From: a virus
IMG/VR virus record: IMGVR_UViG_3300011115_000844
Location: 10,102-74,101 of that record
Strand: one strand, 5' to 3'
DNA length: 64,000 nucleotides
Under the pieces are notes generated by a model that did no database searches, had not been told where the DNA came from, and saw only the letters and a list, made by a program, of their open reading frames with translations. A program made the position numbers and the translations under genes. Below are positions 1 through 64,000 of the stretch, piece after piece. Position 1 is the stretch's first letter; every line of letters begins with the position of its first letter.

Positions 1-141
1 ATGTTGTTTTGTTAACTGAAATGGAAATTGAGTTTGAGTTGATATTTATTTTTAAAATGGCTAAGGAAATTGGGTTTGATATATTCTTTGAAAACAAACA
101 TTCCAACTAAAAAATGTAATTCATACACATAAAACAAACGA

Positions 142-459
142 ATGCTTAATTATCCCGTAGAAAAAGAAGGAATACGTTTTTACAACTATTACTTCTATCA
201 GATAGAAAAACCGATTAGTATTGAAGCCAACAACAAAGCAGATGCAAGGGTTATAATGCAAAATATCTTACCAACATTACCCGAAAAGTATAGAGAAAGT
301 AAAATAGTTGGAGAAACGATTGTAATACCTTTAAAGGGAGTTTCTGAAAAGGTTGTGAAGGGTGTTAAGTATATTTGGGTTGGAGAACAAAAATCAAGGA
401 ATGGTTGGCTTACAGAAGAACAATACAGAAGGGCAATTGCCATGAGTAAAAGAAAATAG
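142..459 (+). CDS. hypothetical protein
   Basis: 105-aa ORF in the + strand operon with an A-rich leader. Confidence 0.6.
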   Translation: MLNYPVEKEGIRFYNYYFYQIEKPISIEANNKADARVIMQNILPTLPEKYRESKIVGETIVIPLKGVSEKVVKGVKYIWVGEQKSRNGWLTEEQYRRAIAMSKRK

Positions 460-489
460 TTTTTATTTATAATTTTAAAACCGATTAAA

Positions 490-1284
490 ATGAAGTTACC
501 TAAGATTTCACAGTCTTTAATGAAAAACTACGTTGACTACCTTAATGGTAAAGAATGTGGCTTATTCTTTAAAGCTAATTACATTGACAAAGACCCCGAA
601 GCACAAAGACCTCCAAGCGATGCCATGAAAATTGGTATTTACTTTGAGTATTTATGTACGGGAGCATTACCTCGCAATGGTGTAGTACCCGAACCCGAAA
701 TGGTTTACAAGGGGAAGCCAAATGAAAAACCTTCATCTGCATACGAAAAGGCGATTGAATCTGCATCAGTATTCAAAAAAATTATTGCACACTACAACAT
801 TAAGATTAAACAGATTGGATTAAAACTTGAACACGAAGGTGTTAATGGTATCATTGATATTCATGCTGAATGGGATGGCAAAGATGTTTTTATTGATTTA
901 AAGTATAGTGGGTTGATTGATGATAAATGGAGTGAGATGGGATGGGATTTGGAATCGTTACACATGAAAGATAGTTTAATGATACAAGGGGTACACTACA
1001 AGCTACTTGCTGAAAAATGTATGGGTATTACAGATATCCCATTCTACTATTTTGTATTTTCAACAACCGACCCTACCAATGTAAAAATTATTAAGCAGGA
1101 AGTTGATGAATCTAAAATGGCTTCGCATATCGTTGCTATTCAAAACATATCACAAAAGTTAACCGATAACATTCAATACGGATTTAACCCTTTGCCTTCA
1201 ATGGCTAAATGTTCTAAATGTCCACTTGCACACAAATGCGATAGTGCAGTAGATTACCCACTTGTAGATGAAATCTTTTATTAA
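490..1284 (+). CDS. PD-(D/E)XK exonuclease (RecE/Cas4-like), likely RecT partner
   Basis: GIIDI...FIDLK...IQGVHY motifs, C-terminal CxxC-x5-C, same operon as RecT. Confidence 0.75.
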   Translation: MKLPKISQSLMKNYVDYLNGKECGLFFKANYIDKDPEAQRPPSDAMKIGIYFEYLCTGALPRNGVVPEPEMVYKGKPNEKPSSAYEKAIESASVFKKIIAHYNIKIKQIGLKLEHEGVNGIIDIHAEWDGKDVFIDLKYSGLIDDKWSEMGWDLESLHMKDSLMIQGVHYKLLAEKCMGITDIPFYYFVFSTTDPTNVKIIKQEVDESKMASHIVAIQNISQKLTDNIQYGFNPLPSMAKCSKCPLAHKCDSAVDYPLVDEIFY

Positions 1285-1301
1285 TAATTAAACAAAAAAA
1301 A

Positions 1302-1511
1302 ATGATTAAAAATTTTATTTTTAGCACTTTAATTGGTGCGTTTGTATTCGGATTATTTTACCTACTTGGTTCATTTTATTCAGTTAGTTTTAACATAAGC
1401 AAATGGAATTTCGGAACAATAGGTTTTATTTCTGCAATTGGTGGAATGTTTGCAATATTTTCTATGATAATTGCTTTTATTTTTAACTTAAATGAAAAAT
1501 TAGAAATATGA
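1302..1511 (+). CDS. small two-TM membrane protein
   Basis: Two hydrophobic segments; stop overlaps next start. Confidence 0.6.
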   Translation: MIKNFIFSTLIGAFVFGLFYLLGSFYSVSFNISKWNFGTIGFISAIGGMFAIFSMIIAFIFNLNEKLEI

Positions 1512-1708
1512 CATCAATAAAATGGTTAGAAGAGAAATTTAAAATATATCTCCCTTCAATACATCAAAAAGGACTTGAAAATGCTTTTGAACAAGCCAAA
1601 GAAATGCACGAAAAGGAAGCATTTGAATTTTGGAATGGTGGTATTAATAGTACAGAAGAGGGAGGTAAGTCATTTGAACAATATTACAATGAAAAACTAA
1701 AAATATGA
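1508..1708 (+). CDS. small phage protein of the 'TxVEWL...QAKEMEK' family
   Basis: Similar to the N-termini of the ORFs at 55972 and 59760. Confidence 0.65.
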   Translation: MTSIKWLEEKFKIYLPSIHQKGLENAFEQAKEMHEKEAFEFWNGGINSTEEGGKSFEQYYNEKLKI

Positions 1709-1956
1709 AAAAGAAAAAAGAAGAAAAACAAACAAAGTTTGAAGGTGTAATTGAACACTATCACGATTCAACTCCATTTTATATGGTCTTTGTAGATGGT
1801 GCTATTCATTCACCAAAAGTAAAACATGAAAAATACGAAGATGCTTTTAGTGAAATGCTACGATTATCAAAACAAGAAAATAAAAAAGCATACATTATGA
1901 TTTCGGTTTCACAAGTGGAGCAAATTCCAAATGTCAAATTATTTAATTTACCATAA
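1705..1956 (+). CDS. hypothetical protein
   Basis: ORF overlapping the upstream stop codon. Confidence 0.6.
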   Translation: MKKKKEEKQTKFEGVIEHYHDSTPFYMVFVDGAIHSPKVKHEKYEDAFSEMLRLSKQENKKAYIMISVSQVEQIPNVKLFNLP

Positions 1957-1975
1957 AAAATTTAAACACAAAATC

Positions 1976-2239
1976 ATGAAAAAATTTAGAAAAAAACCCG
2001 TAGTAATTGATGCAATACAAGTTATTGATAACTTTAAATGTCTTATTGATATTCCAATTTCTGATAGCAAAAATTGGAGTATAGGTGCTGATGATTTAGG
2101 ATTTTATATACTAATCCCAACACTTGAAGGAGATATGAAAGCAAGGAATACCGATTGGATTATAAGAGGGGTAAATAATGAATACTATCCCTGCAAAGCC
2201 GATATATTTGAAAAAACCTACGAAATATTTAATAACTAA
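1976..2239 (+). CDS. conserved phage protein (KKPVVIDA...TLEG...YYPCKADIF type)
   Basis: Widespread small phage family motif; start moved to the ATG at 1976. Confidence 0.7.
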   Translation: MKKFRKKPVVIDAIQVIDNFKCLIDIPISDSKNWSIGADDLGFYILIPTLEGDMKARNTDWIIRGVNNEYYPCKADIFEKTYEIFNN

Positions 2240-2252
2240 AAACTAAAAAAAA

Positions 2253-2804
2253 ATGAAAAAATTATCAATGTTTTTGGCAATATGTTTATTGTCTATTGTT
2301 ACCTATTCTCAATCAGTATTTGGAGTACAAGTTGATGGAAACAAAACCGATGTAGTTAATAAGTTTAAAGCAAAAGGTTTTAAAATACCTATTACTCCAA
2401 GTGCAACTGCCACTTCTTTACAAGGTTATATTGATGGAGTTAAGTACGATATAGTGGTTTGCAATACACCGATTACAAAAAAAGTATGGAAAATAGCCGT
2501 TTATTTACCCGAACAAAATAATTGGTATGATTTAAAAAATACTTACGAAAAGTTTTACGAATTATTTGTAAAAAAATATGGTGAACCAATTAGTTCTTAT
2601 GCTTCTTTTTCTTCTCCATACGAAGAAGGCGATGGGTATGAAATGACTGCCGTAGCAGTTGAAAAATGTAATTATAGTGCTTTTTGGGGTGAAGTTTGGA
2701 TGACTGTTTCTAAGTTTAAGCAAATACAACTTAATTATGAAAATATAGTAAACTCTGAATTATTAGATGCCGAAAAAGAAAAATTAAACACAAAAAACTT
2801 TTAA
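2253..2804 (+). CDS. exported protein with Sec signal peptide
   Basis: MKKLSMFLAICLLSIVTYS|Q, a Bacteroidota-type signal peptide followed by Gln. Confidence 0.7.
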   Translation: MKKLSMFLAICLLSIVTYSQSVFGVQVDGNKTDVVNKFKAKGFKIPITPSATATSLQGYIDGVKYDIVVCNTPITKKVWKIAVYLPEQNNWYDLKNTYEKFYELFVKKYGEPISSYASFSSPYEEGDGYEMTAVAVEKCNYSAFWGEVWMTVSKFKQIQLNYENIVNSELLDAEKEKLNTKNF

Positions 2805-2805
2805 A

Positions 2806-3444
2806 ATGCAACACGAACCAACCAAATACCAAATACCTTATTCTATCAATCTTAATAATACTGAATTTCAAAATACAGTTGACAAGTTGGTTAATGAGCA
2901 TGACTTTACAGAAATAGTAGAAACGGGTACTTACAATGGCTTAGGTAGTACACAAGTATTTGCCAAAACAAACAAGTATGTATTCAGTATTGAATGCAAT
3001 TACAACAACTTTTTAAACGCAAGTAAAAACTTAGCCATGTACGATAACGTATGTGTAATACATGGGTTATCATTAAATAGAAATGCTCTTATTACTGCAT
3101 TGCTTGAAGAAGAATTTGACTTAGATACTACATACGATAGTAAGCACCCAAAATCATTTTACATGAGGGAAATTTCGCAAACTGTTGTTGTAGAGAACGC
3201 ACTTGAATTGTTTTGCAAAAACAAAAGAAAGCAATTGGTATTCTTAGATTCAGCAGGTGGTGTTGGCTATTTGGAGTTTAAATCGTTTATGAGTATTGGC
3301 GATGCCTATTTAGAAAACAAAATTTTAATGCTTGACGATATAAACCACATTAAACACAAAAGGTCGGTTGAATTTTTACTTAAAGAAGGTCACGAAGTAA
3401 GTATTTCAAAAGATAACAGATTCGCATGGTGTATTTTTAAATAA
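2806..3444 (+). CDS. class I SAM-dependent methyltransferase-like protein
   Basis: IVETGTYNGLGST motif I, VFSIE, VFLDS, MLDD. Confidence 0.7.
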   Translation: MQHEPTKYQIPYSINLNNTEFQNTVDKLVNEHDFTEIVETGTYNGLGSTQVFAKTNKYVFSIECNYNNFLNASKNLAMYDNVCVIHGLSLNRNALITALLEEEFDLDTTYDSKHPKSFYMREISQTVVVENALELFCKNKRKQLVFLDSAGGVGYLEFKSFMSIGDAYLENKILMLDDINHIKHKRSVEFLLKEGHEVSISKDNRFAWCIFK

Positions 3445-3463
3445 TCAAAAAAAAACAATCAAA

Positions 3464-4369
3464 ATGAGCAAAACAGAAACAAATCAAATTGTAGTTTCTA
3501 AATCAAAAGAAGCTATCCAAAATTTTGAAAACTACCTTACCAATTACGAAAAGAAGGTATTGCCAAACTTATTGGAAAAACACAACATTGCGCCTTCACA
3601 ATTCGTGCAAGTAGTTTTATCTGAAATAAAAAAGAATGAGAAGCTATTACAAGCGTTTATGGAGAACCCTTCAAGTATGTTTGCCTCAATACTTGCAGGA
3701 GCAGAAGTAGGTCTTATTCCGTCTGATATGCTTGGTGAGTTCTATTTAATACCTCGTAACGTAAAACAAAGCGATGGTAAGTATAAAATGACTGTATGTC
3801 CTTTAATCGGCTATAAAGGGTTAATTAACGTGCTATTGCGTAGTGGCGATGTGGCTAAGATACATACAGAGGTTGTTTATGCAAACGATGAATTTAATGC
3901 CATATACGGATTAGAACCTAACATCATTCACAAACCAAATTTTGATAGCGAAAGGACTGCAAAAAACATTACTCATGCTTACGCAGTTGCTAAAATGAAA
4001 AATGGAGAATATCAATTTGCCGTAATGACAAGAAAGGAAATTGAAACAGTAAGAAGTATGAGTAAGTACGAAAACGATTTATACTTCAATGATAAAATGG
4101 GTATCAACCGTTGGATGGAAAGGAAAGTAGTATTAACTCAACTTGCAAAAATGTTGCCTAAAGATTATTATTCTAAAAAAGCAATTTCAATGGATGGTAT
4201 GATGGATAGTGGTGCTATGCTTACATTAGATGAAAACAATCAGATTAAAATTGTAGAATCAACAACAAGTAAACCTTCAAAGTTTAGAAGTATTTATGGT
4301 ACTTTAAATGCTCCCATAACACCCGAACCGAACAAGGATGATGATTTATTAATTGATAATGCAGAATAA
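3464..4369 (+). CDS. recT: RecT-family ssDNA annealing protein
   Basis: GLIP...GEFYLIP...IGYKGLI...VVYANDEF...AYAVA...MERKVVL...LPK pattern. Confidence 0.9.
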   Translation: MSKTETNQIVVSKSKEAIQNFENYLTNYEKKVLPNLLEKHNIAPSQFVQVVLSEIKKNEKLLQAFMENPSSMFASILAGAEVGLIPSDMLGEFYLIPRNVKQSDGKYKMTVCPLIGYKGLINVLLRSGDVAKIHTEVVYANDEFNAIYGLEPNIIHKPNFDSERTAKNITHAYAVAKMKNGEYQFAVMTRKEIETVRSMSKYENDLYFNDKMGINRWMERKVVLTQLAKMLPKDYYSKKAISMDGMMDSGAMLTLDENNQIKIVESTTSKPSKFRSIYGTLNAPITPEPNKDDDLLIDNAE

Positions 4370-4400
4370 AAAATGGTGGCTTAATTGCCACTTTTTTTTT
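4370..4400. terminator. bidirectional intrinsic terminator
   Basis: GTGGC-TTAATT-GCCAC hairpin flanked by A and T runs, between convergent genes. Confidence 0.75.
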
Positions 4401-5070
4401 AACTGTTCATTCCTACTAAATAAGAATTGTTTGCCGAAATGGTAAATGTTTCATTAAACGTAATAGCCGATGTTGTAGTATTATTATAAATGTACGTTGA
4501 AGTAGTTAAATTGTAAATGTATATGTTAGTACCCGTTGGTATTGCAGTTGTGCTACCTTGAAAAAGTATTGTATCACCTGCAACTACGGGTATGTTTCCA
4601 CTATCGGTATTAGGTGTGCCACCCGAATAAATAGTTACTGCATTTACATATATTTTTATAAGTGAAGCAACTCCACCATAATTAAACTGATAATTTAATG
4701 CAGTTGTTGATGCAGGATTAAATATTTGCAAAGTTGCAAATGCAACATTATTGTTGTAGTTATTTATGAATGTAGAACCTCCACTTGTTGTTATAAAGAA
4801 AAACCCAACATTTAAAGTATTTAAGGTATCGCAAATAGATTGAATTGTTGTTCCACTAAAAATTAATTGAGCAATTGTATATATTATTCCACTTGTTCTA
4901 TATTGAATTGAAATAGTGTTTTCGTTTGTAATCGTAAAACCCGTTAAATTCCATTGATATTTTGTTGTAGCATTGGTTGTGTCCATTGCATCAGCATTAT
5001 TACCTAATATGCTTATTGGTACTGTACCATTGGTATTATTGGTTATGTTAAACGATATAACTTCTTGCAT
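4399..5070 (-). CDS. beta-rich putative virion (vertex/spike) protein
   Basis: Thr/Asn/Ile-rich beta pattern; N-terminus resembles the first strands of the 262-aa capsid candidate. Confidence 0.55.
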   Translation of the reverse strand: MQEVISFNITNNTNGTVPISILGNNADAMDTTNATTKYQWNLTGFTITNENTISIQYRTSGIIYTIAQLIFSGTTIQSICDTLNTLNVGFFFITTSGGSTFINNYNNNVAFATLQIFNPASTTALNYQFNYGGVASLIKIYVNAVTIYSGGTPNTDSGNIPVVAGDTILFQGSTTAIPTGTNIYIYNLTTSTYIYNNTTTSAITFNETFTISANNSYLVGMNS

Positions 5071-5079
5071 AAATTAAAA

Positions 5080-5550
5080 TTAAAGAATATCAACGTATTG
5101 GTCAAAATAATTAGTATCGTTCATGTTCCTTTCTACTGAAACAAAATTATTGATGCCTTGTAAATCAAGTGCATCAGTAGTAGCTATCCTATCGCAATAA
5201 AGTCGGATTAGTAAGTTTGAATTGGGTAACATATTAAAACGTACATAATCTCTACCATCTATAACTATATTTTTTTCTTTTGTATCAATAAATATGGAAG
5301 GTTGAAACTGATAAGGACTGATAGCACTTATTACTGATTGCAAATTTTGATTACCACTACTATCATATTTAGAGTAATTAAACAACCCTTTAATTTGATT
5401 TAGTATTGAAGAAAATAAGTAAACAAAAAACACATTATAAACAAATTGACCTAAACTATTCTTGAATTGAGTATAGGTAGTATTTCCTTGTACGGTAATA
5501 CTAATTGCAGGGGTTGTATTTGTAGTAACAGTAACACCAAATGAAGCCAT
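5080..5550 (-). CDS. paralogue of the putative capsid protein (minor capsid/penton candidate)
   Basis: Aligns with 26950..27738: TYxQF, DxxGNQ, IxPYQxQ, IDG, LPN. Confidence 0.65.
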   Translation of the reverse strand: MASFGVTVTTNTTPAISITVQGNTTYTQFKNSLGQFVYNVFFVYLFSSILNQIKGLFNYSKYDSSGNQNLQSVISAISPYQFQPSIFIDTKEKNIVIDGRDYVRFNMLPNSNLLIRLYCDRIATTDALDLQGINNFVSVERNMNDTNYFDQYVDIL

Positions 5551-6158
5551 TATTTAAACTTTTTTTTATAATACCAATAACCCAATGCAGTTGACCCTAA
5601 AACTAAAATTGCTAAAAATGTGTAATTAATTTTTTTTTTATTGCTTTGATAAAATTCAATAACATTTATCAATAATAATCTTGCATTTAATCCTAAAGCA
5701 TATTTATCTGCTTCTTTTTGACCTTCGGGAGTGCTTATTTCGTGAACCCCAAAATAGTTTCTTGTTTTTAGTTTATTGGCAAATTCTTGGGCATCTTTAA
5801 CATCCCTTAATTCATTAAACCCAATACCATTTCTTGTTTTTTTATATAGTCTTTGTATTACGTCTTTTGCACTATCAATTGGATTATTATACTTTGCGTA
5901 ATAATCCCTATCAACGCAAGTACCCCCTTTTGAACAAGAATCAGACCTTTCATTTAATGGTGCGAGTGTTCCCCTTGTGGCGAGAGGTTGTTTATCTTGA
6001 CCTATAAACTTCATCCCATACATATTATTGTTGTTATTAAAGACATTAGAGCCATAGTTGGCACTTTCAAGTCTTGCTTGTGCAACAATAAGTTTTGAGG
6101 CAATTGGTGAGAAACCCTCTTGTATGGCTAAATTGTATATTTCTTGGTCTAAATTCAC
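5550..6158 (-). CDS. glucosaminidase (GH73-like) peptidoglycan hydrolase with C-terminal TM anchor
   Basis: AQARLES...NNMYGMK...YAKY motifs; C-terminal hydrophobic helix plus KKKFK. Confidence 0.8.
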   Translation of the reverse strand: MNLDQEIYNLAIQEGFSPIASKLIVAQARLESANYGSNVFNNNNNMYGMKFIGQDKQPLATRGTLAPLNERSDSCSKGGTCVDRDYYAKYNNPIDSAKDVIQRLYKKTRNGIGFNELRDVKDAQEFANKLKTRNYFGVHEISTPEGQKEADKYALGLNARLLLINVIEFYQSNKKKINYTFLAILVLGSTALGYWYYKKKFK

Positions 6159-6763
6159 TACTTAAATTTTAATGTTTTTTCAGTTTCATCAAAATACAAT
6201 CTGTTCAATTCATCTTGTGAAAAATTCCTACGGATATAACCTTTAAAAACTTTAGTGCTACCTGCACTTGCTTTACCCACAACCAATGTTCTTTTTAATT
6301 CTTCAACTCCTTGTCCTTCTCTAACACCTTTTAAATTTGTGTTTCCTTCTATCGTTAAAACATGAGTGTTATCAATTATTTCTTTTACTAAAGCGACATG
6401 ACCTTGCATACATATAATATCAGCAATTTGTGGCGTATTAGTATTTAAAAACACATATCTTTTATCGCCTCTTGCATTTAAATTAATTACATTCTCTAAA
6501 GTACCACTTGTACTGCCATTAAAATTTTTTGCTAAAAATTCTCTATCAAAAGAATAAAACTGCATATACACTAATTTGCAATAGTACATACACCATGCTT
6601 GACTACTTTTCCATCCAACTGCTTTCATCATGGCTTGAAAACTTGCATCTACAAAACCTACATTTTCTGAACCTTTTACTATTCTTTCCATTTGACCACG
6701 AAACCCTTTGCTTGTCAAAAATGGATTAAAAACTGATAATAACGGATTTGCAATATCGGGCAT
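6158..6763 (-). CDS. CHAP-domain amidase/endopeptidase
   Basis: AWC...GHVALV...TIEGNT catalytic motifs. Confidence 0.8.
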   Translation of the reverse strand: MPDIANPLLSVFNPFLTSKGFRGQMERIVKGSENVGFVDASFQAMMKAVGWKSSQAWCMYYCKLVYMQFYSFDREFLAKNFNGSTSGTLENVINLNARGDKRYVFLNTNTPQIADIICMQGHVALVKEIIDNTHVLTIEGNTNLKGVREGQGVEELKRTLVVGKASAGSTKVFKGYIRRNFSQDELNRLYFDETEKTLKFK

Positions 6764-6777
6764 AATCTTAAATTTTA

Positions 6778-6921
6778 TTAATTAAATACTTGATAATCTT
6801 TAGCTATGTTTTTAACTGACTCTTCATAAACAATACGGGTTTGTCTTTTTTTATAAAAATAAAAACCTAATGAAGCAATTGCTAATGTACTTGTAAGTAG
6901 TATAATTGATTTTTTATTCAT
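6778..6921 (-). CDS. 47-aa N-terminal TM protein (not in ORF track)
   Basis: MNKKSIILLTSTLAIASLGFYFYKKR..., fills the intergenic gap. Confidence 0.65.
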   Translation of the reverse strand: MNKKSIILLTSTLAIASLGFYFYKKRQTRIVYEESVKNIAKDYQVFN

Positions 6922-6925
6922 AGTA

Positions 6926-7309
6926 TTAATTATTTACCATTATTTCTTTTCCTTCAAGGTCGCATACAACTAATTTGTTATCGCTTTTTCTTCTGTAAAC
7001 CTTACACTTAAATTCCTTAGCAAATTCACGATTCAATTCATCAAGAACACTTTGAGGTTCGCCATTGTTATACGCACTAATGTATGCCTTTAAACAAGCA
7101 AAACCATTTTTAACTTTTGGGTCTGTTCCCATATCCTTTGCAGTTAAAGTTGGTGCAGACATTGTTTTTCTGTCCTTTGGGTCTTCCTCTTTATCAGTTA
7201 CTTTAATATTTGTAGTAGCATTAGGTTTTTTCATCTTTGGTTTAAAGATGTAAAACAATAATATCCCACCTCCAAATACAAGCAATGCTTTCTTTTGTAA
7301 ATCTGTCAT
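6926..7309 (-). CDS. N-terminal TM protein
   Basis: Hydrophobic residues ~8-22 followed by a basic stretch. Confidence 0.7.
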   Translation of the reverse strand: MTDLQKKALLVFGGGILLFYIFKPKMKKPNATTNIKVTDKEEDPKDRKTMSAPTLTAKDMGTDPKVKNGFACLKAYISAYNNGEPQSVLDELNREFAKEFKCKVYRRKSDNKLVVCDLEGKEIMVNN

Positions 7310-7650
7310 TACGCTTTATTTTTTTTGTATAAATAAACACCAACTAATAATGCTATACCCACTATTGCATACACACTAATACGTTGCATATCTTTATTCT
7401 TTAACGCTTCTAATTCACTTCTTTTTGCTTGTTGTAAAACTAAATACGCATCATTTACATCAGATTGTGTTACCGCACCAAATTTATTAAGCAACAAATC
7501 TAATTTGTCTTGTAATAATTTTGCATTGTTTGTTAATTCAGCAAAAACCGTATTTGACAAACCACCTTGTTTAATTCTATCTTTTATATCCCCAAGTTTG
7601 CTTTTTAATTCATCAACAATACTAAGTTGATTATTTGTTGTTGTTTCCAT
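7309..7650 (-). CDS. coiled-coil protein with C-terminal TM anchor
   Basis: Likely start METTT; TM followed by KKNKA. Confidence 0.7.
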   Translation of the reverse strand: METTTNNQLSIVDELKSKLGDIKDRIKQGGLSNTVFAELTNNAKLLQDKLDLLLNKFGAVTQSDVNDAYLVLQQAKRSELEALKNKDMQRISVYAIVGIALLVGVYLYKKNKA

Positions 7651-7651
7651 G

Positions 7652-7996
7652 CTATTTTTTTGTAAGTAAGTAAAGTCCTGCCAATAAAACAATAGAACCA
7701 CCTAATATAACTATTGCAGTCGTTCTTTCCCTTTGTGTCTTTGCTAATTCCTTTGATTGAATTGATGCTACACTTTGTGCTGATTTTAAAGAGGTTACTG
7801 CATTGAATAATAATTCAAGTTTTCTGTTACTATCGTTAGTTCTTGCCAAAGAATTTTCTAACGCTTGTTTTTGTCTATTATCAAGTAGTGCATACGCTTG
7901 TTCAAACTCCCTACGTTTTTTCATGTCGGAAATCTTCGCAACAGTTTCAGCAACCTGCGTACCTACTTTTATTGCATCATCTACACCAAACGCCAT
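7652..7996 (-). CDS. helical protein with C-terminal TM anchor
   Basis: TM followed by KK. Confidence 0.7.
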   Translation of the reverse strand: MAFGVDDAIKVGTQVAETVAKISDMKKRREFEQAYALLDNRQKQALENSLARTNDSNRKLELLFNAVTSLKSAQSVASIQSKELAKTQRERTTAIVILGGSIVLLAGLYLLTKK

Positions 7997-8016
7997 AATA
8001 TTTCATTTTAAATTAT

Positions 8017-8499
8017 TTAAAGACCTATTGATGCAAGTGAATTTTGCATTGATAATGCACCAATCGTTTTTTGTATTGCTTTTTGTTTTATTACGTCAAT
8101 GTCTGCTTGACTACTTACTGATTTTTTACCTAAAACTTTAAATAATGCCGTTTCAGTTTCAGTACCAAAAAACTTATCAGCACCGAATTTAGGCAATGAT
8201 TTAGAATCAACTTTTAATAACAATTCTTGTAATTTTCCTACGCTATCATTTTTTTGACTTCTTCTAATTGGAAATACAAATTCTGTATAAGTTTCTTGTG
8301 TTGATGGCGTTGTAGTTGTACTTGTTGATGGCGTTGTAGTTGTACTTGTTGTACCTACATCTTTTTTCTTATCATCAACATTATTACTCCCTTGTGGCGT
8401 TCCTTTTGCTCTTAAACCTTTTATTACAAAGTAAATGGCAGTACCTACAAAAAGTAATGAAATTACCCCGATTGCTATTGTTCCTTTTTTGTTTGTCAT
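8017..8499 (-). CDS. TM-anchored peptidoglycan-binding domain protein
   Basis: N-terminal TM, Thr-rich linker, FPIRR...VGKLQELL...ADKFFGTETETAL (PG_binding_1-like). Confidence 0.7.
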   Translation of the reverse strand: MTNKKGTIAIGVISLLFVGTAIYFVIKGLRAKGTPQGSNNVDDKKKDVGTTSTTTTPSTSTTTTPSTQETYTEFVFPIRRSQKNDSVGKLQELLLKVDSKSLPKFGADKFFGTETETALFKVLGKKSVSSQADIDVIKQKAIQKTIGALSMQNSLASIGL

Positions 8500-8529
8500 T
8501 TTTTAAATTTTACTTTAAGTTGTTATATT

Positions 8530-9255
8530 TTATTTTAATTCAAACCCATTAGGAGAAAAATAAAGTGACCTTTTCGGCTTCATATTTTCAAAATACAATC
8601 TTATATTACCTTCGGGACTTACAAATGTTTTAGTATAACCTTTTGTACTTAGTTTTGTACCATTATGATAAATATATGTTTTTGGAGTTAATACTCTTCC
8701 ATCAGTTGTATATTCTTCATAAATTACATTTGAATCTGCTAATCCATAAAAATCAAGGTTATTATTTAAACTTAAAGCATCAAGTAATTTATTTGATAAA
8801 ATAATTGCATTATCGTATGTTGTTTTTAGAAATGCTTGGTTTTCAGCAGTTGTTTTCTTTTCGTTTGCTTTCTTAATTATTGCGTCAATATCATCTTGTG
8901 AATCAGCAGTTGTTTTACCTAAAATGCTTTGTAATGCGTCTGACGTAATTTTACCAAAGTCACCATCATCACGATATTTTCCTAATAATGTGTCATCATA
9001 TAGCAATATTGCTCTTTGCAATTCTTTTACTTTACCACCTTTACTACCTTTTTTTAATGGGAATAGTTTTGCTACACTTGGGGTTACGCCACCACTACTA
9101 TTTGTTTCTACTTGACTATTTTGCTTTGGGTCATAATTGGGAGGTGCATCTTGACCTTTTCGCTTTGAATTTTTAACTGCTTTGTAAACAAAGTAAAGTC
9201 CTATTAAAGCAGGTACTCCAAAAATTACATACGGTAAAATCTTATTGTTTTTCAT
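8530..9255 (-). CDS. TM-anchored peptidoglycan-binding domain protein, paralogue of 8017..8499
   Basis: FPLKKGSKGGKVKELQRAI...DGDFGKITSDAL; start moved to MKNNK. Confidence 0.75.
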   Translation of the reverse strand: MKNNKILPYVIFGVPALIGLYFVYKAVKNSKRKGQDAPPNYDPKQNSQVETNSSGGVTPSVAKLFPLKKGSKGGKVKELQRAILLYDDTLLGKYRDDGDFGKITSDALQSILGKTTADSQDDIDAIIKKANEKKTTAENQAFLKTTYDNAIILSNKLLDALSLNNNLDFYGLADSNVIYEEYTTDGRVLTPKTYIYHNGTKLSTKGYTKTFVSPEGNIRLYFENMKPKRSLYFSPNGFELK

Positions 9256-9259
9256 TTTT

Positions 9260-9553
9260 TTATTTTTTAAATAAATACATAACGTATTGAATAATAAAAG
9301 ACCAACCAATTCCTATAATGGTTAGTCCTCCTAATATTTTGCTTTTAACCAACTTATCATTATCAACGTATGCCTTAATATCATTTAACTCATTTACTAA
9401 CCCTTTCTGACCATAAACGGGATTTCCAATAACAGTTTGATTTAATTGCGTCAATGTTTTATCCATTTCACGCAACATACCATCCATGTCATTCTGCTTA
9501 TTAATCATCTGCGATAGCATTGACTTAATACTCTCTACGTTATTCTCTTCCAT
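9260..9553 (-). CDS. coiled-coil plus C-terminal TM protein (holin/XhlA-like candidate)
   Basis: Heptad pattern, GQKGLV motif, single TM. Confidence 0.5.
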   Translation of the reverse strand: MEENNVESIKSMLSQMINKQNDMDGMLREMDKTLTQLNQTVIGNPVYGQKGLVNELNDIKAYVDNDKLVKSKILGGLTIIGIGWSFIIQYVMYLFKK

Positions 9554-9786
9554 ACTCTTTCATGTATAAAATATAAAATTGGTTTCAATATTAAATCGGA
9601 AAATCCAAGTGTTGTAGCAATACTCATATTTCCCGTTGTAATATATCCTATTCCAAAAGTAACACAAGTTCCTAATATTCGATACGTTACGGTCTTTAAA
9701 ATAGATGTTGTAATTGAATTATTTAATTTTTTATGCAACGAATTATCAATGGTATTGTCAACAATATTATAAAATTCCTTAGCCAT
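9535..9786 (-). CDS. DUF2061-like small membrane protein
   Basis: SILKTVTYRILG...YFIHERVW signature. Confidence 0.8.
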   Translation of the reverse strand: MAKEFYNIVDNTIDNSLHKKLNNSITTSILKTVTYRILGTCVTFGIGYITTGNMSIATTLGFSDLILKPILYFIHERVWKRIT

Positions 9787-9795
9787 AATTTAAGT

Positions 9796-10197
9796 TTAAA
9801 GTTTTTTTTCTAATCTCATTTCTTCTCTAATCTTAGTAGCACTTATTTCAGAAATTTCTGTTGGAGGTATGTGTTCAACTATATCGTACCCTACACCCCT
9901 GCCAAAATCAACCGAACATATATCGGGGCAAATAAAAACTTTAACCCTATTTTCTTTAATCAATTCAGCGTATTCATCCATTATGTTATTCATAACCTCT
10001 AACGGAGAAAATGGGTTTTTAAAATCGGGTTGTACTTCTCTAATGCCTATACAAACATTACCCCCTTCATCTAAAACATTTTGAAACATTTGTTTGTGTG
10101 CTAAATGTAGGGGTTGCCATCTGCCAATAAACAAACTAAACTGATTTTTATTTTTATCCATTGAACTTCTAACGTGAATCTTTTTACTCCAACTCAT
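9796..10197 (-). CDS. HIGH-superfamily nucleotidyltransferase
   Basis: FIGRWQPLHLAH and ISATKIR motifs. Confidence 0.8.
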   Translation of the reverse strand: MSWSKKIHVRSSMDKNKNQFSLFIGRWQPLHLAHKQMFQNVLDEGGNVCIGIREVQPDFKNPFSPLEVMNNIMDEYAELIKENRVKVFICPDICSVDFGRGVGYDIVEHIPPTEISEISATKIREEMRLEKKL

Positions 10198-10642
10198 AAT
10201 CTTTTTTTTGGTTTATATATTTCTTAATTTCGTGTAAACATTCATCAATACTATTTTCAGATGTATCAATTTTCAAGCAATCTGTCTTCGGCACTTCAAA
10301 ATCAATGGCAAAGTAGTTATTTCTACCCCTATCCACTTGACTATCGTAATGCAAGTATATCTCAATTAGGTTTGAGTTATTCCTCAAATATGACCTTAAC
10401 TCTTCATAAGGAGTTACAAAACTCATTAAAGGTACAAATCCACCACGTTCAAGGTAAATAGCCATATCAAATGCGTTCTTTAAATTACGCATTCTACCTT
10501 CTTTGCTATAATCTTTGTTTTTGGTTATATCACGCCAAACATCGCCATCTATTCTAACACAATTGTGGCTAAAAAATGGCACAAGTTTATCAGCTAATGT
10601 TGTCTTACCACTTGCAGGTTGACCGTACAAAAGTATTATCAT
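10184..10642 (-). CDS. cysC: adenylylsulfate (APS) kinase-like protein
   Basis: GQPASGKTTLA P-loop, IDGDVWR, YSKEGRMRN, SFVTPY, FEVP. Confidence 0.8.
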   Translation of the reverse strand: MIILLYGQPASGKTTLADKLVPFFSHNCVRIDGDVWRDITKNKDYSKEGRMRNLKNAFDMAIYLERGGFVPLMSFVTPYEELRSYLRNNSNLIEIYLHYDSQVDRGRNNYFAIDFEVPKTDCLKIDTSENSIDECLHEIKKYINQKKDYELE

Positions 10643-10887
10643 GTTATAATTGCTTTTTTATTATCCTCAAATGAAATGTTTTTTGCATTGCATGAAATGT
10701 GATATTTCTCTACATCTCTACCATCGTATGTTTTTATGATATCTTTTGAAGTAAAGCATGAGCAATTTATATCTATTTCATCAACAAGAAATTCTAATCC
10801 ATTTACTAATAACCTCCATTTAAAATCGCTTTTTATTGGATAATCAGTATTGAACCTAATTTTTACTTCAAGTAAATTATTTTCCAT
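10639..10887 (-). CDS. hypothetical protein
   Basis: ORF translationally coupled to cysC. Confidence 0.6.
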   Translation of the reverse strand: MENNLLEVKIRFNTDYPIKSDFKWRLLVNGLEFLVDEIDINCSCFTSKDIIKTYDGRDVEKYHISCNAKNISFEDNKKAIIT

Positions 10888-10893
10888 AATTAC

Positions 10894-11724
10894 TTATTTT
10901 CTGTAATTAAACTTGTTGTAATACCACTTGTAGTTTTCGTATAACCAATTAGTAATATCGCTACCCATAACTGCATCAGCATCAGACGGTTTTAATTCTA
11001 ATTTTGGTCTTATGGTATGTAAATCTTTTGTCAAACCATACACGCTATCATCTTCGGTAGTTATTTGTTGTATGTTGTCAAAATCATGCTCAAAATGTGG
11101 CACTTCCAAGTATTCGTATATCCTTATCATTGTGTTTTCGGGATATAAGCAAAGGTCTTCTGCTTTTACAAATAATATCTTATCATCGTAACCAAGACGT
11201 ATCATTTCGAATATCCTTTCAACTGCTCTTCCTATTGTGTTGTTAGGGTTCATCCATTCATCAACTCTTTTATGAACAGTAGTACCCCTTGCTTCACTAT
11301 CATTTCGTATTGGGTCTGCAATTAATTGATTTTTTCTGTAAATCTTTTCATACGAAGCAATTACATCTTTAAGATTACGTACCATGCAAATAATCTTTGG
11401 GTTAGGGTAAAATTCATTCAAAAATGAACGATAAACACCCCAACCCCTACTTTTTATCATTAAGTAAGGTTTGTTTGTCAATGCACTTGCATAACCCATG
11501 ATACCATTATAACAAAATGATTTGAATGCTTTAGCCATTAATTCGCCATCTTGTGCTTTAAATTCGGGAGAATTTGTAAAGTTACCCCTTGCACCAAAAA
11601 CCAATTCTAATAACCCATCTGTCGGTGTAACATGAAAATCGGGATTTTGTCCTAATATATTTTGAAGTGCAGTTGATAGTGAACGTGGTAAACTGCTTTG
11701 AAAAAACAATTTTTGATTAGTCAT
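10894..11724 (-). CDS. PAPS-dependent sulfotransferase family protein
   Basis: SLPRSLSTAL 5'-PSB loop, KSRGW, KIICMVRNLKDVIAS 3'-PB motif, AEDL. Confidence 0.85.
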   Translation of the reverse strand: MTNQKLFFQSSLPRSLSTALQNILGQNPDFHVTPTDGLLELVFGARGNFTNSPEFKAQDGELMAKAFKSFCYNGIMGYASALTNKPYLMIKSRGWGVYRSFLNEFYPNPKIICMVRNLKDVIASYEKIYRKNQLIADPIRNDSEARGTTVHKRVDEWMNPNNTIGRAVERIFEMIRLGYDDKILFVKAEDLCLYPENTMIRIYEYLEVPHFEHDFDNIQQITTEDDSVYGLTKDLHTIRPKLELKPSDADAVMGSDITNWLYENYKWYYNKFNYRK

Positions 11725-12409
11725 TTTTATTTGTTTTTAATAGTTTAAATTTCATTTTTTTACATTTTATATCTTTTATTATTGATTGCCTTACATTTTG
11801 ATATGTTGTTTTATATTTTTCTGCTACATCTGTATAAGAATCAAAAATCTCATTTGTATCAATACATATTACTTTAACTCCAATCGTTTTCTTTTTTGCA
11901 TCGGAAATTTTTTTTTTATGTTCAATACTTTTTGGTTTAATTAAATATTCTCTTAAAATTTCTTTATTTTTTTGTGTCATTTTATGTCCTTTAAGACCAT
12001 TTGATATTTTTTCACAAAAAGACAAAGGCATTTTTTTACCCTTGTTAACATTTGGTTTACCTTTAAATATTTTGCTTAGATGTATTTTCCTATCTTCACT
12101 CAAAGGTTTACCTCTTGTTGGGTTTTCTATAATATCACTATAATTCAACATGATATTACCTAATGATTTTAAATAATCATACCAATATTGTTCTCTTTCT
12201 ATGATTATTCTTATTTCACATTCTTCTAAAATTGAAAATTCTAAACTATCAATACCGTACTTATTGTGTATGTTTTGTAATATAGGAGTATGTCTATTAT
12301 TTCTTAATTTACTTTTATGTGAGTTCCATCTTTGACATATATTGTTACTACTACCAACGTATTTTTTATTATTTTCTTTACAAGTAATAAGATATATACC
12401 ACAAGCCAT
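11717..12409 (-). CDS. GIY-YIG homing endonuclease with NUMOD3-like repeats
   Basis: GIYLI...YVGSS...RW..H...E; SxEHKKKIS-type repeats. Confidence 0.9.
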   Translation of the reverse strand: MACGIYLITCKENNKKYVGSSNNICQRWNSHKSKLRNNRHTPILQNIHNKYGIDSLEFSILEECEIRIIIEREQYWYDYLKSLGNIMLNYSDIIENPTRGKPLSEDRKIHLSKIFKGKPNVNKGKKMPLSFCEKISNGLKGHKMTQKNKEILREYLIKPKSIEHKKKISDAKKKTIGVKVICIDTNEIFDSYTDVAEKYKTTYQNVRQSIIKDIKCKKMKFKLLKTNKND

Positions 12410-12436
12410 TTTAATCGTTTTATTTTATAAAATAAA

Positions 12437-13312
12437 TTATTTTTCTAAAGATGCAATAATATCATCTACGTTAAATATGTCCTCTACTGAATTATAAGGA
12501 AATTCAATTGGGTCACCAATGATATTAAACTTTGATAAATAACTGTTTCTTAATTCGGGTTGCTTTGTAAATGGATTGGCAAGAATGTTATCGTGCATTT
12601 CGTACCCTAATACTTTTGGATTGTTGGTTATCCAACAAACAGTTGAAGGTAAATTTAATGAAGCACAAGTATGTTGTAAGAAACTATCTATTAATAATCT
12701 TTTCTCTGATAGCAAGGTTAATGCTACTATTTCTCTGAAATTTGCGTTAATAGGTGTAGTGCCTTCATAACCCATTTGGTCTTCCTTTCTGATGTGTACA
12801 ATGTTATATTTCTCATGGAAATGATTAATAACCTTTACAACTACATTAGAAGGTAAATCACGAGCAAAACCATATTTTAATTCGGGTGTTGCACCTCCGT
12901 TGGTTTGCATTAAAAATATCGGCTTATCTGATTTGTATTTGTTTTGGAAAAAGTCCAATTCTCTTTGTGTTAAAAACAATTCGGGCATTTCACCATTGTA
13001 ATCAATGTCAAACATTTTGCACCAAATTTCAATTAAATGCTTTTTTTCTTGCACATAGTCCATTTCAAGATATGGATTGTGAAGCATTAATTTTACTTCC
13101 TTATTTTCAATATTATCGGTAAAAAAATAACTAATATTCCCATGCTGAAACGATTTGTTTACATAAGGATTGTTAAGGTAAACTTCGGGATAACCACTAA
13201 TAACAATTAGGTTATCTTTTGGATATTTTGTTTTGATTGCTTTACAAACGGCAGTAGATAAAATACATTTACCTATACCTCCATCAATTTGAAAAATAAT
13301 GTTTTTTGACAT
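12437..13312 (-). CDS. GT9 (heptosyltransferase-like) glycosyltransferase
   Basis: GGIGKCILST...IKTKYP...LNNPYV; IDSFLQH.CA.L. Confidence 0.75.
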   Translation of the reverse strand: MSKNIIFQIDGGIGKCILSTAVCKAIKTKYPKDNLIVISGYPEVYLNNPYVNKSFQHGNISYFFTDNIENKEVKLMLHNPYLEMDYVQEKKHLIEIWCKMFDIDYNGEMPELFLTQRELDFFQNKYKSDKPIFLMQTNGGATPELKYGFARDLPSNVVVKVINHFHEKYNIVHIRKEDQMGYEGTTPINANFREIVALTLLSEKRLLIDSFLQHTCASLNLPSTVCWITNNPKVLGYEMHDNILANPFTKQPELRNSYLSKFNIIGDPIEFPYNSVEDIFNVDDIIASLEK

Positions 13313-13349
13313 GGTTTTAAACGGTTTATTATTAATAATTATTTATTCG

Positions 13350-13357
13350 CAAATATA
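13350..13357 (-). promoter_or_regulatory. Bacteroidota -7 promoter element for the GT9/sulfation operon
   Basis: TATATTTG on -, about 40 bp upstream of the GT9 start. Confidence 0.55.
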
Positions 13358-13377
13358 GTATAAAAATGTTTATTTAA

Positions 13378-15534
13378 TTACCAAGCAACTTCGACTAATC
13401 TTATATTGGCAACTGCTCTAAAAGTAGAACCCGTACCTGCCGTTGTTGGTGCTTTTAATGTTAATAATAAATCATTAGAAGCACCTACTGAATACGTAAT
13501 ATCCGAACTCCCCATTGAAGCATCATTATGACTTGATACATTTGTTGGTACTGATATATCACCAACACCACCCACTTTTTTAAAGAAAAATGCTTCGGAA
13601 GTTTGATGAACTGCACCAACTGAAAGCGCTCCACTCGTTCCACTACCTAAAATAGTACAAACAATAATCCAATCTACAAACACATTCCATGCTCTATTAT
13701 TTCCTAATGGTATTATAAGATTAGTAGTACCCGTACCATCTAAACTCATGGGTGCAGTCCCCGAAGCATTTAATAATGCCTCACGCCATGCAACCAAATT
13801 AGAAGTTTGACCACTACCTAAAGTTGCAAAGCCACCCGTTGAATAAGCATCTTGACCTCGTAAATATGATAATCCTAAATAACCACCCGTTACCGATGAT
13901 AATACTGCACAAGCAGTATTATTACAACCACCTAAAACTGATGATGCTTCACCACTTGAAGTATTACATCTACCATTTACAACAGTTGAAAAATTTTGCG
14001 TAGCACAATTAAAGCATCCCCCCGATATAGAAGAAAACCCACCCGTAACACAATTGAAACAACCACTTATAATAGATGAAAAGCAACCCGTAGAATTGTT
14101 ACAACAACCCGAACCCATAAATGAATATATATTATTTGAGCAATTTTTATTACCCGAAACAATAGCACTATAATTACTTGAAGTGCAATTAGAATAACCT
14201 GCACCAATAAAAGAACCTGCACCTTGAATTTTGTTATCTTTTCCTCCTACAATTGCACTTAAATTAGAACCACTATTACATATTTGATTGTTTGAGCCAC
14301 TACCAACAAAAGAGTAATTACTCCCAACACAATTATTAATTCCCCCTACAATAACCGAACCTGCACCAATGCAATTTATAGTATTATTACTACCCCCTCC
14401 AATAAAATTCAAATTATAAGTACCACTAATCGTATTGGTACTGCCACCTACAATGGTAGAATAACAATTACCAACACATATTTTATTTAAACACCCATTT
14501 AAAATAGATGTATGATTATCTAAAGCAGAATTAATACAACCATTACCAATAAAAGAATAACAACCACTTGTTGTACTTGCTCTACCATTTAAAATTGTAT
14601 TAAAACAACACCCATTTGTAGAATTGCTAACGCCACCTCCAATAACACTATAATCACTTGTTATTGTATTTATTTGTCCACTACCAATAAAACTATATTG
14701 ATTGCGTATTGTATTATCAGCACCCGTACCTATAAAACCAAAAGAACAACAGATTGCATTTCTGTTCCCACTACCTATTACACTATTAATATGATTGGTA
14801 GTTAATAAATTACAAACACCACTTAAAATTACCCCATATTGAGAAATTCCTGTTGTATCATTAATGCAATTACAACACCCATTTAATATGCTTGAAAGAA
14901 CGGCTTGACTACCCATAATACAATTACATCTACCATTTGATATAATTGAATAATTGGAATTGCCTCCAATATTATTACAAAGACCATTTGATACTGAAGA
15001 ATATCTTGCAGATATAGTATTAGAAAGACCATTACTAACAAAAGAGAAAGCACTCCCAATAGTATTTAAGCATCCATTATCAACAAATGAAAAACAACTA
15101 TTGCAATTTGCAACATTACAGTTTCCATTAATAATAGATGTATAAAAACCACATGAAGAATTACAACACCCATTCCCTATAAAAGAATAACAACATTTTG
15201 ATGTATTATTTTTTCCATTTATAATTGTACTATAACAAGCAGATGAAGTATTATTGCACCCACCTAATGAAGAACTATATAAGGCACTTGCATTATTACC
15301 TGCACCACATCTTACAGATGATGAAACGCCACCACCTAATACGATTACTGCTTCACCGTTGTATGGCTTTGTATTGGTAACGCAAACATTTCCCGAAGTT
15401 GTGTACCCCGAACCATCTATTTGAATACCATTACAAGCCGTTACTGAAACTATTGTTACAGTACCCGTACCACCACCCCCTCCCGAAGATTCGCCTCCAA
15501 AAAAACCCGTATTCATACCACCAAAATCTGCCAT
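13378..15534 (-). CDS. Cys-rich beta-helical spike/fibre protein
   Basis: About 14-16-aa S-x-I-x-x-G-x-x-N repeats, Cys-poor C-terminal head, MADFG...GFFGGE N-terminus. Confidence 0.8.
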   Translation of the reverse strand: MADFGGMNTGFFGGESSGGGGGTGTVTIVSVTACNGIQIDGSGYTTSGNVCVTNTKPYNGEAVIVLGGGVSSSVRCGAGNNASALYSSSLGGCNNTSSACYSTIINGKNNTSKCCYSFIGNGCCNSSCGFYTSIINGNCNVANCNSCFSFVDNGCLNTIGSAFSFVSNGLSNTISARYSSVSNGLCNNIGGNSNYSIISNGRCNCIMGSQAVLSSILNGCCNCINDTTGISQYGVILSGVCNLLTTNHINSVIGSGNRNAICCSFGFIGTGADNTIRNQYSFIGSGQINTITSDYSVIGGGVSNSTNGCCFNTILNGRASTTSGCYSFIGNGCINSALDNHTSILNGCLNKICVGNCYSTIVGGSTNTISGTYNLNFIGGGSNNTINCIGAGSVIVGGINNCVGSNYSFVGSGSNNQICNSGSNLSAIVGGKDNKIQGAGSFIGAGYSNCTSSNYSAIVSGNKNCSNNIYSFMGSGCCNNSTGCFSSIISGCFNCVTGGFSSISGGCFNCATQNFSTVVNGRCNTSSGEASSVLGGCNNTACAVLSSVTGGYLGLSYLRGQDAYSTGGFATLGSGQTSNLVAWREALLNASGTAPMSLDGTGTTNLIIPLGNNRAWNVFVDWIIVCTILGSGTSGALSVGAVHQTSEAFFFKKVGGVGDISVPTNVSSHNDASMGSSDITYSVGASNDLLLTLKAPTTAGTGSTFRAVANIRLVEVAW

Positions 15535-15536
15535 AA

Positions 15537-15851
15537 TTAAATATTTTTATTAAGCAATTGATTTACCAAAACTAAATTTAATTGATTTGCTACATAAATA
15601 AAAACAATTTCATCTGACGAACCCCATTGTTGTACTATTTCAGATGGAATTTGTATATTAGCAATGTACAAATCTACTGCCGTAGGTATTCCATCAGCGT
15701 TATCTTGCATACCTAATAAACTATATGTTACCGTACCACCTTGACCATCAAAGTGATAATCAAAAAAATTAATTAACCCTAAATATGTCGCTATTGCGTT
15801 TCCACTTGGTGACCATATTGTTGTTGGTTCTATTTGTCTTGTATTTGCCAT
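15537..15851 (-). CDS. small fibre-associated protein
   Basis: Lies between fibre genes; WGSSDE motif typical of small fibre accessory proteins. Confidence 0.55.
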   Translation of the reverse strand: MANTRQIEPTTIWSPSGNAIATYLGLINFFDYHFDGQGGTVTYSLLGMQDNADGIPTAVDLYIANIQIPSEIVQQWGSSDEIVFIYVANQLNLVLVNQLLNKNI

Positions 15852-15860
15852 TTTTTTATT

Positions 15861-16766
15861 TTAATAAAGTGATAACCAATGAGTACTAACAAGCGATGTA
15901 GTTGTACTTAATGTCAAAGGTGATGGTAATGTTGATTGTGATAGTAATACTGCCGATAATCTACCTCCCGTAAAGTCAAATGGTTGAACGGTTATTATAG
16001 ATGAAGTAATTGTTACTATTGAAGGAGTTGCCGTTGCAGTACCCGAAACATTATATAATGCACCAATAAAGTAAGTACCTGCTACTTGATTTGTTAGTGG
16101 ACTACTAAATGCTTTATTACCCCAAGTATTTGATGCAAATGTTTGCCATATTGTACCATCGTTTGTAGAACTTGCAATTAATGTTATAGTACCACCCGAT
16201 ACTGAATACAATCCAACCCCATTATAAGCATCTGCTACATAATTACCTATCACAGATTGATACCATTTTACACCCGTAATTGTTGAAGTTGTTGCTAAAT
16301 AAACGGGAGTTAAAATTAATCTTGTATCTACTAATGTAGTTGCAGTAGAAATAGCCAAAGAAAGATTTAATCCAATCGGAGATGCCTTAATTGTACTTCC
16401 AAGTCCTTGATAACCTAAAACAACTTCGGTATTACTTAGTTTACTATTTATTTGAGTTTGTATGGCACTTGTTACACCCTTTACATAGCTTAATTCAGTT
16501 AATGAAGGATATGTTGTAGTACCTAATGCTTGTATTTGTTTAGTGCTATCAGTAGCCATTATTTGACTTGCAGTAAGCGAACTTAATGTAGGAGAAGTAG
16601 AAAATGTTTTAGCACCACCTACCGTTTGAGTATTACTTAAATCCACAAAGTTTTGTGTAGATGAACCCGTACCACCATCTGATATTGGCAATGGTAGTGT
16701 TATTGGCGTTGAACCACCACCTTCACCCCCAAAAAATCCATTATTTCTGTTACCAAAATCTGCCAT
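15861..16766 (-). CDS. spike/fibre protein (Cys-free)
   Basis: MADFG...GFFGGE N-terminus; QTVGGAKTF and ELSYVKGVTSAIQTQIN fibre motifs; beta-sandwich head. Confidence 0.75.
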   Translation of the reverse strand: MADFGNRNNGFFGGEGGGSTPITLPLPISDGGTGSSTQNFVDLSNTQTVGGAKTFSTSPTLSSLTASQIMATDSTKQIQALGTTTYPSLTELSYVKGVTSAIQTQINSKLSNTEVVLGYQGLGSTIKASPIGLNLSLAISTATTLVDTRLILTPVYLATTSTITGVKWYQSVIGNYVADAYNGVGLYSVSGGTITLIASSTNDGTIWQTFASNTWGNKAFSSPLTNQVAGTYFIGALYNVSGTATATPSIVTITSSIITVQPFDFTGGRLSAVLLSQSTLPSPLTLSTTTSLVSTHWLSLY

Positions 16767-16768
16767 TA

Positions 16769-19700
16769 TTATTTATTTTTAAGTAAATCAAAACAACTTT
16801 TTAACTCTTGAATTGACTTAACCAAAGTTGGTATTACTTGATTGCTATCGAAACTATAAAACCCACTTTTAGTTTTTCTAACTGTTTCGGGTAAAATCTT
16901 CATTATATCTTGTGCAACAAATCCTATATTTCTTTGACTACCTTGACATTGTGTATCGCACCAATAGTAAGTAATTGGCTTCATCTTCATTACGGCATCT
17001 AATCCATAACTACAACCTAAATCGCACACATCCCTTTTTAATCTTGAATCCGAAGTAACTTGTTGTATTACACCATTTGTATCAGAACACAAAGTTACGC
17101 CACCCGATGTTAAATTATCAGCAACTAAAAAATTTGATTTAAAAGAACACCCAACTGTGTTTACAATACTACATCCAAAAACACCTGCATAATCACCACA
17201 AGCAAAATTACCCGTACCTCCTAAAACAAGAGAAGCACAACAACAAGTACAATTGTTACTACCACTTAAAATTGCACTATTAGGAGTAGAATCTAAAATG
17301 CAGTTACTTTCACCATTTAATATTGTTCCATAAATACTTGAACCAAAAATGCAATTCTGTGTAATATTAGAAGCACCTCCATTTAAAATTTGACCATAAT
17401 TTGAACTGATATAATTATAAGAGCCATTTAAAATAGTTGAATTAGTTGGAGTGTCAATACAATTATTAGAACCCGTACCAATAAAATGAAAAGAGCCATA
17501 ATATCCACTTATCGTATTTATACATCCCGTACCTAAGAAGTTATAACAATTTCTAAACCCATTTGACACATTGGTATGCCCACCACCAATAAAAGCATAG
17601 AAACCTTCATTACTGACACAATTTTGCACACCGTTTGCTATTGTTGAATAATTGCTATTAATACTGACTAAATTTTGACAACCATTTATAATTGTTCCTG
17701 CACAACTACACGTAAAATTTTGACAACCATTTCCAACAAAGTTAAATTCATACCCATAAATTAAATTTTGCCTACCTGCACCAATAAAGTGATGAGAACC
17801 AACATTCATATTGTTGGATAAGCCATTACCCATAAAAGAATATGTTGAATCTGTGCCATTGTTATAACCATTTGAAATTGTTGAATAGTTTGAACTTAGT
17901 ATTTTATTGCAACAACCATTTACAATACTGTTGTTACAACAATTTATACTATTACAAACCCCATTTAAAATAGTGTTATTTGACCCAAGAGCAGGAGTAA
18001 TATTATCACCATTAATATTATTATTATAACCATTTAATATCGAAGAAAAATTATTGTAATTTATAGTGCTTTCGCAAACATTATGAAGAGCAGAAAATGT
18101 TGCGAATTGTCCCGTACAACTTGATATAAGTGTATTATTTTTAGCATTTATAACAGAAGAGTCACAATACCCATAAAAACCCGTATAATTACTATTAATT
18201 ATTGTAGAATCATTAGTATCATTAATTGCAATACTACAAACATTAGAAATAAAATTTTTATTGGATACGGGGTTTGAATTATACGATAATGCTAATCCAC
18301 AAGAATTGTTTATAAAATTGCAACACCCACACACTAATATTGAACTGCTATTTAATATTGTATTAAAAGCAGATTTTGCAAATAAGCAACTAATATCTGA
18401 TTTTATAAAATTATTATTAGCACAATCAAGCAATATGTTCTGCTTACCATCAATAAAATTTGATGAATTGCAACAACACAATTTATTTCCATAAGCAATT
18501 ACTGTGTTATAATTAGCATAACCCCCCGAAATGGAATTGGTTAGACCAAAGATATTATTTATTCCCGTATATGCACCCGAAATAGTATTGCCTAAGCCAA
18601 ATATTTGATTTACAAGTGTACAATAAGATGATATAGTATTATTATAACCATTTATCTGTGTGTATGAATTAAAAGAATCAGTAATTTTATTATTGCAACC
18701 CCAAACATTGTTAAAGCACCCATTAACGCAAATACAATTTTGTTCTCCTATTACTGTGCTACTACAAGTTGAATTTGCAATTAAGTTAGCACAACCACTC
18801 ATTATGTTATTATAAGAACCATTATCAACATTATCAGCACCATTTAAAATTGTATTGTATTGAGTAGTAGTATCATTTATACAATTTTTGCAACCATTTA
18901 AAATAGAACCAAAAGTCAAACTTGAAACTTTATTAGTATCACCATTGCCTATAAAATTATTTACACTACTAACATTATCAATACAATTAGTAGAACCACT
19001 TATTATTGTATTGGTTGAACCAAAAACACAATTGTCCTTACCAACACCAATAAACCCCCTTGTTCCATTAATATAATTATTTTCTCCATTTAATATCGTG
19101 CCACTACAACTACAAATACAATTTTGATACCCATTTAATATAGTGTGATATTCTCCACAAGCAAAACTACTTAAACCATTTAATATAGAATTAAAACCAT
19201 TTCCAAAACCAAAACTTGTAATACAATTACTTTGTCCATTAGATATGCTATTATTACACCCATCACAAATTATGTTTGAATCGCCTCCCGTAATTGAAGA
19301 ACGTAATGTATTTGCACCTAAAATGCAATGATTTCTACCATTAGTAACTATATTATCGCAACCATCAACGCAATTTGTTTGACCATTTATAATGGTATTA
19401 TAACAACATCCACAAATACAATTACAAGTGCCATTTAAAATAATATGATGAACCCCACAATTAACAAGATTACAAACACCATTTAAAATAGTTGATTTAC
19501 CAATAGTCGCAGAAACGCAATTACAAAATCCATTTAAAATAGCACTATTATACCCACTATTCGAATTACAACTTCCATTACCTATGATTGAATAATAACC
19601 ACTATTGGTATTACGAACTCCATCTAAAATTATTGAACGATAATTACTAATAGTGTTACAAAAACCATTTATAATGGTTGACTTATAACCACTTGCAGAA

Positions 19701-20557
19701 CATATTATATTGCATTCGCCATTTAGAATAGTCGAACAACCCGAAGCTGAACCTACAATACAATTGCAATTACCCGTACCAATTAGATTTAAAGTCCCAC
19801 TATTACCTATTAAATTACAAGCACCTCCTATTATTGTAGATTGCGTATCTAAAATGCAGTTACAAAAACCACCTACTATTGAAGAACAATAATCAGAAAT
19901 TGTATTAAATTCCCCACCTACAATTACTGATTTATCCGAATTTGGGCAAATTGTATTACATTGTCCACCACCGATAAAACTTCTATTGGAGCAGTTTTTA
20001 TTTTCTTGCCCACCACCAATAAAACTATACGAAGCCGAAATGGTATTACAATCACCACCTGCAACAACATTATTTCTTGTTGTAGTACAAATTAAATTAA
20101 GAGTACCACCACCAATAGATGAATAACAACCGTTTACACAATTACATTTTCCCGAAAATATACCACTAAAACCTCCATTATCAATGCAATGTAAATCCCC
20201 ACCACCTATAACACTTACGCAAGATTTATTTGAATTACTACACCCACTTAATATTGATGAATAAACACAACAAGAAATATTATTAGAGCCACTCAAAGCA
20301 CTACTACAATCAGCCAAAGCACAATTCGTTACGCCACATCTAATTGTAGAATTAGCACCATCTCCTAAAATCATTATACTTGGCTTCGCAGTAGCACATA
20401 TACAAATTGTACCTGCCGTATTAATTGGTGAACCCCCTAATACCGTAATTCCATCACAACCACAAATAGCAACAGAGGTGACAGTACCCGTACCACCACC
20501 TCCTCCCGAAGATTCCCCTCCAAAGAAACCCATACCTGCTGAACCAAAATCTGCCAT
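16769..20557 (-). CDS. long Cys-rich beta-helical fibre with C-terminal peptidase S74 intramolecular chaperone
   Basis: SxILNGxxN repeats; TSDSRLK...GFVAQD...LVKSIQEL. Confidence 0.88.
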   Translation of the reverse strand: MADFGSAGMGFFGGESSGGGGGTGTVTSVAICGCDGITVLGGSPINTAGTICICATAKPSIMILGDGANSTIRCGVTNCALADCSSALSGSNNISCCVYSSILSGCSNSNKSCVSVIGGGDLHCIDNGGFSGIFSGKCNCVNGCYSSIGGGTLNLICTTTRNNVVAGGDCNTISASYSFIGGGQENKNCSNRSFIGGGQCNTICPNSDKSVIVGGEFNTISDYCSSIVGGFCNCILDTQSTIIGGACNLIGNSGTLNLIGTGNCNCIVGSASGCSTILNGECNIICSASGYKSTIINGFCNTISNYRSIILDGVRNTNSGYYSIIGNGSCNSNSGYNSAILNGFCNCVSATIGKSTILNGVCNLVNCGVHHIILNGTCNCICGCCYNTIINGQTNCVDGCDNIVTNGRNHCILGANTLRSSITGGDSNIICDGCNNSISNGQSNCITSFGFGNGFNSILNGLSSFACGEYHTILNGYQNCICSCSGTILNGENNYINGTRGFIGVGKDNCVFGSTNTIISGSTNCIDNVSSVNNFIGNGDTNKVSSLTFGSILNGCKNCINDTTTQYNTILNGADNVDNGSYNNIMSGCANLIANSTCSSTVIGEQNCICVNGCFNNVWGCNNKITDSFNSYTQINGYNNTISSYCTLVNQIFGLGNTISGAYTGINNIFGLTNSISGGYANYNTVIAYGNKLCCCNSSNFIDGKQNILLDCANNNFIKSDISCLFAKSAFNTILNSSSILVCGCCNFINNSCGLALSYNSNPVSNKNFISNVCSIAINDTNDSTIINSNYTGFYGYCDSSVINAKNNTLISSCTGQFATFSALHNVCESTINYNNFSSILNGYNNNINGDNITPALGSNNTILNGVCNSINCCNNSIVNGCCNKILSSNYSTISNGYNNGTDSTYSFMGNGLSNNMNVGSHHFIGAGRQNLIYGYEFNFVGNGCQNFTCSCAGTIINGCQNLVSINSNYSTIANGVQNCVSNEGFYAFIGGGHTNVSNGFRNCYNFLGTGCINTISGYYGSFHFIGTGSNNCIDTPTNSTILNGSYNYISSNYGQILNGGASNITQNCIFGSSIYGTILNGESNCILDSTPNSAILSGSNNCTCCCASLVLGGTGNFACGDYAGVFGCSIVNTVGCSFKSNFLVADNLTSGGVTLCSDTNGVIQQVTSDSRLKRDVCDLGCSYGLDAVMKMKPITYYWCDTQCQGSQRNIGFVAQDIMKILPETVRKTKSGFYSFDSNQVIPTLVKSIQELKSCFDLLKNK

Positions 20558-20568
20558 ATCTTAAAGTT

Positions 20569-20838
20569 TTAGAAACCTATTAGAACATCAACCTGCCCAC
20601 TACCATAAGTAATGGTTATGCCATCCAAAGGCGAAGCAGGTGACAAAGCACTTATATTAATGCCTTGACCTGCACTTAGCGTAACAGTAGAAGGAGTTAA
20701 ATTCTTAAAAGGCAAATTGCCCAATACCGTACAACTACCCGTTGACGCACCACTTTGAACTGACAAAAACATTACACCATCAAGTTGATTTATTTCTATT
20801 GAACCTGCTGATGTTAGTGTGTATGTAAATACTCTCAT
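20569..20838 (-). CDS. small all-beta protein (spike base/vertex candidate)
   Basis: Alternating hydrophobic pattern; directly upstream of the fibre genes. Confidence 0.5.
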   Translation of the reverse strand: MRVFTYTLTSAGSIEINQLDGVMFLSVQSGASTGSCTVLGNLPFKNLTPSTVTLSAGQGINISALSPASPLDGITITYGSGQVDVLIGF

Positions 20839-20848
20839 AATTTTAAAT

Positions 20849-21268
20849 TTATTCAGTTATTATATCTTGTGTATCAAATAATTCTTCTAATTCAATTTGC
20901 TTTACATGAGTAATGATGTTGTATAAATACATAATCATTTTGTTTTGCTCATTAAAAAAAAGAACCACGCTTACATCTTCTTTTTCAATTTTATGTTCTT
21001 CGCAAAATCTGTTTAATGCCCCCTTTATAAATTTCGGCACAAACAAACTATACCCTTTAAAATCAATCTTTGCCCTTAATACTTGCAAAAATGTAATCTC
21101 CTTGTGCTTAACCCAATTGTTATAAATAACGTACTTCACATCGTTATTATCTTCATCTAACTTAAAAACAAGTTGTAAATCTTGTTTCTTTGTTTTTAAC
21201 TCTTTTGCATTCTCTTCTAAACACTTAGAAGCAATACTTGTAAATTTTTCTAAAATGTAATCAATCAT
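20849..21268 (-). CDS. hypothetical protein
   Basis: 139-aa ORF in operon. Confidence 0.65.
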   Translation of the reverse strand: MIDYILEKFTSIASKCLEENAKELKTKKQDLQLVFKLDEDNNDVKYVIYNNWVKHKEITFLQVLRAKIDFKGYSLFVPKFIKGALNRFCEEHKIEKEDVSVVLFFNEQNKMIMYLYNIITHVKQIELEELFDTQDIITE

Positions 21269-21287
21269 TTTTAATAGTTTTTATTGT

Positions 21288-21788
21288 TTAAGTTGTTGGT
21301 GTTAATCCTTTGAGGTACTCTTTTAATGAAGTTTCATATTTTATTGGTAATGTAGTTGATACAAAACCACTTTTTATACTTGCAAACCCATCAATTTTAA
21401 ATCTAATGTCCTTATTTTTTGCAACATTCAAAGTAAAATCAATTAAATTTTTAAAAATAGCTTTCGGGTTTATTGATACAAAAATAGGTATAGAACTTGA
21501 ACCATGTGCAGGAATTATAAATTCTTTTTCCTCCATGATATAACCAACATTCTTACCCTCTAAATATAAATCCAAATATAGCTTTTGTACTTTTGCTTCT
21601 AAGTCTGCAACACTTGTAAATAAGAAAGTTACATCAATAGCCAATTCTTCAAAAGAAAACTTACGAATTTTAAACCCTTGAATTTTCCATGTGAATTTCG
21701 ATAGCAAATCTGCTTGTGTTTTGAAGTATTTATATAATCCAAAACCTAACAAAGACAAACCACCTACGGCTAATAATACTTTTTTCAT
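21288..21788 (-). CDS. TM-anchored LEA_2/WHy-like beta-sandwich protein
   Basis: N-terminal TM; LDLYLEGKNVG...IPAHGSSSIPIFV pattern. Confidence 0.7.
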   Translation of the reverse strand: MKKVLLAVGGLSLLGFGLYKYFKTQADLLSKFTWKIQGFKIRKFSFEELAIDVTFLFTSVADLEAKVQKLYLDLYLEGKNVGYIMEEKEFIIPAHGSSSIPIFVSINPKAIFKNLIDFTLNVAKNKDIRFKIDGFASIKSGFVSTTLPIKYETSLKEYLKGLTPTT

Positions 21789-22414
21789 TATCTCTTTTTT
21801 AATACAACTAATACCCCTAAAACCAATATTAAACCACCAACGCCATACATTATGTATTTAGTTGTCTTAGATGATTTATCATCACTTGCTGATGTAGGAG
21901 GTGTTGCAGTTGCCGATGTTAATAAATCAAGCGTTTCTTTCTTTGTTGCCTCTTCTTCTGCTTTTTTTCTTGTTTCTTCGCACTTAGCTTGTGACATTGC
22001 ATTTTTATATTGAATCTCCATTTTTTTCAATGGTTCTAAAATTCTTTTTTGTGCAACTTTATCACTTGCATTAATTTCTGATTCCGAAATTATAGTGTTT
22101 TGTAATTGCTCAAATCTTGATGCTAAATAACTGCAATCACTAATTTTTGTTGGGTCAAGTTTCCAAGTATCTTGAACTTTATTTGCTTCAAAATCTGCCC
22201 TCGCTTGTTTGTCCTTATTAGAAAGGGTAGAAAAATTAGTAATCCCTAATGCGTTTGTAAATGCAAAAGGTACAATTATATTTGTCCAATTAAACCCTTT
22301 CTTTTTTTTACCACTTGCATTACTATAATTATTATCATCAACGAAGCATTTGTTACCCAAACGGCTTTCAGTTAATGCACCCATTTCGCTTCCTTCAAGC
22401 ATATTTATTCCCAT
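21788..22414 (-). CDS. C-terminally anchored membrane protein
   Basis: YSNASG motif, Cys-bracketed helical hairpin, TM followed by KKR. Confidence 0.7.
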   Translation of the reverse strand: MGINMLEGSEMGALTESRLGNKCFVDDNNYSNASGKKKKGFNWTNIIVPFAFTNALGITNFSTLSNKDKQARADFEANKVQDTWKLDPTKISDCSYLASRFEQLQNTIISESEINASDKVAQKRILEPLKKMEIQYKNAMSQAKCEETRKKAEEEATKKETLDLLTSATATPPTSASDDKSSKTTKYIMYGVGGLILVLGVLVVLKKR

Positions 22415-22425
22415 AGTTGTAAATT

Positions 22426-22989
22426 TTAAAATCTATATTTAATATTAAGTTTACTTAATGCGTCATTTATTTTACTTATTTCTCCATTATTCAATTCATC
22501 CGAAACTGCCTTTGACAACGTTGCGTTTTCAACATTTCCCATACCCCATCCACATTGGTCATAGGTTCTTATTCCCCATGCCGTACTTAATTTTAAAAAA
22601 TCTAAATCGTTTTTGAATTTAGAAATAATCATTACCAATTTCTTACCACTATTGCTATAATTATTGTAATTCCAAATTGCAAGGAAGGGGGAGTACCAAT
22701 CAGAAATATTAAAGTCACAACCATCAAATTGTGATTGTAAAGCGTCAGCCCATGCTTTGTATTGACTATCTGAAAACGTTGGTCTTAATCCCGTAGTTTC
22801 TAAATCCTTAATTTCGTTTTTTTGTTCAACTACCGTTTCCATTGCTTTTTTTTCATCTCCTTCTTTTTTTAATCTTTTAATTAAAGTGTAACCAATATAA
22901 AAAGCAATGCCTATACCACTTATAACGACTACACCTCTTGCCCAAGTAGGTAAACCCGTATAAATTTCTAATGATTTTTTTTGTACCAT
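22426..22989 (-). CDS. N-terminal TM protein with helical domain
   Basis: TM at residues ~19-36. Confidence 0.7.
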   Translation of the reverse strand: MVQKKSLEIYTGLPTWARGVVVISGIGIAFYIGYTLIKRLKKEGDEKKAMETVVEQKNEIKDLETTGLRPTFSDSQYKAWADALQSQFDGCDFNISDWYSPFLAIWNYNNYSNSGKKLVMIISKFKNDLDFLKLSTAWGIRTYDQCGWGMGNVENATLSKAVSDELNNGEISKINDALSKLNIKYRF

Positions 22990-23010
22990 GATGTTTTATT
23001 TTTATTATGC

Positions 23011-23265
23011 TTAAATTATTTTACCCGTACCAATCGAAAATGTTTTTCCACCAAACTCAAATGTTGGTAAATCTTTTCTTATTGCCATTGCCCATGCTTT
23101 TATGTAATCTTGATTCCAATCTTTTAAATAAAATGATGGGACTTTCTTCGTTACTTTTGATATAGTACGAGCATAGGAATATTTAGAAATCTTTAAATAA
23201 TAAAAACCATATCCTAAAGCTAATACAACGCCAACAACTATTGCACCTTTTGTATTCTTATTCAT
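23011..23265 (-). CDS. N-terminal TM protein
   Basis: Hydrophobic N-terminus. Confidence 0.65.
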   Translation of the reverse strand: MNKNTKGAIVVGVVLALGYGFYYLKISKYSYARTISKVTKKVPSFYLKDWNQDYIKAWAMAIRKDLPTFEFGGKTFSIGTGKII

Positions 23266-24040
23266 AAACTATATAGTTATTCTTTTCGAAATTGTCAATA
23301 AACGCTTTTATTTTATCGTATCTAACTTTATTCATTTCAGTTGGCGTACTTATAAATGTTTTCAAATACGCTTCGTGTCCTTCAAATCTTGGATAACCTA
23401 AACCTAAGTATATCAATAACCCATTCAAATCTGCTTCGCTTTCATTATCAATATCTTTGTTCACATAAAAGTGGCTATACTCATGTAGTAATATTGCCAT
23501 TCTCATTGCCACCGTATCGGGTGTAAATTTCTTTTGACTTACTTGTATAACGCCATTATCCTTGTTAATTCTTGCAGGTGTTTGTAACTCCTTACCCGAT
23601 TTGCTACTAATAATAGTAGGCAAATATTCTATTCTAAATTTCCCATCAGATGACTTGTATGTACCCGAAGATAAAACCCCTGCGTTAAAACAAAATTTTG
23701 TGCAAAAATTTATAAAACTTCTTAAATCATTATTGCTAAAATCAACAACATCTAATCTTTTTTCTAATGGAATTTTTTTAATCTCTACCACTTCAAAGCT
23801 ATTATCTTCTTTGTGTTGACCTACTTTCTCATTGTAAAGATTGATTAAAGAAATTTTACCACTTATAGGCATACGGACATAAAACGAACACTCACCATTA
23901 ACAGTTTTCCATCTATCCGTAAAAACAGTATTTTTTTGGTCAGCATCGCTAACCTTCAAATGTATTTTTTCGGGTTTATCAGTTTTTACTTTGATTAACA
24001 AAGTAAACTCTTCATATCGTGTTGGTAATCTGTATATCAT
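23258..24040 (-). CDS. zincin-like metalloprotease (candidate maturation protease)
   Basis: AILLHEYSH (HEXXH) with downstream ESEAD, located inside the virion membrane-protein cluster. Confidence 0.75.
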   Translation of the reverse strand: MIYRLPTRYEEFTLLIKVKTDKPEKIHLKVSDADQKNTVFTDRWKTVNGECSFYVRMPISGKISLINLYNEKVGQHKEDNSFEVVEIKKIPLEKRLDVVDFSNNDLRSFINFCTKFCFNAGVLSSGTYKSSDGKFRIEYLPTIISSKSGKELQTPARINKDNGVIQVSQKKFTPDTVAMRMAILLHEYSHFYVNKDIDNESEADLNGLLIYLGLGYPRFEGHEAYLKTFISTPTEMNKVRYDKIKAFIDNFEKNNYIVYE

Positions 24041-24288
24041 TAAAATTCTCTTTTTACTACCACCATTGGAGGTGCTACCGTACTAAATTTAGATGCGTTG
24101 TAATCCTTAACCATGTCATCGGGAAACAAACCACCATTACGCTTTGTTTTGTTTAAATCCAATACAATAGTTTTAGGTTCTTCCTTTTCCATTGGTGGAT
24201 TGATATCAATTACTTTAATTGGCTTTTTAACCAACCAATATGCAATGAAACCCACCCCTGCTACTAATAATAAATTTTCTAATTTCAT
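24040..24288 (-). CDS. N-terminal TM protein
   Basis: Hydrophobic residues ~6-20 followed by KK. Confidence 0.65.
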   Translation of the reverse strand: MKLENLLLVAGVGFIAYWLVKKPIKVIDINPPMEKEEPKTIVLDLNKTKRNGGLFPDDMVKDYNASKFSTVAPPMVVVKREF

Positions 24289-24290
24289 CT

Positions 24291-24584
24291 TTACTTATTT
24301 TTTTTATAAATTTTGTAACCAATAGCACCAACGATAATTACACCACCTAAAATTATAAGGTACTTATTAATTCCGAAAACAGTTTCATTACTTGTTTCGG
24401 TCTTATAACCACCTTTGGTTTGCATATCTTTTAAAGCATTTTGAATGTTACTGCTATCAACGGTTGGTTGTGGTATTTTTACGCCATCAAAACTTGCCAT
24501 CTTTTCATCTTCTCTAATTCGCCACTCTTTATAACTTAAAGTAGTGCCACTTTCTTTCCATAATTGATTCAAACTTTTTTCCAT
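24291..24584 (-). CDS. C-terminally anchored membrane protein
   Basis: TM followed by KKNK; ASFDG motif. Confidence 0.7.
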   Translation of the reverse strand: MEKSLNQLWKESGTTLSYKEWRIREDEKMASFDGVKIPQPTVDSSNIQNALKDMQTKGGYKTETSNETVFGINKYLIILGGVIIVGAIGYKIYKKNK

Positions 24585-24610
24585 GCTATAAAAATAATTA
24601 TATTTTTTAA

Positions 24611-24778
24611 CTATTCGTAAAATTTGCTTACAGAATTACCGATAAATATTCCTGCGATACCAAAACCGATTACATACAATGCAGTAGCACCGAAACCTTT
24701 ATTCTTTTTCATTGAATAAATAATGCCACTTAATACGCCTACACTACCTAATGTATTTGCTAATTTAGAATTTTGCAT
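24611..24778 (-). CDS. 55-aa two-TM protein (not in ORF track)
   Basis: MQNSKLANTLGSVGVLSGIIYSMKKNKGFGATALYVIGFGIAGIFIG... Confidence 0.65.
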   Translation of the reverse strand: MQNSKLANTLGSVGVLSGIIYSMKKNKGFGATALYVIGFGIAGIFIGNSVSKFYE

Positions 24779-24781
24779 AAC

Positions 24782-25009
24782 TTAACTATTTTTTGGACTG
24801 ATTAATTTAAAAATAAAGCCACCTGCTAAAGCACCTATTAAACCACCACCTATTAAACTCATTTGCCTTGAATGTGCTATGTATAAACCCAAAAATAAAC
24901 CTATTGCACTACCCGTCAAAGCACCTTCGCTTTGTTCAAGTAAAACCTTATTTCCACTTTTACTTTTATTCGATTTTATCTTATCAAGCATATCACTTCC
25001 GTAACTCAT
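24782..25009 (-). CDS. two-TM glycine-zipper protein
   Basis: GxxxG-rich hydrophobic helices. Confidence 0.65.
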   Translation of the reverse strand: MSYGSDMLDKIKSNKSKSGNKVLLEQSEGALTGSAIGLFLGLYIAHSRQMSLIGGGLIGALAGGFIFKLISPKNS

Positions 25010-25012
25010 AAA

Positions 25013-25414
25013 TTATTTTTTTCTAAAATAAAAAAATGCACCAACAACTAAAGCACCAACTATTATTAATTTAGTAGTTTTGCTCATGCCACTCGGTGTT
25101 GGTGGTGGAGTTGGGTTATTAGCTTCATCTAATTTTTTTGCTTCTGCTTCTAAATCTTTTTGTTCAAGTTCGGCTTTGGTTTGCTCGTTTTTTGCTTTTT
25201 GTTTATCGGCTTTGGCTTGTTCGTATTCAGCAGTTGCTTTCTCTACTTCACTTTGCGATTTGGCTTGTTCTAATTTAATTTTAGCCATTTTCATGTCATA
25301 CTCTGCTTGTGCCTCTGCTTGTTTCTTTTTAACATATTCTCTTGACCTTGTAACCCCCGACCATGTAGTTAAATTAGAATAAGAATAGTCATTTACAAAT
25401 GTTTTGTTTTCCAT
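25013..25414 (-). CDS. coiled-coil protein with C-terminal TM anchor
   Basis: E/K/A/Q-rich heptads, Pro linker, TM followed by RKK. Confidence 0.7.
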   Translation of the reverse strand: MENKTFVNDYSYSNLTTWSGVTRSREYVKKKQAEAQAEYDMKMAKIKLEQAKSQSEVEKATAEYEQAKADKQKAKNEQTKAELEQKDLEAEAKKLDEANNPTPPPTPSGMSKTTKLIIVGALVVGAFFYFRKK

Positions 25415-25418
25415 TTTT

Positions 25419-25655
25419 TTATTTTTTTTTCTTTAATAATACATAAGCAAGAATACCAACTACTAAAACGCCACCACCAATTAAAACGGGCATTAACCAC
25501 TTTTTTTTCTTAGGTTGTTCAGCAGGTGCATTAACATCATTTGACGTTGTAGCACCCGTTGTATCACCCGTAGGTTGCTCTAAACTTAATTTAGGGTTTA
25601 TACTACTTTGTCTTTGTGCTTCTTTTTGAATATTACCTATAAGACCTCTTGCCAT
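25419..25655 (-). CDS. C-terminally anchored membrane protein
   Basis: Likely start MARGL; tail nearly identical to that of the upstream gene. Confidence 0.7.
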   Translation of the reverse strand: MARGLIGNIQKEAQRQSSINPKLSLEQPTGDTTGATTSNDVNAPAEQPKKKKWLMPVLIGGGVLVVGILAYVLLKKKK

Positions 25656-25660
25656 AACAA

Positions 25661-26470
25661 TTATTTTTTCTTTTTCATCACGAAATAAATGATAGTACCT
25701 AATACCAATATACCACCACCAATTGCAACGGGCATAACCCATTTTTTCTTTTCTTTATCATCAGTAGGAGTAACTTGTGGCAATTTGCCTTGTGCTTCTA
25801 AAACCTTCGCTTGTGCTAAAGCACTATCAGTTTTTGCTTTTTCAAAATCAATAGCTTGTTGATTAGTACCTTTTTGTGCGTTAGCATTTAATCTTGTAGA
25901 AAGATAACCCATACCAACATTTAAGTAATTTTGGATGTTTTCTTGCGAAAATAAAGTAGATAAAACTTCACCTGCTTTTGTTTTTTCTTTACCCGTTCCA
26001 TTTGCAAAGTTTGAATTTAAACTTTCAATTTTAGAAAGTTTATTTCTTTTTAAATTTGGAATTGAACTTTGTGCAATTCTAATTAATGAACCATCTCTTT
26101 GATTTCTTGGCTTTGGTAATCCATCACCCGTAACTTCAGCAACTATATAATCTTGCAAATTTTGTCTAAATTTAGGACTATCTTGAATCGCTTTAAAAGT
26201 AGCATCAATAATAGATTTTTTTGAAGACAAAGGGGTTACAAATGAACCTTGTCTTTGCAACATTCTTACCAATGCAGGTTTGTCAGTTTCCGATATAACT
26301 GCAACTGCACTATTTATTGCAAATTGTGGGTCGGTAAACACCTCTTGTGTTTCAAAACTTGTTCTTTGACCTAAATTAAGTGTGTCACCACCATTTTGTA
26401 CTTGACTTGCTTTTTTTTGGTTAAGATAACCACTTGTTATTGCGTTTAAATTACCTTTACTAAACATCAT
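25661..26470 (-). CDS. C-terminally anchored membrane protein
   Basis: SNFANG motif; KKKWVMPVAIGGG-TM-KKKK tail. Confidence 0.7.
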   Translation of the reverse strand: MMFSKGNLNAITSGYLNQKKASQVQNGGDTLNLGQRTSFETQEVFTDPQFAINSAVAVISETDKPALVRMLQRQGSFVTPLSSKKSIIDATFKAIQDSPKFRQNLQDYIVAEVTGDGLPKPRNQRDGSLIRIAQSSIPNLKRNKLSKIESLNSNFANGTGKEKTKAGEVLSTLFSQENIQNYLNVGMGYLSTRLNANAQKGTNQQAIDFEKAKTDSALAQAKVLEAQGKLPQVTPTDDKEKKKWVMPVAIGGGILVLGTIIYFVMKKKK

Positions 26471-26483
26471 AATTTTTGTGTTT

Positions 26484-26876
26484 TTATTTTTTAACAATGA
26501 TTGCACTTGCTAATAATAAAGCAGATGCTATTATAATAATACCTATTTCTTTTGAAGAATTTTTGTTTTGGTTTTCGTTGCCAACAAAATTCATGTATTG
26601 CATATCATGATTACTTTTACAACCACAACCATTTGCATTACTAAAATTAGCTTCTTTTTTATTTTCAGAACTGTACTTCTCTATTAAAACATTTTTGTCG
26701 GGATGGCTATCCAAAACATCATTAAAAGCATTTTCGCCTTCATAAGCAACTACTTTTTTTAAGCAAATACCTAAATCGCCTTCATCTTTTACATTTTTAG
26801 CTGAATATCCGTATTTATGGATAATTGCTTTTGCTTGATAAGGGTTGCATGATGCAACGTAAGTGTATATATCCAT
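26484..26876 (-). CDS. C-terminally anchored membrane protein
   Basis: FSNANG and YMNFVG motifs, TM followed by KK. Confidence 0.7.
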   Translation of the reverse strand: MDIYTYVASCNPYQAKAIIHKYGYSAKNVKDEGDLGICLKKVVAYEGENAFNDVLDSHPDKNVLIEKYSSENKKEANFSNANGCGCKSNHDMQYMNFVGNENQNKNSSKEIGIIIIASALLLASAIIVKK

Positions 26877-26889
26877 GTTTTTTAAATTT

Positions 26890-26926
26890 AAAAAGGGGTA
26901 AGGGTTTTAAATCCCTACCCCTTTTT
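26890..26926 (-). terminator. intrinsic terminator downstream of the capsid candidate
   Basis: GGGGTAAGGG...CCCTACCCC hairpin flanked by A and T runs. Confidence 0.75.
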
Positions 26927-26949
26927 GTTTTGTATGTTGGGTTATAATA

Positions 26950-27738
26950 TTAACCTAAACGTGCCTTAACGGTATCGCCTCCGATTACTGCTACTGAACT
27001 CTTAACCACTTGTGGGTTAGTGAATTGACGTGAAGCAGAACGACCTGCAAGACCACGAGCAATGTTGATGTTATCAGCAGGGTAGAATTGGAATTGTACT
27101 ACTGCATTTGGTAACAAAGTAGAGATAGTTAATTTAGTGTAACCATCAATTCTGTACAATTGCTTAACTGCAACAACTGTTGTTTGTTGTTGATATGGGT
27201 CAATTGTGATTACCAACGTCTTTAATGCTTGATTACCATTAGCATCTTGTGTGTTCAAGGTGATAGGTTGAGTAATTTGAGCAGAAGAACCTCCCAAAGA
27301 TTGAATGTAAGTTAAACCTACACTAAATGGACTGTTCATTGATTGATACAAAAATTGTTGGTAAGTAACGTTACTGATACCACTTGATACAGTTACTTGA
27401 ATAGCCGTTCCCGTTGCTACTAAACTACCATTACTATATGTAGTTGTTGTAACGGGAGTTGAAGGCATTGAAGCGTTGTTGATATACTGATACGCACCTA
27501 ATACGTCAAAGTTAGAAATACTTGTATTAGAAGCATTTGAAACTGTAATGATGTAAGGTTGTGAAGTTGGTGCAGATTGCATTTGAGGTTGAGCCATTGG
27601 CATTCCACCATCAGCATTGAAGAAATCATCTCCACCCGTAAAGTACATTGAATCATCATCAATGAAACCATCTGCATTTAAGTAATTTTCGTTTGCGAAG
27701 TTTCTCGCATTTTCCATGTATTGTCTAATGTATGACAT
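26950..27738 (-). CDS. putative major capsid protein (jelly-roll-like, beta-rich)
   Basis: Downstream of the A32-like ATPase, own promoter and strong terminator, beta-rich core of about 160 aa, acidic N-terminal extension, paralogue at 5080. Fold is inferred, not demonstrated. Confidence 0.6.
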   Translation of the reverse strand: MSYIRQYMENARNFANENYLNADGFIDDDSMYFTGGDDFFNADGGMPMAQPQMQSAPTSQPYIITVSNASNTSISNFDVLGAYQYINNASMPSTPVTTTTYSNGSLVATGTAIQVTVSSGISNVTYQQFLYQSMNSPFSVGLTYIQSLGGSSAQITQPITLNTQDANGNQALKTLVITIDPYQQQTTVVAVKQLYRIDGYTKLTISTLLPNAVVQFQFYPADNINIARGLAGRSASRQFTNPQVVKSSVAVIGGDTVKARLG

Positions 27739-27772
27739 TTTGTTTAAATTTATATTTGAATAATTATTTTTC

Positions 27773-27889
27773 TTATTTTGTTGGAGCAGATACTTTTGCT
27801 TTGTTCATTTGCTCTTTAACTTTTAATGCTACAAGAACTCCTGCCGTTACAATTAGTAATTGAACTCCGATTGCTTTCCAATTTCCCAT
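27773..27889 (-). CDS. 38-aa membrane protein upstream of the capsid candidate (not in ORF track)
   Basis: MGNWKAIGVQLLIVTAGVLVALKVKEQMNKAKVSAPTK. Confidence 0.7.
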   Translation of the reverse strand: MGNWKAIGVQLLIVTAGVLVALKVKEQMNKAKVSAPTK

Positions 27890-27973
27890 TTTTTTAAATT
27901 TTAATTTTTTGATTAATGAATTTCTTTTTTGTATTTGTTTTATAAGCACGAGCCATTAAAAACATTTACACAC

Positions 27974-27981
27974 CAAATTTA
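27974..27981 (-). promoter_or_regulatory. -7 promoter element upstream of the capsid operon
   Basis: TAAATTTG on -. Confidence 0.45.
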
Positions 27982-28103
27982 TTAAGTAAAGCATTATGAT
28001 ATATTATTTCATTGAATATCAAGTCAACACGATATGGTTGATTATCAATTAAATAATCATTAATCCTATACGATTGTTCGTTGATGTTACAATGAATAAA
28101 AAA

Positions 28104-28952
28104 TTAAAATACGAAATAGTTTTTGGTTAAACTTTCGTTTGCAGACCTAAGTGCAGATTCTTCTGTATGTATTTTCTTTCCTTGCTTATCCCTTAATTGT
28201 AGCATTGGGGATATGATACGGGAGTATCTTTCAGTAATATATTGGTGTACTGCGTTATCAACTTCTTCTTTTGTAAACTTACCTCTAATCTTCATGTTCT
28301 CTACATCTACATAAACAAAGAACCTTATATCGCCATCAAAGTATCTTTTGTTTATCATGTATTCAGCAATTTGAAGTAACTCTGTTTTTTCTTCAAATTT
28401 ATTTTTGTGACGTTCAACTGTATCGTTTGTTTTGTGCAAACGTATCATGTTCAAGTTACCCAATAGTTTTGGATTACCTGCTCTACCTATGTTTTGGAAA
28501 TGGCTAACAATATCAAGACCAATATGCCTTGATGTAGCAAGTGAACCAATTAAATCAGATGGCATAGCATCACTCAAATACTTATTAATATCCTCTACCA
28601 ATAACAACCCATTACGATAGTTGTCAAGTATGATACCCAACACTTCTGCCATATCATTAATAGTCATCTTTCTTCCATCATCCCAAAATGGTCTTATTCT
28701 TCTAACCTCTACTTTCGGGTGTATAGAAAACTTCATTATATCTTTAATCGAAATGGCTTTTATAGACCTTTGTTGACCAAAAAACCAAAACGAACTAAAT
28801 TCATCATTAACATCAAAAATCAATGCTTTTCTTGGTGGAACTCCCTTAGTAGGATTACCTGCAACGTAATCATCAATCATGCGTATTGTTTCAACGGATT
28901 TACCCACACCCCTCTTGCCACACGCTATTATAATTCTACATTCTCTACTCAT
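28104..28952 (-). CDS. A32/FtsK-HerA-type genome packaging ATPase
   Basis: Walker A GKRGVGKS, Walker B LLLVED, SRHIGLDIVSHFQ Arg-finger/Gln motif; single domain with no nuclease. Confidence 0.8.
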   Translation of the reverse strand: MSRECRIIIACGKRGVGKSVETIRMIDDYVAGNPTKGVPPRKALIFDVNDEFSSFWFFGQQRSIKAISIKDIMKFSIHPKVEVRRIRPFWDDGRKMTINDMAEVLGIILDNYRNGLLLVEDINKYLSDAMPSDLIGSLATSRHIGLDIVSHFQNIGRAGNPKLLGNLNMIRLHKTNDTVERHKNKFEEKTELLQIAEYMINKRYFDGDIRFFVYVDVENMKIRGKFTKEEVDNAVHQYITERYSRIISPMLQLRDKQGKKIHTEESALRSANESLTKNYFVF

Positions 28953-28956
28953 AGTA

Positions 28957-29175
28957 TTATAGTTTACCTACAAATTTATATCCGTTTAATTCAAGTTGTT
29001 TTGTAAATTTCAACATTTGCCCTTTATCGTATGCGTTATAATCTTTCATAACATAGTCCTTTACTGAATAATCATAAAACTGATACCAAACGGTGTAACC
29101 ACCACTTGCATTATCATATACGGTATATTTTTTCAAATTATTTCTTTTTTGGTCTTCCTCTTTTACCACTACCAA
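28957..29175 (-). CDS. hypothetical protein
   Basis: Small ORF in operon; start uncertain. Confidence 0.45.
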   Translation of the reverse strand: MVVVKEEDQKRNNLKKYTVYDNASGGYTVWYQFYDYSVKDYVMKDYNAYDKGQMLKFTKQLELNGYKFVGKL

Positions 29176-30112
29176 TAGGTTTATTTGTACCTTCTGAAAT
29201 GATAGTTAATTTATTACTTGGTTCGGTAGGTTGCTCTGCAACAAACTCTTCTTGATATATTGGTTCATCAACGATTGCACCCGACATTGAATTTACAAAA
29301 TCATTCACGTTAGTATCGGGATTAAATGGTTTGCTATACGTTTGTTGTGGTGGAGGTGGAGGTGCTTGATATGTTGGTTGTGGTTGTGGTATTGGTTGTG
29401 GTGCAACATTCTGCATCTTGGTAACTTGTACTGCTTCTTTTAAAGTTTTTAAGATTTCTTTTTTTACGTTGTAACCTTGATTAAACATAAACGCACTTAC
29501 CAATACTTCTTTACCTGCTAAATACCAAAGTAATTGTTCATCGGTCATGCCGATACCCTTCTTTTCAAGAACACGAACAAGAACGGGTTTAAATTCAGTT
29601 TCAAACTCTTCTGTAACTACTAATGTACCTTTTGTTTGTTCATTGTAATCATCAATAAATTCACCTGCCGTCATAGATAGAGTTGGAGAAACTTGAATTT
29701 CAACATTCAAATCTATTTCCCCCTTCTCCTGCATTTTATTCAATTGCTTTTGATTGAATAAAAGTTGCGTATCTGCCCAACCCTTACCAAACTTGTATGT
29801 GGACATAATCATGTCTGCTACCTTTTCAGAAGCATCGTGTTTATCCTTTTTTGGCAAACTATCCATTTTAGGATTGAATGGTTGTTCTTGTGGCTTTTTT
29901 ACTTTCTCTTCCGAACTCATTTGCCCTCCCATTGGTGGTGGAATAAATGAAGGTTCGGGAATATCATTTGCAAAATCTTTAGCATCAACTTTTACATTGT
30001 GCTTGGTATATTCTTTTTCTAAAACGGGTTCACCCAATGGGTCAAAATCATCAAATACAAATTCATCGTTGATTTCTTTTTCTTCGGGTTCTTGAAATTC
30101 TTTATTACTCAT
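29138..30112 (-). CDS. hypothetical protein with C-terminal AT-hook-like KRGRPKKK
   Basis: 324-aa ORF upstream of the ATPase. Confidence 0.7.
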   Translation of the reverse strand: MSNKEFQEPEEKEINDEFVFDDFDPLGEPVLEKEYTKHNVKVDAKDFANDIPEPSFIPPPMGGQMSSEEKVKKPQEQPFNPKMDSLPKKDKHDASEKVADMIMSTYKFGKGWADTQLLFNQKQLNKMQEKGEIDLNVEIQVSPTLSMTAGEFIDDYNEQTKGTLVVTEEFETEFKPVLVRVLEKKGIGMTDEQLLWYLAGKEVLVSAFMFNQGYNVKKEILKTLKEAVQVTKMQNVAPQPIPQPQPTYQAPPPPPQQTYSKPFNPDTNVNDFVNSMSGAIVDEPIYQEEFVAEQPTEPSNKLTIISEGTNKPIGSGKRGRPKKK

Positions 30113-30114
30113 TT

Positions 30115-30543
30115 TTAAAAATTATTTTTCAGTTTAAAATCGGTTATTAGTAAATCAAAATTATTCTTAGTAGTTTTTATATTTGGGTTGTCTTCAATCA
30201 TTTGTTTGATTTCTTTTGTTGACCTACTTAACAAAGACTTATCCCTTTTAAAAAACATTTTTAAATCGCCAAAACTAAAATCAAATACTTCGTACAAATA
30301 ATAAATGGAAAACTTTAACGCCAACATTCTTTTATGTGATTTGTTGTGCGAATTAATAATATCTTCTATTGTTTGCGTGTAATGATTAGCCGTCATCTTT
30401 AACACAAACTCAACTCTTTTGTCTTGTAAACTCAATGTATTACTTCGTGCAATTTTCAAAGCATTGGTGGTAGCATCTACGCCCAAAACCTCTACGGATT
30501 TGAGTAATTCTTGAATTAAATCGGTTTCGTTTTTTTTTATCAT
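30115..30543 (-). CDS. DnaA-domain-IV/TrpR-like HTH DNA-binding protein
   Basis: TIEDIIN.H...LALKFSIYYL...SFGDL..FFKRDKS pattern. Confidence 0.5.
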   Translation of the reverse strand: MIKKNETDLIQELLKSVEVLGVDATTNALKIARSNTLSLQDKRVEFVLKMTANHYTQTIEDIINSHNKSHKRMLALKFSIYYLYEVFDFSFGDLKMFFKRDKSLLSRSTKEIKQMIEDNPNIKTTKNNFDLLITDFKLKNNF

Positions 30544-30576
30544 GCCTTAAAATACTCAACAAAGTAAACACTTTTT

Positions 30577-31662
30577 TTACAATCCTTCAACTTTTTTTAT
30601 AACAAAATGATAATGATGTTTTCTACAATAATTATTTGAAAAATTTTTATTTTCACAACCTTCAATAGAACATAATTTTACGGTATTTAAAAATTTATCT
30701 GAATCTAATAAACCCCAATCTTTTATAACTGAACTCCACTTTTTAATACTTTTGTAAACTTCACTATCAATAACTTCAAGTCTTATATTTGGGTAATACA
30801 ATTTCATTCTTTTTAATTTCGTTTTTGATTTATCATCCATCCAACCCTTAACCTCTATAAAATATGTACTACCATCATTATTTGTAATTTTAAAATCGGG
30901 TAAATATGACCTCACACCTCTTTTTATTTTTTCAAACCAAAAGGTTTCTACTTCATGTTCCCAATCTTTTATTTCATTTTTAGATTTTAAAAATTCAAGA
31001 TAAGCACTAATATTACACTCCCAAGATGACCTTGCAAAAAATGTTTTATTCCCAATAGTAACTGTTCCCCTTTTTACTCTATTATAATTATTTACTGAAT
31101 TATTCCTAACCTTTTCACTCATAAATTTTGACATATAATCTGATTTTTTTTGCCTACATTCCTGCGAATTAAATTTACTATTAGGGTCTGCCCATAACTT
31201 TTTACATCTTTCTGAAAATTTTATTTTTGATTCTTCTGTATGCTTTTTACCAAGCATCCCTTTTGGATGACCTTGTTCTTTAATCCATTTCTTAAATCTT
31301 TCCGAAGTTTCTTTACTTTTATACTTCATGGATATTCTATTATTCTTATCAGTAAGACCTAATTCGTTTGCTTTTCTTGATAAAAAACCATCTGTTCTAC
31401 CCATGATTTTAGCAAGTTTCTTTAACTCCCCAACATCTCTATATTTTTTGTAATTTTCTTTTAAAAAATCAAAATCTTTTTGAGTAAAATAATTCATTTT
31501 TTTTATTACCCCTGCTTTAGTTAAGTAAGAATGAACTATTTGACCACTCATTTTATATTTTTCTGCTACTTTCCAAATATTATTTATCTCTTTGTAAGAA
31601 TCAATTAAATCTTGCAAATTACAAATTATACTACCTTTATACTTAACGATTTTATCTTGCAT
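30577..31662 (-). CDS. homing-type PD-(D/E)XK endonuclease with NUMOD3 motif
   Basis: GKKHTEESKIK; RSSWE...WEHE...YLPDF...IEVKGW. Confidence 0.8.
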   Translation of the reverse strand: MQDKIVKYKGSIICNLQDLIDSYKEINNIWKVAEKYKMSGQIVHSYLTKAGVIKKMNYFTQKDFDFLKENYKKYRDVGELKKLAKIMGRTDGFLSRKANELGLTDKNNRISMKYKSKETSERFKKWIKEQGHPKGMLGKKHTEESKIKFSERCKKLWADPNSKFNSQECRQKKSDYMSKFMSEKVRNNSVNNYNRVKRGTVTIGNKTFFARSSWECNISAYLEFLKSKNEIKDWEHEVETFWFEKIKRGVRSYLPDFKITNNDGSTYFIEVKGWMDDKSKTKLKRMKLYYPNIRLEVIDSEVYKSIKKWSSVIKDWGLLDSDKFLNTVKLCSIEGCENKNFSNNYCRKHHYHFVIKKVEGL

Positions 31663-31685
31663 TTCATCGTTTTATTTTATACAAA

Positions 31686-32333
31686 TTATAGTTTATACTT
31701 TTCTTTGAACTCCTTATTTTTCAAAACCTTGTCAGCACAAAATATACCTACATCAATATCGCTTTGATAATGCAGTCCTAAGTAAACCCTTGAATAGCAT
31801 ATATCTTTAAAAACGTCTTGCATAAATGAATACGTCTTAGGATATATGTTACCTATAACTTCTGTAAGTAATCTTGTTTGAAATGCGTGTCCACTTGGGA
31901 ACGAAGGAGAATCAGCACTTATACTTTTGAATGGAAATAATTTTAGTTTGTAGTAATGTGCAAGTTGATATGGTCTTGGTCTTTGAAATGTGAATTTCAA
32001 TTTTGTTAGCAACGGCTTTGTATCTTCGATAATATCGGTAATTATCTTTTTTACTTCTTCTTCATTTTCGCCTCCTTTAATTAAACCATCAGTAAAATAC
32101 CTTGACAAATGTTTATCATAAACCATGTATCTGTTTATGTAGTCCTCTTTACCTTTTAAAGTATTGATGTACGATACTATTTCGTTTAACTCCTCTTGCG
32201 TTGCTTCCGATGAATTTTTTGGAAATGTATATGTAGATAATTCTTCTAATAATACATCAAGGTAGTTATTAGTAGAAATGTATTTTAATTGTTCAAGATT
32301 GGGGTTGCCATAGCTTATTTCATCTATATTCAT
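31686..32333 (-). CDS. PAP2/vanadium-haloperoxidase superfamily phosphatase
   Basis: KxxxxRPRP, SFPSGH, SRVYLGLHYQSD. Confidence 0.85.
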   Translation of the reverse strand: MNIDEISYGNPNLEQLKYISTNNYLDVLLEELSTYTFPKNSSEATQEELNEIVSYINTLKGKEDYINRYMVYDKHLSRYFTDGLIKGGENEEEVKKIITDIIEDTKPLLTKLKFTFQRPRPYQLAHYYKLKLFPFKSISADSPSFPSGHAFQTRLLTEVIGNIYPKTYSFMQDVFKDICYSRVYLGLHYQSDIDVGIFCADKVLKNKEFKEKYKL

Positions 32334-32362
32334 AGCAGTTAATTAATCGTTCTTATTTTTTA

Positions 32363-32722
32363 TTAAATAGTTTTGTACTTACCCTTCATATTGGTTTGCA
32401 TATTCATCTTGATTTCATCAATTTGTCTTTGCAATTCATTATTGATAAGTTTATCTTGTTTCAACTTAAATTGATAGTAGTATATAACGTAAGATAAACT
32501 TGCTACTCCTAAAATTGAAAATCCAATTTCCATTAAATTTAAACTTTTCCAAAAAGATTTTCCACCACCATTATCTCCACCTTCCGTACTACCACCCTCA
32601 CCCATAACCACGTTAGGCATAGGCGTAGGAGTTGGTGCAGTTGGCATAGGAGCAGGTGCAGGAGTTGGTGCAGGTGCTATTGGCGTTGTTGGTGCAGTTG
32701 GTGTTGCTATTGGTGTTTCCAT
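32363..32722 (-). CDS. Pro-rich TM protein with coiled coil
   Basis: PAPT repeats, MGEGG, TM. Confidence 0.7.
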   Translation of the reverse strand: METPIATPTAPTTPIAPAPTPAPAPMPTAPTPTPMPNVVMGEGGSTEGGDNGGGKSFWKSLNLMEIGFSILGVASLSYVIYYYQFKLKQDKLINNELQRQIDEIKMNMQTNMKGKYKTI

Positions 32723-32928
32723 TATGATTTTCCGTTAAGTCTTTTTAGTGAAATTAAAATACCAAGTGTAAATGCAAGAGTACCTACAATTAAATAACCC
32801 ATGTACAAATGTTCTTTGATATTTTGTTTCTTTTCAGTTTCAATATCTTTTTTCAATTCTTCATTTGTTTCGGGAGCATAAGCAGTTGTAGTGTTCCCAT
32901 CATTGTCTTTTAGTATTATCTTTCTCAC
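32722..32928 (-). CDS. C-terminal TM protein
   Basis: TM followed by KR. Confidence 0.65.
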   Translation of the reverse strand: MRKIILKDNDGNTTTAYAPETNEELKKDIETEKKQNIKEHLYMGYLIVGTLAFTLGILISLKRLNGKS

Positions 32929-33854
32929 TATTGTTTCTTTTTTCTTGTTAAAAAATATAATAGTGCTAACCCACCTAATATTAAATATAACCCCATGTTA
33001 CTTTTTTTCTCTTGGGGTGCTACTGTATTAGTTGGAGGTTCTCCAAATCCACCACCACCACCACCAAAAATTCCACCACCAATTGGAGGTAATACTATTG
33101 GAGCAGGGGGTGTTACATTACATTTGCCATTATAAATTGCTTGTGCTTTCGCTATTTCGGTATTGTATGCTTCTACTACGTTTTGAGCAAATGTTGATGT
33201 TGAAAGAATTGCATTATATTCAGCAATTTTATCTTTTAAGGTTGTACAATCAAGTGTTGACCAAACGGGAAAATTAGGCAAGGTATCAACTAAAGGTTTA
33301 GGACTTGTACTTGTTACACACGCACCATTAATCCAAGCACCACCACTATTAATACAAGTAGTTTCAGCAGGTAATGGTTCGGGTGCAGGACTTGTTTGAC
33401 AAGTGCCATTTACCCACAGACCACCATTTGATACACATAATTGTTGTGCAGTAGCAGGAGCAGGTTGTGAACTTATACAAGCACCATTAACCCATGTACC
33501 ACCACTATTCATACAATTAACTTCGGCAGTAGATGGACTTGTTGGTGGATATATTGGTTCTTGTGGTTGACCAATAGGCACTCCCGTACCACTATTACCC
33601 GTATTGGTAGGGTCATTAGGTGTATCGGGAGGTGGAACGTTAGCACCTGCAACCATGACAAAATGTTCATTATCGGGTTGACCAAAACCACCACGTTTAG
33701 GAACAATAAAGTTTTCTTCACCATCAAAGGGTATTACGGCTATCCTTTTTTTAACCCTTATTTTTGGTTTATTTACTAATCCCCTTGATGGTTTATTTAC
33801 TAACCCTCTTGAATCATCAATACTTGCTGATTTATTTACTAATGCTCTTCCCAT
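32928..33854 (-). CDS. C-terminally anchored protein with three CxxxGGxWxNGxC repeats
   Basis: Repeats visible in the translation; TM followed by RKKKQ. Confidence 0.75.
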   Translation of the reverse strand: MGRALVNKSASIDDSRGLVNKPSRGLVNKPKIRVKKRIAVIPFDGEENFIVPKRGGFGQPDNEHFVMVAGANVPPPDTPNDPTNTGNSGTGVPIGQPQEPIYPPTSPSTAEVNCMNSGGTWVNGACISSQPAPATAQQLCVSNGGLWVNGTCQTSPAPEPLPAETTCINSGGAWINGACVTSTSPKPLVDTLPNFPVWSTLDCTTLKDKIAEYNAILSTSTFAQNVVEAYNTEIAKAQAIYNGKCNVTPPAPIVLPPIGGGIFGGGGGGFGEPPTNTVAPQEKKSNMGLYLILGGLALLYFLTRKKKQ

Positions 33855-33858
33855 TTTA

Positions 33859-33987
33859 TTAAATTTTACCTTCTTTTTTTAATTCTTTGGTAGCACGAGA
33901 AATAGCATCAGACCATTTTTCAGTACCTTTCTTGTAAATTTTTTTTGCCCTTGCTGATATAAGGGTAATTTTACTTCCTTTTGCCAT
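33859..33987 (-). CDS. 42-aa basic protein, possible DNA-binding core protein (not in ORF track)
   Basis: MAKGSKITLISARAKKIYKKGTEKWSDAISRATKELKKEGKI. Confidence 0.6.
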   Translation of the reverse strand: MAKGSKITLISARAKKIYKKGTEKWSDAISRATKELKKEGKI

Positions 33988-33989
33988 AA

Positions 33990-34103
33990 TTATGATTTTT
34001 GACTTGAATGCCATGCTTTACCAATAACCCATACTGTACCAAATAATACTGCAAGTGATACTGCAATTCCTAAAGCACCTCCTATTAAATTTTTCTTTTC
34101 CAT
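33990..34103 (-). CDS. 37-aa TM protein (not in ORF track)
   Basis: MEKKNLIGGALGIAVSLAVLFGTVWVIGKAWHSSQKS. Confidence 0.65.
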   Translation of the reverse strand: MEKKNLIGGALGIAVSLAVLFGTVWVIGKAWHSSQKS

Positions 34104-34172
34104 TTTTTTATGTTTTATATTTAAAAAATTTGTAGTAAAGATAAAAAATAATTGCAATAATCATTACATTAA

Positions 34173-34661
34173 TTATTCTCTATTTTTCAAAATATTAACG
34201 CCTATCAAACCTCCAATAACTATACCAACAATCCACAATGCTATATTGGTTTTTTTAGGTTTTTCTTCTTGTGTTACATTACCTGCAACATTCTGCACGT
34301 TTGGTTGTGCATTTGGTTGTGGTGTAGGTTTTGCAACATTCGGTTGTTGTTGTGCATCTTTTTTAGGTCTTCCTCTGCCAACTAAGTTTTTAGAAAGATT
34401 AGCATAATGTTCTTTGTTTTTATCGAACATTGTTACTGCTTTAACTAAAACCCTATCTTGTTCTTCTAACGCATCGTTTAACTCTTCTAAATCAGTTTTC
34501 AATTCATCTACATCATCATTCAATGTAGGGTTTTCAATTGATTTTTCAAGTTCTCCAATACCATCAACAATCGTGTAATAATCTTTAATTTTGTTTCTGA
34601 TTCCTTGTGATACAGTTTCTTCTGTTAATCCAAAACCGTCAAGTGTTTGTTTCCATTTCAT
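34173..34661 (-). CDS. coiled-coil protein with AT-hook-like GRGRPKK and C-terminal TM
   Basis: Motifs visible in the translation; TAAATTTG -7 element at 34687..34694. Confidence 0.75.
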   Translation of the reverse strand: MKWKQTLDGFGLTEETVSQGIRNKIKDYYTIVDGIGELEKSIENPTLNDDVDELKTDLEELNDALEEQDRVLVKAVTMFDKNKEHYANLSKNLVGRGRPKKDAQQQPNVAKPTPQPNAQPNVQNVAGNVTQEEKPKKTNIALWIVGIVIGGLIGVNILKNRE

Positions 34662-34780
34662 AATTATAAGTTTTTAAAAGTTTTTACAAATTTAAGCATT
34701 ATCTACAATCATATCACCATCTTTATCAAAATCAGTTAAGTCAACACCTCCTATATCATCTTTCGTTGTGCCACCCCTAA

Positions 34781-37621
34781 CTAACTTTTTTTTTTACCCA
34801 TATACTTACTTCTCATTGCTCCTGCAATTCTTTTTGCTGAATCTACGGCTTCTTTTTTATCGTATGTTTTACCATAGTCTTTTTGAACACTTGGAGAAAC
34901 TTTTTTACGTTTTAATAAACTTTGAGAAATTGATTTTACCTTATCATTGAAAGTGGTTGTACCACCTTCTCCTTTACTAATAATATATTTCTTATCATAT
35001 ACCCCACCATTTTTACCACCACCACTTACCATAGTAGCATATTCATTTTTAACTTTCATTCTAAATGAATCAGCCATGTTTGGCAATTTAATAGTTACAG
35101 TTTTTCCAACGTATGTATTTTCAGATGTTTCAAATTCGTTTCTTTCTTTGTTTGTTATTATTCTTTTATAATCTTGGTTTAATTCTTTCATAGAAGAATA
35201 CCCACCTTCATAAATTCCACCACCCTTACCAAATTTCGGGAACATTTTATATGTATCATGTTTTTCTAAATGTCCATATTTGCTAAATGTTTCCTTTGAC
35301 AAATGAATTGCTTTAATTCCATTTTGTTTTTCTAAACTATCGTATTTTTCTTCGGCTTCTGATTTACTATCAAATACTAAATCATTTACCTTATTACCAT
35401 CATCCCAAATTATGTGATAATAAGTTTTATTTTTTCTTTCGCTAATACTTGGAAAATCAGTCATGCCACCCTTCGCCATTTTGCCACCAAAAACTTTATC
35501 AATGTTTGAAGCAAGTTTTTGTTCTCCATTCATTTGAGCAACATATTTAAACGCCATAGCAATGCCATATCCATCATACCCCGATTTTTGAGAAACATCA
35601 ATACCTAATTCTCTTACATTATCATCAGCATCATAGTACTTAGACGAGTAAACTGAATTATCTCTCCATTCAGAATATTGAGGCGAACCAAATTCGGGAA
35701 CGCTTGACTTATCAGCGTATGGGTCTTTTGCCCATTCGGGTCTTTTCTCCAATATGCTTATAAATTGTCTTACTTCGGAATGGCTATTAGCATCAGTCAA
35801 ACCTTCAACGAGTGCTTGTGCCAAAGCAATTGAATAATCATAACCTAAATCTTTTCTTGTTACACCTAATTCATTTGCTCTTTTTTGTGCGTATAAGTTC
35901 AAATCCCTATTAGTCATGCCACCGTCAGCAAACTTTTTGTAATGAGGATTTTTTGGTCTTGTTTTTCTTTTATAATCTTGCTCCCAACTTTGTTGCGACT
36001 TAAACATTCTATCCCTACTTAAATTCGTTTCGCCACCATCAGCATATTGCCCCATCATTGTATGCACTTTAAACGCACCTTGCACATCTTCGTTCAAATC
36101 TTGAAACTCTTGATTAGCAATTCCTACTATTTCGCTTTCCTTAACCCCTAATTCGTTAAAATGGTCAATCATGAAGTGTATTCTTTGGTCTTCAGATAAA
36201 CTGTTCCAAATGTCCTCTGTTGTTCTCCCACGATAGTTATTTGGAATACTACCACCTTTAGCCATTTTATCGGAAATAATCTCAATTTTATCAAATGATT
36301 TTTTTTGTATTCTATAATTACTGCCTTGTATTTCTTTAGGAAAATCCCCATGAAAAACTAAATCGTCATAGGACTTTCCAACTGATGATTTTATTTTACT
36401 CCCATTTTTCATAGTAACTAATAAATTCTTATTAGTTCTATTCAAATAATCCATCATATCGTAATCAATATCTTCAACTTTTATTATTCCTGCATTTGGA
36501 AATCCACCATTAGCAAGTTTTACTGCCATTTCATTAGGTGTGCTATCAGCATTCGCTAAGTAATTTTCGCCACTATCATTTTTTATAATTTGCAATTCTC
36601 CACCATCAGCAAATTTTTCTTCTCCATTTTCGTATGTTGCTATAACTTTAAAATACTTCTCCCAACCTTTTTCTTTAAAGTATTCTAAATCTTCTTCTTG
36701 ACCCCAAGTAATTCTTTCTGATAATGATGCTACTTTCCTTCCACTATCTTTATTAAATTCATAATCAAAAACATAAGTTTTAGTTTTATTCCTTTTTGAA
36801 GAATCTTTAGCATCTTTTTTCACTTCCTCAATTCTATCTTTTATTTCGCCACCATCAGCAAATTTATTTGCCATATCGTACTCTTCCTTAGATATTTCAA
36901 TAGCGTTTGGAGGTGTTGGAGAAGCAATATTTTTTACTAAATAAGTGTAATAGGTGTTACCCTCTTTATCAACTTCTTTTATTTTATAGTAATCATTTCT
37001 TAGAACACCACCGTTTGCATACGAAGGGTACATATTCAATTCATATCTACCACTATCCATTCTGTATATCTGAATATTAGCAACGCCTTCTTTAGATTTA
37101 CCTTGCAATTGTATTGGTCTTGTTATCCTTGCAGTTTCTCCATACCCAATACCACCAACAGTTACATCGGGGAAATAATTATCAGAAGTAAACAAATATC
37201 CTTCATTATGGAAAAAATCTTCTACTTCTTCTAACGCTTGTGCAAGTGTATCATGGTAAATTTTATAGCCATGAACCTTACCACCCTTTGCAAAGGTTTC
37301 GCCTTGATTTAATCTACTCAATAACTCACTTGCATTTATTGGTTGAAAATAAATATCCCTTTCAAGATTTAACCCGAATGGAGGCACTTTCATCATCTCT
37401 AAACTTTCCCTGCTTACAGAACCTACTTCTATTTCAAACAAGTTCACAATTGCCCAAATATAATCGGGGTCGCTTGGGTCTGAATTAAGCAAGTAAAAAG
37501 TTCCATTACCATAAGGATTAAATATTTTAGCTACAACCATTTGATTTTTAAGGTCATTGCCTAATTTATATTGACTAAATAATTTGTTGTCAATTTCTTT
37601 TGTAAATAATTTTTGACGCAT
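34781..37621 (-). CDS. polyvalent multi-module protein with N-terminal DUF2958-like domain and about ten [FYML]-A-x-GG linkers
   Basis: KIFNPYGNGTFYL...EVGSVS...LERDIYF; repeated FADGG/MAKGG/YANGG. Confidence 0.8.
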   Translation of the reverse strand: MRQKLFTKEIDNKLFSQYKLGNDLKNQMVVAKIFNPYGNGTFYLLNSDPSDPDYIWAIVNLFEIEVGSVSRESLEMMKVPPFGLNLERDIYFQPINASELLSRLNQGETFAKGGKVHGYKIYHDTLAQALEEVEDFFHNEGYLFTSDNYFPDVTVGGIGYGETARITRPIQLQGKSKEGVANIQIYRMDSGRYELNMYPSYANGGVLRNDYYKIKEVDKEGNTYYTYLVKNIASPTPPNAIEISKEEYDMANKFADGGEIKDRIEEVKKDAKDSSKRNKTKTYVFDYEFNKDSGRKVASLSERITWGQEEDLEYFKEKGWEKYFKVIATYENGEEKFADGGELQIIKNDSGENYLANADSTPNEMAVKLANGGFPNAGIIKVEDIDYDMMDYLNRTNKNLLVTMKNGSKIKSSVGKSYDDLVFHGDFPKEIQGSNYRIQKKSFDKIEIISDKMAKGGSIPNNYRGRTTEDIWNSLSEDQRIHFMIDHFNELGVKESEIVGIANQEFQDLNEDVQGAFKVHTMMGQYADGGETNLSRDRMFKSQQSWEQDYKRKTRPKNPHYKKFADGGMTNRDLNLYAQKRANELGVTRKDLGYDYSIALAQALVEGLTDANSHSEVRQFISILEKRPEWAKDPYADKSSVPEFGSPQYSEWRDNSVYSSKYYDADDNVRELGIDVSQKSGYDGYGIAMAFKYVAQMNGEQKLASNIDKVFGGKMAKGGMTDFPSISERKNKTYYHIIWDDGNKVNDLVFDSKSEAEEKYDSLEKQNGIKAIHLSKETFSKYGHLEKHDTYKMFPKFGKGGGIYEGGYSSMKELNQDYKRIITNKERNEFETSENTYVGKTVTIKLPNMADSFRMKVKNEYATMVSGGGKNGGVYDKKYIISKGEGGTTTFNDKVKSISQSLLKRKKVSPSVQKDYGKTYDKKEAVDSAKRIAGAMRSKYMGKKKS

Positions 37622-37624
37622 TTT

Positions 37625-38170
37625 TTAATTTTTATATTGAAACGTATGTTCTCTAACTGATTTTTGCCTTCCCATGATTGTATTGCGAATATCCGAAGAT
37701 GTGCAATTCAAATGTTTTGATGCTTTTGCTATTGATTTAAATTCATAAATAAAATTGCCATTTTTATCAAACATTAAAACAACTTTTTCATTATTAATAC
37801 TTGGCAATTTTAAACCAATTTTAAAAGCGTGTTTTTGATTTTCTGAATTAGTTGACCATTCTAAATTTATTTCAGAATTATCATTTTTAACTCCGTTAAT
37901 ATGATTTACTTGTGGTTTATTTTCTTCATTATTAATAAAAGAAGACGCAACTAATCTATGCACTTTATATATTTTACCTTTACCATTTTTATACAAATCA
38001 ACAACAACATATCCGTTTTTGTCCGAAGCCAAAGACCTAATTTTTTCTTTTAGTAATCTTTCCCCACCTTTTGAGTGCTTGACATATTTACCACAACTCT
38101 TTACCCTGCCTAAATTACTTACTTGGTAAAGTCCTTCATAGTTAACTACATCTTTCCAAACTTCGAGCAT
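37625..38170 (-). CDS. NUMOD4-HNH homing endonuclease
   Basis: EVWKDV..YEGLYQVSNLGRVKS; VHRLVA...VNHINGVKNDN...NLEW. Confidence 0.92.
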   Translation of the reverse strand: MLEVWKDVVNYEGLYQVSNLGRVKSCGKYVKHSKGGERLLKEKIRSLASDKNGYVVVDLYKNGKGKIYKVHRLVASSFINNEENKPQVNHINGVKNDNSEINLEWSTNSENQKHAFKIGLKLPSINNEKVVLMFDKNGNFIYEFKSIAKASKHLNCTSSDIRNTIMGRQKSVREHTFQYKN

Positions 38171-38197
38171 ATTTTAATTTTTATTTTTTATTACATT

Positions 38198-39163
38198 TTA
38201 GATTGCTTCTTTTCTTGTACCTTTTGAAAGGTTTACATAAGCGTATTTGCCATCGTTCATTACTCTAATAGAACTTGAATCTATATCTGAAACATCAATT
38301 ATCTTATCCCCTACTTTCAATCCATGTTCAGTCATACCACCTTTAGCATACATACCACCTTCGCTTCTATGCGTTTCTCCACCATTGGCAAACATTGGGT
38401 TTGTAATATCCATTTGTGGTGTTAAATCAACATTTGAAAATGCAGTACCACCTACGTTTTGTAAACCTGCACCACTTGTATCAGAAAGTAAATCTATTGC
38501 ACCACCATCAGCAAATTTTATACCTTCTTTGCTCATTTCTTTTCTTGCTTTAGCAATTAGTTTCAAATGCAATTCTTGTCTTTTTTTACCGTTTTCAGTT
38601 GATAAAAAACCTTCTTTGTCATGTAATTGCAATATTCTTTTTGCTTCTTTTAACTCACTTTCAGTTCCAAAATGCTTAGCCAACAAAACTACATTTTCGC
38701 TATGTGCATTTTCATCTTCATTTTCTAAATATTGGCTTTTTATTTTAGAATATGTCATGCCACCCTTTGCCATCATACCACCATCTTCTAATCTTGGGTA
38801 TTTTCTTGGAGGTTGTTTTCTATCGGTACGGTTTTCACGATATTCGTAGTAAGTGTTACCTTCTGCCGAAGTACGTCTGCCAATAGGTTTTGCAGGTCTT
38901 TGTGCATCTTGATAAATGTCTGATTTACCAAACGGTCTTGACTTGCTATATTTTCTTTTTATTTCTTTTGAAATTTCTTTAGCTTTTGAAACCTTTGATG
39001 TAGTTGCTTTTGGTTTTTCTTTTGCTTTTATATCAGCAATATCTTTTTTGAATTTATTTACCAATAAACGTGCTTTTGCCTTTGCAGGTGGTTTAGTAGC
39101 TTTACTGTTAATACCTTTTTCTAATTTAGCAATTTTTTCTTGTAATTCTTTTATTGTTGCCAT
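38198..39163 (-). CDS. basic multi-module protein with A-x-GG linkers
   Basis: LEDGG, MAKGG, FADGG, FANGG, YAKGG. Confidence 0.75.
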   Translation of the reverse strand: MATIKELQEKIAKLEKGINSKATKPPAKAKARLLVNKFKKDIADIKAKEKPKATTSKVSKAKEISKEIKRKYSKSRPFGKSDIYQDAQRPAKPIGRRTSAEGNTYYEYRENRTDRKQPPRKYPRLEDGGMMAKGGMTYSKIKSQYLENEDENAHSENVVLLAKHFGTESELKEAKRILQLHDKEGFLSTENGKKRQELHLKLIAKARKEMSKEGIKFADGGAIDLLSDTSGAGLQNVGGTAFSNVDLTPQMDITNPMFANGGETHRSEGGMYAKGGMTEHGLKVGDKIIDVSDIDSSSIRVMNDGKYAYVNLSKGTRKEAI

Positions 39164-39181
39164 TGTGTTTTTTTTATAAAA

Positions 39182-40273
39182 TTATGAATAATATCTGTTA
39201 TATAGTGAACGTAAATCTTGTAAATCTTTAATACCATCTTCATCACCTATTTCTGCCATAATCTCTGCCGAAGCAATCGCATCTTCTAATTCCTCTTTTG
39301 TAAATGGAGGTTTGTGTTCATGTTGTGAAGGCGTTGGTGGTTCGGGTGGTGTTGGAGGTGTTGGAGGTTCGGGAGGTGTTGGAGGTTCGGGTTTTGGTGT
39401 ACGAGGTTTGCGTTGTGGTGGTTGTGGTGTTGGTGGTTGTGGCGTTTGAGGTTGTGGTGTTGGTGGTAATGCGTGAACATCATTTTGTGGCAATGTTTGT
39501 TGCTCCAATTTAACATTCATGTTACCATAAAGACCTAAATTTTGTGTCCTCAAAAAATCCATCAATTGTCGCATCCACGTTACAATTAATTCAGCCAATT
39601 GTTCTTTTTGGTTTGAATCAACACTTTCACTATAAATTTCTTGCGAACCTTCAATTATCGCAACAAATTCCTTTATGTCTTCGGGAAAATTATCTGATAC
39701 TTGTTGTGGTACTTGCAAGTAATTTAAAACCTTACTACTGTTACCCGTAAATGTTGGTGCAGGTACTTGTTGTGTGGGCATTTGTGGTAACGCTTTATTT
39801 TCCAACCAACCTATATCCATGAGCATTGGTACTATGTTTTCCTTTCTTGTTTTATTTAAGAAAAACTTTGTGCCATCTGAAAACCCTATCATTGTATCAG
39901 TCAATTCGGTTATTTCTAAATTTGAATAACCACCCCCACTTGCATCTTTTACATTTAACGTATCACCAATAACTGCAAAATCAACTAACTCCCAACTTTG
40001 CCCATTTTCTAATTGAAATAATATTGTTTTATCGCCTTTTTTCCTATCTCTATCTTTATCGTCTTGTTCAAGTCCATTTGGAAACCAAAGATTCAAACTA
40101 TCATAACCAACAATTTTTGAAACAGTAAATAAAGTGCTTGACCCATCGTTTAATTTAGTATCAAAAAGTATGAAAGCGTATTTACCAAGATACGATTCAG
40201 CCAAATCCTCTAAATCTTGTTTAGAAAGCGAATTTATTTTGTCTTGTAATATCCTATTTACTTTATTTTCCAT
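39182..40273 (-). CDS. hypothetical protein with long Pro-rich linker
   Basis: 363-aa ORF with PPTPPEPP repeats. Confidence 0.7.
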   Translation of the reverse strand: MENKVNRILQDKINSLSKQDLEDLAESYLGKYAFILFDTKLNDGSSTLFTVSKIVGYDSLNLWFPNGLEQDDKDRDRKKGDKTILFQLENGQSWELVDFAVIGDTLNVKDASGGGYSNLEITELTDTMIGFSDGTKFFLNKTRKENIVPMLMDIGWLENKALPQMPTQQVPAPTFTGNSSKVLNYLQVPQQVSDNFPEDIKEFVAIIEGSQEIYSESVDSNQKEQLAELIVTWMRQLMDFLRTQNLGLYGNMNVKLEQQTLPQNDVHALPPTPQPQTPQPPTPQPPQRKPRTPKPEPPTPPEPPTPPTPPEPPTPSQHEHKPPFTKEELEDAIASAEIMAEIGDEDGIKDLQDLRSLYNRYYS

Positions 40274-40586
40274 TCCAATTAAATTTAGTTAGTCCTTGTA
40301 TGTACGTTAATATTTCATTACTGTTTCTAAACACTTCTGTCATCATGTCCATTTCGTAAAAGTTTCCATTAGGTTCAACAAAAAAGTTTTTTGTTTCAGT
40401 AACGGGAACGAAATTATCATTATAACCTTCAATAATTGTAGATACAATAACTATGTTTTTATCTTCGATATTATTCTCATTTCTAAGCACAATAAATTCG
40501 CAATAATCATCAGTTGCAAATTGGTCGCAATTCTTTTTATTTTGCTCAAAAAATGATTTAATAATTTGTAATTGTTCTTTTGTCAT
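40263..40586 (-). CDS. hypothetical protein
   Basis: Translationally coupled ORF. Confidence 0.6.
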   Translation of the reverse strand: MTKEQLQIIKSFFEQNKKNCDQFATDDYCEFIVLRNENNIEDKNIVIVSTIIEGYNDNFVPVTETKNFFVEPNGNFYEMDMMTEVFRNSNEILTYIQGLTKFNWNGK

Positions 40587-41881
40587 AAAGTAGATATTTG
40601 ATTGATAACTGTATTATAACTATCTAATGCTTCATTTTCAGTCATTGCAGGTGGCAAAACTATTTTACTATTTGATATTTGCGAAGCCAACCTATCGCTT
40701 TCACTACTTTGTTTAGAAAGATACTCTATGTAAGTGCTTTTAATATCGGAAATATTAGTATTAACACTACCTATACTACTTGTAAAATCACTTTGACTTG
40801 TATAACCTGCATCATACAAACTTGCATAAAATGTTCTAAACATTTGTACTCTAAAAAATCGCATATCACTTACCAATAAAGAAAGTTGGTTTTTGTCCAA
40901 TGGTTGATTTTCATTTTTTATGTTTACAAAATCATAAATAAATTTTCCATTAACCTTTAAACCGTAACAAGCAATTACTCTATAATCTACATTCGCTTGT
41001 GTTAATCTTTCACAAATTGAAGCCATTGCAATACTATTCCAAAAAGATTCATTACTTGTTTCGCCCCATGAATAAGAAACGGGTATAATAATATCAACTC
41101 TTGGTAGAGAACTTTCTATTTTTGGAATATTGATAAAACACTTTTTAAAAGTAGTTGCAAACTTATCTTTTCCATTTTTATCTTTTGCTTGTTTTCTTTC
41201 TACTTCGTGTCTTTTAATTTCCAATTTTTCGGGGTAATACAAAATAATTATTTTGTCTTCTCCTTCCTCTTGTAATAATTCGTTCTTATCAACATTTCTT
41301 TTTAAAACATCGCTATAATAACCACCCTTACTGCCAACATATTCTATTTCATGTTTTGGAATATAAGGATTGCCAACATAGTAATAAATCTTTTTACCAT
41401 CAGATACAGTTTCGCTTTTTACAAGATTAGGAGAAACCAATTCATTTAATAAAGGCGAATAATATTCATATACACGAATTAAACCTAACGAAGCCAAATC
41501 AAAAGAAAAAATACCAATTTCCTTTTCAGTAAATTCAATTTTCTTTACTTGGTCTATATCATTAAAATCGTATTTACTTGCTCTTGTTGTTAGTTTTGTT
41601 GATTCCGATTCAACATCGTTTATTTTGGTATATCTATCTAAATTTTGATTTACAAAATCAGAAGACAATGTTCCATATTTTTCTTCACCATCACTATCAA
41701 TTGACCTTTGTACTGTTTGTTGTAAACGTGATTTATCCCAATACCCTCTTGCAGTATTATATTGCGTTGAAGTAGTTGGCACTTTGCTAACTACTTCATC
41801 GGTAAAATCCTCTACATCTTTTATTGAATCAAAATAAAAGACAGTTTTATTGGGTGATAATTTTAGTTTTTTATACGCCAT
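40583..41881 (-). CDS. probable vWA-like partner of the MoxR-type ATPase
   Basis: Directly downstream of the AAA+ gene; degenerate vWA-like C-terminal half (DIIIPVSYS...ICERL...YRVIA). Confidence 0.5.
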   Translation of the reverse strand: MAYKKLKLSPNKTVFYFDSIKDVEDFTDEVVSKVPTTSTQYNTARGYWDKSRLQQTVQRSIDSDGEEKYGTLSSDFVNQNLDRYTKINDVESESTKLTTRASKYDFNDIDQVKKIEFTEKEIGIFSFDLASLGLIRVYEYYSPLLNELVSPNLVKSETVSDGKKIYYYVGNPYIPKHEIEYVGSKGGYYSDVLKRNVDKNELLQEEGEDKIIILYYPEKLEIKRHEVERKQAKDKNGKDKFATTFKKCFINIPKIESSLPRVDIIIPVSYSWGETSNESFWNSIAMASICERLTQANVDYRVIACYGLKVNGKFIYDFVNIKNENQPLDKNQLSLLVSDMRFFRVQMFRTFYASLYDAGYTSQSDFTSSIGSVNTNISDIKSTYIEYLSKQSSESDRLASQISNSKIVLPPAMTENEALDSYNTVINQISTL

Positions 41882-41884
41882 TTA

Positions 41885-44356
41885 TTATGGTTCTATTTTT
41901 TCAGCAACAAAGAAATCTGAATATTTTTTAAATATTGAAGAAACACTATTGGCAACACTATCATTCAAGGTTGATACCATATTGCCGTTTATAATTTCTT
42001 TAATTGTTTCATCAACCTTTGATTTTATAAACGCAGGTGTAAATTTACTTTTGGTAATAATTATATCAACCGTTGTTTTATCAAATGCTACTAAAAAGCT
42101 ATCAAACGCTTTTTGTAAAGTTTTACCTTTATTTATTCCAACATCTTTACCTTCACTTTTAGCTATTGCTCTTACTAATTCAATTTCAAATGCAACTCTA
42201 AAAGAAACCAATGTACGATAAGACACTACTGCAAGGTCATCAAGTGACAAATCTTTCAAAATTGTTCTAAGTCCTTTTGCTTCGGGTGGTGTTTGATTAT
42301 TTTTTATTGCTTCGGTATATTCATAATAGTTACCTACCAACATTTCGTAAAGAAATTTAAACCTTGAAGTCAATTCATCAATTGGTTTGCTATACTCTAC
42401 TTTATAAACGCTACCCGAAAATCTATCTAATAAAGATAAATCTTGCTGATTATTTGCCTTATATTTTTTTGGTGGTGCAGTATTTGGATAAATGTTACCC
42501 GTACCAATCAAAGCAAAATTTTCATTTCTTGGTATTGGTGCTTCTTCGGGATTTGTGCTACTAATCATAGCATTCTTTGATTCCCTTGTTTTAGAAGATT
42601 TAGCAAGTGCATCATTAAATAAACCTGCCGTATTAGGGTCAAGACGAGGCATTTCATCAAGAATTAAAATTTTACCATCCCTCCACGCATTGATTAATTT
42701 ACCTTCTTTATAACCTTCAATCGTTTGCCCACCTAAAATTTCAGTTGGCGAAGTATATTGTGAACAGTTAATAATTAAATATTCTCTTTTTAATTTTTTT
42801 GCAACTTCTTCTGCCGTATATGTATTGTGTGTTACAATATAATCATCTGTAATGTAAAGATGTGTTGGGTTAGTTACCGATATACATCTTGTTTCTAATT
42901 CTCCAACATATTCAACCTTGTCAATAAATCTTTTAATACCGTATTTTGTTGGTTTTTTATATCTATCCTTTTTATAAGTAAGTTTAAATGGTTGTATTTC
43001 ATCAGGGAAAACACAAAAAATTCTATATGCAGTATGTCCTTCTTTTTTTACTCCATTATAGTTATAGTATGGTGTTTTTTCTGTTTTTTTAGCCGTTCCA
43101 CCTAAACTTCTAACTAATTCACAATAATCATTTGCTAAACATTCGCTTGAAGTACAAAATTCAAAATGAGTATTATCGCTATAAGCATCTGTATCATTTA
43201 AACCTTGTAATAAAGCAATTCTATTTTCAATGCTATCGTATAAATACTCTTCGGGAATAAATTTATGAATAGATTTTTTGCCATGCAATTTAAGTCGAAT
43301 CAATTCCTCTTTTAATGGATTTGGTAAAGACATATTCGTTCTTACTAAGCCATAAGTTAAGCATCTATTTTCGCTTTCTCTTTCAACTAACTCAATACCT
43401 TCGGGTAATACAAGCGAATCAAATAATTCTTTACTTGGATTGCAAATTGATAATGATGTTTGACTTATACTTCCATCTCCTAAAATAACACCCAAAGTGT
43501 ATGGATTTATTTTATGTGAAATGCTATCAAATTCAATTGCTTTGTTTATATCAATATAAGCATTTGCATTATTATCGCCTATTTTGATTTTATTCATAAA
43601 TTCTTTTAATGGTAACACTCTACCATCATTACCTTTACCTCTGTCGTTCCTTGTATAAATTTTCCATAAATGTTCATCACAAGTATCAACAAAGCCACCA
43701 TCGTTCATAAAAACTCTATAAACAGATTTTTCGCCTCTATCAAAAACTCCATTTATTTCGTAAAGTTTACCATCTTCACCAAAAACTTTATCGCCTTCTT
43801 TTACATCGGCAAATGTAATCCAACCTTTATCAGATAAAACTTTTGTGTATAATGGACTTGCTTTACCACCACCTGCTTCTCCAATTAAATAAACATTATT
43901 ACCTGCCAATACATCGTCAATAACTTCAAAGAAATATGGAATTTCCGAATCTCTTTTACTTACTTCTATTTTAAACCCACCAAAATTAGGAAGTTCAAGA
44001 ATAACCTTTTGGTTTGCTTTAATAAACTCCATTACATCATTATCTAATTCCGTAAGGTTAACCTTATCAGTAACTAAGTAATCTTCAATAATTTTTCTAA
44101 CTTGAACGCTATCTACACCACTACCTTGCCCACCCATCATTGTTGCTCTTAAAGTTGCTAATGCAGTTTGAGAATAACTTGTAGGTGTTGCAGGTTGATT
44201 AGGTGTAGGCATTGGTGTTGGGTCAACTTGTGCTAATTCTATTTCTAACTTATCAATAGTTTCTTGGACTAATTTTTTTGCATTGACATCTGTAATGGTG
44301 TTCAATGCTTCCCTTAGTGTTACCAATTCATCTAATATTTCTTCTTTTCTTGTCAT
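41885..44356 (-). CDS. MoxR/CobS-like AAA+ ATPase interrupted by an intein
   Basis: GEAGGGK|T Walker A, LILDEMPR Walker B, IGTGN, DLSLLDRF. Confidence 0.85.
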   Translation of the reverse strand: MTRKEEILDELVTLREALNTITDVNAKKLVQETIDKLEIELAQVDPTPMPTPNQPATPTSYSQTALATLRATMMGGQGSGVDSVQVRKIIEDYLVTDKVNLTELDNDVMEFIKANQKVILELPNFGGFKIEVSKRDSEIPYFFEVIDDVLAGNNVYLIGEAGGGKASPLYTKVLSDKGWITFADVKEGDKVFGEDGKLYEINGVFDRGEKSVYRVFMNDGGFVDTCDEHLWKIYTRNDRGKGNDGRVLPLKEFMNKIKIGDNNANAYIDINKAIEFDSISHKINPYTLGVILGDGSISQTSLSICNPSKELFDSLVLPEGIELVERESENRCLTYGLVRTNMSLPNPLKEELIRLKLHGKKSIHKFIPEEYLYDSIENRIALLQGLNDTDAYSDNTHFEFCTSSECLANDYCELVRSLGGTAKKTEKTPYYNYNGVKKEGHTAYRIFCVFPDEIQPFKLTYKKDRYKKPTKYGIKRFIDKVEYVGELETRCISVTNPTHLYITDDYIVTHNTYTAEEVAKKLKREYLIINCSQYTSPTEILGGQTIEGYKEGKLINAWRDGKILILDEMPRLDPNTAGLFNDALAKSSKTRESKNAMISSTNPEEAPIPRNENFALIGTGNIYPNTAPPKKYKANNQQDLSLLDRFSGSVYKVEYSKPIDELTSRFKFLYEMLVGNYYEYTEAIKNNQTPPEAKGLRTILKDLSLDDLAVVSYRTLVSFRVAFEIELVRAIAKSEGKDVGINKGKTLQKAFDSFLVAFDKTTVDIIITKSKFTPAFIKSKVDETIKEIINGNMVSTLNDSVANSVSSIFKKYSDFFVAEKIEP
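42824..43861 (-). mobile_element. class 3 intein (346 aa) with LAGLIDADG endonuclease
   Basis: Starts with Ala (ASPLYTKV), block B DEHLW, block F TRCISV, block G VTHN|T; LGVILGDG and LLQGLNDTD motifs. Confidence 0.9.
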
Positions 44357-45915
44357 TTTGTGTATTTTAATGTAATGTTTAATGCTTTAATTTGATTTTC
44401 TATAATTCTTGTATTTTCATCAGTTGTAGGGTACTTTAAAACTAAATTGAGTGCTTTTATTTGATTTTCTATTGTTGCCCTATCTGATGTTGGTGTTGTT
44501 TGTGTAGGTTCATCAATAAATTTTATTCTGCCCTTATCTATCCATTCATTTTTTGCACTTACTTCACTAATCCATAAAAAATCATTAATTATATCTCCAC
44601 CCTTGTTTGTCCAATTCAAATAAATGTTATTGTTTTTAATACTGTTAACTTCATAAACAATATCTATATCATCATCTACAATTACAAATTTATCTCCAAC
44701 TTCAAATTTTCTATTTGATGTAGGAGTAGAATCGGGTTTAGGGAAAAATGCAGGGTTTAAATATGTTTTGAATTTTAAATCTTTTTGACTTTCAAAATAA
44801 TCTTGATATTCTTTGCGTTTTGTTTCTCCAAAATAACCCATTAAACCTAAAAAATTATTTAATGAATGGTAATTTTCATTTTCTAAAACATTATAAACTC
44901 TTCTTTTTTGACTTTCTTCGGCATTTATGAATAAATTAAATAAATCCTTTTTCATGTAATTTATTATTCTTGCCTCTAATCTTATTACATAATTTTCTTG
45001 CAAAGAAATATCGTTGTATAATTGACCTCCCGATTTTATTTTTAATTCATCCCATATATATTCATCGTAATCTGCAAAAGATTTTGCAATTTCACCTACT
45101 TCATCATTTGTTAAAAGAGGTTTTGATTTTGGTTCGGGTTGTGGTGTTGGCGTTGGTTCATTTTTAGGTGTGTAATATTTTAAAAGTATTTCACACAATT
45201 TTTTAGATACTTCATTTACATCAGTAATAAGACCCCACTTGCTAAATGTTTGTGTTTTCTTAGTCCACTTAAAACCCGTTTGCATATAAATATCGCCTTG
45301 AATCTCACCCCAACTTTCTCTGTTTTGAGGTGTTTCCTTGTCTTTAACTAAATTGTAAACGAAAGTATCTTGATATGCCTTTACATACAATTTCCAACCT
45401 GCACATTCTGTAACTAAATCACCCCATTCAAAATTACTTCTACCACTACTTCTGCCACCACTTGTTGTAGGACTTGCATTTTTAAGTATTTTTTCCCAAT
45501 CGGGAGCAGGTTGGTCTTTTTCTTTGCTATCGTAAGGAGGATAATTATTTACGTGCAAATATTTAGTGCCAACTGATATAGTACCTAATGATGTATCTAT
45601 TGAACCACGTTTATAATTATGCCCATCGTAATATTCAAAAATATCTAACTCTTTGATAATTTTTATTATGTACTCTTCGGGTATTCTATTAAAATAAACA
45701 TCAATAGCATCACCACCTGCAAATTTTCTACTTTTAACCCACGAAATACCTCTACCCGAAAATTTAGGATATTTGCTATCTACCCATTGCCTAATCATTT
45801 TTGAAGTACCCGTTACCGTAACTGAAATATTCGTATCGCTATAAAAGTATGCTTCGATACCTTTATACTTTACACCATCGTATGTAAAATCAATATTTTT
45901 TTTAGAATTTGCCAT
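44353..45915 (-). CDS. polyvalent-type protein with N-terminal LPD29-like domain and duplicated C-terminal IENQIKALNxxLKY
   Basis: SKMIRQWV...YPKF...VKSRKFAGGDAIDVYF. Confidence 0.65.
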   Translation of the reverse strand: MANSKKNIDFTYDGVKYKGIEAYFYSDTNISVTVTGTSKMIRQWVDSKYPKFSGRGISWVKSRKFAGGDAIDVYFNRIPEEYIIKIIKELDIFEYYDGHNYKRGSIDTSLGTISVGTKYLHVNNYPPYDSKEKDQPAPDWEKILKNASPTTSGGRSSGRSNFEWGDLVTECAGWKLYVKAYQDTFVYNLVKDKETPQNRESWGEIQGDIYMQTGFKWTKKTQTFSKWGLITDVNEVSKKLCEILLKYYTPKNEPTPTPQPEPKSKPLLTNDEVGEIAKSFADYDEYIWDELKIKSGGQLYNDISLQENYVIRLEARIINYMKKDLFNLFINAEESQKRRVYNVLENENYHSLNNFLGLMGYFGETKRKEYQDYFESQKDLKFKTYLNPAFFPKPDSTPTSNRKFEVGDKFVIVDDDIDIVYEVNSIKNNNIYLNWTNKGGDIINDFLWISEVSAKNEWIDKGRIKFIDEPTQTTPTSDRATIENQIKALNLVLKYPTTDENTRIIENQIKALNITLKYTK

Positions 45916-48900
45916 TTATTTTATTTATTAAATTTTCAACATAATTAATAGAATTACTAATTGGTTTTTTAATTACATCGTTGTAAGAAGTTGTCAATTC
46001 CTTTACAATATCAAAATCAGAAATCAAATTCCCCCCAAATTTATATTTTTTTCCCATACATTTACAAGATTTTTGATTTATTTCGCCACCTTCTTTAAAA
46101 GAAACCCCTCCACCCATTTCATTAATAGTAGAAAGTATTTCTCTATTCGTCATCATTTTACCTTCAAATTCTCTTTTTGTATTGTCTGCAACTGAACGCT
46201 TGTTTATAATAACTTCGTTTCCTTCAACCTCTAACATTTGCCCCGTATCTTTATTAACTGCCTTAATTCCACCATCTGCATGGCTTCTACCATCAAAAAA
46301 ACCACCCTTCTTCGCATCGTTGGTATGTTTACCATCGCCTTTTACTGTACCACCTTCGGCAAATTTATTTACACCAATTGTGTTTCTAAGCATTTGTGCT
46401 TTTGACATATTTTCTTGTTGCATATCTTCTTGGTTTAATTCTGTTAATGAGCCACCGTCTTCATATCTTATATCTTCTTTGAAAGGGTCAAAGTCAATGT
46501 TTCTGCCATCAGCAAGTTTAACTTGGTTAGCATCAAAAATTGTCCACGCTTTTGTAAATTCAGCAGGGTTATCTACATCGTACACTCCTTTAAACTCTTC
46601 TGCATATCTAACACCATCAAAACCATGCGACATTAAAAAGTATTTAAACTCTTTTTTAGTATCTCTTGCCATTAATAACCAAAATGGCTTATCGTCAAAT
46701 CCAAAAGTAGCATAAATGTATGTACCTATTTGTTCCAAAACTACTTTTAAAGTTTCTGCCCATTGTTCGTCTGTAATGTTTTCTCCATAATTTTTTTTGG
46801 CTATTACTTTTGAAATTTTCATTCCCCAACCAATTTGATTATCAAGTTCATCGTAAAAATCTTCTGTAATAGCCATGAACGGGTTTCTAATGTTCAAAAA
46901 GCACTTATACAACAATTCCAAACCATGTTGCCCTCTTTGTGAATTAGTAGTGAAATTTTGACTGTATTCTATGTTATCAGCGAAATATCCATAAGGTCTT
47001 CCAACTCCTTCTTTTTTGGTAACGTCAAACGTATAAAATTCCTCTTTGAAGTTAGTACCATGATACACCACTTGTGGTTCTAATGTAGTTAAATCAATAA
47101 CAATAGAACAATTTTTATAGTGTTGTAAAAAGTTACTTTTATCATCTTGTAAAAACGATTTAGCACATTTTTCCCAATCTCCAAACCACTTTTTAAATTC
47201 AGTTGTACGCACTAAAACTTGTTGAATATAATTCAGTTTTGTTGGTTGTTTTGTTGGTGTGTTTAATTTGAAAATCATATCTACTTCGCCACCGTTTGCA
47301 TAAGCCGAAATTATTTTTGGCAAATATGTATCAGCATCCATTTTCATTGTATCTAATTCCTTTTCCATTTCGCTTAATTTTTGATAATAATAAGGACTTT
47401 CGTTTAAATGGTCTAATGCTATTTTACTTGCAATAGATTTATCGTTTGTGTGTTCCATTTCAAATTTAATTCCCAATTTTAATTGCGAATTAATATATTC
47501 CAAAGGTAACTTAAATTTAGTAGCTATCTTGTGTACATTTGTGTCAATCTCGCTTTGAGTTAAACCTTGTAATTCGCCACCTTTTTTGTAAAAAGATATA
47601 TCGGCAAAATTTGGGTTGTCCATACGTTGTACTGTATCTTCTATGCGAACATCCATTTCGCCACCATCAGACATTTTATTACTATTCAATGGTTTTAATT
47701 CATAAGTTTTAATAAACTCACCAACTGTAAATAATTCAAGTTCAGTTATATTATTTTGTTTCAACTTTTTTGACATTGTATTCCAATCATCCACTCCCCA
47801 TTTGAAATTAAAACTTTCTAACTCTTTAGATTCTATTGCAATATTTGATAAATCACCTCTTCTTACATTTGCTTGAAACGAACCTTTACCTTCAAATGGA
47901 GAGTAATTATTACCAACGTAAGTTTGTTCAACATTTGTATAAATTGTTATCCCCGAAAATGTCTTTGAATATTTAAACCCTTTTGTTGCACCTCCGTTAT
48001 CGTATTTCATGATTGAACTTTTTTTAGGGTTATGCCCCCATATTAATAATGATGTATGTTTTCTTGTTTTGTTACCCTTGTCATCGTACAATTCGCCTTG
48101 CATTCCACTCATGCGACTGATAAATGATATTTGCTTATTTGCCCATTTCCACATAGTATCAGTCCACTTATCTTTTGGTGTGGTTTTCATCTTCATAATC
48201 ATTCTTGCACTTTCTCTACCACTACTAATGCCTTGTTTATTGGCTTCGCTTGTTGAAAGTCCTGCTTCTTTCCCTTCCTTTGAATCGTAAAACCTTTTCA
48301 ATTCTCCATAACTCATATTTACAATCGACTTCCATTTTGCGTAGGTTTCATTGTGTTCATCTACTTCGCCACCATCAGCATAGCCAATCGGGTCAACATC
48401 GTAATACATTCTATTGTCAAACATACAAATATGACAAACATATTTATCAAACGCTTCAGATTTTTTTGTATTCCATTCATGTCTACATCTTCTACATTTA
48501 ATGTCTTGACCTACTTCGCTACTATCAGCGTATTTTGGCAATCTTTTCATAAACTCTTTGTTCGGGGTTAATTCAAAACCAAAACTTTGATAATACTCAA
48601 TTAATTCGTTTCTTGTTTTTGTATTACCTATTGGTGTAGGTTCTAAATAAATCGTAACTCTATATTCATCGGCTTTATCAACTATTTGTTGCAAATACTT
48701 ATATGCTTTTACGGATTTATTACTTTTTTCAAACTTGTCAAAAATAACAACATTATCTTCTTTAAATGGTCTTAATTCATTTGGTAATGCAATTATTATC
48801 GTTATATCATTTTTTATACCTTTATACCAATCAATATACCATTTATAGAACAAACCTACTTCGCCACCATCAGCATATTTCATATCGGTAACATTCATTA

Positions 48901-49591
48901 ATTTATAAAAATCATTGTTCCCATCAATAGTATTAAAACCCGATTTTTGAAGCATTGATTTTATTACATCAATATTAGGTTCTGCTTTTTGAGTTATATG
49001 TCCAAAAATTAAATCGTGTCCATTTTTATCAGCATATTCAATAATGTATTGCATAACCTTAGTACCAATACCTTTCATTCTATTGCTTTTAGAAACTATT
49101 AATGATTGAACGTATAAAGGGTTTTTAGCATCAAAACCATATATTTTGCTATGCTCATTGGTTGTACTAAACATTTTTAATTCAACTACTCCATCATTAA
49201 TTAATTTATCTATTTCGCCACCTTTAGCGTATTTCATCAAATCATCATCTTGAACGTATGCTTTCTTAACCTTTGTGCCACCTGCTTTTAAAAGAAACTT
49301 ATTTACCCTTGCCATTGCCCATCCACCCCTTGTAATATTCGGTCTATGTGATGTACTGTATGCTCCCAAACCTCTACGGTAAACTGCTTTTAAATCATTT
49401 AAAGTAATATTTTCGTTATCGTGTTTTTCTCTAAATTCCTTTAACTTATTATTTAATGCCACAATAGTTTTAGCATCAAATTTTATTTCAGTTGCAGTTT
49501 TTTCTGACGAAGCACTCCCTTTTGAGTTTACCTTAGAACCTTTAATCCTATCTTTTGCAGGTGCAGGTGTTTGTGATAATGACTTAGCCAT
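45902..49591 (-). CDS. large polyvalent protein (DUF5824-like, two GNAT-like, Zn ribbon, DUF3140-like, DUF5661-like, ART-PolyVal-like) with about 12 x-x-GG linkers
   Basis: AVYRRGLGAY...WAMARV; RMKGIGTKVM; LIEYYQSFGF; CRRC...CHIC; SLLIWGHNP; GIKFEMEH...IALDHL; FKKWFGDWE...VYHGT...FLNIRNP...GFDGV. Confidence 0.8.
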   Translation of the reverse strand: MAKSLSQTPAPAKDRIKGSKVNSKGSASSEKTATEIKFDAKTIVALNNKLKEFREKHDNENITLNDLKAVYRRGLGAYSTSHRPNITRGGWAMARVNKFLLKAGGTKVKKAYVQDDDLMKYAKGGEIDKLINDGVVELKMFSTTNEHSKIYGFDAKNPLYVQSLIVSKSNRMKGIGTKVMQYIIEYADKNGHDLIFGHITQKAEPNIDVIKSMLQKSGFNTIDGNNDFYKLMNVTDMKYADGGEVGLFYKWYIDWYKGIKNDITIIIALPNELRPFKEDNVVIFDKFEKSNKSVKAYKYLQQIVDKADEYRVTIYLEPTPIGNTKTRNELIEYYQSFGFELTPNKEFMKRLPKYADSSEVGQDIKCRRCRHEWNTKKSEAFDKYVCHICMFDNRMYYDVDPIGYADGGEVDEHNETYAKWKSIVNMSYGELKRFYDSKEGKEAGLSTSEANKQGISSGRESARMIMKMKTTPKDKWTDTMWKWANKQISFISRMSGMQGELYDDKGNKTRKHTSLLIWGHNPKKSSIMKYDNGGATKGFKYSKTFSGITIYTNVEQTYVGNNYSPFEGKGSFQANVRRGDLSNIAIESKELESFNFKWGVDDWNTMSKKLKQNNITELELFTVGEFIKTYELKPLNSNKMSDGGEMDVRIEDTVQRMDNPNFADISFYKKGGELQGLTQSEIDTNVHKIATKFKLPLEYINSQLKLGIKFEMEHTNDKSIASKIALDHLNESPYYYQKLSEMEKELDTMKMDADTYLPKIISAYANGGEVDMIFKLNTPTKQPTKLNYIQQVLVRTTEFKKWFGDWEKCAKSFLQDDKSNFLQHYKNCSIVIDLTTLEPQVVYHGTNFKEEFYTFDVTKKEGVGRPYGYFADNIEYSQNFTTNSQRGQHGLELLYKCFLNIRNPFMAITEDFYDELDNQIGWGMKISKVIAKKNYGENITDEQWAETLKVVLEQIGTYIYATFGFDDKPFWLLMARDTKKEFKYFLMSHGFDGVRYAEEFKGVYDVDNPAEFTKAWTIFDANQVKLADGRNIDFDPFKEDIRYEDGGSLTELNQEDMQQENMSKAQMLRNTIGVNKFAEGGTVKGDGKHTNDAKKGGFFDGRSHADGGIKAVNKDTGQMLEVEGNEVIINKRSVADNTKREFEGKMMTNREILSTINEMGGGVSFKEGGEINQKSCKCMGKKYKFGGNLISDFDIVKELTTSYNDVIKKPISNSINYVENLINKINGKF

Positions 49592-49666
49592 AATTTAGTT
49601 TATAACCTTTTTTTATTTTATTATAAGCAAATTTCAATAAAATAATTTAATTTTTCCATAAAAACT

Positions 49667-49674
49667 TATATTTG
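49667..49674 (+). promoter_or_regulatory. -7 promoter element for the + strand micro-ORF
   Basis: TATATTTG about 33 bp upstream of the ATG at 49708. Confidence 0.55.
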
Positions 49675-49707
49675 TGCTATTATTTTATTAACCTAAAACA
49701 TTTAATC

Positions 49708-49806
49708 ATGTTTAACATTAAAGACCCAAACACTTTTTTAGGTGGTCAAAACGTACACAACCTATTAATCTTAGGTGCGTTAGCGTATATCATCTTAAAA
49801 AAGTAA
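49708..49806 (+). CDS. 32-aa membrane peptide on the opposite strand (not in ORF track)
   Basis: MFNIKDPNTFLGGQNVHNLLILGALAYIILKK; own promoter and terminator. Confidence 0.65.
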   Translation: MFNIKDPNTFLGGQNVHNLLILGALAYIILKK

Positions 49807-49831
49807 GCGATGGCTTATATGCCAATTAATT

Positions 49832-49860
49832 ATGCCTTCTACGAATTAGAAGGCATTTTT
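49832..49860 (+). terminator. intrinsic terminator
   Basis: ATGCCTTCT...AGAAGGCAT followed by a T run. Confidence 0.65.
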
Positions 49861-49864
49861 AATT

Positions 49865-49893
49865 AAAAAAACCCCTTATAGAAATAAGGGGTT
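49865..49893 (-). terminator. intrinsic terminator after the GT4 gene
   Basis: AACCCCTTAT-AGAA-ATAAGGGGTT with an A run on the left. Confidence 0.7.
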
Positions 49894-49931
49894 ATCAATC
49901 AAAACTAAGAACAAATCAAACTATTCTAAAA

Positions 49932-51200
49932 TTATAAAGTTTTTTTAAATAAATCTACCCAAGTCTTTGATATTATTTTCCAATCAAGACCTTGCATATA
50001 TTTATAAGCGTTATCAATTCTCTTATTATAGTTTTCTAAAAAATTAATATCTTCATAATCACCCTGCATTCCTTTTGCTATGTAAAGTATCATATCAGCA
50101 ACATCAATATAATCACATTGTTGTCTTATCGTATTATCAAAAGTAGTTGATATAGGAATTAGTTTATCAATTGTGTATGCTCTTTTACCGTTATCAGTCA
50201 TTTCAATAAATGAAGTTGAGTTAGGACAAATAACGGGTGTTTTAGTAGCCATTGCTTCTGTTAGTGTCAAACCCCAACCTTCGCCAAGTGTTGTGGTTAA
50301 ATATACGTCAGAGGCATTGTAAATCTTATTTAGCATTTCTATACTTGCTCCATTGTTAGCTAAATCAATATCCAATAACTTATAATCTTTCCCTTCAATT
50401 AAATCTGTTTGTGCAAGAATACATCTAATATCCCAACCCATCGGGTCTTTTGGGTGCATATGTAGGTATAAAAATGGTTCTTTCTCAATTTGATTTTCTT
50501 CCCATTGTTTTTTTGCTTCAATAAATGAAAATATAGTTGTAGGTATATCCTTTCGGGGTTGATTCCTATTTATGTTTGTAATAATAAACTTATCAGCATT
50601 TCTTCCAAAATATTCCTTTCTAAATTCTACAATTTCTTTTTGAGGTAATGGGAAAAATTGCTTTGGGTTATTACCATGAGGTATAACTTTAATTTTCTTT
50701 TTTAATTCGGGTTTGTGTTTCAAAACTTCTTTTCTACCATATTCGGTATATGCAACTATACAATCAAAAAAATCTAACCCATCTGTAAGTTTTTCAACAA
50801 GTGGTGCGTCAACGGGAAAATAAAATATGGACTTAAATTGTTTTTTGTTAGTAGCAATCTTTTCATCAATAATTGTTTTTAAAATTGATGTTATTGGCAA
50901 AATAACCCCTAAATCTTGAATGATAAAAATACCATCGTATTCGTCTGTATCTTTCAAAATTTTAAGAAAACCAAACCTACCAAAATCATCTTTCTTTGTT
51001 GCTGATTTTACTGCCGATATAACGTAAGTGCCATCTTCTTCTGTATATGGTTCTCCGAAATAATTAATAGCACAAATATCCAATTGAATATTATTTCCAA
51101 AATTATTCTTTAATTCTTTCTTTATATTGTGTGAAACTGTGGCAAACCCCGTATGGCAATTATAATCGCCTAAAAATAATACTTTGTAACTCTTTTCCAT
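49932..51200 (-). CDS. GT4 family glycosyltransferase
   Basis: TGFATVS, NRNQPRKD, YNASDVYLTTTLGEGWGLTLTEAMA. Confidence 0.9.
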   Translation of the reverse strand: MEKSYKVLFLGDYNCHTGFATVSHNIKKELKNNFGNNIQLDICAINYFGEPYTEEDGTYVISAVKSATKKDDFGRFGFLKILKDTDEYDGIFIIQDLGVILPITSILKTIIDEKIATNKKQFKSIFYFPVDAPLVEKLTDGLDFFDCIVAYTEYGRKEVLKHKPELKKKIKVIPHGNNPKQFFPLPQKEIVEFRKEYFGRNADKFIITNINRNQPRKDIPTTIFSFIEAKKQWEENQIEKEPFLYLHMHPKDPMGWDIRCILAQTDLIEGKDYKLLDIDLANNGASIEMLNKIYNASDVYLTTTLGEGWGLTLTEAMATKTPVICPNSTSFIEMTDNGKRAYTIDKLIPISTTFDNTIRQQCDYIDVADMILYIAKGMQGDYEDINFLENYNKRIDNAYKYMQGLDWKIISKTWVDLFKKTL

Positions 51201-51231
51201 TTAATAGGTTTATTTTATAAAATAAATATGT

Positions 51232-51957
51232 TTACAATGTTTTTAAAACAATTCCTCCAAATATACCAATTCCAAACCAAAATAACTTACTATCTAATAT
51301 GGTTTTTTTATCCTTAACTACAACATTTTTTAACTTGCTTACATCAAGATATGGGTTACTATTGCTAACTTCTACTACTGCTTCTTTTTTTAATTTCAAA
51401 AAACCACTTTTTTTATAGCCAAGCGTAACTACTGATTCGTTGGTTAATAAAAAACTATCCAACAACAAACCTTTCTTTTGAACCTTACCGTACATACTAA
51501 ACCATTTTTCCTCCATTTTAAATGGTTGTGGCACTATTACGCTATTGTTCAGTAAACTATCAATTAAATACCTTGAACTATCTCCTTTTTTTATTCTTGC
51601 CATCCAAACTGATGTATCGGCAAAATGTGTTGGAATAAAGGGAACAAAAATGCTATCTATTTTAATCTGTTGCTTTTGGCTAATTTGACTTTGTACTATT
51701 TTTATATCCCCATTAAGTTTTAAAACTCCCAATTTTAATGCTTCAAATTGTGATAACAACATTTGATTTTGAGTTGCTAATGTACTGCTATCCTTTAATG
51801 TTTTTTTTTGAAAGTTATTTTGAAGGTCAACATATTTAGTTGAATTATCCAATAAATTATTGTAATCTTTTTGTATTTCACAACCTTTATAAAATAACAT
51901 TATTATTATAAACGTAAGAATTACTATGATTATTCGATTAAAATTTAGTTTATTCAT
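51232..51957 (-). CDS. membrane protein with N- and C-terminal hydrophobic segments (spanin-like candidate)
   Basis: N-terminal TM ending KGC, coiled coil, NSNPY, C-terminal FWFGIGIFGG. Confidence 0.5.
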   Translation of the reverse strand: MNKLNFNRIIIVILTFIIIMLFYKGCEIQKDYNNLLDNSTKYVDLQNNFQKKTLKDSSTLATQNQMLLSQFEALKLGVLKLNGDIKIVQSQISQKQQIKIDSIFVPFIPTHFADTSVWMARIKKGDSSRYLIDSLLNNSVIVPQPFKMEEKWFSMYGKVQKKGLLLDSFLLTNESVVTLGYKKSGFLKLKKEAVVEVSNSNPYLDVSKLKNVVVKDKKTILDSKLFWFGIGIFGGIVLKTL

Positions 51958-52876
51958 TTTTTGTTTTTTTATTAAATACCATTTTAACACCTTCATTTAA
52001 TTGTATTGGGTTGAAATCTTCTCCATAAACAATAGTATAAGTTGCTGAAAGGTAATCAATATTTGCTTTTGTAAAAAATTGGTAATTAGATTCATCAAAT
52101 GGGTTATCTACATATCGAATTTGCCCTTTAGTGTGTTTTATAATTTCGTTGGCTAATTGTTCAAAAGAAACTGCCACCCCACTCCCTACATCAATAATCA
52201 ATTTGTAAGGCAAATAATCGAATACAATAAAATATTTTAATAAAAGTAAATGTACTCTATTTACATCGTCTATGTGAACGAAATCCCTTTTTATGTTTTC
52301 GCTACCATAAAACAAATCATTTTGCAAAATACCATTGTTGTAATTATCAATCCATTTGCTTACTATTGAAGCCATGCCACCTTTGTGACTTTCAGTTGAA
52401 CCATATACGTTATGATAACGTAAAGAAACCACCATATTTGCAGGTTTTGTCTTTAGATACTGTTCAACTACTGCTTTGCTATTAGCATATTCGCTTTGTG
52501 GAGCAATTTTATCATCTGTTCGCCAAGCACCATACACCGATGCTGATGAAGAAAAAACCAATGGGATATTCCTAATTGAATTTTCATTTATAAAATCAAT
52601 TGAAAAATTAATGTTTTGATATAAACATTCTTCTTTTGTTGCCCTTGTTGATGAATTTCCCCCTATATGAAAAGTAAAATCAACTAAGTTTAAAAAATCG
52701 TAGTATTTATTTTTAAAAATAAACTCCCAATCAATAAACTTTTCAATACGCAAATCTTTTCTTAATGGTTTACTATCGTAATCAATTGCAATAATGTCAT
52801 AATAATTATTATCATTAAGCATCTTAATTAATTCGCCACCAATAAAACCACTTGCACCCGTTACACAAATTCTCAT
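51950..52876 (-). CDS. NAD-dependent sugar epimerase, HldD/RfaD-like
   Basis: VTGASGFIG, SSASVYG, YANSK, RYHNVYGxxExHKGxMAS, RDFVHIDD, YQFFTKA. Confidence 0.85.
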   Translation of the reverse strand: MRICVTGASGFIGGELIKMLNDNNYYDIIAIDYDSKPLRKDLRIEKFIDWEFIFKNKYYDFLNLVDFTFHIGGNSSTRATKEECLYQNINFSIDFINENSIRNIPLVFSSSASVYGAWRTDDKIAPQSEYANSKAVVEQYLKTKPANMVVSLRYHNVYGSTESHKGGMASIVSKWIDNYNNGILQNDLFYGSENIKRDFVHIDDVNRVHLLLLKYFIVFDYLPYKLIIDVGSGVAVSFEQLANEIIKHTKGQIRYVDNPFDESNYQFFTKANIDYLSATYTIVYGEDFNPIQLNEGVKMVFNKKTKNE

Positions 52877-52877
52877 G

Positions 52878-53225
52878 TTATTTAATTTCTTCTGCTTGTT
52901 CAATATTATCCGATAATTTTTCCTCTTGCAATTTCTTTTGTTCTTTTATGAACTTGATTAAATTATCAGTAAATTCTTTACAATACTCTACATCAAATCG
53001 TTTAAAATCTTCATCCCTTAATTCCATTGTATCGTATTCCAATGGGTATTGTATCTCATGGCTTCCCGTTTCGGGTATGGTAGGTATGCTGATAACTAAA
53101 TAGTGTTTAGATATTTCATCATCAATTGCTTTTGCAACAAATACGTCTATATCGTTGTACTTAAATGTTTTTGAGTATTGATTTTCGGCTATTAAATCAA
53201 CCCCTTCGATTTTAATTAATTTCAT
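52878..53225 (-). CDS. hypothetical protein
   Basis: ORF in operon. Confidence 0.6.
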   Translation of the reverse strand: MKLIKIEGVDLIAENQYSKTFKYNDIDVFVAKAIDDEISKHYLVISIPTIPETGSHEIQYPLEYDTMELRDEDFKRFDVEYCKEFTDNLIKFIKEQKKLQEEKLSDNIEQAEEIK

Positions 53226-53243
53226 TTTATGTGTTTTTTGATT

Positions 53244-54008
53244 TTACCAACTAATTTCCCAATCTTTAAATTCTGATGCAAGGCAATCAATCTTATAATC
53301 TTTGCGACCACCTACAACTTCTTGTATTTTATTTTTGGCAGTATTTCTTATACCATTAATACCATGAGTTAATTCTAAATTGTTACCGTCTTTAATTCCT
53401 TTACGGTAATTTGATTCATTGTGCCAAATATGTAGGTTCATTTGAGAAAGCACAACTATTGCTCTAATTGTTTCAGAAGTGATTTTTTCACCACTTGCAT
53501 CAATCAGCAATTGTATATCGTGTACAATGTCTTTTATTTCTTCTGCATATTCTTTTTTATGGTCAGCAATAAATACTTCCTTTAATTGTGCAATGCTTAA
53601 TCTGTCAATTAATTCGGCAAGTGTTGGCAGGTATTTTCTTTCTTTATGGAATTTCATACTTTGAGCAGAGTTTTTAGTAAAATCCATTAAAGTATCAAAA
53701 TCAAAATTACTTGGGTCAATAGCATTGGGTAAATCCAATTTCTCTTTAGGGTTTATAATACTTTTATTTGAAGGAGCATGAAATTCATATATTTTTTGAT
53801 TCCCTTTTTCATGCCAAGTTTGTATTGAAAAATGTCCACCATGCTTTTGTATTTCTTCATGTGGATAGCCATTATCAATTACCCAATCAATTACATTCAT
53901 TTCATTTTCGGGTATAACTTTGGGGAAACCATACTTTTCTCCATTTGTGGGTAGAACCCACTTTTCTTTGTTTTTACTCATGTTGTTTATGTTAAAAGGG
54001 TCAAACAT
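53244..54008 (-). CDS. two-domain protein with DUF4254-like C-terminus
   Basis: TLAELIDRLSIAQLK...NLHIWHNE...NGIRN. Confidence 0.55.
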   Translation of the reverse strand: MFDPFNINNMSKNKEKWVLPTNGEKYGFPKVIPENEMNVIDWVIDNGYPHEEIQKHGGHFSIQTWHEKGNQKIYEFHAPSNKSIINPKEKLDLPNAIDPSNFDFDTLMDFTKNSAQSMKFHKERKYLPTLAELIDRLSIAQLKEVFIADHKKEYAEEIKDIVHDIQLLIDASGEKITSETIRAIVVLSQMNLHIWHNESNYRKGIKDGNNLELTHGINGIRNTAKNKIQEVVGGRKDYKIDCLASEFKDWEISW

Positions 54009-54012
54009 TTAA

Positions 54013-54600
54013 TTAATTATCTTTTCTTTTTAAAATTGTTAAACCATTATTATTATGGAATATTTTTTCCACCTCCCAACAACTACCTAATTCAGTATTC
54101 ATAAAATCATCAATTGCAGGTACAAGTCCTTCTTTTATTTTTTGTTTGTTTTTAACTATATCGCTAACACAATGATAATCGTTTTCATCTTTAAAACCAA
54201 AAGACGTTGTATCATGAAATGCAAGATATTTATTTACTTTATTTGAATGCAACTTTAATTCATTACTTAGTTGTTCGTAAGTATGGAATGTATCAATAAA
54301 TAAAAAATCGGTTTGTTGAATTTCTATTTTAAGAACATCAGCAATAATTAATTCCAAATTAATATTATACTCTTTACCAATTTCAATAAATTCATCTGCG
54401 TTTTGATGTCTTTCAATATCATAGCAAACTAATTTTTTTGGATTTGCTAACATTAATGCCCATGCAGAAACAAATGAACGAGTACCCATTTCAGTTACAT
54501 GATTACATTTACACGCATACTCAAATAGTGTTGGTAAATGTTCGTTTATATCAGAATAAACATTTTTTAAAGTGTCATACTTTTGTAATACTTTTTCCAT
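54013..54600 (-). CDS. class I SAM methyltransferase (Methyltransf_24-like)
   Basis: EMGTR, DFLFIDTFHTY, AFHDT, NGLTIL. Confidence 0.85.
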   Translation of the reverse strand: MEKVLQKYDTLKNVYSDINEHLPTLFEYACKCNHVTEMGTRSFVSAWALMLANPKKLVCYDIERHQNADEFIEIGKEYNINLELIIADVLKIEIQQTDFLFIDTFHTYEQLSNELKLHSNKVNKYLAFHDTTSFGFKDENDYHCVSDIVKNKQKIKEGLVPAIDDFMNTELGSCWEVEKIFHNNNGLTILKRKDN

Positions 54601-54605
54601 TTTTT

Positions 54606-54848
54606 TTATTTAAAGATTAGTAATATAATTAAAATCCAAATTATTCCATTTATGTGAATTATATTATTTCTGTTTTCATCTATTTTAATCATAAAATTAG
54701 TTATGATTTCAGTAAAATTTACCGTTGGCTCATTATTCTTTTTTGCTTCTTTAAGCACTTTTAGTACATTAAAAAACAAGTTTATTAAAAAATAAGATGT
54801 GGTTGGAAAACTGTAAATAAATAATAAAAAGGTTTTAATGCTTTGCAT
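54606..54848 (-). CDS. small membrane protein
   Basis: Hydrophobic termini. Confidence 0.5.
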   Translation of the reverse strand: MQSIKTFLLFIYSFPTTSYFLINLFFNVLKVLKEAKKNNEPTVNFTEIITNFMIKIDENRNNIIHINGIIWILIILLIFK

Positions 54849-54851
54849 AAT

Positions 54852-55223
54852 TTAAAAGTTTAATTCTTGTTGTTTGTAATAAATTTTATCCATTAATACC
54901 TGCAATCCTTTACTATGTACTCTACGCATTTTGGCTATCTTACCTTCAAATGAAGTTAGGTGCATCAATATATCGTTTGCATTGTAACTTAGGTAATAAC
55001 CATCAGTAGTTGCACATATCCAACCCTTTTCGCCACTTTCATTGGTAATATCTACGTTTACCCGTAAGTAATGAATTAATGCTCTAATCCCCGAATCGTG
55101 GAAAGCAGTAGTGTTTAAATCGGTTTGCATCAACACATCTAATTGCTGATTATTAATCATCTTTTTTTTAGAAGTGTTCTTTTTAAAATGTTCTACAACA
55201 TAATCTACAATAAATTGTTCCAT
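54852..55223 (-). CDS. winged-HTH-like protein
   Basis: IRALIHYLR...ICATTDGYY pattern. Confidence 0.55.
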   Translation of the reverse strand: MEQFIVDYVVEHFKKNTSKKKMINNQQLDVLMQTDLNTTAFHDSGIRALIHYLRVNVDITNESGEKGWICATTDGYYLSYNANDILMHLTSFEGKIAKMRRVHSKGLQVLMDKIYYKQQELNF

Positions 55224-55327
55224 GCTTTAATCTTTGTTTTTTAAAATAATGTAAAATAGTGTCAATATTATTGAAACAATAACCCCAATCAAATAACCCA
55301 AAACTATATCTTTAATAGTTTCCATGA

Positions 55328-55960
55328 TTATTTATTAAAAGGTTTTTTAAATTTTTCTTTATTCGGTACTCCACCCCACTTGCTGATGTAATATTCTTTG
55401 TTTTGTTCAACATAATCACGCAACGAACTATCTCTTTCGATACTTTGTGACGCTTGATACACATACGGGTTAATCATGGGTATAGAAAATTGCCTTTTAC
55501 CAATTAAACTCATTCTATACGCATAATCGTTATCTTCATAATATGCAGGATAAAAGTTTTCATCAAACTTACCTACTTCTTTGTATGTTTTTTTCGGAAG
55601 TATAAAGGCACACCAATCTTTTGTAGTAACAAAAAAATCTTTTTTGTAGTTAGATAACACATTATCTATTTCCCAATCTTTTTTACCCCAATAAATATCA
55701 TCATTAAGGATAATTGCGTAATCGTTTTCCTTGTAGATTAAATCACATAAAATATTCCATGAAGATGCTACCCCCATGTTCTTTTCATTTTCAATTACAA
55801 TAATGTTTGGGTGCTTTATTTTAGCCGATATATTTTGCTTACCATTATCAACTACATAAATCTTAGTATTAGGAAAATCACGCAGATAAAATAGTAATGC
55901 AGGATGCAATAAATCAATTCGGTTAATAGTTGGTATGCCAATGGCAAATTTGTTTTCCAT
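55328..55960 (-). CDS. GT2 family glycosyltransferase
   Basis: IGIPT, VVDNG, NMGVASSWN, LNDD, FDENFYPAYYEDND. Confidence 0.88.
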   Translation of the reverse strand: MENKFAIGIPTINRIDLLHPALLFYLRDFPNTKIYVVDNGKQNISAKIKHPNIIVIENEKNMGVASSWNILCDLIYKENDYAIILNDDIYWGKKDWEIDNVLSNYKKDFFVTTKDWCAFILPKKTYKEVGKFDENFYPAYYEDNDYAYRMSLIGKRQFSIPMINPYVYQASQSIERDSSLRDYVEQNKEYYISKWGGVPNKEKFKKPFNK

Positions 55961-55971
55961 TTAATCGTTTT

Positions 55972-56463
55972 TTAAATTAAAGCAAAATATTCATTGTTTT
56001 GAAAAACTATATCAAAATAAACTTTTAGATTTTCAGTTAATTGCGTACTTATATAGCTATTAATGTGTATTGGTAATGCAGTAGGTATTTGACCAAAAGG
56101 GTCTATAAAATTATGCGATACCATCCATTGTTCATTAATTCTAATTATCGTTCCATTTTCTCTTGATACCAAATGAATTTTATCCTCTTTCTCTATCTTA
56201 TCCTTATCTTCTGTTATCTTAATTTTTTCCTTATCTTTTTTTTCGCTTTCTTGAACTGCTTGTTTATACATATATTGGGATATAGCCAAAAGACAAGCAT
56301 TGGCTTCATTTTGCTTCTCCATTTCTTTAGCTTGTCTTTTTAAATCAAGATAATCACTTACATCAATTTTAAATTCTAATATTCTTGACTTAGTATGCTC
56401 TGATACATTCCCTTTCTCTTCTAATTGGTTAATTAACCATTCGACTGCTAACTGTTGCTCCAT
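55972..56463 (-). CDS. 'AVEWL...QAKEMEK' family protein
   Basis: Likely start MEQQLAVEWL. Confidence 0.65.
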   Translation of the reverse strand: MEQQLAVEWLINQLEEKGNVSEHTKSRILEFKIDVSDYLDLKRQAKEMEKQNEANACLLAISQYMYKQAVQESEKKDKEKIKITEDKDKIEKEDKIHLVSRENGTIIRINEQWMVSHNFIDPFGQIPTALPIHINSYISTQLTENLKVYFDIVFQNNEYFALI

Positions 56464-56474
56464 TTTAATCGTCT

Positions 56475-56726
56475 TTAAATTAATTCTTGTGGCTTTGTTA
56501 CATCCCATTCTACTGCTTCTAACATTGCTCGTAGTTTTTCTACTCCAACCTTGTTGCGTTTTATACGATAATACACCCACCCGTTTTTAAGTGCTTTACG
56601 TTTGATTTCCCGAAGTCCGTAGTACCTGCCATTATAAGTATATGGCAACTGATACAATTTCCCATCGCACCAACCAAAAAAGGTATCGCCTATTTTAAAT
56701 CCGAATTTTATTGATAAAACTTCCAT
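56475..56726 (-). CDS. hypothetical protein
   Basis: ORF preceded by a promoter. Confidence 0.6.
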   Translation of the reverse strand: MEVLSIKFGFKIGDTFFGWCDGKLYQLPYTYNGRYYGLREIKRKALKNGWVYYRIKRNKVGVEKLRAMLEAVEWDVTKPQELI

Positions 56727-56740
56727 GTGTAAATTTGTGG

Positions 56741-56773
56741 CAAAGTTAAGGCATTAATAAATAATCAACCAAA
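56741..56773 (-). promoter_or_regulatory. Bacteroidota primary-sigma promoter
   Basis: TTTG-N21-TAACTTTG on -. Confidence 0.6.
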
Positions 56774-56779
56774 ATTTAT

Positions 56780-57007
56780 TTATAATTTATCTTTCAAATA
56801 ATCAAGAAAGAAATTTTCCCTTGCATGATTTTTATCTATAAATAATTCATTTTTTGGCAATGGACTAAAACTTGAATGTATATTCATATAATTACTTGCA
56901 TTAAGTTCGTTGTGATATGGGTATTGAATAGGATTATTTAAAGACCTATATGCTTTTGCCATTATTGATTTGTATATTCCTAAAGGTAGTTTGTCAATTG
57001 ATTCCAT
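56780..57007 (-). CDS. hypothetical protein
   Basis: Translationally coupled ORF. Confidence 0.5.
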   Translation of the reverse strand: MESIDKLPLGIYKSIMAKAYRSLNNPIQYPYHNELNASNYMNIHSSFSPLPKNELFIDKNHARENFFLDYLKDKL

Positions 57008-57366
57008 TATAATAATATTTCTCCCGTTTCTTCATCAACAATATAATTATTCCCTATTCCTCCGTCTGAAAATAAATCTTGTACTTCCATTTTCCTATTT
57101 CTATTTCTTGGTTGCTTTTTAATTACTTCATTAAAATATAAATCATTGTACCATTTGCCATTATATAATTTAGCATCAGAATAAACAGTTCCACTTATTG
57201 TATCATTTTTTTTAATTCCCTTCTCTTCAAATTTCTTTTTCCAAATTCCAAAAATAGAAACAATAATTAAAACACTCTTACCCCTAATATTTCTGCACAA
57301 TACTATTTGTGCTGATTTATCAGATATTTTATTAATCAAAAATACTTTAGCTTTTAATTCAAACAA
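57007..57366 (-). CDS. putative OB-fold ssDNA-binding protein
   Basis: Beta-rich, YNGKWYNDL motif, acidic tail; located in the replication module. Confidence 0.5.
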   Translation of the reverse strand: MFELKAKVFLINKISDKSAQIVLCRNIRGKSVLIIVSIFGIWKKKFEEKGIKKNDTISGTVYSDAKLYNGKWYNDLYFNEVIKKQPRNRNRKMEVQDLFSDGGIGNNYIVDEETGEILL

Positions 57367-58201
57367 AATCTTCTAATTTAATTTTTGAAATTAATTCTTG
57401 AATTTTTATTTTACTGAATAATTTACCAACACAATAATTCCTTGCATGATGTTTTTGCCAATAATCAGTATCGAATTTATTTTTATTAAATAATACATCG
57501 TAGTGTTTATTAAATAACGCATTAGCTTTTTCATTTCCATACGCCATTGCTTCATCAATTAATTGTTTATCAATTTCTATATTATTTGTTCTTTTGAGAA
57601 AACTGTAAACAGTATTAAATAAATCGTTTACTTCTCCACTTGTATTATACTGCTCATAAAAATAATTAATTAAATCAATTGTGGCATCCATTTTTTCTTG
57701 TGGACTTAATTTCTTTTCTTTTTCAATTTTCTGCTTTGCAATAATTTCATTCGCTTTTAATTTATTATATACATCAAGCCGATATTGTTTGTAAGCATTT
57801 AATATCCTGCTAACATACATTGGTGTAAATGTATTATAGGTTTTAACGTCAACATCTAATTTATCAGTTAAACTTAAATCTATTGCTAATGATATTTCCT
57901 CTAATGTTAAATACGGATAATTGCTGATAACGAATTTTGATATTAATGCTAATTCTTGTGCTATTTCGTCTTCATCTTGATTGATTGAACTAACCCCCGA
58001 CATCCAACGCCATTTAGCCAATAATCCAATTAATGTATCAATATGTTCATTATTGGAATATTGCTTTATTGATTTATTATGAAATGCTAAATTGAAATTA
58101 TATTCTTCTTGATTCTGTACAAATTTAATTAAAGTATTCTCTTGCTTTTCTTGAAGCATTTGTGAGTTTTTCGATATTAGTTGGTTTTTTGACTGCTCCA
58201 T
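57359..58201 (-). CDS. replication-module protein (helicase-loader-like position)
   Basis: Follows the initiator; YPYLTLEEISLA...FTPMYVSRILNAY. Confidence 0.5.
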   Translation of the reverse strand: MEQSKNQLISKNSQMLQEKQENTLIKFVQNQEEYNFNLAFHNKSIKQYSNNEHIDTLIGLLAKWRWMSGVSSINQDEDEIAQELALISKFVISNYPYLTLEEISLAIDLSLTDKLDVDVKTYNTFTPMYVSRILNAYKQYRLDVYNKLKANEIIAKQKIEKEKKLSPQEKMDATIDLINYFYEQYNTSGEVNDLFNTVYSFLKRTNNIEIDKQLIDEAMAYGNEKANALFNKHYDVLFNKNKFDTDYWQKHHARNYCVGKLFSKIKIQELISKIKLEDFV

Positions 58202-58730
58202 TTTTTTCTTTTATTTCGTTAATCGGTTCGTTTAAATAATTTTCAAATTTACTTGTTTGAAATAAAGTAATTGGTCTTAGATATTTTTGTTGTGATGTTC
58301 CAAGCCATTGTGAACACTTTAAATCAATAACACGCTGAAAATCAGATATTGTATAACCTTCTTTAATTCGTGCCAAAATACACGCTTTATTTGTTTCTGA
58401 TAATGTATAAGATGAACTTGACTTAGAATTAAGATATTCAATAACCTTAGTAATTAATTCAATATTATTATCTGAATACTTTTTTTCTTTTTTTTCATCT
58501 ACGAATTTAAAACCATCTTTGAAAAACACCATCCCAAAATCGTATGCTTCTTTAATCGTTTCTATATTAATGTTTTTACCCTCCATATCATTAATAAATA
58601 ATTCCACAAAATCGGGTTTAAATAAATGGTCAGTATAATCTGCTAACCATTTCATCCAATAAATACGAATGTGATGATGTTTTTCGCCAATGGCTTTTAA
58701 AAATTCTAATGGTATTAAAATTGATTTCAT
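58125..58730 (-). CDS. phage replication initiator with Phg_2220_C-like domain
   Basis: IEYLN...ARIKEGYT..DF..VID.K...W...YLRPITLF..KFENYLN. Confidence 0.85.
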   Translation of the reverse strand: MKSILIPLEFLKAIGEKHHHIRIYWMKWLADYTDHLFKPDFVELFINDMEGKNINIETIKEAYDFGMVFFKDGFKFVDEKKEKKYSDNNIELITKVIEYLNSKSSSSYTLSETNKACILARIKEGYTISDFQRVIDLKCSQWLGTSQQKYLRPITLFQTSKFENYLNEPINEIKEKNGAVKKPTNIEKLTNASRKAREYFN

Positions 58731-58918
58731 TAAAAATAATTAATAATGTCTATTCTTCTGTAAAGTATTACCAATAATTCTGCTTCTTTAATTGAATCAT
58801 CAAATTTGGCTACAAATAATTCAATTAGCTTTTTACAACAATCAATGTGAAAAGTATTATTACTGCTTTCAATAGCATCTTTAACCCAATCGTAGCATTT
58901 CATTTTAATATCTTCCAT
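58730..58918 (-). CDS. hypothetical protein
   Basis: Translationally coupled ORF. Confidence 0.55.
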   Translation of the reverse strand: MEDIKMKCYDWVKDAIESSNNTFHIDCCKKLIELFVAKFDDSIKEAELLVILYRRIDIINYF

Positions 58919-58936
58919 AATTATTTATTTAATTAA

Positions 58937-59140
58937 TTACTCGACAATATCGTCAATTTTTACACCTAATGTATCTGATATTAACTTTGCAGTTTTCATC
59001 GTAACATTTTTTATTATTCCATTTACAATTTTTGAAATACGGTCATCGCCAAGAAAAACATTTTGCTTTTCTAATATTGCACGTTGCAAATCTCGTTGTG
59101 TCATGTTTTTATCAATTAGCAATTTTTGTAGCTTAGTCAT
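58937..59140 (-). CDS. XRE/Cro-like HTH regulator
   Basis: LLIDKNMTQRDL...ISKIVNG...ISDTLGVKIDDI. Confidence 0.85.
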   Translation of the reverse strand: MTKLQKLLIDKNMTQRDLQRAILEKQNVFLGDDRISKIVNGIIKNVTMKTAKLISDTLGVKIDDIVE

Positions 59141-59188
59141 TTTTTATTTATTTAATTATTTAATTAAGGATATTGGATTTTAAATTAA

Positions 59189-59449
59189 TTATTTAGGAAA
59201 CGAAACTAATTTATATAATCTGTAATGAGAAGGATTACCGTACCTATCTTTTTTATTTACATCGGTATGTGTAAATTCCCATTTGTATGTGTTTTTCAAA
59301 ATGAATATTCTTGCAGGTAATCTTGTTTCTCCAAATAATTCAATTGCCCTCCAAGTATCAATTGTTTTTTTCTTTTTAATATATTCTTTTAATTTTTTGA
59401 ATTTTGTTTCTCTTGGATTTTCCATTTTTTTGTTTTTTAAATTTTCCAT
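59189..59449 (-). CDS. winged HTH protein
   Basis: IDTWRAIELFGETRLPARIFILK...Y.L. Confidence 0.7.
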   Translation of the reverse strand: MENLKNKKMENPRETKFKKLKEYIKKKKTIDTWRAIELFGETRLPARIFILKNTYKWEFTHTDVNKKDRYGNPSHYRLYKLVSFPK

Positions 59450-59473
59450 TGTTTTTGGTTTTTGTTTTTAAAA

Positions 59474-59752
59474 TTATATTTTCTTTTCATTTAGGTATTT
59501 TTCAATATCTTTTTTTAAATCGTTGTAGTGGAGCATAAAATACCTTTCCTTATTAAATACCCCAACGTCTTGACCATGCCCATCTGCTTTAGAAGGGTCG
59601 TGAAAATCATGGCAGTAATGGTGCAATTCGTTTTTGACAACCCAATCCCAAAACTTTGAGATGGGTATATCAATAAACTTATCAGTATCAAGCAGGTGTA
59701 CTTCGATTATCTCTAAATCGGTTAATACGTCAAAACTAAAATCTATTTGCAT
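59474..59752 (-). CDS. hypothetical protein
   Basis: Likely start MQIDF. Confidence 0.55.
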   Translation of the reverse strand: MQIDFSFDVLTDLEIIEVHLLDTDKFIDIPISKFWDWVVKNELHHYCHDFHDPSKADGHGQDVGVFNKERYFMLHYNDLKKDIEKYLNEKKI

Positions 59753-59759
59753 TTTTATT

Positions 59760-60170
59760 TTATTTAATGGTTTCCAATATATTCTGAATATGCCAAGATA
59801 TTCCTTTAAGTCGTAATTTTTTTGCTTCCAATGTATCATTCATGAAGATATCATACATCATTATTACGGAATCTATAACATCTTGCTTTGTATAAATTAT
59901 TTCTTTTTCTGTGTGGGTAGTCGGCTTTTCCGACATACCACTTTCCCTACTTCTAAAAGTTTCAGCAAAATAATCATCAAAGTCACAACTTGCTCTACTT
60001 AAATTACCACCTCTTTTGCAAAACTGCTCAATAGCACTATCCCATGTATTACCATGTTGTTGCTTTTCCATTTTAATGGCTTTCTTTACAGTTATTAAAT
60101 TATCGGGTTCTCCTATTAATAACCCTTGTTGTTTTAACATATCAACTAACCATTCTACTGATGTTTGCAT
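59760..60170 (-). CDS. 'TSVEWL...AIKMEK' family protein
   Basis: Paralogous N-terminus. Confidence 0.65.
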   Translation of the reverse strand: MQTSVEWLVDMLKQQGLLIGEPDNLITVKKAIKMEKQQHGNTWDSAIEQFCKRGGNLSRASCDFDDYFAETFRSRESGMSEKPTTHTEKEIIYTKQDVIDSVIMMYDIFMNDTLEAKKLRLKGISWHIQNILETIK

Positions 60171-60182
60171 AGTATTTTATTT

Positions 60183-60410
60183 TTAATGTTTCCAACCTAA
60201 TTTTAAGTCATTAATATTTGTTAATGCAGATGTATAATTTTTAAAATTATCCCAATCTCCTGCACAATTATAAACTACTCTTACATGATTTGGAAAATCG
60301 GGTACTTCTTTTACCATACCATTTTCCCATTTATCTTCACCATAATAAGGGGGTTGATAATGAACTTTACCTCCAATCCTTAGTTTTGATATATCAATTT
60401 TCTGTTCCAT
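60183..60410 (-). CDS. small SH3-like hypothetical protein
   Basis: IGGKVHY...ENGMVK...VRVVY. Confidence 0.6.
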   Translation of the reverse strand: MEQKIDISKLRIGGKVHYQPPYYGEDKWENGMVKEVPDFPNHVRVVYNCAGDWDNFKNYTSALTNINDLKLGWKH

Positions 60411-60431
60411 AATCGTTTTGTTTTAAGTTAT

Positions 60432-61466
60432 TTATAAGTTTTCAATTTGTGTTTTTGCCCAATTCTTAAATAATTCAAACTTTATTAAAATATCAACTGC
60501 TACTTGGTCATGAATAGGAGCATCTGCAATGTCAAATTTTTCTACCCATACCATCAGTTGTTTCTTAATGGGTGCTTTAGCCAATTTCTTTGCTTCTTTA
60601 ATCGCCTTTTCTTCTTCAAGTTGTTTTAGACGGTCTGCTTCCTCAAACTCCTTTTCTATTCGGTTTAACTCCTCCACAAGTAGTTTACGTTCTAATTCAT
60701 CATCGGCTTGTTTTTTCCTCATGGCTTCATTCTCTTCACGCAATCTTTGTTGTTCGGCATCAAACTGTTCTTTACGCATCTTAGTTGATGTAACCAACCC
60801 TTCATAATACTTTTCAGATAACTTTGAAAAATTCATTTGTTTTTGGTCTTCATCTAAAAAACTCCAAAACTCAATTAATTCAGATTTTCTTTTTTCATGC
60901 AGTTTCTTACTATGCTCTTCGGCTTCTCTTTGTACATGAGCAATCCTTTCGGCTTCCATTCTTTCGTTGTAAGATTTTTTCTTTATTTCTACATACGCTA
61001 AAAAAATATCCTCTTCCATTACTTTGAAATTAAATAAATTAACTTCTTCTCCAATGGCTAAAAATGGCTTTACAACATCAAATCTTTTTTGTGCCAACTC
61101 CTGCAACCTTGCATTCTCCATTTCCTCTAAATAGTTCTCAATACGCTTTAACTCTTCTTCCTTACCTTGACTTGCGAATAGTTGTGCGTTCTTCCAACCG
61201 TCAACGTAGCGACCACCATTTAGGTAAAACGCTTTCTGCTTCTTGTGGGTGTCTTCGGTGGCTTTTCGTACAATTCGGTATTCGTTCCTTAAATCCTTCG
61301 CCAATTTTGATGTATTTACTTCACCAATAGGCATTAGAATAACCTCGTTAAACCTTTCCTCCAACTCAACCATTTTGTTGAGCATGGGGAGGAATTGGTC
61401 TTTAATGTTTTGAGCCGTTTCATCGGTCAAACCAAAATCAATCGGGTTTACTTTAATTAGTTCCAT
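60432..61466 (-). CDS. coiled-coil phage protein
   Basis: E/K/R-rich helices; HKKQKAFYLNGGRYVD. Confidence 0.7.
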   Translation of the reverse strand: MELIKVNPIDFGLTDETAQNIKDQFLPMLNKMVELEERFNEVILMPIGEVNTSKLAKDLRNEYRIVRKATEDTHKKQKAFYLNGGRYVDGWKNAQLFASQGKEEELKRIENYLEEMENARLQELAQKRFDVVKPFLAIGEEVNLFNFKVMEEDIFLAYVEIKKKSYNERMEAERIAHVQREAEEHSKKLHEKRKSELIEFWSFLDEDQKQMNFSKLSEKYYEGLVTSTKMRKEQFDAEQQRLREENEAMRKKQADDELERKLLVEELNRIEKEFEEADRLKQLEEEKAIKEAKKLAKAPIKKQLMVWVEKFDIADAPIHDQVAVDILIKFELFKNWAKTQIENL

Positions 61467-61737
61467 GAATAATGTTGTTTAAAGTGAGTAATGCTTTTTG
61501 ATATTGCTCTAAAAATGTTTCCTCTGTAACCTCTGTTCCCTTTTCTAATAATTCAGCTACTTCGTTTACAAAGTGGCTACCTTCATTGTAATTAAAATGA
61601 ACGATAATATAATCACCTGCTTTTGTCATACCCTTATCGCATATTTTTACAATAGTTGAACCATAATATGCTTTGATATACTTTGGTGTTTCAATAATAA
61701 TTGTTTCCTCTGTTGTTTTTTTGATTTTTAACTGCAT
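61453..61737 (-). CDS. hypothetical protein
   Basis: ORF in operon. Confidence 0.6.
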   Translation of the reverse strand: MQLKIKKTTEETIIIETPKYIKAYYGSTIVKICDKGMTKAGDYIIVHFNYNEGSHFVNEVAELLEKGTEVTEETFLEQYQKALLTLNNIIHGTN

Positions 61738-61775
61738 AGCGTTTGTTTTATTTGATTTTAAAATGATTTTAATGA

Positions 61776-62144
61776 TTAGTTACCCATTACAAGATTTGCG
61801 TAAGATTTCGCCTTAAATTCGCTTATAAAGTGTATTTGCTTTGATAATACTTCAATATCCGATTTTACGTCAACCGAATCGCCTTCCATATCAGTACCCA
61901 AGATAATAGCGTTCCCACACAATGGTACTTGCCAATCTTCCATAATGAACCCACCTTTAATTTTATCTACATCAAGTAGAATTTCATCGTCTGCGTAAAT
62001 AGTATCTTCATTTTCAAAAGATACGGGGCAACAAAAACAACTGCATTCGTTACCAATAGCTTCATAAATAGGGTTTAAACCATCTTCGATAGTGATGTAC
62101 TCCAATGTTTGTTTTTGAACGTCAATTTTGATTGCTTTTTTCAT
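61776..62144 (-). CDS. DUF3846-like protein
   Basis: IYEAIG...IYADDE...LCGNAIILG.D.EGDS. Confidence 0.65.
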   Translation of the reverse strand: MKKAIKIDVQKQTLEYITIEDGLNPIYEAIGNECSCFCCPVSFENEDTIYADDEILLDVDKIKGGFIMEDWQVPLCGNAIILGTDMEGDSVDVKSDIEVLSKQIHFISEFKAKSYANLVMGN

Positions 62145-62272
62145 GTTTTGATTTTTTGGTTTTGATTGATTATAAAAGGTTAAAAATAGCGTTACCCAAT
62201 AAGGATAACACTATTGCTATGATAACTACTAAGGTTGCTTGTTTTGAGGTTAAATCGTTCATGAGTAATGGA

Positions 62273-62629
62273 TTAATATGCGTAAACAATAGCTTCTTCG
62301 TTCTTACGAGCCAAATATTTTAAAAATAGGTTTTTAGCGTGTTTAAAGTCCTTTACACTTGCTTCCATAACCCAATTAGGTATGTAAATCTTTACATCCT
62401 TTTCGAAGCTACCAAAATCAACCCTGCAAATCCAACCCGTATATTTTTTGTTGGAAACTTCGTTTACATCAAGTAAGCTATGTGAACACCATTGGTAAAT
62501 ACCTTCGATAAATGAGCCACATATTTCAGCGTACTCTTGTGCTTCACCTATTCCGTAACAATGTGTAGCAATACCGATTTTAAGAATTAATGAATCGTCT
62601 GTTTCAAGATAATCTTTTAATTGTTTCAT
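62273..62629 (-). CDS. hypothetical protein
   Basis: ORF with its own promoter. Confidence 0.6.
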   Translation of the reverse strand: MKQLKDYLETDDSLILKIGIATHCYGIGEAQEYAEICGSFIEGIYQWCSHSLLDVNEVSNKKYTGWICRVDFGSFEKDVKIYIPNWVMEASVKDFKHAKNLFLKYLARKNEEAIVYAY

Positions 62630-62662
62630 GTTTTTGATTTTTAAGTTTTTGATTGATTTCTA

Positions 62663-62694
62663 CAAAATTAAAGAGGTTTGTTTTAAATAACAAA
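62663..62694 (-). promoter_or_regulatory. Bacteroidota primary-sigma promoter
   Basis: TTTG-N20-TAATTTTG on -. Confidence 0.7.
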
Positions 62695-62702
62695 TTTATT
62701 TT

Positions 62703-62975
62703 TTAAGACAAGTAATTTATTTTGATTTTATCCATAATACCCTTAATAGTTTTTCTTCGCTTAACTTTACTGACATCTACATTAACCCGAATATCCCAAC
62801 CTGCTTGTAATAGTTCGTCAATACCTTTTTCAGCATCTTCAAAAGATTTGAAATTAATTGCACCATAGCTTTTACGAACAACAAGATAATCGCCTAAACT
62901 TTTTGTTATACTTAATTTTGGTGCTTTAACACCTTCTTGTAATTCCTTTAATCTTTGATAGGTTTCTTTTTTCAT
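62703..62975 (-). CDS. hypothetical protein
   Basis: ORF in the early region. Confidence 0.55.
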   Translation of the reverse strand: MKKETYQRLKELQEGVKAPKLSITKSLGDYLVVRKSYGAINFKSFEDAEKGIDELLQAGWDIRVNVDVSKVKRRKTIKGIMDKIKINYLS

Positions 62976-62983
62976 GTTTTAAA

Positions 62984-63235
62984 TTATTGTCTTCCTATTT
63001 TAGTAATTGGTTTACCATTAAAACGCCACTCACAATTTTCGCCACAATCTACATCGTGAATATCATTCTTTATAGCACCACAAGTACATTTTCTCATATT
63101 CAAGTATTGAGGACTTTCTTTGAACCAATCTTGTTTGATTAGCCACATCTGATAAGCATTGGGAGTGTTGCAGAATTTAGTTCCTTTGTATTTACCAAAC
63201 TTCAATACAAAGTTTACGTAGTTTACATTTTCCAT
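62984..63235 (-). CDS. FGKYKG-motif (DUF3820-like) protein
   Basis: LKFGKYKG...P.AY..WL; start moved to MENVN. Confidence 0.65.
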   Translation of the reverse strand: MENVNYVNFVLKFGKYKGTKFCNTPNAYQMWLIKQDWFKESPQYLNMRKCTCGAIKNDIHDVDCGENCEWRFNGKPITKIGRQ

Positions 63236-63253
63236 GTTTTTGATTGTTTGGTG

Positions 63254-63285
63254 CAAACATACGAATGTTTATTTTATAAAACAAA
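63254..63285 (-). promoter_or_regulatory. Bacteroidota primary-sigma promoter
   Basis: TTTG-N20-TATGTTTG on -. Confidence 0.7.
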
Positions 63286-63567
63286 TTTGGTTTTTATAAC
63301 AAAGAAACTTGTTTTATTAAAATATTCACAACATTTTTAAACACTCTTTCCTTCCCTTCTTTCCTCCATCCCCTTCCCTTCACCCTACTCTTTTCCAATC
63401 CTCGATTTTTACCCCGTTTCCTGCCCTCCCACACCCCTTCTCCCCCCAAACATACATCCCGTATCTCCAACGCCACCCCAAAACTGACAAAAAAGATATA
63501 AAAAATAAAAAAATCGAATTTTTGAAAAATTGAAAAATTGAATTTATTAAATAATTATAGTATTTAA

Positions 63568-63665
63568 AGGTTACACCCACCTCTTTTAGCATAGGTTACA
63601 GTATTCTCCTTGTTACCCTTAGAGTAATACCCTTTACACCCTTCGCATAGGTTACACCCTTATCC
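63568..63665. repeat. cluster of short direct repeats (GGTTACACCC / GCATAGGTTACA / TTAC(A)CCCTT)
   Basis: GCATAGGTTACA at 63589 and 63645, GGTTACACCC at 63569 and 63650, plus variants. Confidence 0.65.
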
Positions 63666-64000
63666 TTGCTACCATGTACCTGCGTTATATCCCTTACGTT
63701 ATACTTCCCTTATCCGTACCTCGTTACACTCGGCACTCCACTCTGCTACCTTGTACCATCGTTTGTCTACCGTACACCCTATCGCACACCGTATCCGTAC
63801 AAGGCACACATCATTCGTTCCTCATTCGTACACCATACAACATTCGTTTTTCGCTTTCTTCCTCCTTTCTTCATTTTCATTTAGAAACTTGTCTTATCAA
63901 AATTTACCAATTTTTCTTTGCGACTAACGTACATGGTTATACGAAGTTGCACTAACGTATATCTACACACGCTACACACGAATATATTGTACGTATACTG

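Follow-up and report, generated by a model that had tools for sequence, protein, structure and literature searches.

Gene content of a 74-kb freshwater virus genome suggests a large tailless, internal-membrane lineage infecting Bacteroidota

Results

A 74-kb genome with inverted terminal repeats

The record examined here (74,101 bp) comes from an uncultured freshwater bacterial virus, and most of it lies within the window, the 64,000-nt stretch that was analyzed. Coordinates below refer to the window, and the main genes located by coordinates are on the minus strand. The ends of the record form an exact 653-bp inverted terminal repeat (ITR), identified by reverse-complement comparison; the right copy occupies 63348..64000 (no strand assigned), and the left copy lies inside the 10.1 kb preceding the window. 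IMG/VR assigns the record to its ITR class, and CheckV rates it 57% complete. The genome is collinear with nearly the entire length of a 102-kb relative that is rated complete, the longest contigs among its close relatives reach 72 kb, and at ~74 kb it appears to be, and probably is, full-length. Four relatives carry inverted repeats of only 123-127 bp, which are unrelated in sequence and are probably assembler artifacts, so the ITR is described here as a feature of this record rather than of the lineage. Fifteen relatives, of 60-102 kb, are rated at least 90% complete. Atlas virus clusters holding one of the lineage's core proteins are labeled mostly Uroviricota.

The source run is labeled a viral metagenome. 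A near-identical strain is present in a drinking-water metagenome, and the genome recurs across drinking-water and river metagenomes. A Shine-Dalgarno core was found for only 4 of 92 genes, leaders are A-rich, and TAnnTTTG motifs lie upstream of operon heads. These translation-start and promoter signals point to a Bacteroidota host, as had been proposed in an earlier reading made from the DNA letters alone (the sequence-only reading).

A block dense in small membrane proteins

Within 4399-34800, hydropathy analysis identified 18 ORFs of at least 60 aa with one membrane segment, plus four tiny ones. Counting a multi-pass PAP2 protein and two ORFs with weaker anchors at the C terminus (5550-6158 and 32928-33854) brings the total to 22-25, close to the approximately 25 previously estimated. 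Most are tail-anchored, and ORFs with one membrane segment make up ~45% of the block versus ~10% elsewhere (4 of ~40). They include a cluster of five genes at 7309..9553, additional small genes at 21788..23265, and a run of tail-anchored single-pass proteins at 24291..26876, directly downstream of the capsid candidate described below; one gene of the cluster (8530-9309) and one of the run (26484-26876) are retained in the relatives G002 and G006. The PAP2-family lipid phosphatase (31686..32333; Pfam PF01569, E = 3.3e-9) has 37-44% identity to its counterparts in the same two relatives.

Other genes of the block are consistent with roles in assembly, host attachment, and lysis. A conserved 260-aa protein (23258..24040) with an HEYSH motif is a candidate HExxH maturation metalloprotease; it retains 40-54% identity in G002 and G006, has no Pfam, PHROG, or PDB sequence match, and yields weak language-model leads to metallopeptidases, with nothing stronger. 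An acidic, Pro/Gln-rich 324-aa protein with a basic tail (29138..30112), encoded just upstream of the ATPase described below, keeps its position in these relatives at 31-34% identity and may be an assembly or genome-associated protein. A trio of fibre genes, encoding proteins of 718, 301, and 1262 aa, occupies 13378..20557 together with an intervening 104-aa ORF. These genes were recognized from S74 chaperone and PHROG matches and from the N-termini of their products: all three share the peptide MADFG..GFFGGE, and the 1262-aa product matches the Peptidase_S74 chaperone and tail-fibre PHROGs. Two ORFs at 5550..6763 encode probable peptidoglycan hydrolases for lysis; the Glucosaminidase and CHAP matches found among block ORFs were assigned to these two from their sequences.

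A sulfation and glycosylation cassette (9535..13312; APS_kinase, Sulfotransfer_1/3, CTP_transf_like, and GIY-YIG matches) has orthologs in G006. Accessory metabolism includes APS kinase, sulfotransferases, a cytidylyltransferase, glycosyltransferases, and an epimerase, and both it and the fibres had been noted in the sequence-only reading. Beyond the block, 34781..49591 encodes polyvalent proteins of 946, 321, and 1229 aa (ART-PolyVal, GNAT, DUF5661, and DUF2958 matches) with repeated [FYL]A[DN]GG motifs; 9 ADGG occurrences were counted, against an expectation of 0.25. The same interval holds an HNH endonuclease gene, four family-less ORFs, and an AAA_5 ATPase bearing an intein. The record also encodes several endolysins, homing endonucleases, and RecT and replication-initiator proteins of phage type.

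A B204-like packaging ATPase candidate

[quoted passage not shown] It is a small, single-domain protein with an N-terminal Walker A motif (GKRGVGKS, residues 12-19) and a Walker B motif with an acidic pair (LLLVED), both invariant across its family. In a Foldseek search with the AF2 model (pLDDT 88.4), ranks 1-11 were all B204 (best E = 3.5e-7), and the closest structure is the STIV2 packaging NTPase B204 (VIA Z = 17.3, rmsd 2.6 Å, 187 of 204 residues). DndH-C (Z = 16.4), HerA (15.4), VirB4 (15.3), TrwB (12.7), and FtsK (10.4) rank lower; B204 leads by a small margin, with DndH, HerA, and VirB4 trailing by about 1-2 Z units and DndH-C by about 1.

Profile searches gave a mixed picture. Compared with the PDB, the broader family profile also ranks B204 first, weakly (E = 0.002-0.004), through the post-Walker-B region outside the P-loop. 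Family members have weak DUF87, AAA_10, Zot, and TrwB matches, reaching E = 1.6e-5 for DUF87 (HerA) in distant members. No significant match to Pfam Pox_A32 was found for the candidate or its family, and an hhalign alignment to PRD1 P9 is confined to the P-loop. The A32/FtsK-HerA-type assignment made earlier is supported, with B204 as the top match by structure and, weakly, by profile (E = 0.002).

A family of single jelly-roll proteins

Downstream of the ATPase gene, separated from it by a 38-aa single-pass membrane ORF (27773..27889; hydropathy 2.19) in a position like that of PRD1 P20, lies the major capsid protein candidate (26950..27738, 262 aa). Its AF2 model (pLDDT 84.7) has a helix at the N terminus, a linker (residues 20-55) that is disordered and carries two A[DN]G(G) motifs, and one beta-sandwich of ~170 aa, that is, a single rather than a double jelly roll. 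Fold matches are generic (Z = 4.2-5.8, under the usual noise level of 7-8) and include the jelly rolls of STIV, FLiP, PM2 P1, and PR772 chain O, with equal scores for carbohydrate-binding modules (CBMs), tailed-phage cement proteins, and TNF/C1q-like domains. The beta-rich capsid candidate of the sequence-only reading is thus confirmed as a jelly roll, but as a single one that is only generically capsid-like, with a best Z of 5.8. That reading had held that a non-jelly-roll fold together with an ATPase grouping among conjugation ATPases would argue against it; the candidate folds as a jelly roll.

The jelly-roll family comprises 475 clusters at 50% identity and is among the most widespread protein families of the lineage. 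In relatives for which coordinates were worked out, the gene lies 0.3-3.1 kb downstream of the ATPase gene, and all 28 large relatives pair it with exactly one ATPase homolog. A second, smaller paralog (5080..5550, 156 aa; family HMM E = 3e-13), with orthologs in relatives G001 and G006, is possibly a vertex or minor capsid protein. Genomes of the lineage carry the domain in two to five genes (five in a 102-kb relative), and one relative, unlike the genome examined here, has a tandem-duplicated paralog, which is not an ortholog of the ATPase-adjacent gene. Receptor-binding and decoration domains are likewise multiplied within genomes.

Tailed-phage hallmarks were not detected

Pfam and PHROG searches covering almost every ORF in the 74-kb record revealed no terminase, portal, HK97 capsid, tail tube, or tape measure; outside the block (55 ORFs), the matches listed cover 25 of 44 PHROG families and all 16 Pfam families. 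Six-frame searches of the record for tailed-phage hallmarks were likewise negative, and none of four hallmark families (two terminase, portal, and HK97 capsid) was found in the 15 relatives at least 90% complete. These results bear out, and extend to the whole record and to its relatives, the earlier claim that such genes are missing from the block. They are profile-based, and a divergent terminase, portal, or HK97 capsid could escape the HMMs; structure prediction covered two proteins, the ATPase and the 262-aa jelly-roll candidate. PHROG matches annotated as terminase at 41885-44356 cover the intein region of the AAA_5 ATPase and were rejected. In the same searches, no polymerase or terminal protein was detected in the record, and no double jelly-roll (DJR) capsid family is among the matches listed.

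Discussion

A proposed model of a tailless virion

The best explanation for this genome is a lytic-looking virus with linear dsDNA of ~74 kb and a Bacteroidota host, in which the block at 4399-34661 is the virion-building region. We consider it probable that the virus is tailless, contains an internal membrane, and belongs to an undescribed lineage. From gene content, and by analogy with PRD1 and STIV, we infer its particle shape, lipid layer, processing step at A[DN]GG sites, replication mode, and formal placement in Varidnaviria. The particle would have an icosahedral shell built from jelly-roll proteins, in which the 262-aa candidate is the predicted major component and the 156-aa paralog may sit at the vertices. 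A membrane vesicle inside the shell would be studded with the ~22-25 small, mostly tail-anchored proteins. The B204/P9-like ATPase would dock at one vertex through small membrane proteins and would pump the linear genome into the preformed particle. The three fibre types, sharing their N-terminal anchor peptide, would decorate the vertices. A[DN]GG sites in capsid precursors and in packaged polyvalent proteins are probably cut, perhaps by the HExxH protein.

The jelly-roll protein is the sole shell candidate identified. Its fold is equally near lectin-, CBM-, and TNF-like domains, it recurs in two to five genes per genome, including the tandem-duplicated form, and membrane proteins are very numerous; each of these features would also suit a new, non-icosahedral, membrane-rich virus (e.g., enveloped or pleomorphic) with a HerA-type ATPase, in which the jelly roll is a spike, adhesin, or decoration domain. 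We regard such a virus as unlikely. The jelly-roll gene lies just downstream of a packaging-type ATPase in the relatives checked, with one ATPase homolog in each of 28 large relatives, and the family is very widespread (475 clusters). The N-terminal helix and processed-looking linker are typical of capsid precursors, and separate, dedicated fibre genes are present. From what is established for PRD1 and STIV, a motor of the B204 type is expected to fill a rigid particle assembled beforehand, which further counts against a non-icosahedral virion.

A highly divergent member of Caudoviricetes, with hallmark genes that escape HMMs and a B204-like ATPase serving DNA transport, replication, or defense, would accommodate the many ORFs without a family match, the S74-chaperone tail-fibre-like proteins typical of tailed phages, and the fact that only two proteins were folded. 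However, Pfam and PHROGs detect terminases very widely and found none in the record or in 15 near-complete relatives, no tape measure or tube was found, and tailed phages do not typically have a structural block so rich in membrane proteins. BLASTP shows that the non-membrane, family-less proteins conserved among G000, G002, and G006 have 127, 166, 260, 262, and 324 aa, sizes below those of a typical portal or terminase, whereas lineage-wide conservation does not extend to the larger family-less proteins (363, 432, and 520 aa). We therefore judge a tailed phage quite unlikely. A linear plasmid or other mobile element, its ATPase drawn from a DNA-transfer or defense system (VirB4, TraG, HerA, or DndH), is very improbable. 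The fold of the ATPase also matches VirB4, TrwB, HerA, and DndH well (Z = 12.7-16.4), polyvalent proteins occur on conjugative elements too, and linear plasmids can have terminal inverted repeats; but no relaxase, type IV secretion, or partition family is among the Pfam and PHROG matches listed, and the enzyme, at 282 aa, is as small as the minimal single-domain ATPases that package viral genomes, rather than 500-900 aa long. The viral-metagenome label of the source run also speaks against a plasmid, as do the several endolysins, the three fibres, the homing endonucleases, and the RecT and replication-initiator genes of phage type.

Returning to the tailless, internal-membrane virus, we tentatively offer a broader reading, which is possible but has somewhat less than an even chance of holding in full. 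The 60-102-kb freshwater Bacteroidota viruses may be a deep, unnamed group that ranks as an order or higher and belongs to Varidnaviria or stands next to it, with a large shell made from one single-jelly-roll family that has multiplied within genomes. The tandem copy in one relative would then be a natural intermediate between single and double jelly rolls, and virions would carry polyvalent effectors whose cleavage at GG-type sites would resemble that of adenoviruses and ASFV.

Nearly all known tailless membrane-lined bacterial viruses have small genomes. Prokaryotic DJR viruses span 7-18 kb (PMC5894146), sphaerolipoviruses have about 30 kb (PMC12643093), and SSIP-1 reaches 43.8 kb. The 10-35 kb that the sequence-only reading gave as usual is roughly right against these values. 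If our interpretation is true, these widespread freshwater viruses of 60-102 kb would demonstrate that the architecture can be enlarged in bacteria, much as eukaryotic giant viruses have enlarged it, and without tailed-phage machinery. Such a lineage would also bring to light an abundant, overlooked set of non-tailed Bacteroidota phages and provide a concrete system for learning how shells of very large size are assembled from single jelly-roll proteins, and how these proteins duplicate. With its apparently full-length sequence, defined ends, and recurrence in drinking-water and river metagenomes, the genome is a practical reference for isolation and virion proteomics.

Comparison with known tailless viruses

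Among known packaging enzymes, B204 of STIV and STIV2 (Turriviridae) resembles the ATPase most in its minimal single-domain size, its N-terminal P-loop, and the 92% of its length that aligns; identity is only 18%, and the enzyme described here has an extra C-terminal helical part (residues 227-282). The virus described here has a bacterial host, and its genome is 4 times larger than that of STIV (about 17 kb). SSIP-1 infects Salisaeta, of the Bacteroidota/Rhodothermota group. It is a tailless, membrane-containing phage of PRD1-type architecture with two capsid protein types (PMC6356626), and its circular genome is the largest among the cultured viruses of this kind compared; the genome here is 1.7 times larger, with relatives reaching 102 kb. 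No similarity to SSIP-1 was detectable with the ATPase and jelly-roll profiles or with any ORF of the genome.

Sphaerolipovirus-type viruses have two adjacent capsid genes, unlike the jelly-roll paralogs here, which lie 22 kb apart with one adjoining the ATPase gene, and the capsid proteins of P23-77 and SH1 are not among the top structural matches listed for the capsid candidate. The likeness to Sphaerolipoviridae, Simuloviridae, and Thermus phage P23-77 (Helvetiavirae) lies in the single jelly roll of the capsid protein, a candidate here, and in the place of its gene after that of a packaging ATPase. Helvetiavirae have an internal membrane, as is predicted here, and sphaerolipovirus genomes are linear with inverted repeats (PMC12643093, PMC12642351); Helvetiavirae genomes measure 16-30 kb versus 74 kb here. 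A single jelly roll in the ATPase-adjacent protein sets the genome apart from the prokaryotic Bamfordvirae (Tectiviridae, Corticoviridae, Autolykiviridae, and Turriviridae). PRD1 (Tectiviridae) differs further in its 14.9-kb genome, double jelly-roll P3, and terminal protein with protein-primed polymerase, and has no sequence similarity to the genome. PRD1 nevertheless shares with it a linear genome with ITRs, fibres (at the vertices in PRD1), and the local gene order, in which ATPase, tiny membrane ORF, jelly roll, and then membrane proteins follow one another as in P9-gpi-P20-P3-P22.

A viral packaging-type ATPase in the morphogenesis block

From an FtsK-HerA-type ATPase, a beta-rich capsid candidate, small transmembrane (TM) proteins and a lack of tailed-phage genes in one morphogenesis block (window positions 4399-34661), the sequence-only reading had proposed a large tailless phage of Bacteroidota with an internal membrane. 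Our analysis confirmed the underlying observation, and a tailless virus with an internal membrane is in our judgment the best reading of the record and a reasonably likely one.

The ATPase (28104-28952, minus strand; 282 aa) carries a Walker A motif (GKRGVGKS) at residue 12 and a Walker B motif (LLLVED), both invariant in 32 homologs. Searched alone, the protein matches no Pfam or PHROG family, and phmmer gave no significant match among PDB sequences. Its AlphaFold2 model (pLDDT 88.4) retrieved the packaging NTPase B204 of STIV2/STIV at Foldseek ranks 1-11 (best E 3.5e-7). A Foldseek-independent search aligned 187 of the 204 B204 residues with a Z score of 17.3 and an rmsd of 2.6 Å, followed by DndH-C (Z 16.4), HerA (15.4), VirB4 (15.3), TrwB (12.7), Zot (10.7) and FtsK (10.4). 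When the family was combined with a distant branch (25-29% identity) into a broader profile, B204 ranked first among all PDB sequences (E 0.002), through a match that sits after Walker B, outside the P-loop. Members of the distant branch show weak Pfam matches to DUF87 (HerA), AAA_10, Zot and TrwB, and the hhalign alignment with PRD1 P9 is confined to the P-loop. We conclude that this protein belongs to the FtsK-HerA ATPases and represents their minimal viral packaging type, with a small lead over its cellular relatives. Many of its homologs are annotated by JGI as "ribosomal protein L30/L7E", a label that is probably an annotation error, since nothing else among our results backs it.

A jelly-roll capsid candidate and its paralogs

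The capsid candidate (26950-27738, minus strand; 262 aa) belongs to a family of 475 clusters at 50% identity. In its model (pLDDT 84.7), a helix at the N-terminus and a disordered linker precede a single beta-sandwich over residues 55-234. The beta-rich protein noted from sequence is thus modeled as a jelly roll, but its kinship to capsid jelly rolls proved generic. Coat proteins of nepoviruses and comoviruses are among the structural matches (Z 4.2-5.8), as are PR772 chain O, the N-domain of PM2 P1 and the capsid jelly rolls of FLiP, STIV, faustovirus and PBCV-1; carbohydrate-binding modules, tailed-phage cement proteins, nucleoplasmin and TNF/C1q domains score equally. Foldseek searches of PDB and BFVD returned weak, mixed jelly-roll matches and nothing stronger, the family profile had no significant match among PDB sequences, and the ESM Atlas offered no usable match. 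Two distant family members and P0241 found no match when used as IMG/VR queries. As modeled, the protein has a fold class that suits a capsid protein and is a single rather than a double jelly roll; a specific kinship is unsupported.

A second paralog lies at 5080-5550 (minus strand; 156 aa; family HMM E 3e-13). The domain occurs in five genes of a 102-kb relative (G006, IMGVR_UViG_3300002835_000070), four with a single domain and one a 406-aa tandem duplication. This tandem protein (17,225-18,415; L012:10001-11194), of 397-406 aa, contains two domain copies and is a possible natural intermediate between single and double jelly rolls.

Tailed-phage genes

Pfam and PHROG searches, which took in nearly every ORF in the record, detected no gene for a terminase, portal, HK97 capsid, tube, sheath or tape measure; outside the block (55 ORFs), the PHROG result covers the first 25 of 44 matched families. 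Six-frame searches with Terminase_6N, TerL_ATPase, Phage_capsid and Phage_portal found none in the record, nor in 15 relatives (59.7-102 kb) with a completeness rating of 90% or more. The absence reported in the sequence-only reading therefore holds, as an absence by profile only. The record's sole terminase-labeled matches, to "terminase large subunit" PHROGs, fall on an AAA_5 (MoxR/CobS-like) ATPase (41885-44356, minus strand) whose sequence is split by an intein containing a LAGLIDADG homing endonuclease. We rejected them, as they cover the intein; primase and DnaC family matches on the same gene do likewise, and the intein accounts for all three misleading assignments. The larger proteins without an assignment (363, 432 and 520 aa) are not conserved across the lineage, which makes them poor candidates for a portal or a capsid protein.

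Membrane proteins, conserved core and candidate processing

Hydropathy analysis of 4399-34800 identified one membrane segment in each of 18 ORFs with 60 aa or more and in 4 tiny ORFs, compared with just 4 of about 40 ORFs elsewhere. With weaker anchors and a PAP2 protein included, the region holds 22-25 membrane proteins, close to the roughly 25 small TM proteins counted initially.

In IMG/VR, the jelly-roll family is encoded at 69 loci, the largest contig being 102 kb. A single ATPase homolog is present in each of the 28 large records tested, and in all 8 records compared by coordinates the jelly-roll gene follows this homolog 0.3-3.1 kb downstream on the same strand. BLASTP against relatives with 46-48% ATPase identity defined a conserved core. 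It comprises the ATPase and a 324-aa protein encoded upstream of it, the PAP2 lipid phosphatase, a glycosyltransferase, the jelly roll, a 130-aa membrane protein, an HExxH protein, a LEA_2-like 166-aa protein, polyvalent proteins, a 127-aa protein (6926-7309) and a 259-aa membrane protein (8530-9309).

Three polyvalent proteins (34781-37621, 38198-39163 and 45902-49591, all minus strand) are strongly enriched in the motif [FYL]A[DN]GG, which lies between modules (ADGG: 9 observed versus 0.25 expected). Two A[DN]G(G) motifs, recurrent across the jelly-roll family, occur in the capsid candidate, within its N-terminal linker. The occurrence of the motif in both settings suggests proteolytic processing, and at the sequence level [FYL]A[DN]GG appears to be a GG-type protease site that these proteins share; sites of this type are found in adenovirus and African swine fever virus (ASFV). 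A putative protease for such cleavage is the highly conserved 260-aa HExxH protein encoded in the block, for which the ESM Atlas gave weak metallopeptidase leads and nothing stronger.

Fibers and sulfation genes

Three fiber proteins of 718, 301 and 1262 aa (13378-20557, minus strand), two of them extremely Cys-rich repeat proteins, begin with a common N-terminal peptide (MADFG..GFFGGE) that looks like a shared docking peptide. Downstream of the fiber genes is a sulfation cassette (9535-13312, minus strand) encoding APS kinase, two sulfotransferase-type proteins and a cytidylyltransferase-like protein; its ORFs also include a GIY-YIG homing endonuclease. The cassette is kept in the 102-kb relative.

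Genome extent and ends

The window, which spans bases 10,102-74,101 of one IMG/VR virus record of 74,101 bp, has a GC content of about 30% and no tRNA genes. Over 653 bp, one end of the record is the exact reverse complement of the other, and IMG/VR classes the record as having inverted terminal repeats. Genes are directed inward from both ends and meet near window position 4,380. Despite a CheckV completeness estimate of 57%, three findings suggest that the record spans the whole genome or nearly so: the repeat greatly exceeds the length of an assembler k-mer, the record is collinear with almost all of a 102-kb relative whose completeness rating is 100%, and the contigs of close relatives cluster just under 74 kb (maximum 72,033 bp). 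Inverted repeats flagged at the ends of four other relatives (G013, G015, G019 and G025; L104-L111) measure just 123-127 bp, have unrelated sequences and are probably k-mer-sized assembly artifacts. We therefore dropped them as support for the terminal repeat as a lineage trait.

The end of G019 is similar to a portion of a tRNA gene. The idea of a tiny PolB and a basic protein encoded at the left end gained no support from Pfam or PHROG. Within the morphogenesis block, a 361-aa protein with a DUF1064/Holliday-junction-resolvase-like domain (30577-31662, minus strand) could serve to resolve intermediates in the replication of a linear, terminally repeated genome.

Host and habitat

The genome encodes several peptidoglycan hydrolases, RecT and a phage replication initiator, which confirms a bacterial host. 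A Shine-Dalgarno core precedes just 4 of 92 genes, A occupies positions -13 to -10 in 61-74 of the 92, and TAnnTTTG motifs lie upstream of operon heads, including those of the ATPase and fiber genes. Scarce Shine-Dalgarno cores, A-rich leaders and TAnnTTTG are typical expression signals of Bacteroidota. The only match in a genome-collection scan with the ATPase (80% identical) is a 7,878-bp contig binned in a Chlamydiales MAG (JAJFUY010000328.1); it is most likely a mis-binned viral contig, and the bin was thus not used for the host call. The source run is labeled a viral metagenome. A drinking-water metagenome contains a near-identical strain over the whole stretch tested, and river and lake runs contain partial matches; no RNA run was among those listed as carrying the sequence.

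Comparison with known viruses

Our literature search found no paper describing this lineage. Neither megablast with 24.6 kb nor tblastn with the ATPase and jelly-roll protein matched any of 50,697 phage records, a set that may exclude entries close to the window, and six-frame searches of SSIP-1 and PRD1 with both profiles revealed no sequence similarity. Genomes of prokaryotic double jelly-roll viruses span 7-18 kb (PMC5894146) and those of sphaerolipoviruses are about 30 kb (PMC12643093); SSIP-1 has 43.8 kb, compared with 74,101 bp for this record. The local gene order equals that of PRD1: a 38-aa membrane ORF separates the ATPase and jelly-roll genes, and a run of tail-anchored membrane proteins follows downstream, as PRD1 has the P9 ATPase, gpi, P20, the P3 capsid protein, P22 and more small membrane proteins.

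Follow-up and report, generated by a model that had tools for sequence, protein, structure and literature searches.

This locus raises the question of how an uncultured phage that carries genes for an APS (adenylyl-sulfate) kinase and a PAPS-type sulfotransferase would obtain its APS, and whether a 133-aa nucleotidyltransferase (NT) encoded beside the kinase may supply it. The sequence analysed, IMGVR_UViG_3300011115_000844:10102-74101, is 64,000 nt long, and this whole stretch is referred to as the window. An ORF check of the window placed seven cassette genes, all on the minus strand, at the coordinates given by the first-pass annotation (Table 1). Neighbouring ORFs are separated by gaps or overlaps of no more than 27 nt, and the cassette adjoins the tail-fibre genes of the phage. 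The gene identities previously proposed (GT9-like transferase, GIY-YIG gene, sulfotransferase, small ORF, APS kinase, HIGH nucleotidyltransferase and DUF2061-like protein) were borne out. The description of these genes as one operon with its own -7 box held only in part: the gene set and the box are present, but the window holds 124 copies of the motif TANNTTTG where 127 would be expected, and since this is the chance level, the box TATATTTG gives no evidence of a promoter. No promoter or terminator signals were found above shuffled controls. Searches of the phage record for Sat, PAPS_reduct/CysD, GmhA-type SIS and PfkB kinase genes returned none of them.

Table 1 Features of the cassette and its flank in the window
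Feature	Position	Strand	Evidence
DUF2061 two-helix membrane protein, 83 aa	9535..9786	-	PF09834 1.9e-19
NT, HxGH nucleotidyltransferase, 133 aa, candidate minimal ATP sulfurylase	9796..10197	-	CTP_transf_like PF01467 3e-6
Short APS (adenylyl-sulfate) kinase, 152 aa	10184..10642	-	APS_kinase PF01583 5e-12
Conserved small ORF, 82 aa	10639..10887	-	recurs in related loci
PAPS-type sulfotransferase, 276 aa	10894..11724	-	Sulfotransfer_3 (PF13469) 2.7e-14, Sulfotransfer_1 (PF00685) 2.7e-12
Free-standing GIY-YIG homing endonuclease	11717..12409	-	PF01541 2.5e-13, TIGR01453 4.8e-28, phrog_314 6e-23
GT9-fold glycosyltransferase-like protein, 291 aa (GT291)	12437..13312	-	fold match, AlphaFold model
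-7 box TATATTTG, match to Bacteroidota -7 consensus	13357..13350	-	in 65-nt gap before GT gene
Fibre-like neighbour, 718 aa, G/S/N/C-rich, 15-residue repeats (YSxIxGGxxN...)	13378..15534	-	period 15
Tail-fibre protein, 1262 aa, 15-residue repeats like the 718-aa protein	16769..20557	-	PHROG tail-fibre, C-terminus, 1e-11

Judged by its profile matches and motifs, the 152-aa protein is an APS kinase. It scored 46.5 bits against PF01583 (cut-off 21.1), and when the profile of its family was run against the PDB, 25 APS-kinase sequences (7e-20 to 1e-9) came before any other family, the next of which lay above 1e-4. Across 22 sequences, the motifs GQPxxGKT (P-loop), IDGD..R, GR..N and (S/T)P..R varied little or not at all. 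The lid region (KGLYKKAR...FTG) was shortened to RGRExFHV, so that, unlike the kinases of PAPS synthases and Sat-CysC pairs, the phage enzyme is without most of its lid, and it fell below the equivalog cut-off (TIGR00455, 47.4 versus 138.7).

The sulfotransferase scored 54.4 and 47.1 bits against the two Pfam models in Table 1 (cut-offs 27 and 22), and the invariant residues of its family, P13-R14..S17-T18 and R116..S124, are those of the 5'-PSB and 3'-PB PAPS-binding motifs. Its best solved relatives were protein-tyrosine sulfotransferases (1.5e-10), and the alignment with TPST spans both motifs. Homologs with 28-30% identity (phrog_27463) occur in the cyanophages S-SKS1, S-SRM01 and S-SCSM1, where they are annotated only as sulfotransferase. 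GT291 matched no Pfam family at E 0.1, and its family profile had no match among PDB sequences. Its AlphaFold (AF2) model reached a pLDDT of 90.1, and the top Foldseek matches were 3tov (1.4e-12, TMq 0.62-0.69), WaaF 1psw (1.5e-10), WaaC (1.7e-8) and TibC 4rap (2.7e-7); as modelled, the protein is of the GT-B fold, closest to the GT9 heptosyltransferases. TibC (4rap/4rb4) is encoded beside the adhesin TibA, as GT291 is beside a repeat-rich beta-structure surface protein, but GT291 is about 100 residues shorter and lacks the Pfam GT9 match, and glycosylation of the fibre by it is only putative. The two repeat-bearing proteins lie upstream of the cassette. The 718-aa one had no family match, and about 29 related loci have a relative of it flanking the cassette; relatives of the 1262-aa one lie near the cassette in about 30.

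The identity of NT was approached through its sequence, fold and ancestry. The phage protein carries the motifs GRWQPLHLAH and ISATKIRE, and in 24 aligned members of its family (relatives of 110-135 aa) GRWQPLHxGH, FGRGVGY, ISATKIRE and several basic residues were invariant. By both sequence and fold its nearest relatives were NadM-type NMN adenylyltransferases (top profile match 1.8e-7; fold Z 8.3 (VIA)). The fold scores lay close together (NMNAT 8.3, PPAT 8.2, Sat 6.7, with HldC at 5.3) and thus do not discriminate function. NT and the NadM enzymes (MJ0541 1f9a; 1ej2; 2qjo) have in common the nucleotide-binding motifs GR(F/W)QPxHxGH and SxTxIR, an NPF(S/T) helix start and a Rossmann-like core. 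However, NT is about 35 residues shorter, scored below the cut-offs of the curated NadM models (NF002243, 29.9 versus 127 bits; TIGR01527, 26.5 versus 181), and had profile matches only over residues 17-94. From HxGH to SxT there are 88 residues in NT versus about 111 in 1f9a, and therefore some 23 residues of the archaeal NMNAT are absent, both values being estimates from alignment offsets. The missing segment, between the third strand and the GY motif, is presumably the NMN-binding one, and CSVxFGRGVGY stands in its place. NT also differs from NadM in an extra conserved N-terminal strand (W3..HV) and in its constant coupling to an APS kinase.

In a profile comparison, similarity to Sat, whose superfamily the first-pass annotation had invoked, was confined to the ISxTKxR motif. 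Sat comprises a catalytic domain (about 200 aa) and a PUA-like domain (about 170 aa), whereas NT is far smaller, and the Sat catalytic model PF01747 matched neither NT nor anything else in the phage record. With hhalign, the NT family and four haloarchaeal Sat proteins aligned over 12 columns only, ISATKIRE with PSGTKLRE. The sulfate-binding QxRN motif of Sat was not found in NT, in which GRWQP, not QxRNP, precedes HxGH. The active-site motifs of Sat are QxRNPxHxxH and GRDHAG. Between HxGH and ISxT there is GRG in the phage NT or GRD in the haloarchaeal fusion, an arrangement that follows the motif order of Sat, although the equivalence of these motifs is only putative. On these alignments, NT is a derivative of the NadM branch and not a shrunken Sat.

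The distribution of NT in cellular genomes bears on its function. NT was found fused to a canonical APS kinase in both orders, CysC-NT and NT-CysC (APS_kinase down to 9.5e-69). In one locus (L096) it lies directly behind a canonical CysC (5e-56), and in another (L116) the CysC gene (1.9e-71) has NT directly behind it, with a CysQ-like Inositol_P gene and then a flippase coming next. All 26 NT-bearing genomes had an APS kinase, none had Sat and one had CysD, many NT-positive genomes being incomplete MAGs. Nine of the 151 Halobacteria genomes carried CysC, four with sat-cysC and no NT and five with a CysC-NT fusion and no Sat. Halalkalicoccus salilacus is one of the organisms that carry NT but neither Sat nor CysDN. 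Among 201 Flavobacteriales genomes, 93 carried CysC; CysD was present in all 85 that lacked NT, while CysD or Sat was present in none of the eight that had it. The nominal exact probabilities, 0.008 for Halobacteria and 1e-11 for Flavobacteriales, are inflated because the genomes share ancestry, and the NT-positive genomes of each clade may stem from few acquisitions. The earlier proposal that NT is a minimal ATP sulfurylase completing a phage PAPS pathway is supported: it withstood each computational test applied, namely the constant kinase adjacency, the fusions in two orders and the exclusivity with Sat or CysD among CysC-carrying genomes in two distant clades.

NT relatives were present on 541 IMG/VR contigs, and neighbourhoods were counted in 64 distinct viral loci. 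The kinase adjoined NT in 56/56 loci and DUF2061 lay within 1 kb downstream in 61/64; a sulfotransferase was present in 34/40, and GT291 in 33 of the 40 loci with enough flank. Co-occurrence across phages, which the first-pass annotation had proposed to check, thus holds, with gene order shuffled and identities of 35-65%. About 15% of the full-flank loci had a kinase-NT-DUF2061 trio with no recognisable sulfotransferase within 7 kb; these carry a carbamoyltransferase/UDP-glucose dehydrogenase or other glycosyltransferases, and some lie by pyruvyl-transferases. Xylella/Stenotrophomonas phages have a kinase-NT fusion whose neighbour is only a sub-threshold sulfotransferase-like protein. Both observations count against a sulfation role.

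The GIY-YIG gene scored 98.7 bits (cut-off 56) against TIGR01453, a group I intron endonuclease model. It was absent from nearly all related cassettes, and a 44%-identical copy occupies the same GT/sulfotransferase junction in two loci (L011/L012). With its GIY-YIG catalytic domain, DNA-binding tail and patchy presence at one junction, it fits a free-standing mobile gene. It is an insertion between these genes, presumably a selfish one with no role in the chemistry. The 82-aa ORF had no family match, but 14 related loci contain relatives with 30-41% identity, and in a few cases the two reading frames are joined, giving a single ORF of 141-148 aa with DUF2061. The DUF2061 protein scored 70.3 bits against Pfam (cut-off 23.1) and was not found beside NT in the cellular loci examined. 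Its constant presence in viral loci is unexplained by sulfation.

Since NadM-type NMNATs are the best matches in NCBIfam, in the PDB and by fold, and GRWQPxHxGH is NadM-like, NT might be taken for an NMN adenylyltransferase of NAD salvage. This can hardly be correct, because of the deletion of about 23 residues and because haloarchaea carrying NT keep a separate NadM-like gene; the scores are far under the family cut-offs, the match is partial, and NAD salvage does not account for NT being constantly coupled to an APS kinase. The other alternative of the first-pass annotation, also disfavoured here, was a sugar-phosphate adenylyltransferase: an HldC-like NT would act on a sugar-1-phosphate and supply the GT9-fold transferase with ADP-heptose or a different ADP-sugar, and the kinase would act on host APS. 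NT and HldC are both PF01467 proteins, and GT291, frequent in NT loci, is folded like the GT9 enzymes that use ADP-heptose. We regard this as quite improbable because NT-kinase pairs or fusions occur where there is no GT9 gene (trio-only viral loci, Marinimicrobia, Flavobacteriales, MGIII and haloarchaeal fusions). Moreover, HldC was a weaker fold match than Sat, GmhA-type and PfkB heptose-pathway genes are absent from the phage record, and the exclusivity with Sat and CysD would be left unexplained.

Two further readings keep NT within adenylate chemistry or beside it. NT and the kinase may make another 3'-phospho-adenylylated donor from a non-sulfate anion, or NT may interconvert APS with another adenylate in the manner of an ADP-sulfurylase or APS-phosphorylase. 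The unusual lid of the phage kinase, the missing QxRN motif and the trio loci that lie beside carbamoyl- or pyruvyl-transferases without a sulfotransferase would fit such chemistry. It is nonetheless unlikely, given that the cellular partners of NT are fully canonical CysC proteins, that NT substitutes there for Sat or CysDN, and that the adjoining transferase is a standard PAPS-type sulfotransferase. Fungal ATP sulfurylases have an APS-kinase-like domain that is not catalytic, which shows that dead partners do occur in this pathway, and the unusually small NT could by that precedent be a non-catalytic or regulatory partner of the kinase, with APS coming from the host. This is improbable, because HxGH and ISxTKxR, the catalytic motifs, are invariant across the family, as are several basic residues, and because NT-bearing cellular genomes lack any known APS source.

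As an ATP sulfurylase, NT would have counterparts in two known systems. In PAPS synthases and Sat-CysC proteins (human PAPSS1/2 1x6v; Aquifex aeolicus 2gks; haloarchaeal sat-cysC), the APS kinase likewise has an HxxH-superfamily adenylyltransferase as its coupled or fused partner, with both orders known. The position beside cysC is shared as well, and there, as in the NT cassette, a PAPS-using sulfotransferase follows. CysDN, which serves most Bacteroidota and Proteobacteria as a GTP-driven ATP sulfurylase, carries out the reaction proposed for NT and lies in the same place beside cysC, and in the 93 CysC-bearing Flavobacteriales its distribution and that of NT are mutually exclusive. Its fold (a PAPS-reductase-like ATP pyrophosphatase plus a GTPase) is, however, unrelated, and NT has no GTPase partner.

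These facts suggest that NT probably makes APS, from which the kinase would make PAPS for the sulfotransferase. NT would adenylylate sulfate (ATP + sulfate -> APS + PPi), and the short kinase, translationally coupled to it, would phosphorylate the 3'-OH of APS, a step that would pull the unfavourable first one. The sulfotransferase would then use PAPS to sulfate an acceptor. This is probably either a sugar that the GT9-fold transferase has attached or a residue, located on the neighbouring repeat-rich fibre proteins or on a host surface glycan. The substrate of NT, the acceptor and the roles of the DUF2061 and 82-aa proteins are parts of this scheme that we infer.

By comparative genomics, NT looks like an undescribed and very small ATP sulfurylase that also takes the place of both known kinds in certain bacteria and archaea. 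No publication describing this reading was found in the literature searched. More broadly, and only tentatively, since the combined proposal is doubtful as a whole, the NT family may be a further class of ATP sulfurylase, the third and a minimal one at 110-135 aa, which arose from NadM, is widespread in uncultured phages and replaces Sat or CysDN in streamlined marine Flavobacteriales, Marinimicrobia, marine group II/III archaea, some CPR bacteria and some haloarchaea, while the phage may use the PAPS so made for sulfation of its repeat-rich tail fibres, either through a sugar that the TibC-like transferase adds or on tyrosine itself. If fibre sulfation is true, it would provide the first case of a phage virion protein that is sulfated.

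The seven-gene glycosylation and sulfation cassette that had been placed behind the fibre genes was found as described, as close-set open reading frames with gaps or overlaps of no more than 27 nt (see the table). The window has a G+C content of about 30% and carries nearly all its genes on the minus strand, and DNA comparison with deposited phages gave no nucleotide match. Its source record of 74.1 kb, of which it covers bases 10102-74101, has inverted terminal repeats and an estimated completeness of 57%. The cassette had also been credited with its own -7 box. The box is present, but the motif occurs 124 times in the window against 127 expected and therefore carries no weight, and promoter and terminator scans gave chance-level signal only. 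The 1262-aa protein encoded upstream has tail-fibre PHROG matches. This protein and a 718-aa one are G/S/N/C-rich arrays of 15-residue repeats (YSxIxGGxxNxxxxx), in which Cys (6-8%), Asn, Gly and Ser are unusually frequent, and a 45-bp DNA tandem repeat lies inside the gene of the larger. Relatives of both repeat proteins stand next to the cassette in about 30 loci, and its association with fibre-like genes is therefore a recurring one. Elsewhere in the window, an 823-aa protein joins a terminase-large-subunit/primase-like P-loop region to a C-terminal part matching phrog_249 (annotated 'porphyrin biosynthesis') and an ATPase family, and a second glycosyltransferase lies distant from the cassette.

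Coordinates of the features in the window, and recurrence of cassette genes around NT relatives in viral loci
Feature	Coordinates	Strand	Match	Viral loci
Seven-gene cassette	13312..9535	minus
-7 box TATATTTG	13357..13350	minus	motif match
GT291, 291-aa GT9-fold transferase	12437..13312	minus		33/40, within flank of NT
Sulfotransferase				34/40, within flank of NT
Kinase, 152-aa short APS kinase	10184..10642	minus		56/56, adjoining NT
NT, 133-aa HxGH nucleotidyltransferase	9796..10197	minus
DUF2061 protein, final cassette gene			DUF2061, 1.9e-19	61/64, <=1 kb downstream of NT
718-aa repeat protein	13378-15534	minus
1262-aa repeat protein	16769-20557	minus	tail-fibre PHROGs
45-bp tandem repeat	19550-19693
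823-aa protein	41885-44356	minus	phrog_19299, 1.6e-35
422-aa glycosyltransferase	49932-51200	minus	phrog_2170, 1.8e-38

Relatives of NT formed 4050 clusters at E <1e-3 (90% library), the weaker of which probably include NadM-like sequences, and 678 clusters at E <=1e-10 (50% library); they occur on 541 IMG/VR contigs. For the neighbour counts 84 related loci were taken, of which 64 were distinct, and the denominators are the loci with enough flank. The gene neighbourhood, which the first-pass annotation suggested comparing across phages, does recur. Most related loci are only 35-65% identical in protein to the window, and their sulfotransferase and glycosyltransferase genes come in variable order, which argues that selection holds the gene set together. 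The core is the trio of kinase, NT and DUF2061, and loci with no detectable sulfotransferase still have glycan-modifying enzymes as neighbours. In four such trio loci (L021, L030, L046 and L050; sulfotransferase undetected within 7 kb), these neighbours were a NodU/CmcH-type carbamoyltransferase and UDP-glucose dehydrogenase, or an 830-aa GT2, GT4 and pyruvyltransferase fusion, adjoining an S74-chaperone tail fibre.

The 82-aa ORF of the cassette matched no family and is present in 14 related loci. Some related phages (L029, L044 and L078) have it joined with DUF2061 in a single ORF of 141-148 aa that closely follows NT, so its product is probably a soluble N-terminal domain of the DUF2061 membrane protein. 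Both are constant partners in phages and do not stand beside NT in cells, where DUF2061 genes lie apart from the NT locus beside unrelated genes (EF-G-like, rhomboid, HPPK and one TauE) that give no lead on function. A search for longer DUF2061 fusions found none, which is weak evidence, and a literature search on DUF2061 returned nothing relevant. The GIY-YIG homing endonuclease gene between the GT291 and sulfotransferase genes (PF01541, 2.5e-13; TIGR01453, 4.8e-28) was rejected as a pathway member. Nearly all related cassettes lack it, L011 and L012 have a copy (44% identical) at the corresponding junction, and it is a homing insertion, as had been supposed.

NT is a CTP_transf_like/HxGH nucleotidyltransferase with the motifs GRWQPLHLAH and ISATKIRE. 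NMN adenylyltransferases (NMNATs) of the NadM type came first by NCBIfam (3.6e-7), PDB profile search (1.8e-7), Foldseek (E 1.4e-3) and VIA (Z 8.3), the last closely followed by PPAT (Z 8.2) and ATP sulfurylase (Z 6.7), with HldC lower (Z 5.3). Since NMNAT, PPAT and Sat score alike, the substrate is not settled by fold, and Foldseek and VIA on the predicted model confirm the HxGH nucleotidyltransferase fold only. The NMNAT-type matches all scored far below the family cut-offs and covered residues 17-94 alone. Judged by alignment offsets, NT has about 23 residues fewer between HxGH and SxT than the archaeal NMNAT 1f9a. The missing stretch probably holds the nicotinamide pocket, and in NT the invariant CSVxFGRGVGY stands in its place. 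The model (pLDDT 85.8) has an extra conserved N-terminal strand. Origin as a shortened Sat was rejected: NT is NadM-derived, and hhalign of its family with four haloarchaeal Sat proteins gave no significant homology except at ISATKIRE/PSGTKLRE. The low scores, their limited coverage, the deletion and the single motif in common with Sat argue that NT belongs neither to the Sat family nor to the ordinary NMNATs. Proteins of the family are publicly annotated as cytidyltransferase-like, NMNAT, FAD synthase or plain APS kinase, and a literature search on non-canonical ATP sulfurylases and on phage sulfotransferases with APS kinase found nothing relevant.

The kinase matched the APS_kinase model at 5e-12, and its family profile (22 sequences) against the PDB gave APS kinases only as top matches (7e-20 to 1e-9), the next family scoring above 1e-4. 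The family keeps the P-loop, IDGD..R, GR..N and (S/T)P, and its lid is shortened to RGRExFHV. The kinase and NT genes overlap by 14 nt in the window. NT also occurs in cellular genomes (Marinimicrobia, Marinoscillum, Flavobacteriales MAGs, marine group II/III archaea, CPR bacteria and cultured haloarchaea), where its gene immediately follows that of an APS kinase, often a fully canonical one (5e-56 in L096; 1.9e-71 in L116, where a CysQ-like Inositol_P gene and a flippase follow). Representatives at 50% identity include fusions of NT with APS kinase in either order, as CysC-NT (P0136, P0174) and as NT-CysC (P0156, P0182, P0197, P0214, P0181). Their APS_kinase scores reach 9.5e-69, and phrog_10255 is a kinase-NT fusion of Xylella and Stenotrophomonas phages. 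Halalkalicoccus salilacus (L135, 7485-8342) encodes a single 286-aa CysC-NT protein (WP_332097884.1, named by NCBI only "adenylyl-sulfate kinase") with a sulfotransferase-like gene before it; its NT half has IGRDVGY, nearer to GRDHAG of Sat than the phage FGRGVGY is.

Some other settings of NT were observed. In Xylella phage Sano (L001, NC_042344.1; 4552-6321) gp35, annotated 'kinase', is the fused kinase-NT. Its gene comes after those of the NADAR-domain protein gp34 and of the 195-aa gp33, which has a sub-threshold Sulfotransfer_4 match (E 4e-4); gp28, 3 kb upstream, is annotated as cysteine dioxygenase and has no Pfam match. In the metagenomic P0224 (432 aa) an NT domain is joined to sequence that matches DHHA1 (NrnA-like) faintly (E 7e-5). 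Because NrnA-type DHH/DHHA1 enzymes include PAP phosphatases, this fusion may be another tie to PAPS metabolism. In a marine group III archaeon (L104), a short kinase and NT lie between SAH hydrolase/SAM synthetase genes and a serine hydroxymethyltransferase gene, which places them among methyl- and sulfur-cycle genes and not among glycan genes.

Sulfate activation is known to be carried out by two types of ATP sulfurylase, Sat and CysDN. All 26 NT-bearing genomes had APS kinase, none had Sat, and a true CysD was found in one, a Flavobacteriaceae MAG (G003) with NT in a full phage-type cassette. Many of the genomes compared are MAGs. CysC was present in 9 of 151 sampled Halobacteria; in four of them sat lies directly upstream of cysC and NT is absent, and the other five have the CysC-NT fusion without Sat. 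Among 201 sampled Flavobacteriales, compared by matching genome lists by eye, 93 had CysC; CysD was found in 85/85 of those without NT, usually adjacent, and CysD or Sat in 0/8 of those with it. The nominal exact probabilities (0.008 for Halobacteria and 1e-11 for Flavobacteriales) are inflated, as related genomes have a common history and do not count as independent, but the complementarity of NT with Sat/CysD recurs in two domains of life. The proposal that NT is a minimal ATP sulfurylase in a PAPS pathway agrees with both this exclusivity and the coupling and fusion to CysC, and NT is a candidate for the missing enzyme.

Other activities fit these patterns less well. A plain NMNAT, the type nearest in every comparison, conflicts with the deletion and the sub-threshold scores, and also with the coexistence of NadM and NT, since a separate NadM-like gene is present in all five Halobacteria with the fusion. 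An HldC-like enzyme feeding the GT9 enzyme would suit the cassette, but NT-CysC pairs and fusions occur without any GT9 gene, and such a role does not explain the exclusivity with Sat/CysD. A search of the phage record for Sat, PAPS_reduct/CysD, SIS-type GmhA and PfkB kinase found none. NT may instead yield a different adenylylated donor, or may be regulatory.

As an ATP sulfurylase, NT would adenylylate sulfate to APS, and the coupled kinase would turn APS into PAPS and so pull the unfavourable equilibrium of the first step. Such a pull by APS kinase is established for PAPS synthases; here the coupling takes the form of gene overlap, and elsewhere of fusion. The PAPS would then be used by the sulfotransferase, which scores above both Pfam cut-offs, belongs to a family in which the PAPS-binding motifs PR..ST and R..S are conserved, and has protein-tyrosine sulfotransferases as its closest solved relatives (1.5e-10). 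GT291 matched no Pfam family and its family profile matched no PDB sequence, its relatives being found by fold search alone. The nearest folds to its AlphaFold model (pLDDT 90.1) were the GT9 enzymes 3tov (E 1.4e-12), WaaF (1.5e-10), WaaC and TibC, so the label "GT9-like" holds at the fold level only. Among enzymes with the GT9 fold are a protein heptosyltransferase, TibC, and two LPS enzymes, WaaC and WaaF. Given this fold, the nearness of the sulfotransferase to protein-tyrosine enzymes and the adjoining repeat-rich fibres, sulfation of the phage's own fibres is an attractive possibility, and a host surface glycan is an equally open target.

The cassette would thus combine PAPS synthesis with a sulfotransferase, which is of a known kind, and the reaction of its first step, long known, would be catalysed by an enzyme of a new family. 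If this is true, NT is a third type of ATP sulfurylase, of about 130 residues, and a very small part for engineered PAPS regeneration. APS kinases now seemingly without an APS source would be explained, and for many marine bacteria, archaea and phages the prediction from genomes that they are unable to form APS or PAPS would need correcting. We know of no phage in which a role of sulfated glycans or proteins in recognition of the host or in remodelling of its surface has been demonstrated; such a role is suggested here by the conservation of a sulfation module that is self-supplied and adjoins fibre genes.

Follow-up and report, generated by a model that had tools for sequence, protein, structure and literature searches.

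The window analysed here, a stretch of 64,000 nucleotides, is part of a complete, linear virus genome of 74,101 bp with inverted terminal repeats of 653 bp, best explained as belonging to a Bacteroidota virus that has an internal membrane and no tail. Its lineage is a large group of tailless membrane-containing bacterial viruses without earlier description, in which a zinc protease gene always lies among the coat genes. In the AF2 model, the capsid candidate consists of a helix (residues 3–20), a disordered acidic stretch reaching to about residue 58, a jelly-roll core (59–222) and a disordered C-terminus. Its top VIA matches are the jelly rolls of PBCV-1, faustovirus, FLiP, PRD1 P3 and adenovirus hexon (Z 5.9–6.6), and its relatives occur in 43 viral contigs, where they adjoin the ATPase gene. 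Within the family of that ATPase, 10 of 14 members match Pfam DUF87 (the HerA central domain; best E 1e-5), and comparison of the ATPase itself with a HerA structure gave a weak match (E 0.03).

Table 1. Coordinates, within the window, of the genes and sequence motifs discussed in the text.
Feature	Position	Strand	Remark
Tail-anchored protein, 208 aa	21788..22414	-	
YSNASG in 208-aa protein	22310..22327	-	residues 30–35
HEXXH protein, 260 aa	23258..24040	-	soluble, two-domain; candidate maturation protease
ESEAD (E200-x-x-A203-D204)	23429..23443	-	candidate third zinc ligand; ExxxD-type "glutamate helix" motif
HEYSH (H186, E187, H190)	23471..23485	-	HExxH zinc-binding and catalytic motif
Membrane protein, 97 aa	24291..24584	-	
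MASFDG in 97-aa protein	24483..24500	-	degenerate copy
Tail-anchored protein, 281 aa (269 aa from ATG)	25661..26506	-	degenerate NSNFANG
Tail-anchored membrane protein, 130 aa	26484..26876	-	homologues in 40 loci
YMNFVG in 130-aa protein	26580..26597	-	residues 94–99; conserved copy
FSNANG in 130-aa protein	26628..26645	-	residues 78–83; further copy, genome-specific
Capsid candidate, 262 aa	26950..27738	-	single jelly-roll core (AF2 model)
Capsid site 2, FFNADG(G)	27607..27624	-	residues 39–44/45
Capsid site 1, YLNADG	27667..27684	-	residues 19–24; pLDDT < 50 here
Walker-A ATPase	28104..28952	-	probably FtsK/HerA-type packaging ATPase; two genes upstream of capsid gene
Polyvalent (cargo) protein, 946 aa	34781..37621	-	8 copies of [FYM]A[DKN]GG
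Polyvalent-type protein, 321 aa	38198..39163	-	4 copies of [FYM]A[DKN]GG
Polyvalent protein, 1229 aa	45902..49591	-	DUF5824, GNAT, DUF3140, DUF5661, ART-PolyVal

A preliminary description of this DNA had placed a zincin gene amid the structural cluster, and the placement holds: the HEXXH protein is the product of a core gene, its catalytic residues do not vary, and its fold is zincin-like. Its AF2 model (pLDDT 89) shows an N-terminal beta-sandwich (residues 1–94) and a C-terminal gluzincin-like domain (104–250), in which HExxH sits on a predicted helix (177–192) and ESEAD opens the helix that directly follows (200–213). H186, E187 and H190 are present in 100% of 141 diverse full-length representatives and are invariant also in an 18-sequence alignment (A1); among the same 141, E200 and D204 are likewise at 100% and A203 at 96%. 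As judged from these alignments, the invariant H186, E187, H190, E200 and D204 form a gluzincin signature. E200 is a candidate zinc ligand whose spacing from the second His, 10 residues, is unusually short, compared with about 60 in BepA (H140 to E201). The family comprises 806 clusters at 50% identity. All related loci with sufficient flanking sequence contain the gene, no lineage among these being without it, and gene order is conserved; within the structural operon it belongs to the universal core.

The best fold match of the C-domain is the M48 peptidase BepA (Z 8.4, rmsd 4.3, 121 residues), followed by 3c37 (Z 6.6) and Ste24 (Z 6.2), all of them moderate scores, and these three M48 peptidases are the only C-domain matches within the top 50. 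The protein language-model (Atlas) neighbours, at scores of 0.92–0.93, are small proteins of viruses, some of which carry the annotation Peptidase_M48 or U49. At the level of sequence the protein appears to be without a relative of known function: a Pfam scan at E ≤ 0.1 gave no match, M48 and MPTase-PolyVal (PF18818) included, and hhalign of A1 against E. coli BepA aligned 10 columns with a probability of 1.2%. Searching the genome with PF01435 at E ≤ 10 returned nothing, whereas the same search detected M48 in 13 of 14 control genomes. A Pfam scan of some 60 proteins of the genome (ORFs from about 100 aa upwards, within the window) yielded no further trans-acting protease candidate, the only peptidase domains being CHAP and a fibre S74 chaperone.

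The same description had claimed that the structural proteins share a [FY]-x-N-[AF]-x-G motif. Every string that it quoted is in its place, including PFDG at residue 42 of the ORF at 32928, ASFDG (within MASFDG) in that at 24291 and SNFANG (within NSNFANG) in that at 25661; six strings in three proteins conform to the regular expression, and SNFANG, ASFDG and PFDG fall outside it. The genome has six matches where per-protein shuffling would give 1.08 (at most 5 in any of 300 shuffles); this test is weak alone, because the motif was defined after inspection of the same genome. Independent related contigs gave a much clearer answer. Among their 1,386 unique proteins the strict expression matches 135 times, against 4–17 times for seven permuted patterns. 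The motif is real: it is over-represented among structural and membrane proteins and its homologues keep it, so that it withstands the refutation that the preliminary description had set for itself. Outside the capsid and 130-aa families there remain 93 matches in 29 clusters, against 7–33 in 5–17 clusters for the controls. These approximately 29 further clusters are enriched for membrane proteins, and a transmembrane helix is found in 64% of motif-bearing proteins compared with 35% of background (Fisher p = 1e-8). No copy of the motif turned up in the orthogroups of the ATPase, the 324-aa protein, PAP2 or the protease.

In the capsid and 130-aa alignments the motif columns are conserved, whereas the surrounding linkers are variable and of low pLDDT. 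At about 50% and 33% identity both capsid sites are kept, as is the second site in the 130-aa protein, and relatives whose protease is 34–41% identical retain the motif in drifted form. Among 69 unique capsid homologues, site 1 has the consensus F-[SAVLI]-[NG]-[AV]-D-G-F, followed by a conserved F-I-D-D-D, and site 2 reads F-[FM]-[NGSR]-A-[DGN]-G. The 130-aa protein is built of a helical N-domain, a Cys-rich stretch, the motif, a linker, a C-terminal transmembrane helix and a final KK. Its YMNFVG belongs to a column block, [FY]-[LM]-N-[AVF]-[ST]-G, that stands inside an otherwise indel-rich linker and matches the strict expression in 26 of 35 homologues and a relaxed one in 32; at its FSNANG, none of the aligned homologues has the motif. 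We take [FY]-x-N-[A>V,M,F]-x-G, usually with an acidic residue at -2, to be a conserved short linear motif of predicted disordered segments.

The remaining membrane proteins extend this pattern. Orthologues of the 208-aa protein carry YSYANGG (L029) or FKNFTGG (L030) at the YSNASG position, or have no motif there (L001); an extra copy in this protein, FTNALG (residues 52–57), which the preliminary description had not listed, is not conserved. Where the 25661 and 24291 ORFs have degenerate copies, their orthologues have true ones. In orthologues of the 97-aa protein these are FANVDG, FNSVEG, FNNADGG or YNNADGD, in the segment that joins the N-domain to the transmembrane helix, and 11 of 31 match the relaxed expression where 0.4 would be expected. 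The 281-aa family often has one to three tandem copies at the NSNFANG position, for example FSNASG, YANADG or three of YF[KR]MSG.

A second motif class is found in the polyvalent proteins. The 946-aa protein, which contains FADGGM, has DUF2958 at residues 6–94 and its first motif at 110. In the 1229-aa protein the copies (residues 121, 239, 404, 640, 764 and 1077) lie between the Pfam domains (59–113, 146–238, 420–515, 688–745 and 838–1034). The overlap between capsid and polyprotein motifs that had been suggested earlier fares less evenly. Hybrid sites do occur at orthologous positions, as YSNASG/YSYANGG/FKNFTGG in the 208-aa family and as FFNADGG/YNYADGG at capsid site 2, the latter being the cargo-type form of the divergent relative G001, and they lend some support to a link between the structural motif and [FYM]-A-K/D/N-G-G. 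The contexts, however, differ, acidic around the one and basic around the other, and the aromatic residue is shifted as well, so that one enzyme may not read both classes.

We propose that the HEXXH protein is a catalytically competent gluzincin, its M48-like catalytic domain placed behind the N-terminal beta-sandwich, and that it is produced along with the virion proteins. The motif would present itself to this enzyme twice in the N-terminal arm of the capsid protein and in the linkers that join soluble domains to membrane anchors in many small virion membrane proteins, and the related form [FYM]-A-[KDN]-G-G would do so between the polyvalent cargo domains. Most likely, the zincin recognizes these motifs and cuts during or after assembly. 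Cutting would remove the N-terminal helix and acidic arm of the capsid protein, free the soluble domains from their anchors and separate the cargo domains from each other, although, depending on the topology of the tail-anchored proteins, a soluble enzyme may not reach every site. The motif looks as a maturation cleavage site should, being a short consensus that recurs in several virion proteins, in exposed linkers, and is conserved in relatives. That the zincin should cut it is an attractive idea; we infer both the cleavage and the enzyme, and hold the whole proposal, structural and cargo motifs together, tentatively, at a little less than an even chance. Our guess for the scissile bond is the one before Ala, with A-x-G as P1'–P3', as this is the sole register common to both motif classes. 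The idea that one maturation protease trims capsid, membrane and perhaps cargo proteins, as put forward in the preliminary description, is thus partly supported, and the observation beneath it is confirmed and stronger than the letters of one genome could show.

It is also conceivable that the motif is never cut. As a docking or assembly motif, the turn-prone N-A-D-G flanked by an aromatic residue could insert into one common pocket, located on the capsid underside, the 324-aa basic protein or the HEXXH protein's beta-sandwich, and so hold membrane proteins together with capsid arms in a single lattice, while the zincin does something else. The data fit this almost as well as they fit cleavage. 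Arrays of three and four copies in the 281-aa family, spaced 7–20 residues apart, suit avidity and resemble multivalent binding sites more than cleavage sites. The capsid arm is well conserved, helix and motif alike, as expected for a part that is retained in the virion; the F-I-D-D-D after site 1 exceeds what a protease footprint needs; and the proteins in which the motif is enriched are membrane proteins, which must contact the shell. Nevertheless, a motif common to the capsid, more than 10 membrane-protein families and cargo linkers is the known signature of viral maturation cleavage and not of docking, the cargo copies fall exactly between enzymatic domains, and a predicted active protease is universally co-encoded. 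We regard docking as a serious but rather unlikely account.

Less likely again is a zincin unrelated to the motif, whether a virion-carried or late enzyme acting on the host (on envelope or surface glycoproteins at entry, or on a host defence or translation factor) or a protease/chaperone for membrane-protein quality control, as the M48 enzymes BepA and HtpX are. The best fold matches of the N-domain are glycan-binding modules (SGBP-B, Z 8.4; CBMs, Z 7.5–8.3), although beta-sandwich matches at such scores are generic, and the Atlas neighbours include Peptidase_U49, a Lit-like family of host-directed proteases. The cell wall, on the other hand, is already served by the CHAP and glucosaminidase genes of this genome, and the conserved motif would be left without an explanation. 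Very improbable, to our mind, is cleavage of the motif by another agent. Nodavirus (Asn-Ala) and tetravirus (Asn-Phe) capsids cleave themselves at Asn, and the strict motif, which by definition always has Asn and in which A, V, M or F comes next, would allow assembly-dependent self-cleavage at N|A; A-x-G would also fit the -3/-1 rule of a host protease such as signal peptidase I. At orthologous capsid sites, however, G, S, R, H or Y stands in place of Asn (FIGVDGF in 11 of 69 capsids; FFRADGG, FFGADG and FMSANG elsewhere), the cargo motif is entirely without Asn, and most sites, those of the capsid protein among them, have no signal-like helix before them.

If the zincin is indeed the maturation protease, the lineage would be a widespread one of tailless, internal-membrane viruses of Bacteroidota, with linear, ITR-bearing genomes of 45–130 kb, a single jelly-roll capsid and polyvalent cargo, that matures as adenoviruses, poxviruses and African swine fever virus (ASFV) do, by means of an independently recruited gluzincin cutting ahead of A-x-G in substrates of three kinds (the capsid arm, more than 10 membrane-anchored families and cargo linkers). 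This full picture is possible, and we advance it with considerable doubt. The maturation proteases of those eukaryotic viruses act at short consensus sites common to core and membrane proteins. Adenain (C5) of adenovirus, which shares a jelly-roll, ITR-bearing, protein-primed-type character with the system here, cuts at (M/I/L)-X-G-G|X or (M/I/L)-X-G-X|G. In both cases there would be one virus enzyme, a short Gly-containing consensus with an upstream hydrophobic residue, and several virion precursors. The analogy is one of logic only: adenain is a clan CE cysteine protease and the candidate here an HExxH/ExxxD zincin with a different motif, the hexon itself is uncut whereas our capsid candidate is a proposed substrate, and no clan CE domain (C5, I7-type C57 or pS273R-type C63) was found in the approximately 60 proteins scanned with Pfam. 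Vaccinia I7, also a cysteine protease, cuts AG|X sites of core proteins and of the membrane protein A17, an A-G-type small-residue site as in our motif. The M44 metalloprotease G1, needed for vaccinia morphogenesis, is a precedent in a membrane-containing DNA virus; its motif is the inverted HxxEH (M16/M44), and the protein here, with HExxH and M48-like rather than pitrilysin-like fold matches, is related to it neither in sequence nor in fold. ASFV pS273R cuts pp220 and pp62 at G-G|X, which the inter-module G-G repeats ([FYM]-A-K-G-G) of the polyvalent proteins resemble, yet it is a SUMO-protease-like cysteine enzyme and its polyproteins are structural components of the core shell, not enzymatic cargo.

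Closest in fold are the M48 peptidases (Ste24, HtpX, Oma1, BepA), which act on membrane-associated substrates, and the soluble minigluzincins. The HExxH helix and the Glu in its E-x-x-A-D context are shared with these enzymes, whereas HMM-level similarity, transmembrane segments and a TPR domain are absent from the HEXXH protein, and its N-terminal beta-sandwich is new. Similar in supposed function are the MPTase zincins of polyvalent proteins (Iyer et al., 2017; PMC5512222), whose predicted role is to process those polyvalent proteins, which are packaged with the DNA and delivered along with it. Pfam detected no MPTase-PolyVal domain in the three polyvalent proteins here or in the HEXXH protein; the MPTase peptidase is embedded in the polyvalent protein on which it acts, whereas the candidate described here has a gene of its own within the structural operon.

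Every motif string quoted in the preliminary description stands at the place where it was reported. In this genome the pattern [FY]-x-N-[AF]-x-G has six matches against 1.08 expected (six strings in three proteins), a weak test because the pattern was picked after this genome had been inspected. Relatives were gathered as 43 viral contigs via the capsid protein, 80 via the ATPase and 12 genome-bin contigs via the protease. Among their 1,386 unique proteins the unchanged pattern occurs 135 times, whereas seven permuted residue-class patterns occur 4–17 times; together with conserved columns in the capsid and 130-aa families, this bears out the earlier proposal of an enriched and conserved motif. 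Chance or composition as its origin is ruled out by the permuted-pattern controls and by this conservation in relatives. Beyond the two families, 93 copies are spread over 29 protein clusters, compared with 7–33 copies in 5–17 clusters for the controls. A membrane helix is found in 64% of motif-bearing proteins versus 35% of all proteins (p = 1e-8), and the motif is essentially absent from the ATPase, 324-aa, PAP2 and protease families.

The motif logo reads [ED]-x-[FY]-x-N-[A>V,M,F]-[S,D,G,T]-G. Alignment of the 130-aa family (~33% identity) shows one copy as a clear-cut block of columns, [FY]-[LM]-N-[AVF]-[ST]-G; the linker around it, which joins the helical domain to the C-terminal membrane helix, is rich in indels. 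FSNANG, the second copy in the 130-aa protein of this genome, is not conserved in the family alignment. In relatives whose protease is 34–41% identical the motif has drifted (FFHFDG, YSNWTG, FSDFNG) at unchanged positions. Two looser strings that had been listed with the motif, SNFANG in the 25661 ORF and ASFDG in the 24291 ORF, are degenerate copies, but orthologues hold true copies there, sometimes in tandem. Three orthologues of the 25661 ORF carry such arrays (L003 11231-11950, L011 11273-12040 and L002 11827-12462 on related contigs), and the array types are AQYF[KR]MSG three times over, four spaced YxN[LVA]xG, and FNNVSG-FYNAHG-MYSNVAG back to back. A Cys-Gly-Cys often adjoins the motif (FSNANGCGC, FYSASGCGC, FSNACGCGG), both in the 130-aa protein and at L003 223-354, L022 18987-19307 and L054 15605-16144; directly before its motif, a C-x-C...C cluster is conserved in the 130-aa family and may bind a metal or form disulfides.

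Several known signals were considered as readings of the motif and rejected. An N-glycosylation sequon N-x-S/T would require Ser or Thr at a position where only ~37% of copies have it and the capsid copies have Asp, and a PglB-type sequon would have its acidic residue at a different distance. Capsid site 1 (N-A-D-G-F-I-D-D-D) fits four positions of an EF-hand-like calcium loop, yet an aromatic residue occupies position 1, and the downstream part is missing from the copies in membrane proteins. A sortase or exosortase C-terminal sorting signal does not accord with the gap between motif and transmembrane helix (median 96 residues), with copies that follow N-terminal helices, or with copies in the capsid protein, where such a helix is absent.

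The HEXXH protein has no match in Pfam or PHROGs; against PDB sequence profiles, neither its family alignment A1 nor alignment A2 gave a match. The family is large: 2,033 proteins in a 90%-identity collection, and 806 clusters at 50% identity (326 with E <1e-30), and nearly all listed matches cover both domains. All 141 full-length representatives have His186, Glu187, His190, Glu200 and Asp204 (100% conservation); these invariant residues are the predicted gluzincin signature, HExxH plus E-x-x-x-D (here E-S-E-A-D). The AlphaFold2 model (pLDDT 89) predicts a beta-sandwich (residues 1–94) and an alpha/beta domain in which a small sheet would be followed by the HExxH helix (177–192) and then directly by the helix bearing Glu200 (200–213). 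Among the top 50 matches from 48,161 PDB representatives, just three fall to the C-terminal domain, all of them M48 peptidases (BepA, Z 8.4; 3c37, Z 6.6; Ste24, Z 6.2); Foldseek against the PDB returned matches to the N-terminal domain alone. In a language-model search with residues 100–260 the neighbours (0.92–0.93) are small viral proteins partly annotated as M48 or U49. Because the fold matches are of M48 type and M48 membership at the sequence level is not found, we assign the protein to a new family of M48-like gluzincins.

The protease gene is present in all related loci with enough flank, including the most divergent loci and one rearranged genome, and start/stop overlaps at 24040 and 23258-23265 couple it translationally to its membrane-protein neighbours. 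Whether relatives without the protease are also without the motif found no informative case: L043 has neither, but is just a 17-kb fragment, and L129 was rejected as a protease-less relative since its full record (IMGVR_UViG_3300042465_007707) has both genes further away. In that record unrelated genes, one of them for a 770-aa HExxH protein, make up an insertion of over 10 kb between the ATPase and capsid genes, the core gene order being otherwise retained. A scan with the distant protease homologue P0268 gave no match.

The capsid candidate, which has no Pfam or PHROGs match, is modelled as a single jelly roll (residues 59–222) with both ends disordered. Its closest structural matches, weak at Z 5.9–6.6, are the jelly rolls of PBCV-1, faustovirus, FLiP, PRD1 P3 and adenovirus hexon. 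Both motif sites are kept across 69 unique capsid homologues, with consensus F-[SAVLI]-[NG]-[AV]-D-G-F at site 1 and F-[FM]-[NGSR]-A-[DGN]-G at site 2, and both are placed in a part of the model with pLDDT <50. A paralogue of this jelly roll, the 156-aa protein (hhalign 87%, E 4e-6, 32% identity over 90 columns), lacks both the N-terminal arm and the motif and may serve as another capsid protein or as a penton.

A related motif, [FYM]-A-[DKN]-G-G, occurs in 16 copies, against 0.15 expected, in three proteins of the polyvalent kind defined by Iyer et al. 2017 (PMC5512222), across which ART-PolyVal, DUF5661, DUF5824, DUF3140, DUF2958 and GNAT domains are found. The copies lie between Pfam domains, never within one, and recur in relatives, mostly as [FY]-A-K-G-G. 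The structural logo has an acidic context and an aromatic residue three positions ahead of Ala; the cargo logo has a basic context and the aromatic residue immediately ahead of Ala, so that A-x-G is the sole register that the two share. The sequences indicate that the two motifs do interconvert at orthologous sites: one position in the 208-aa family reads YSNASG, YSYANGG or FKNFTGG, and capsid site 2 is FFNADGG here versus YNYADGG in a divergent relative. The genes for the 946-aa and 321-aa polyvalent-type proteins are separated by an HNH/NUMOD homing endonuclease gene, whose insertion may have divided a single cargo gene.

The 74,101-bp record, a single IMG/VR virus record, is bounded by exact 653-bp inverted terminal repeats (classed as ITR). 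The window covers bases 10102-74101 of it. The genome is complete and linear, of the protein-primed type, and its size is unusually great for a tailless bacterial virus. GC content is ~30%, and in the window the minus strand holds nearly all genes from 4.4 kb onward. The region of motif and protease is a single tightly packed operon, in the order 324-aa acidic/basic protein, Walker-A ATPase, capsid candidate, 130-aa protein, small proteins with one terminal transmembrane helix, HEXXH protein, further membrane proteins, LEA_2-like protein and fibres. Encoded beside the ATPase, the 324-aa protein may have a DNA-condensing or scaffolding role; the PAP2-family phosphatase may remodel virion membrane lipids, and a stretch within the 823-aa ATPase may be an intein. 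Because no portal, terminase or tail gene was found among the ~60 proteins scanned, the frame of a tailless membrane-containing virus adopted in the preliminary description is reasonable, short of proof.

Features of the window discussed in the text
Feature	Position	Strand	Remarks
156-aa jelly-roll paralogue	5080-5550	-	
Glucosaminidase and CHAP-domain genes, adjacent	5550-6763	-	likely enzymes of cell-wall lysis or entry
208-aa protein	21788-22414	-	
HEXXH protein, 260 aa	23258-24040	-	
130-aa protein	26484-26876	-	
Capsid candidate, 262 aa	26950-27738	-	site 1 YLNADG, residues 19-24; site 2 FFNADG, residues 39-44
Walker-A ATPase	28104-28952		weak HerA central domain match (DUF87 in 10/14 family members, best E 1e-5)
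Core 324-aa protein	29138-30112	-	acidic N-terminus, Pro/Gln-rich linkers, AT-hook-like basic tail GKRGRPKKK
PAP2-family phosphatase (lipid phosphate phosphatase type)	31686-32333	-	structural-module core gene, in 38 related loci
Polyvalent protein	34781-37621		
HNH/NUMOD homing endonuclease	37625-38170	-	
Polyvalent protein	38198-39163		
AAA_5 (MoxR-like) ATPase, 823 aa	41885-44356	-	weak Hom_end/LAGLIDADG matches at residues 367-439
Polyvalent protein	45902-49591		
Right-hand ITR	~63348-64000		

We tentatively propose that the zincin is a maturation protease and that the motifs are its sites, a reading we consider quite possible, if short of probable, because a short consensus that always lies in exposed segments of capsid, many membrane proteins and inter-domain linkers of packaged proteins, together with a universally co-encoded protease, resembles the situation in adenovirus, vaccinia and ASFV. 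Zincins usually favour a hydrophobic or small P1' residue, and for this reason we guess that a P3–P3' footprint would fit [FY]-x-N / [AVMF]-x-G, with the slash at the scissile bond. The main rival is that the motif is a docking motif and stays uncut; in its favour are the tandem copies and a capsid arm that is well conserved as a whole, although we judge it rather unlikely. Still less likely, in our estimation, the zincin acts on host or membrane-quality-control substrates; a cell-wall role is less necessary given the glucosaminidase and CHAP genes. Cleavage through Asn self-cleavage or by a host protease seems very improbable, as orthologous sites occur without Asn. Whether cut or uncut, this strongly conserved linear motif is a marker of the lineage's virion proteins and a useful aid in annotating proteins that Pfam and PHROGs leave unmatched.

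DNA and protein searches of 50,697 GenBank phage records found no relative, and we found no description of this virus group in the literature. The homologues are all labelled 'hypothetical protein', and genome-bin matches are mostly to Bacteroidota (Lishizhenia, Sediminibacterium, Flavobacteriales, Saprospiraceae). If the zincin is indeed the maturation protease, it would represent a second, independent origin of consensus-site maturation among jelly-roll viruses, supply a rule by which mature virion proteomes could be predicted across a very large group of metagenomic viruses (806 protease clusters at 50% identity), and explain the release of polyvalent cargo proteins. Maturation by a dedicated protease with a short consensus is known from tailed phages, with serine proteases, and from eukaryotic jelly-roll and large DNA viruses, with cysteine proteases; to our knowledge it has not been described in bacterial tailless membrane-containing viruses, nor with a zincin as the main enzyme. 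The comparative test offered here concerns motif and enzyme, and cleavage itself is proposed from the pattern.
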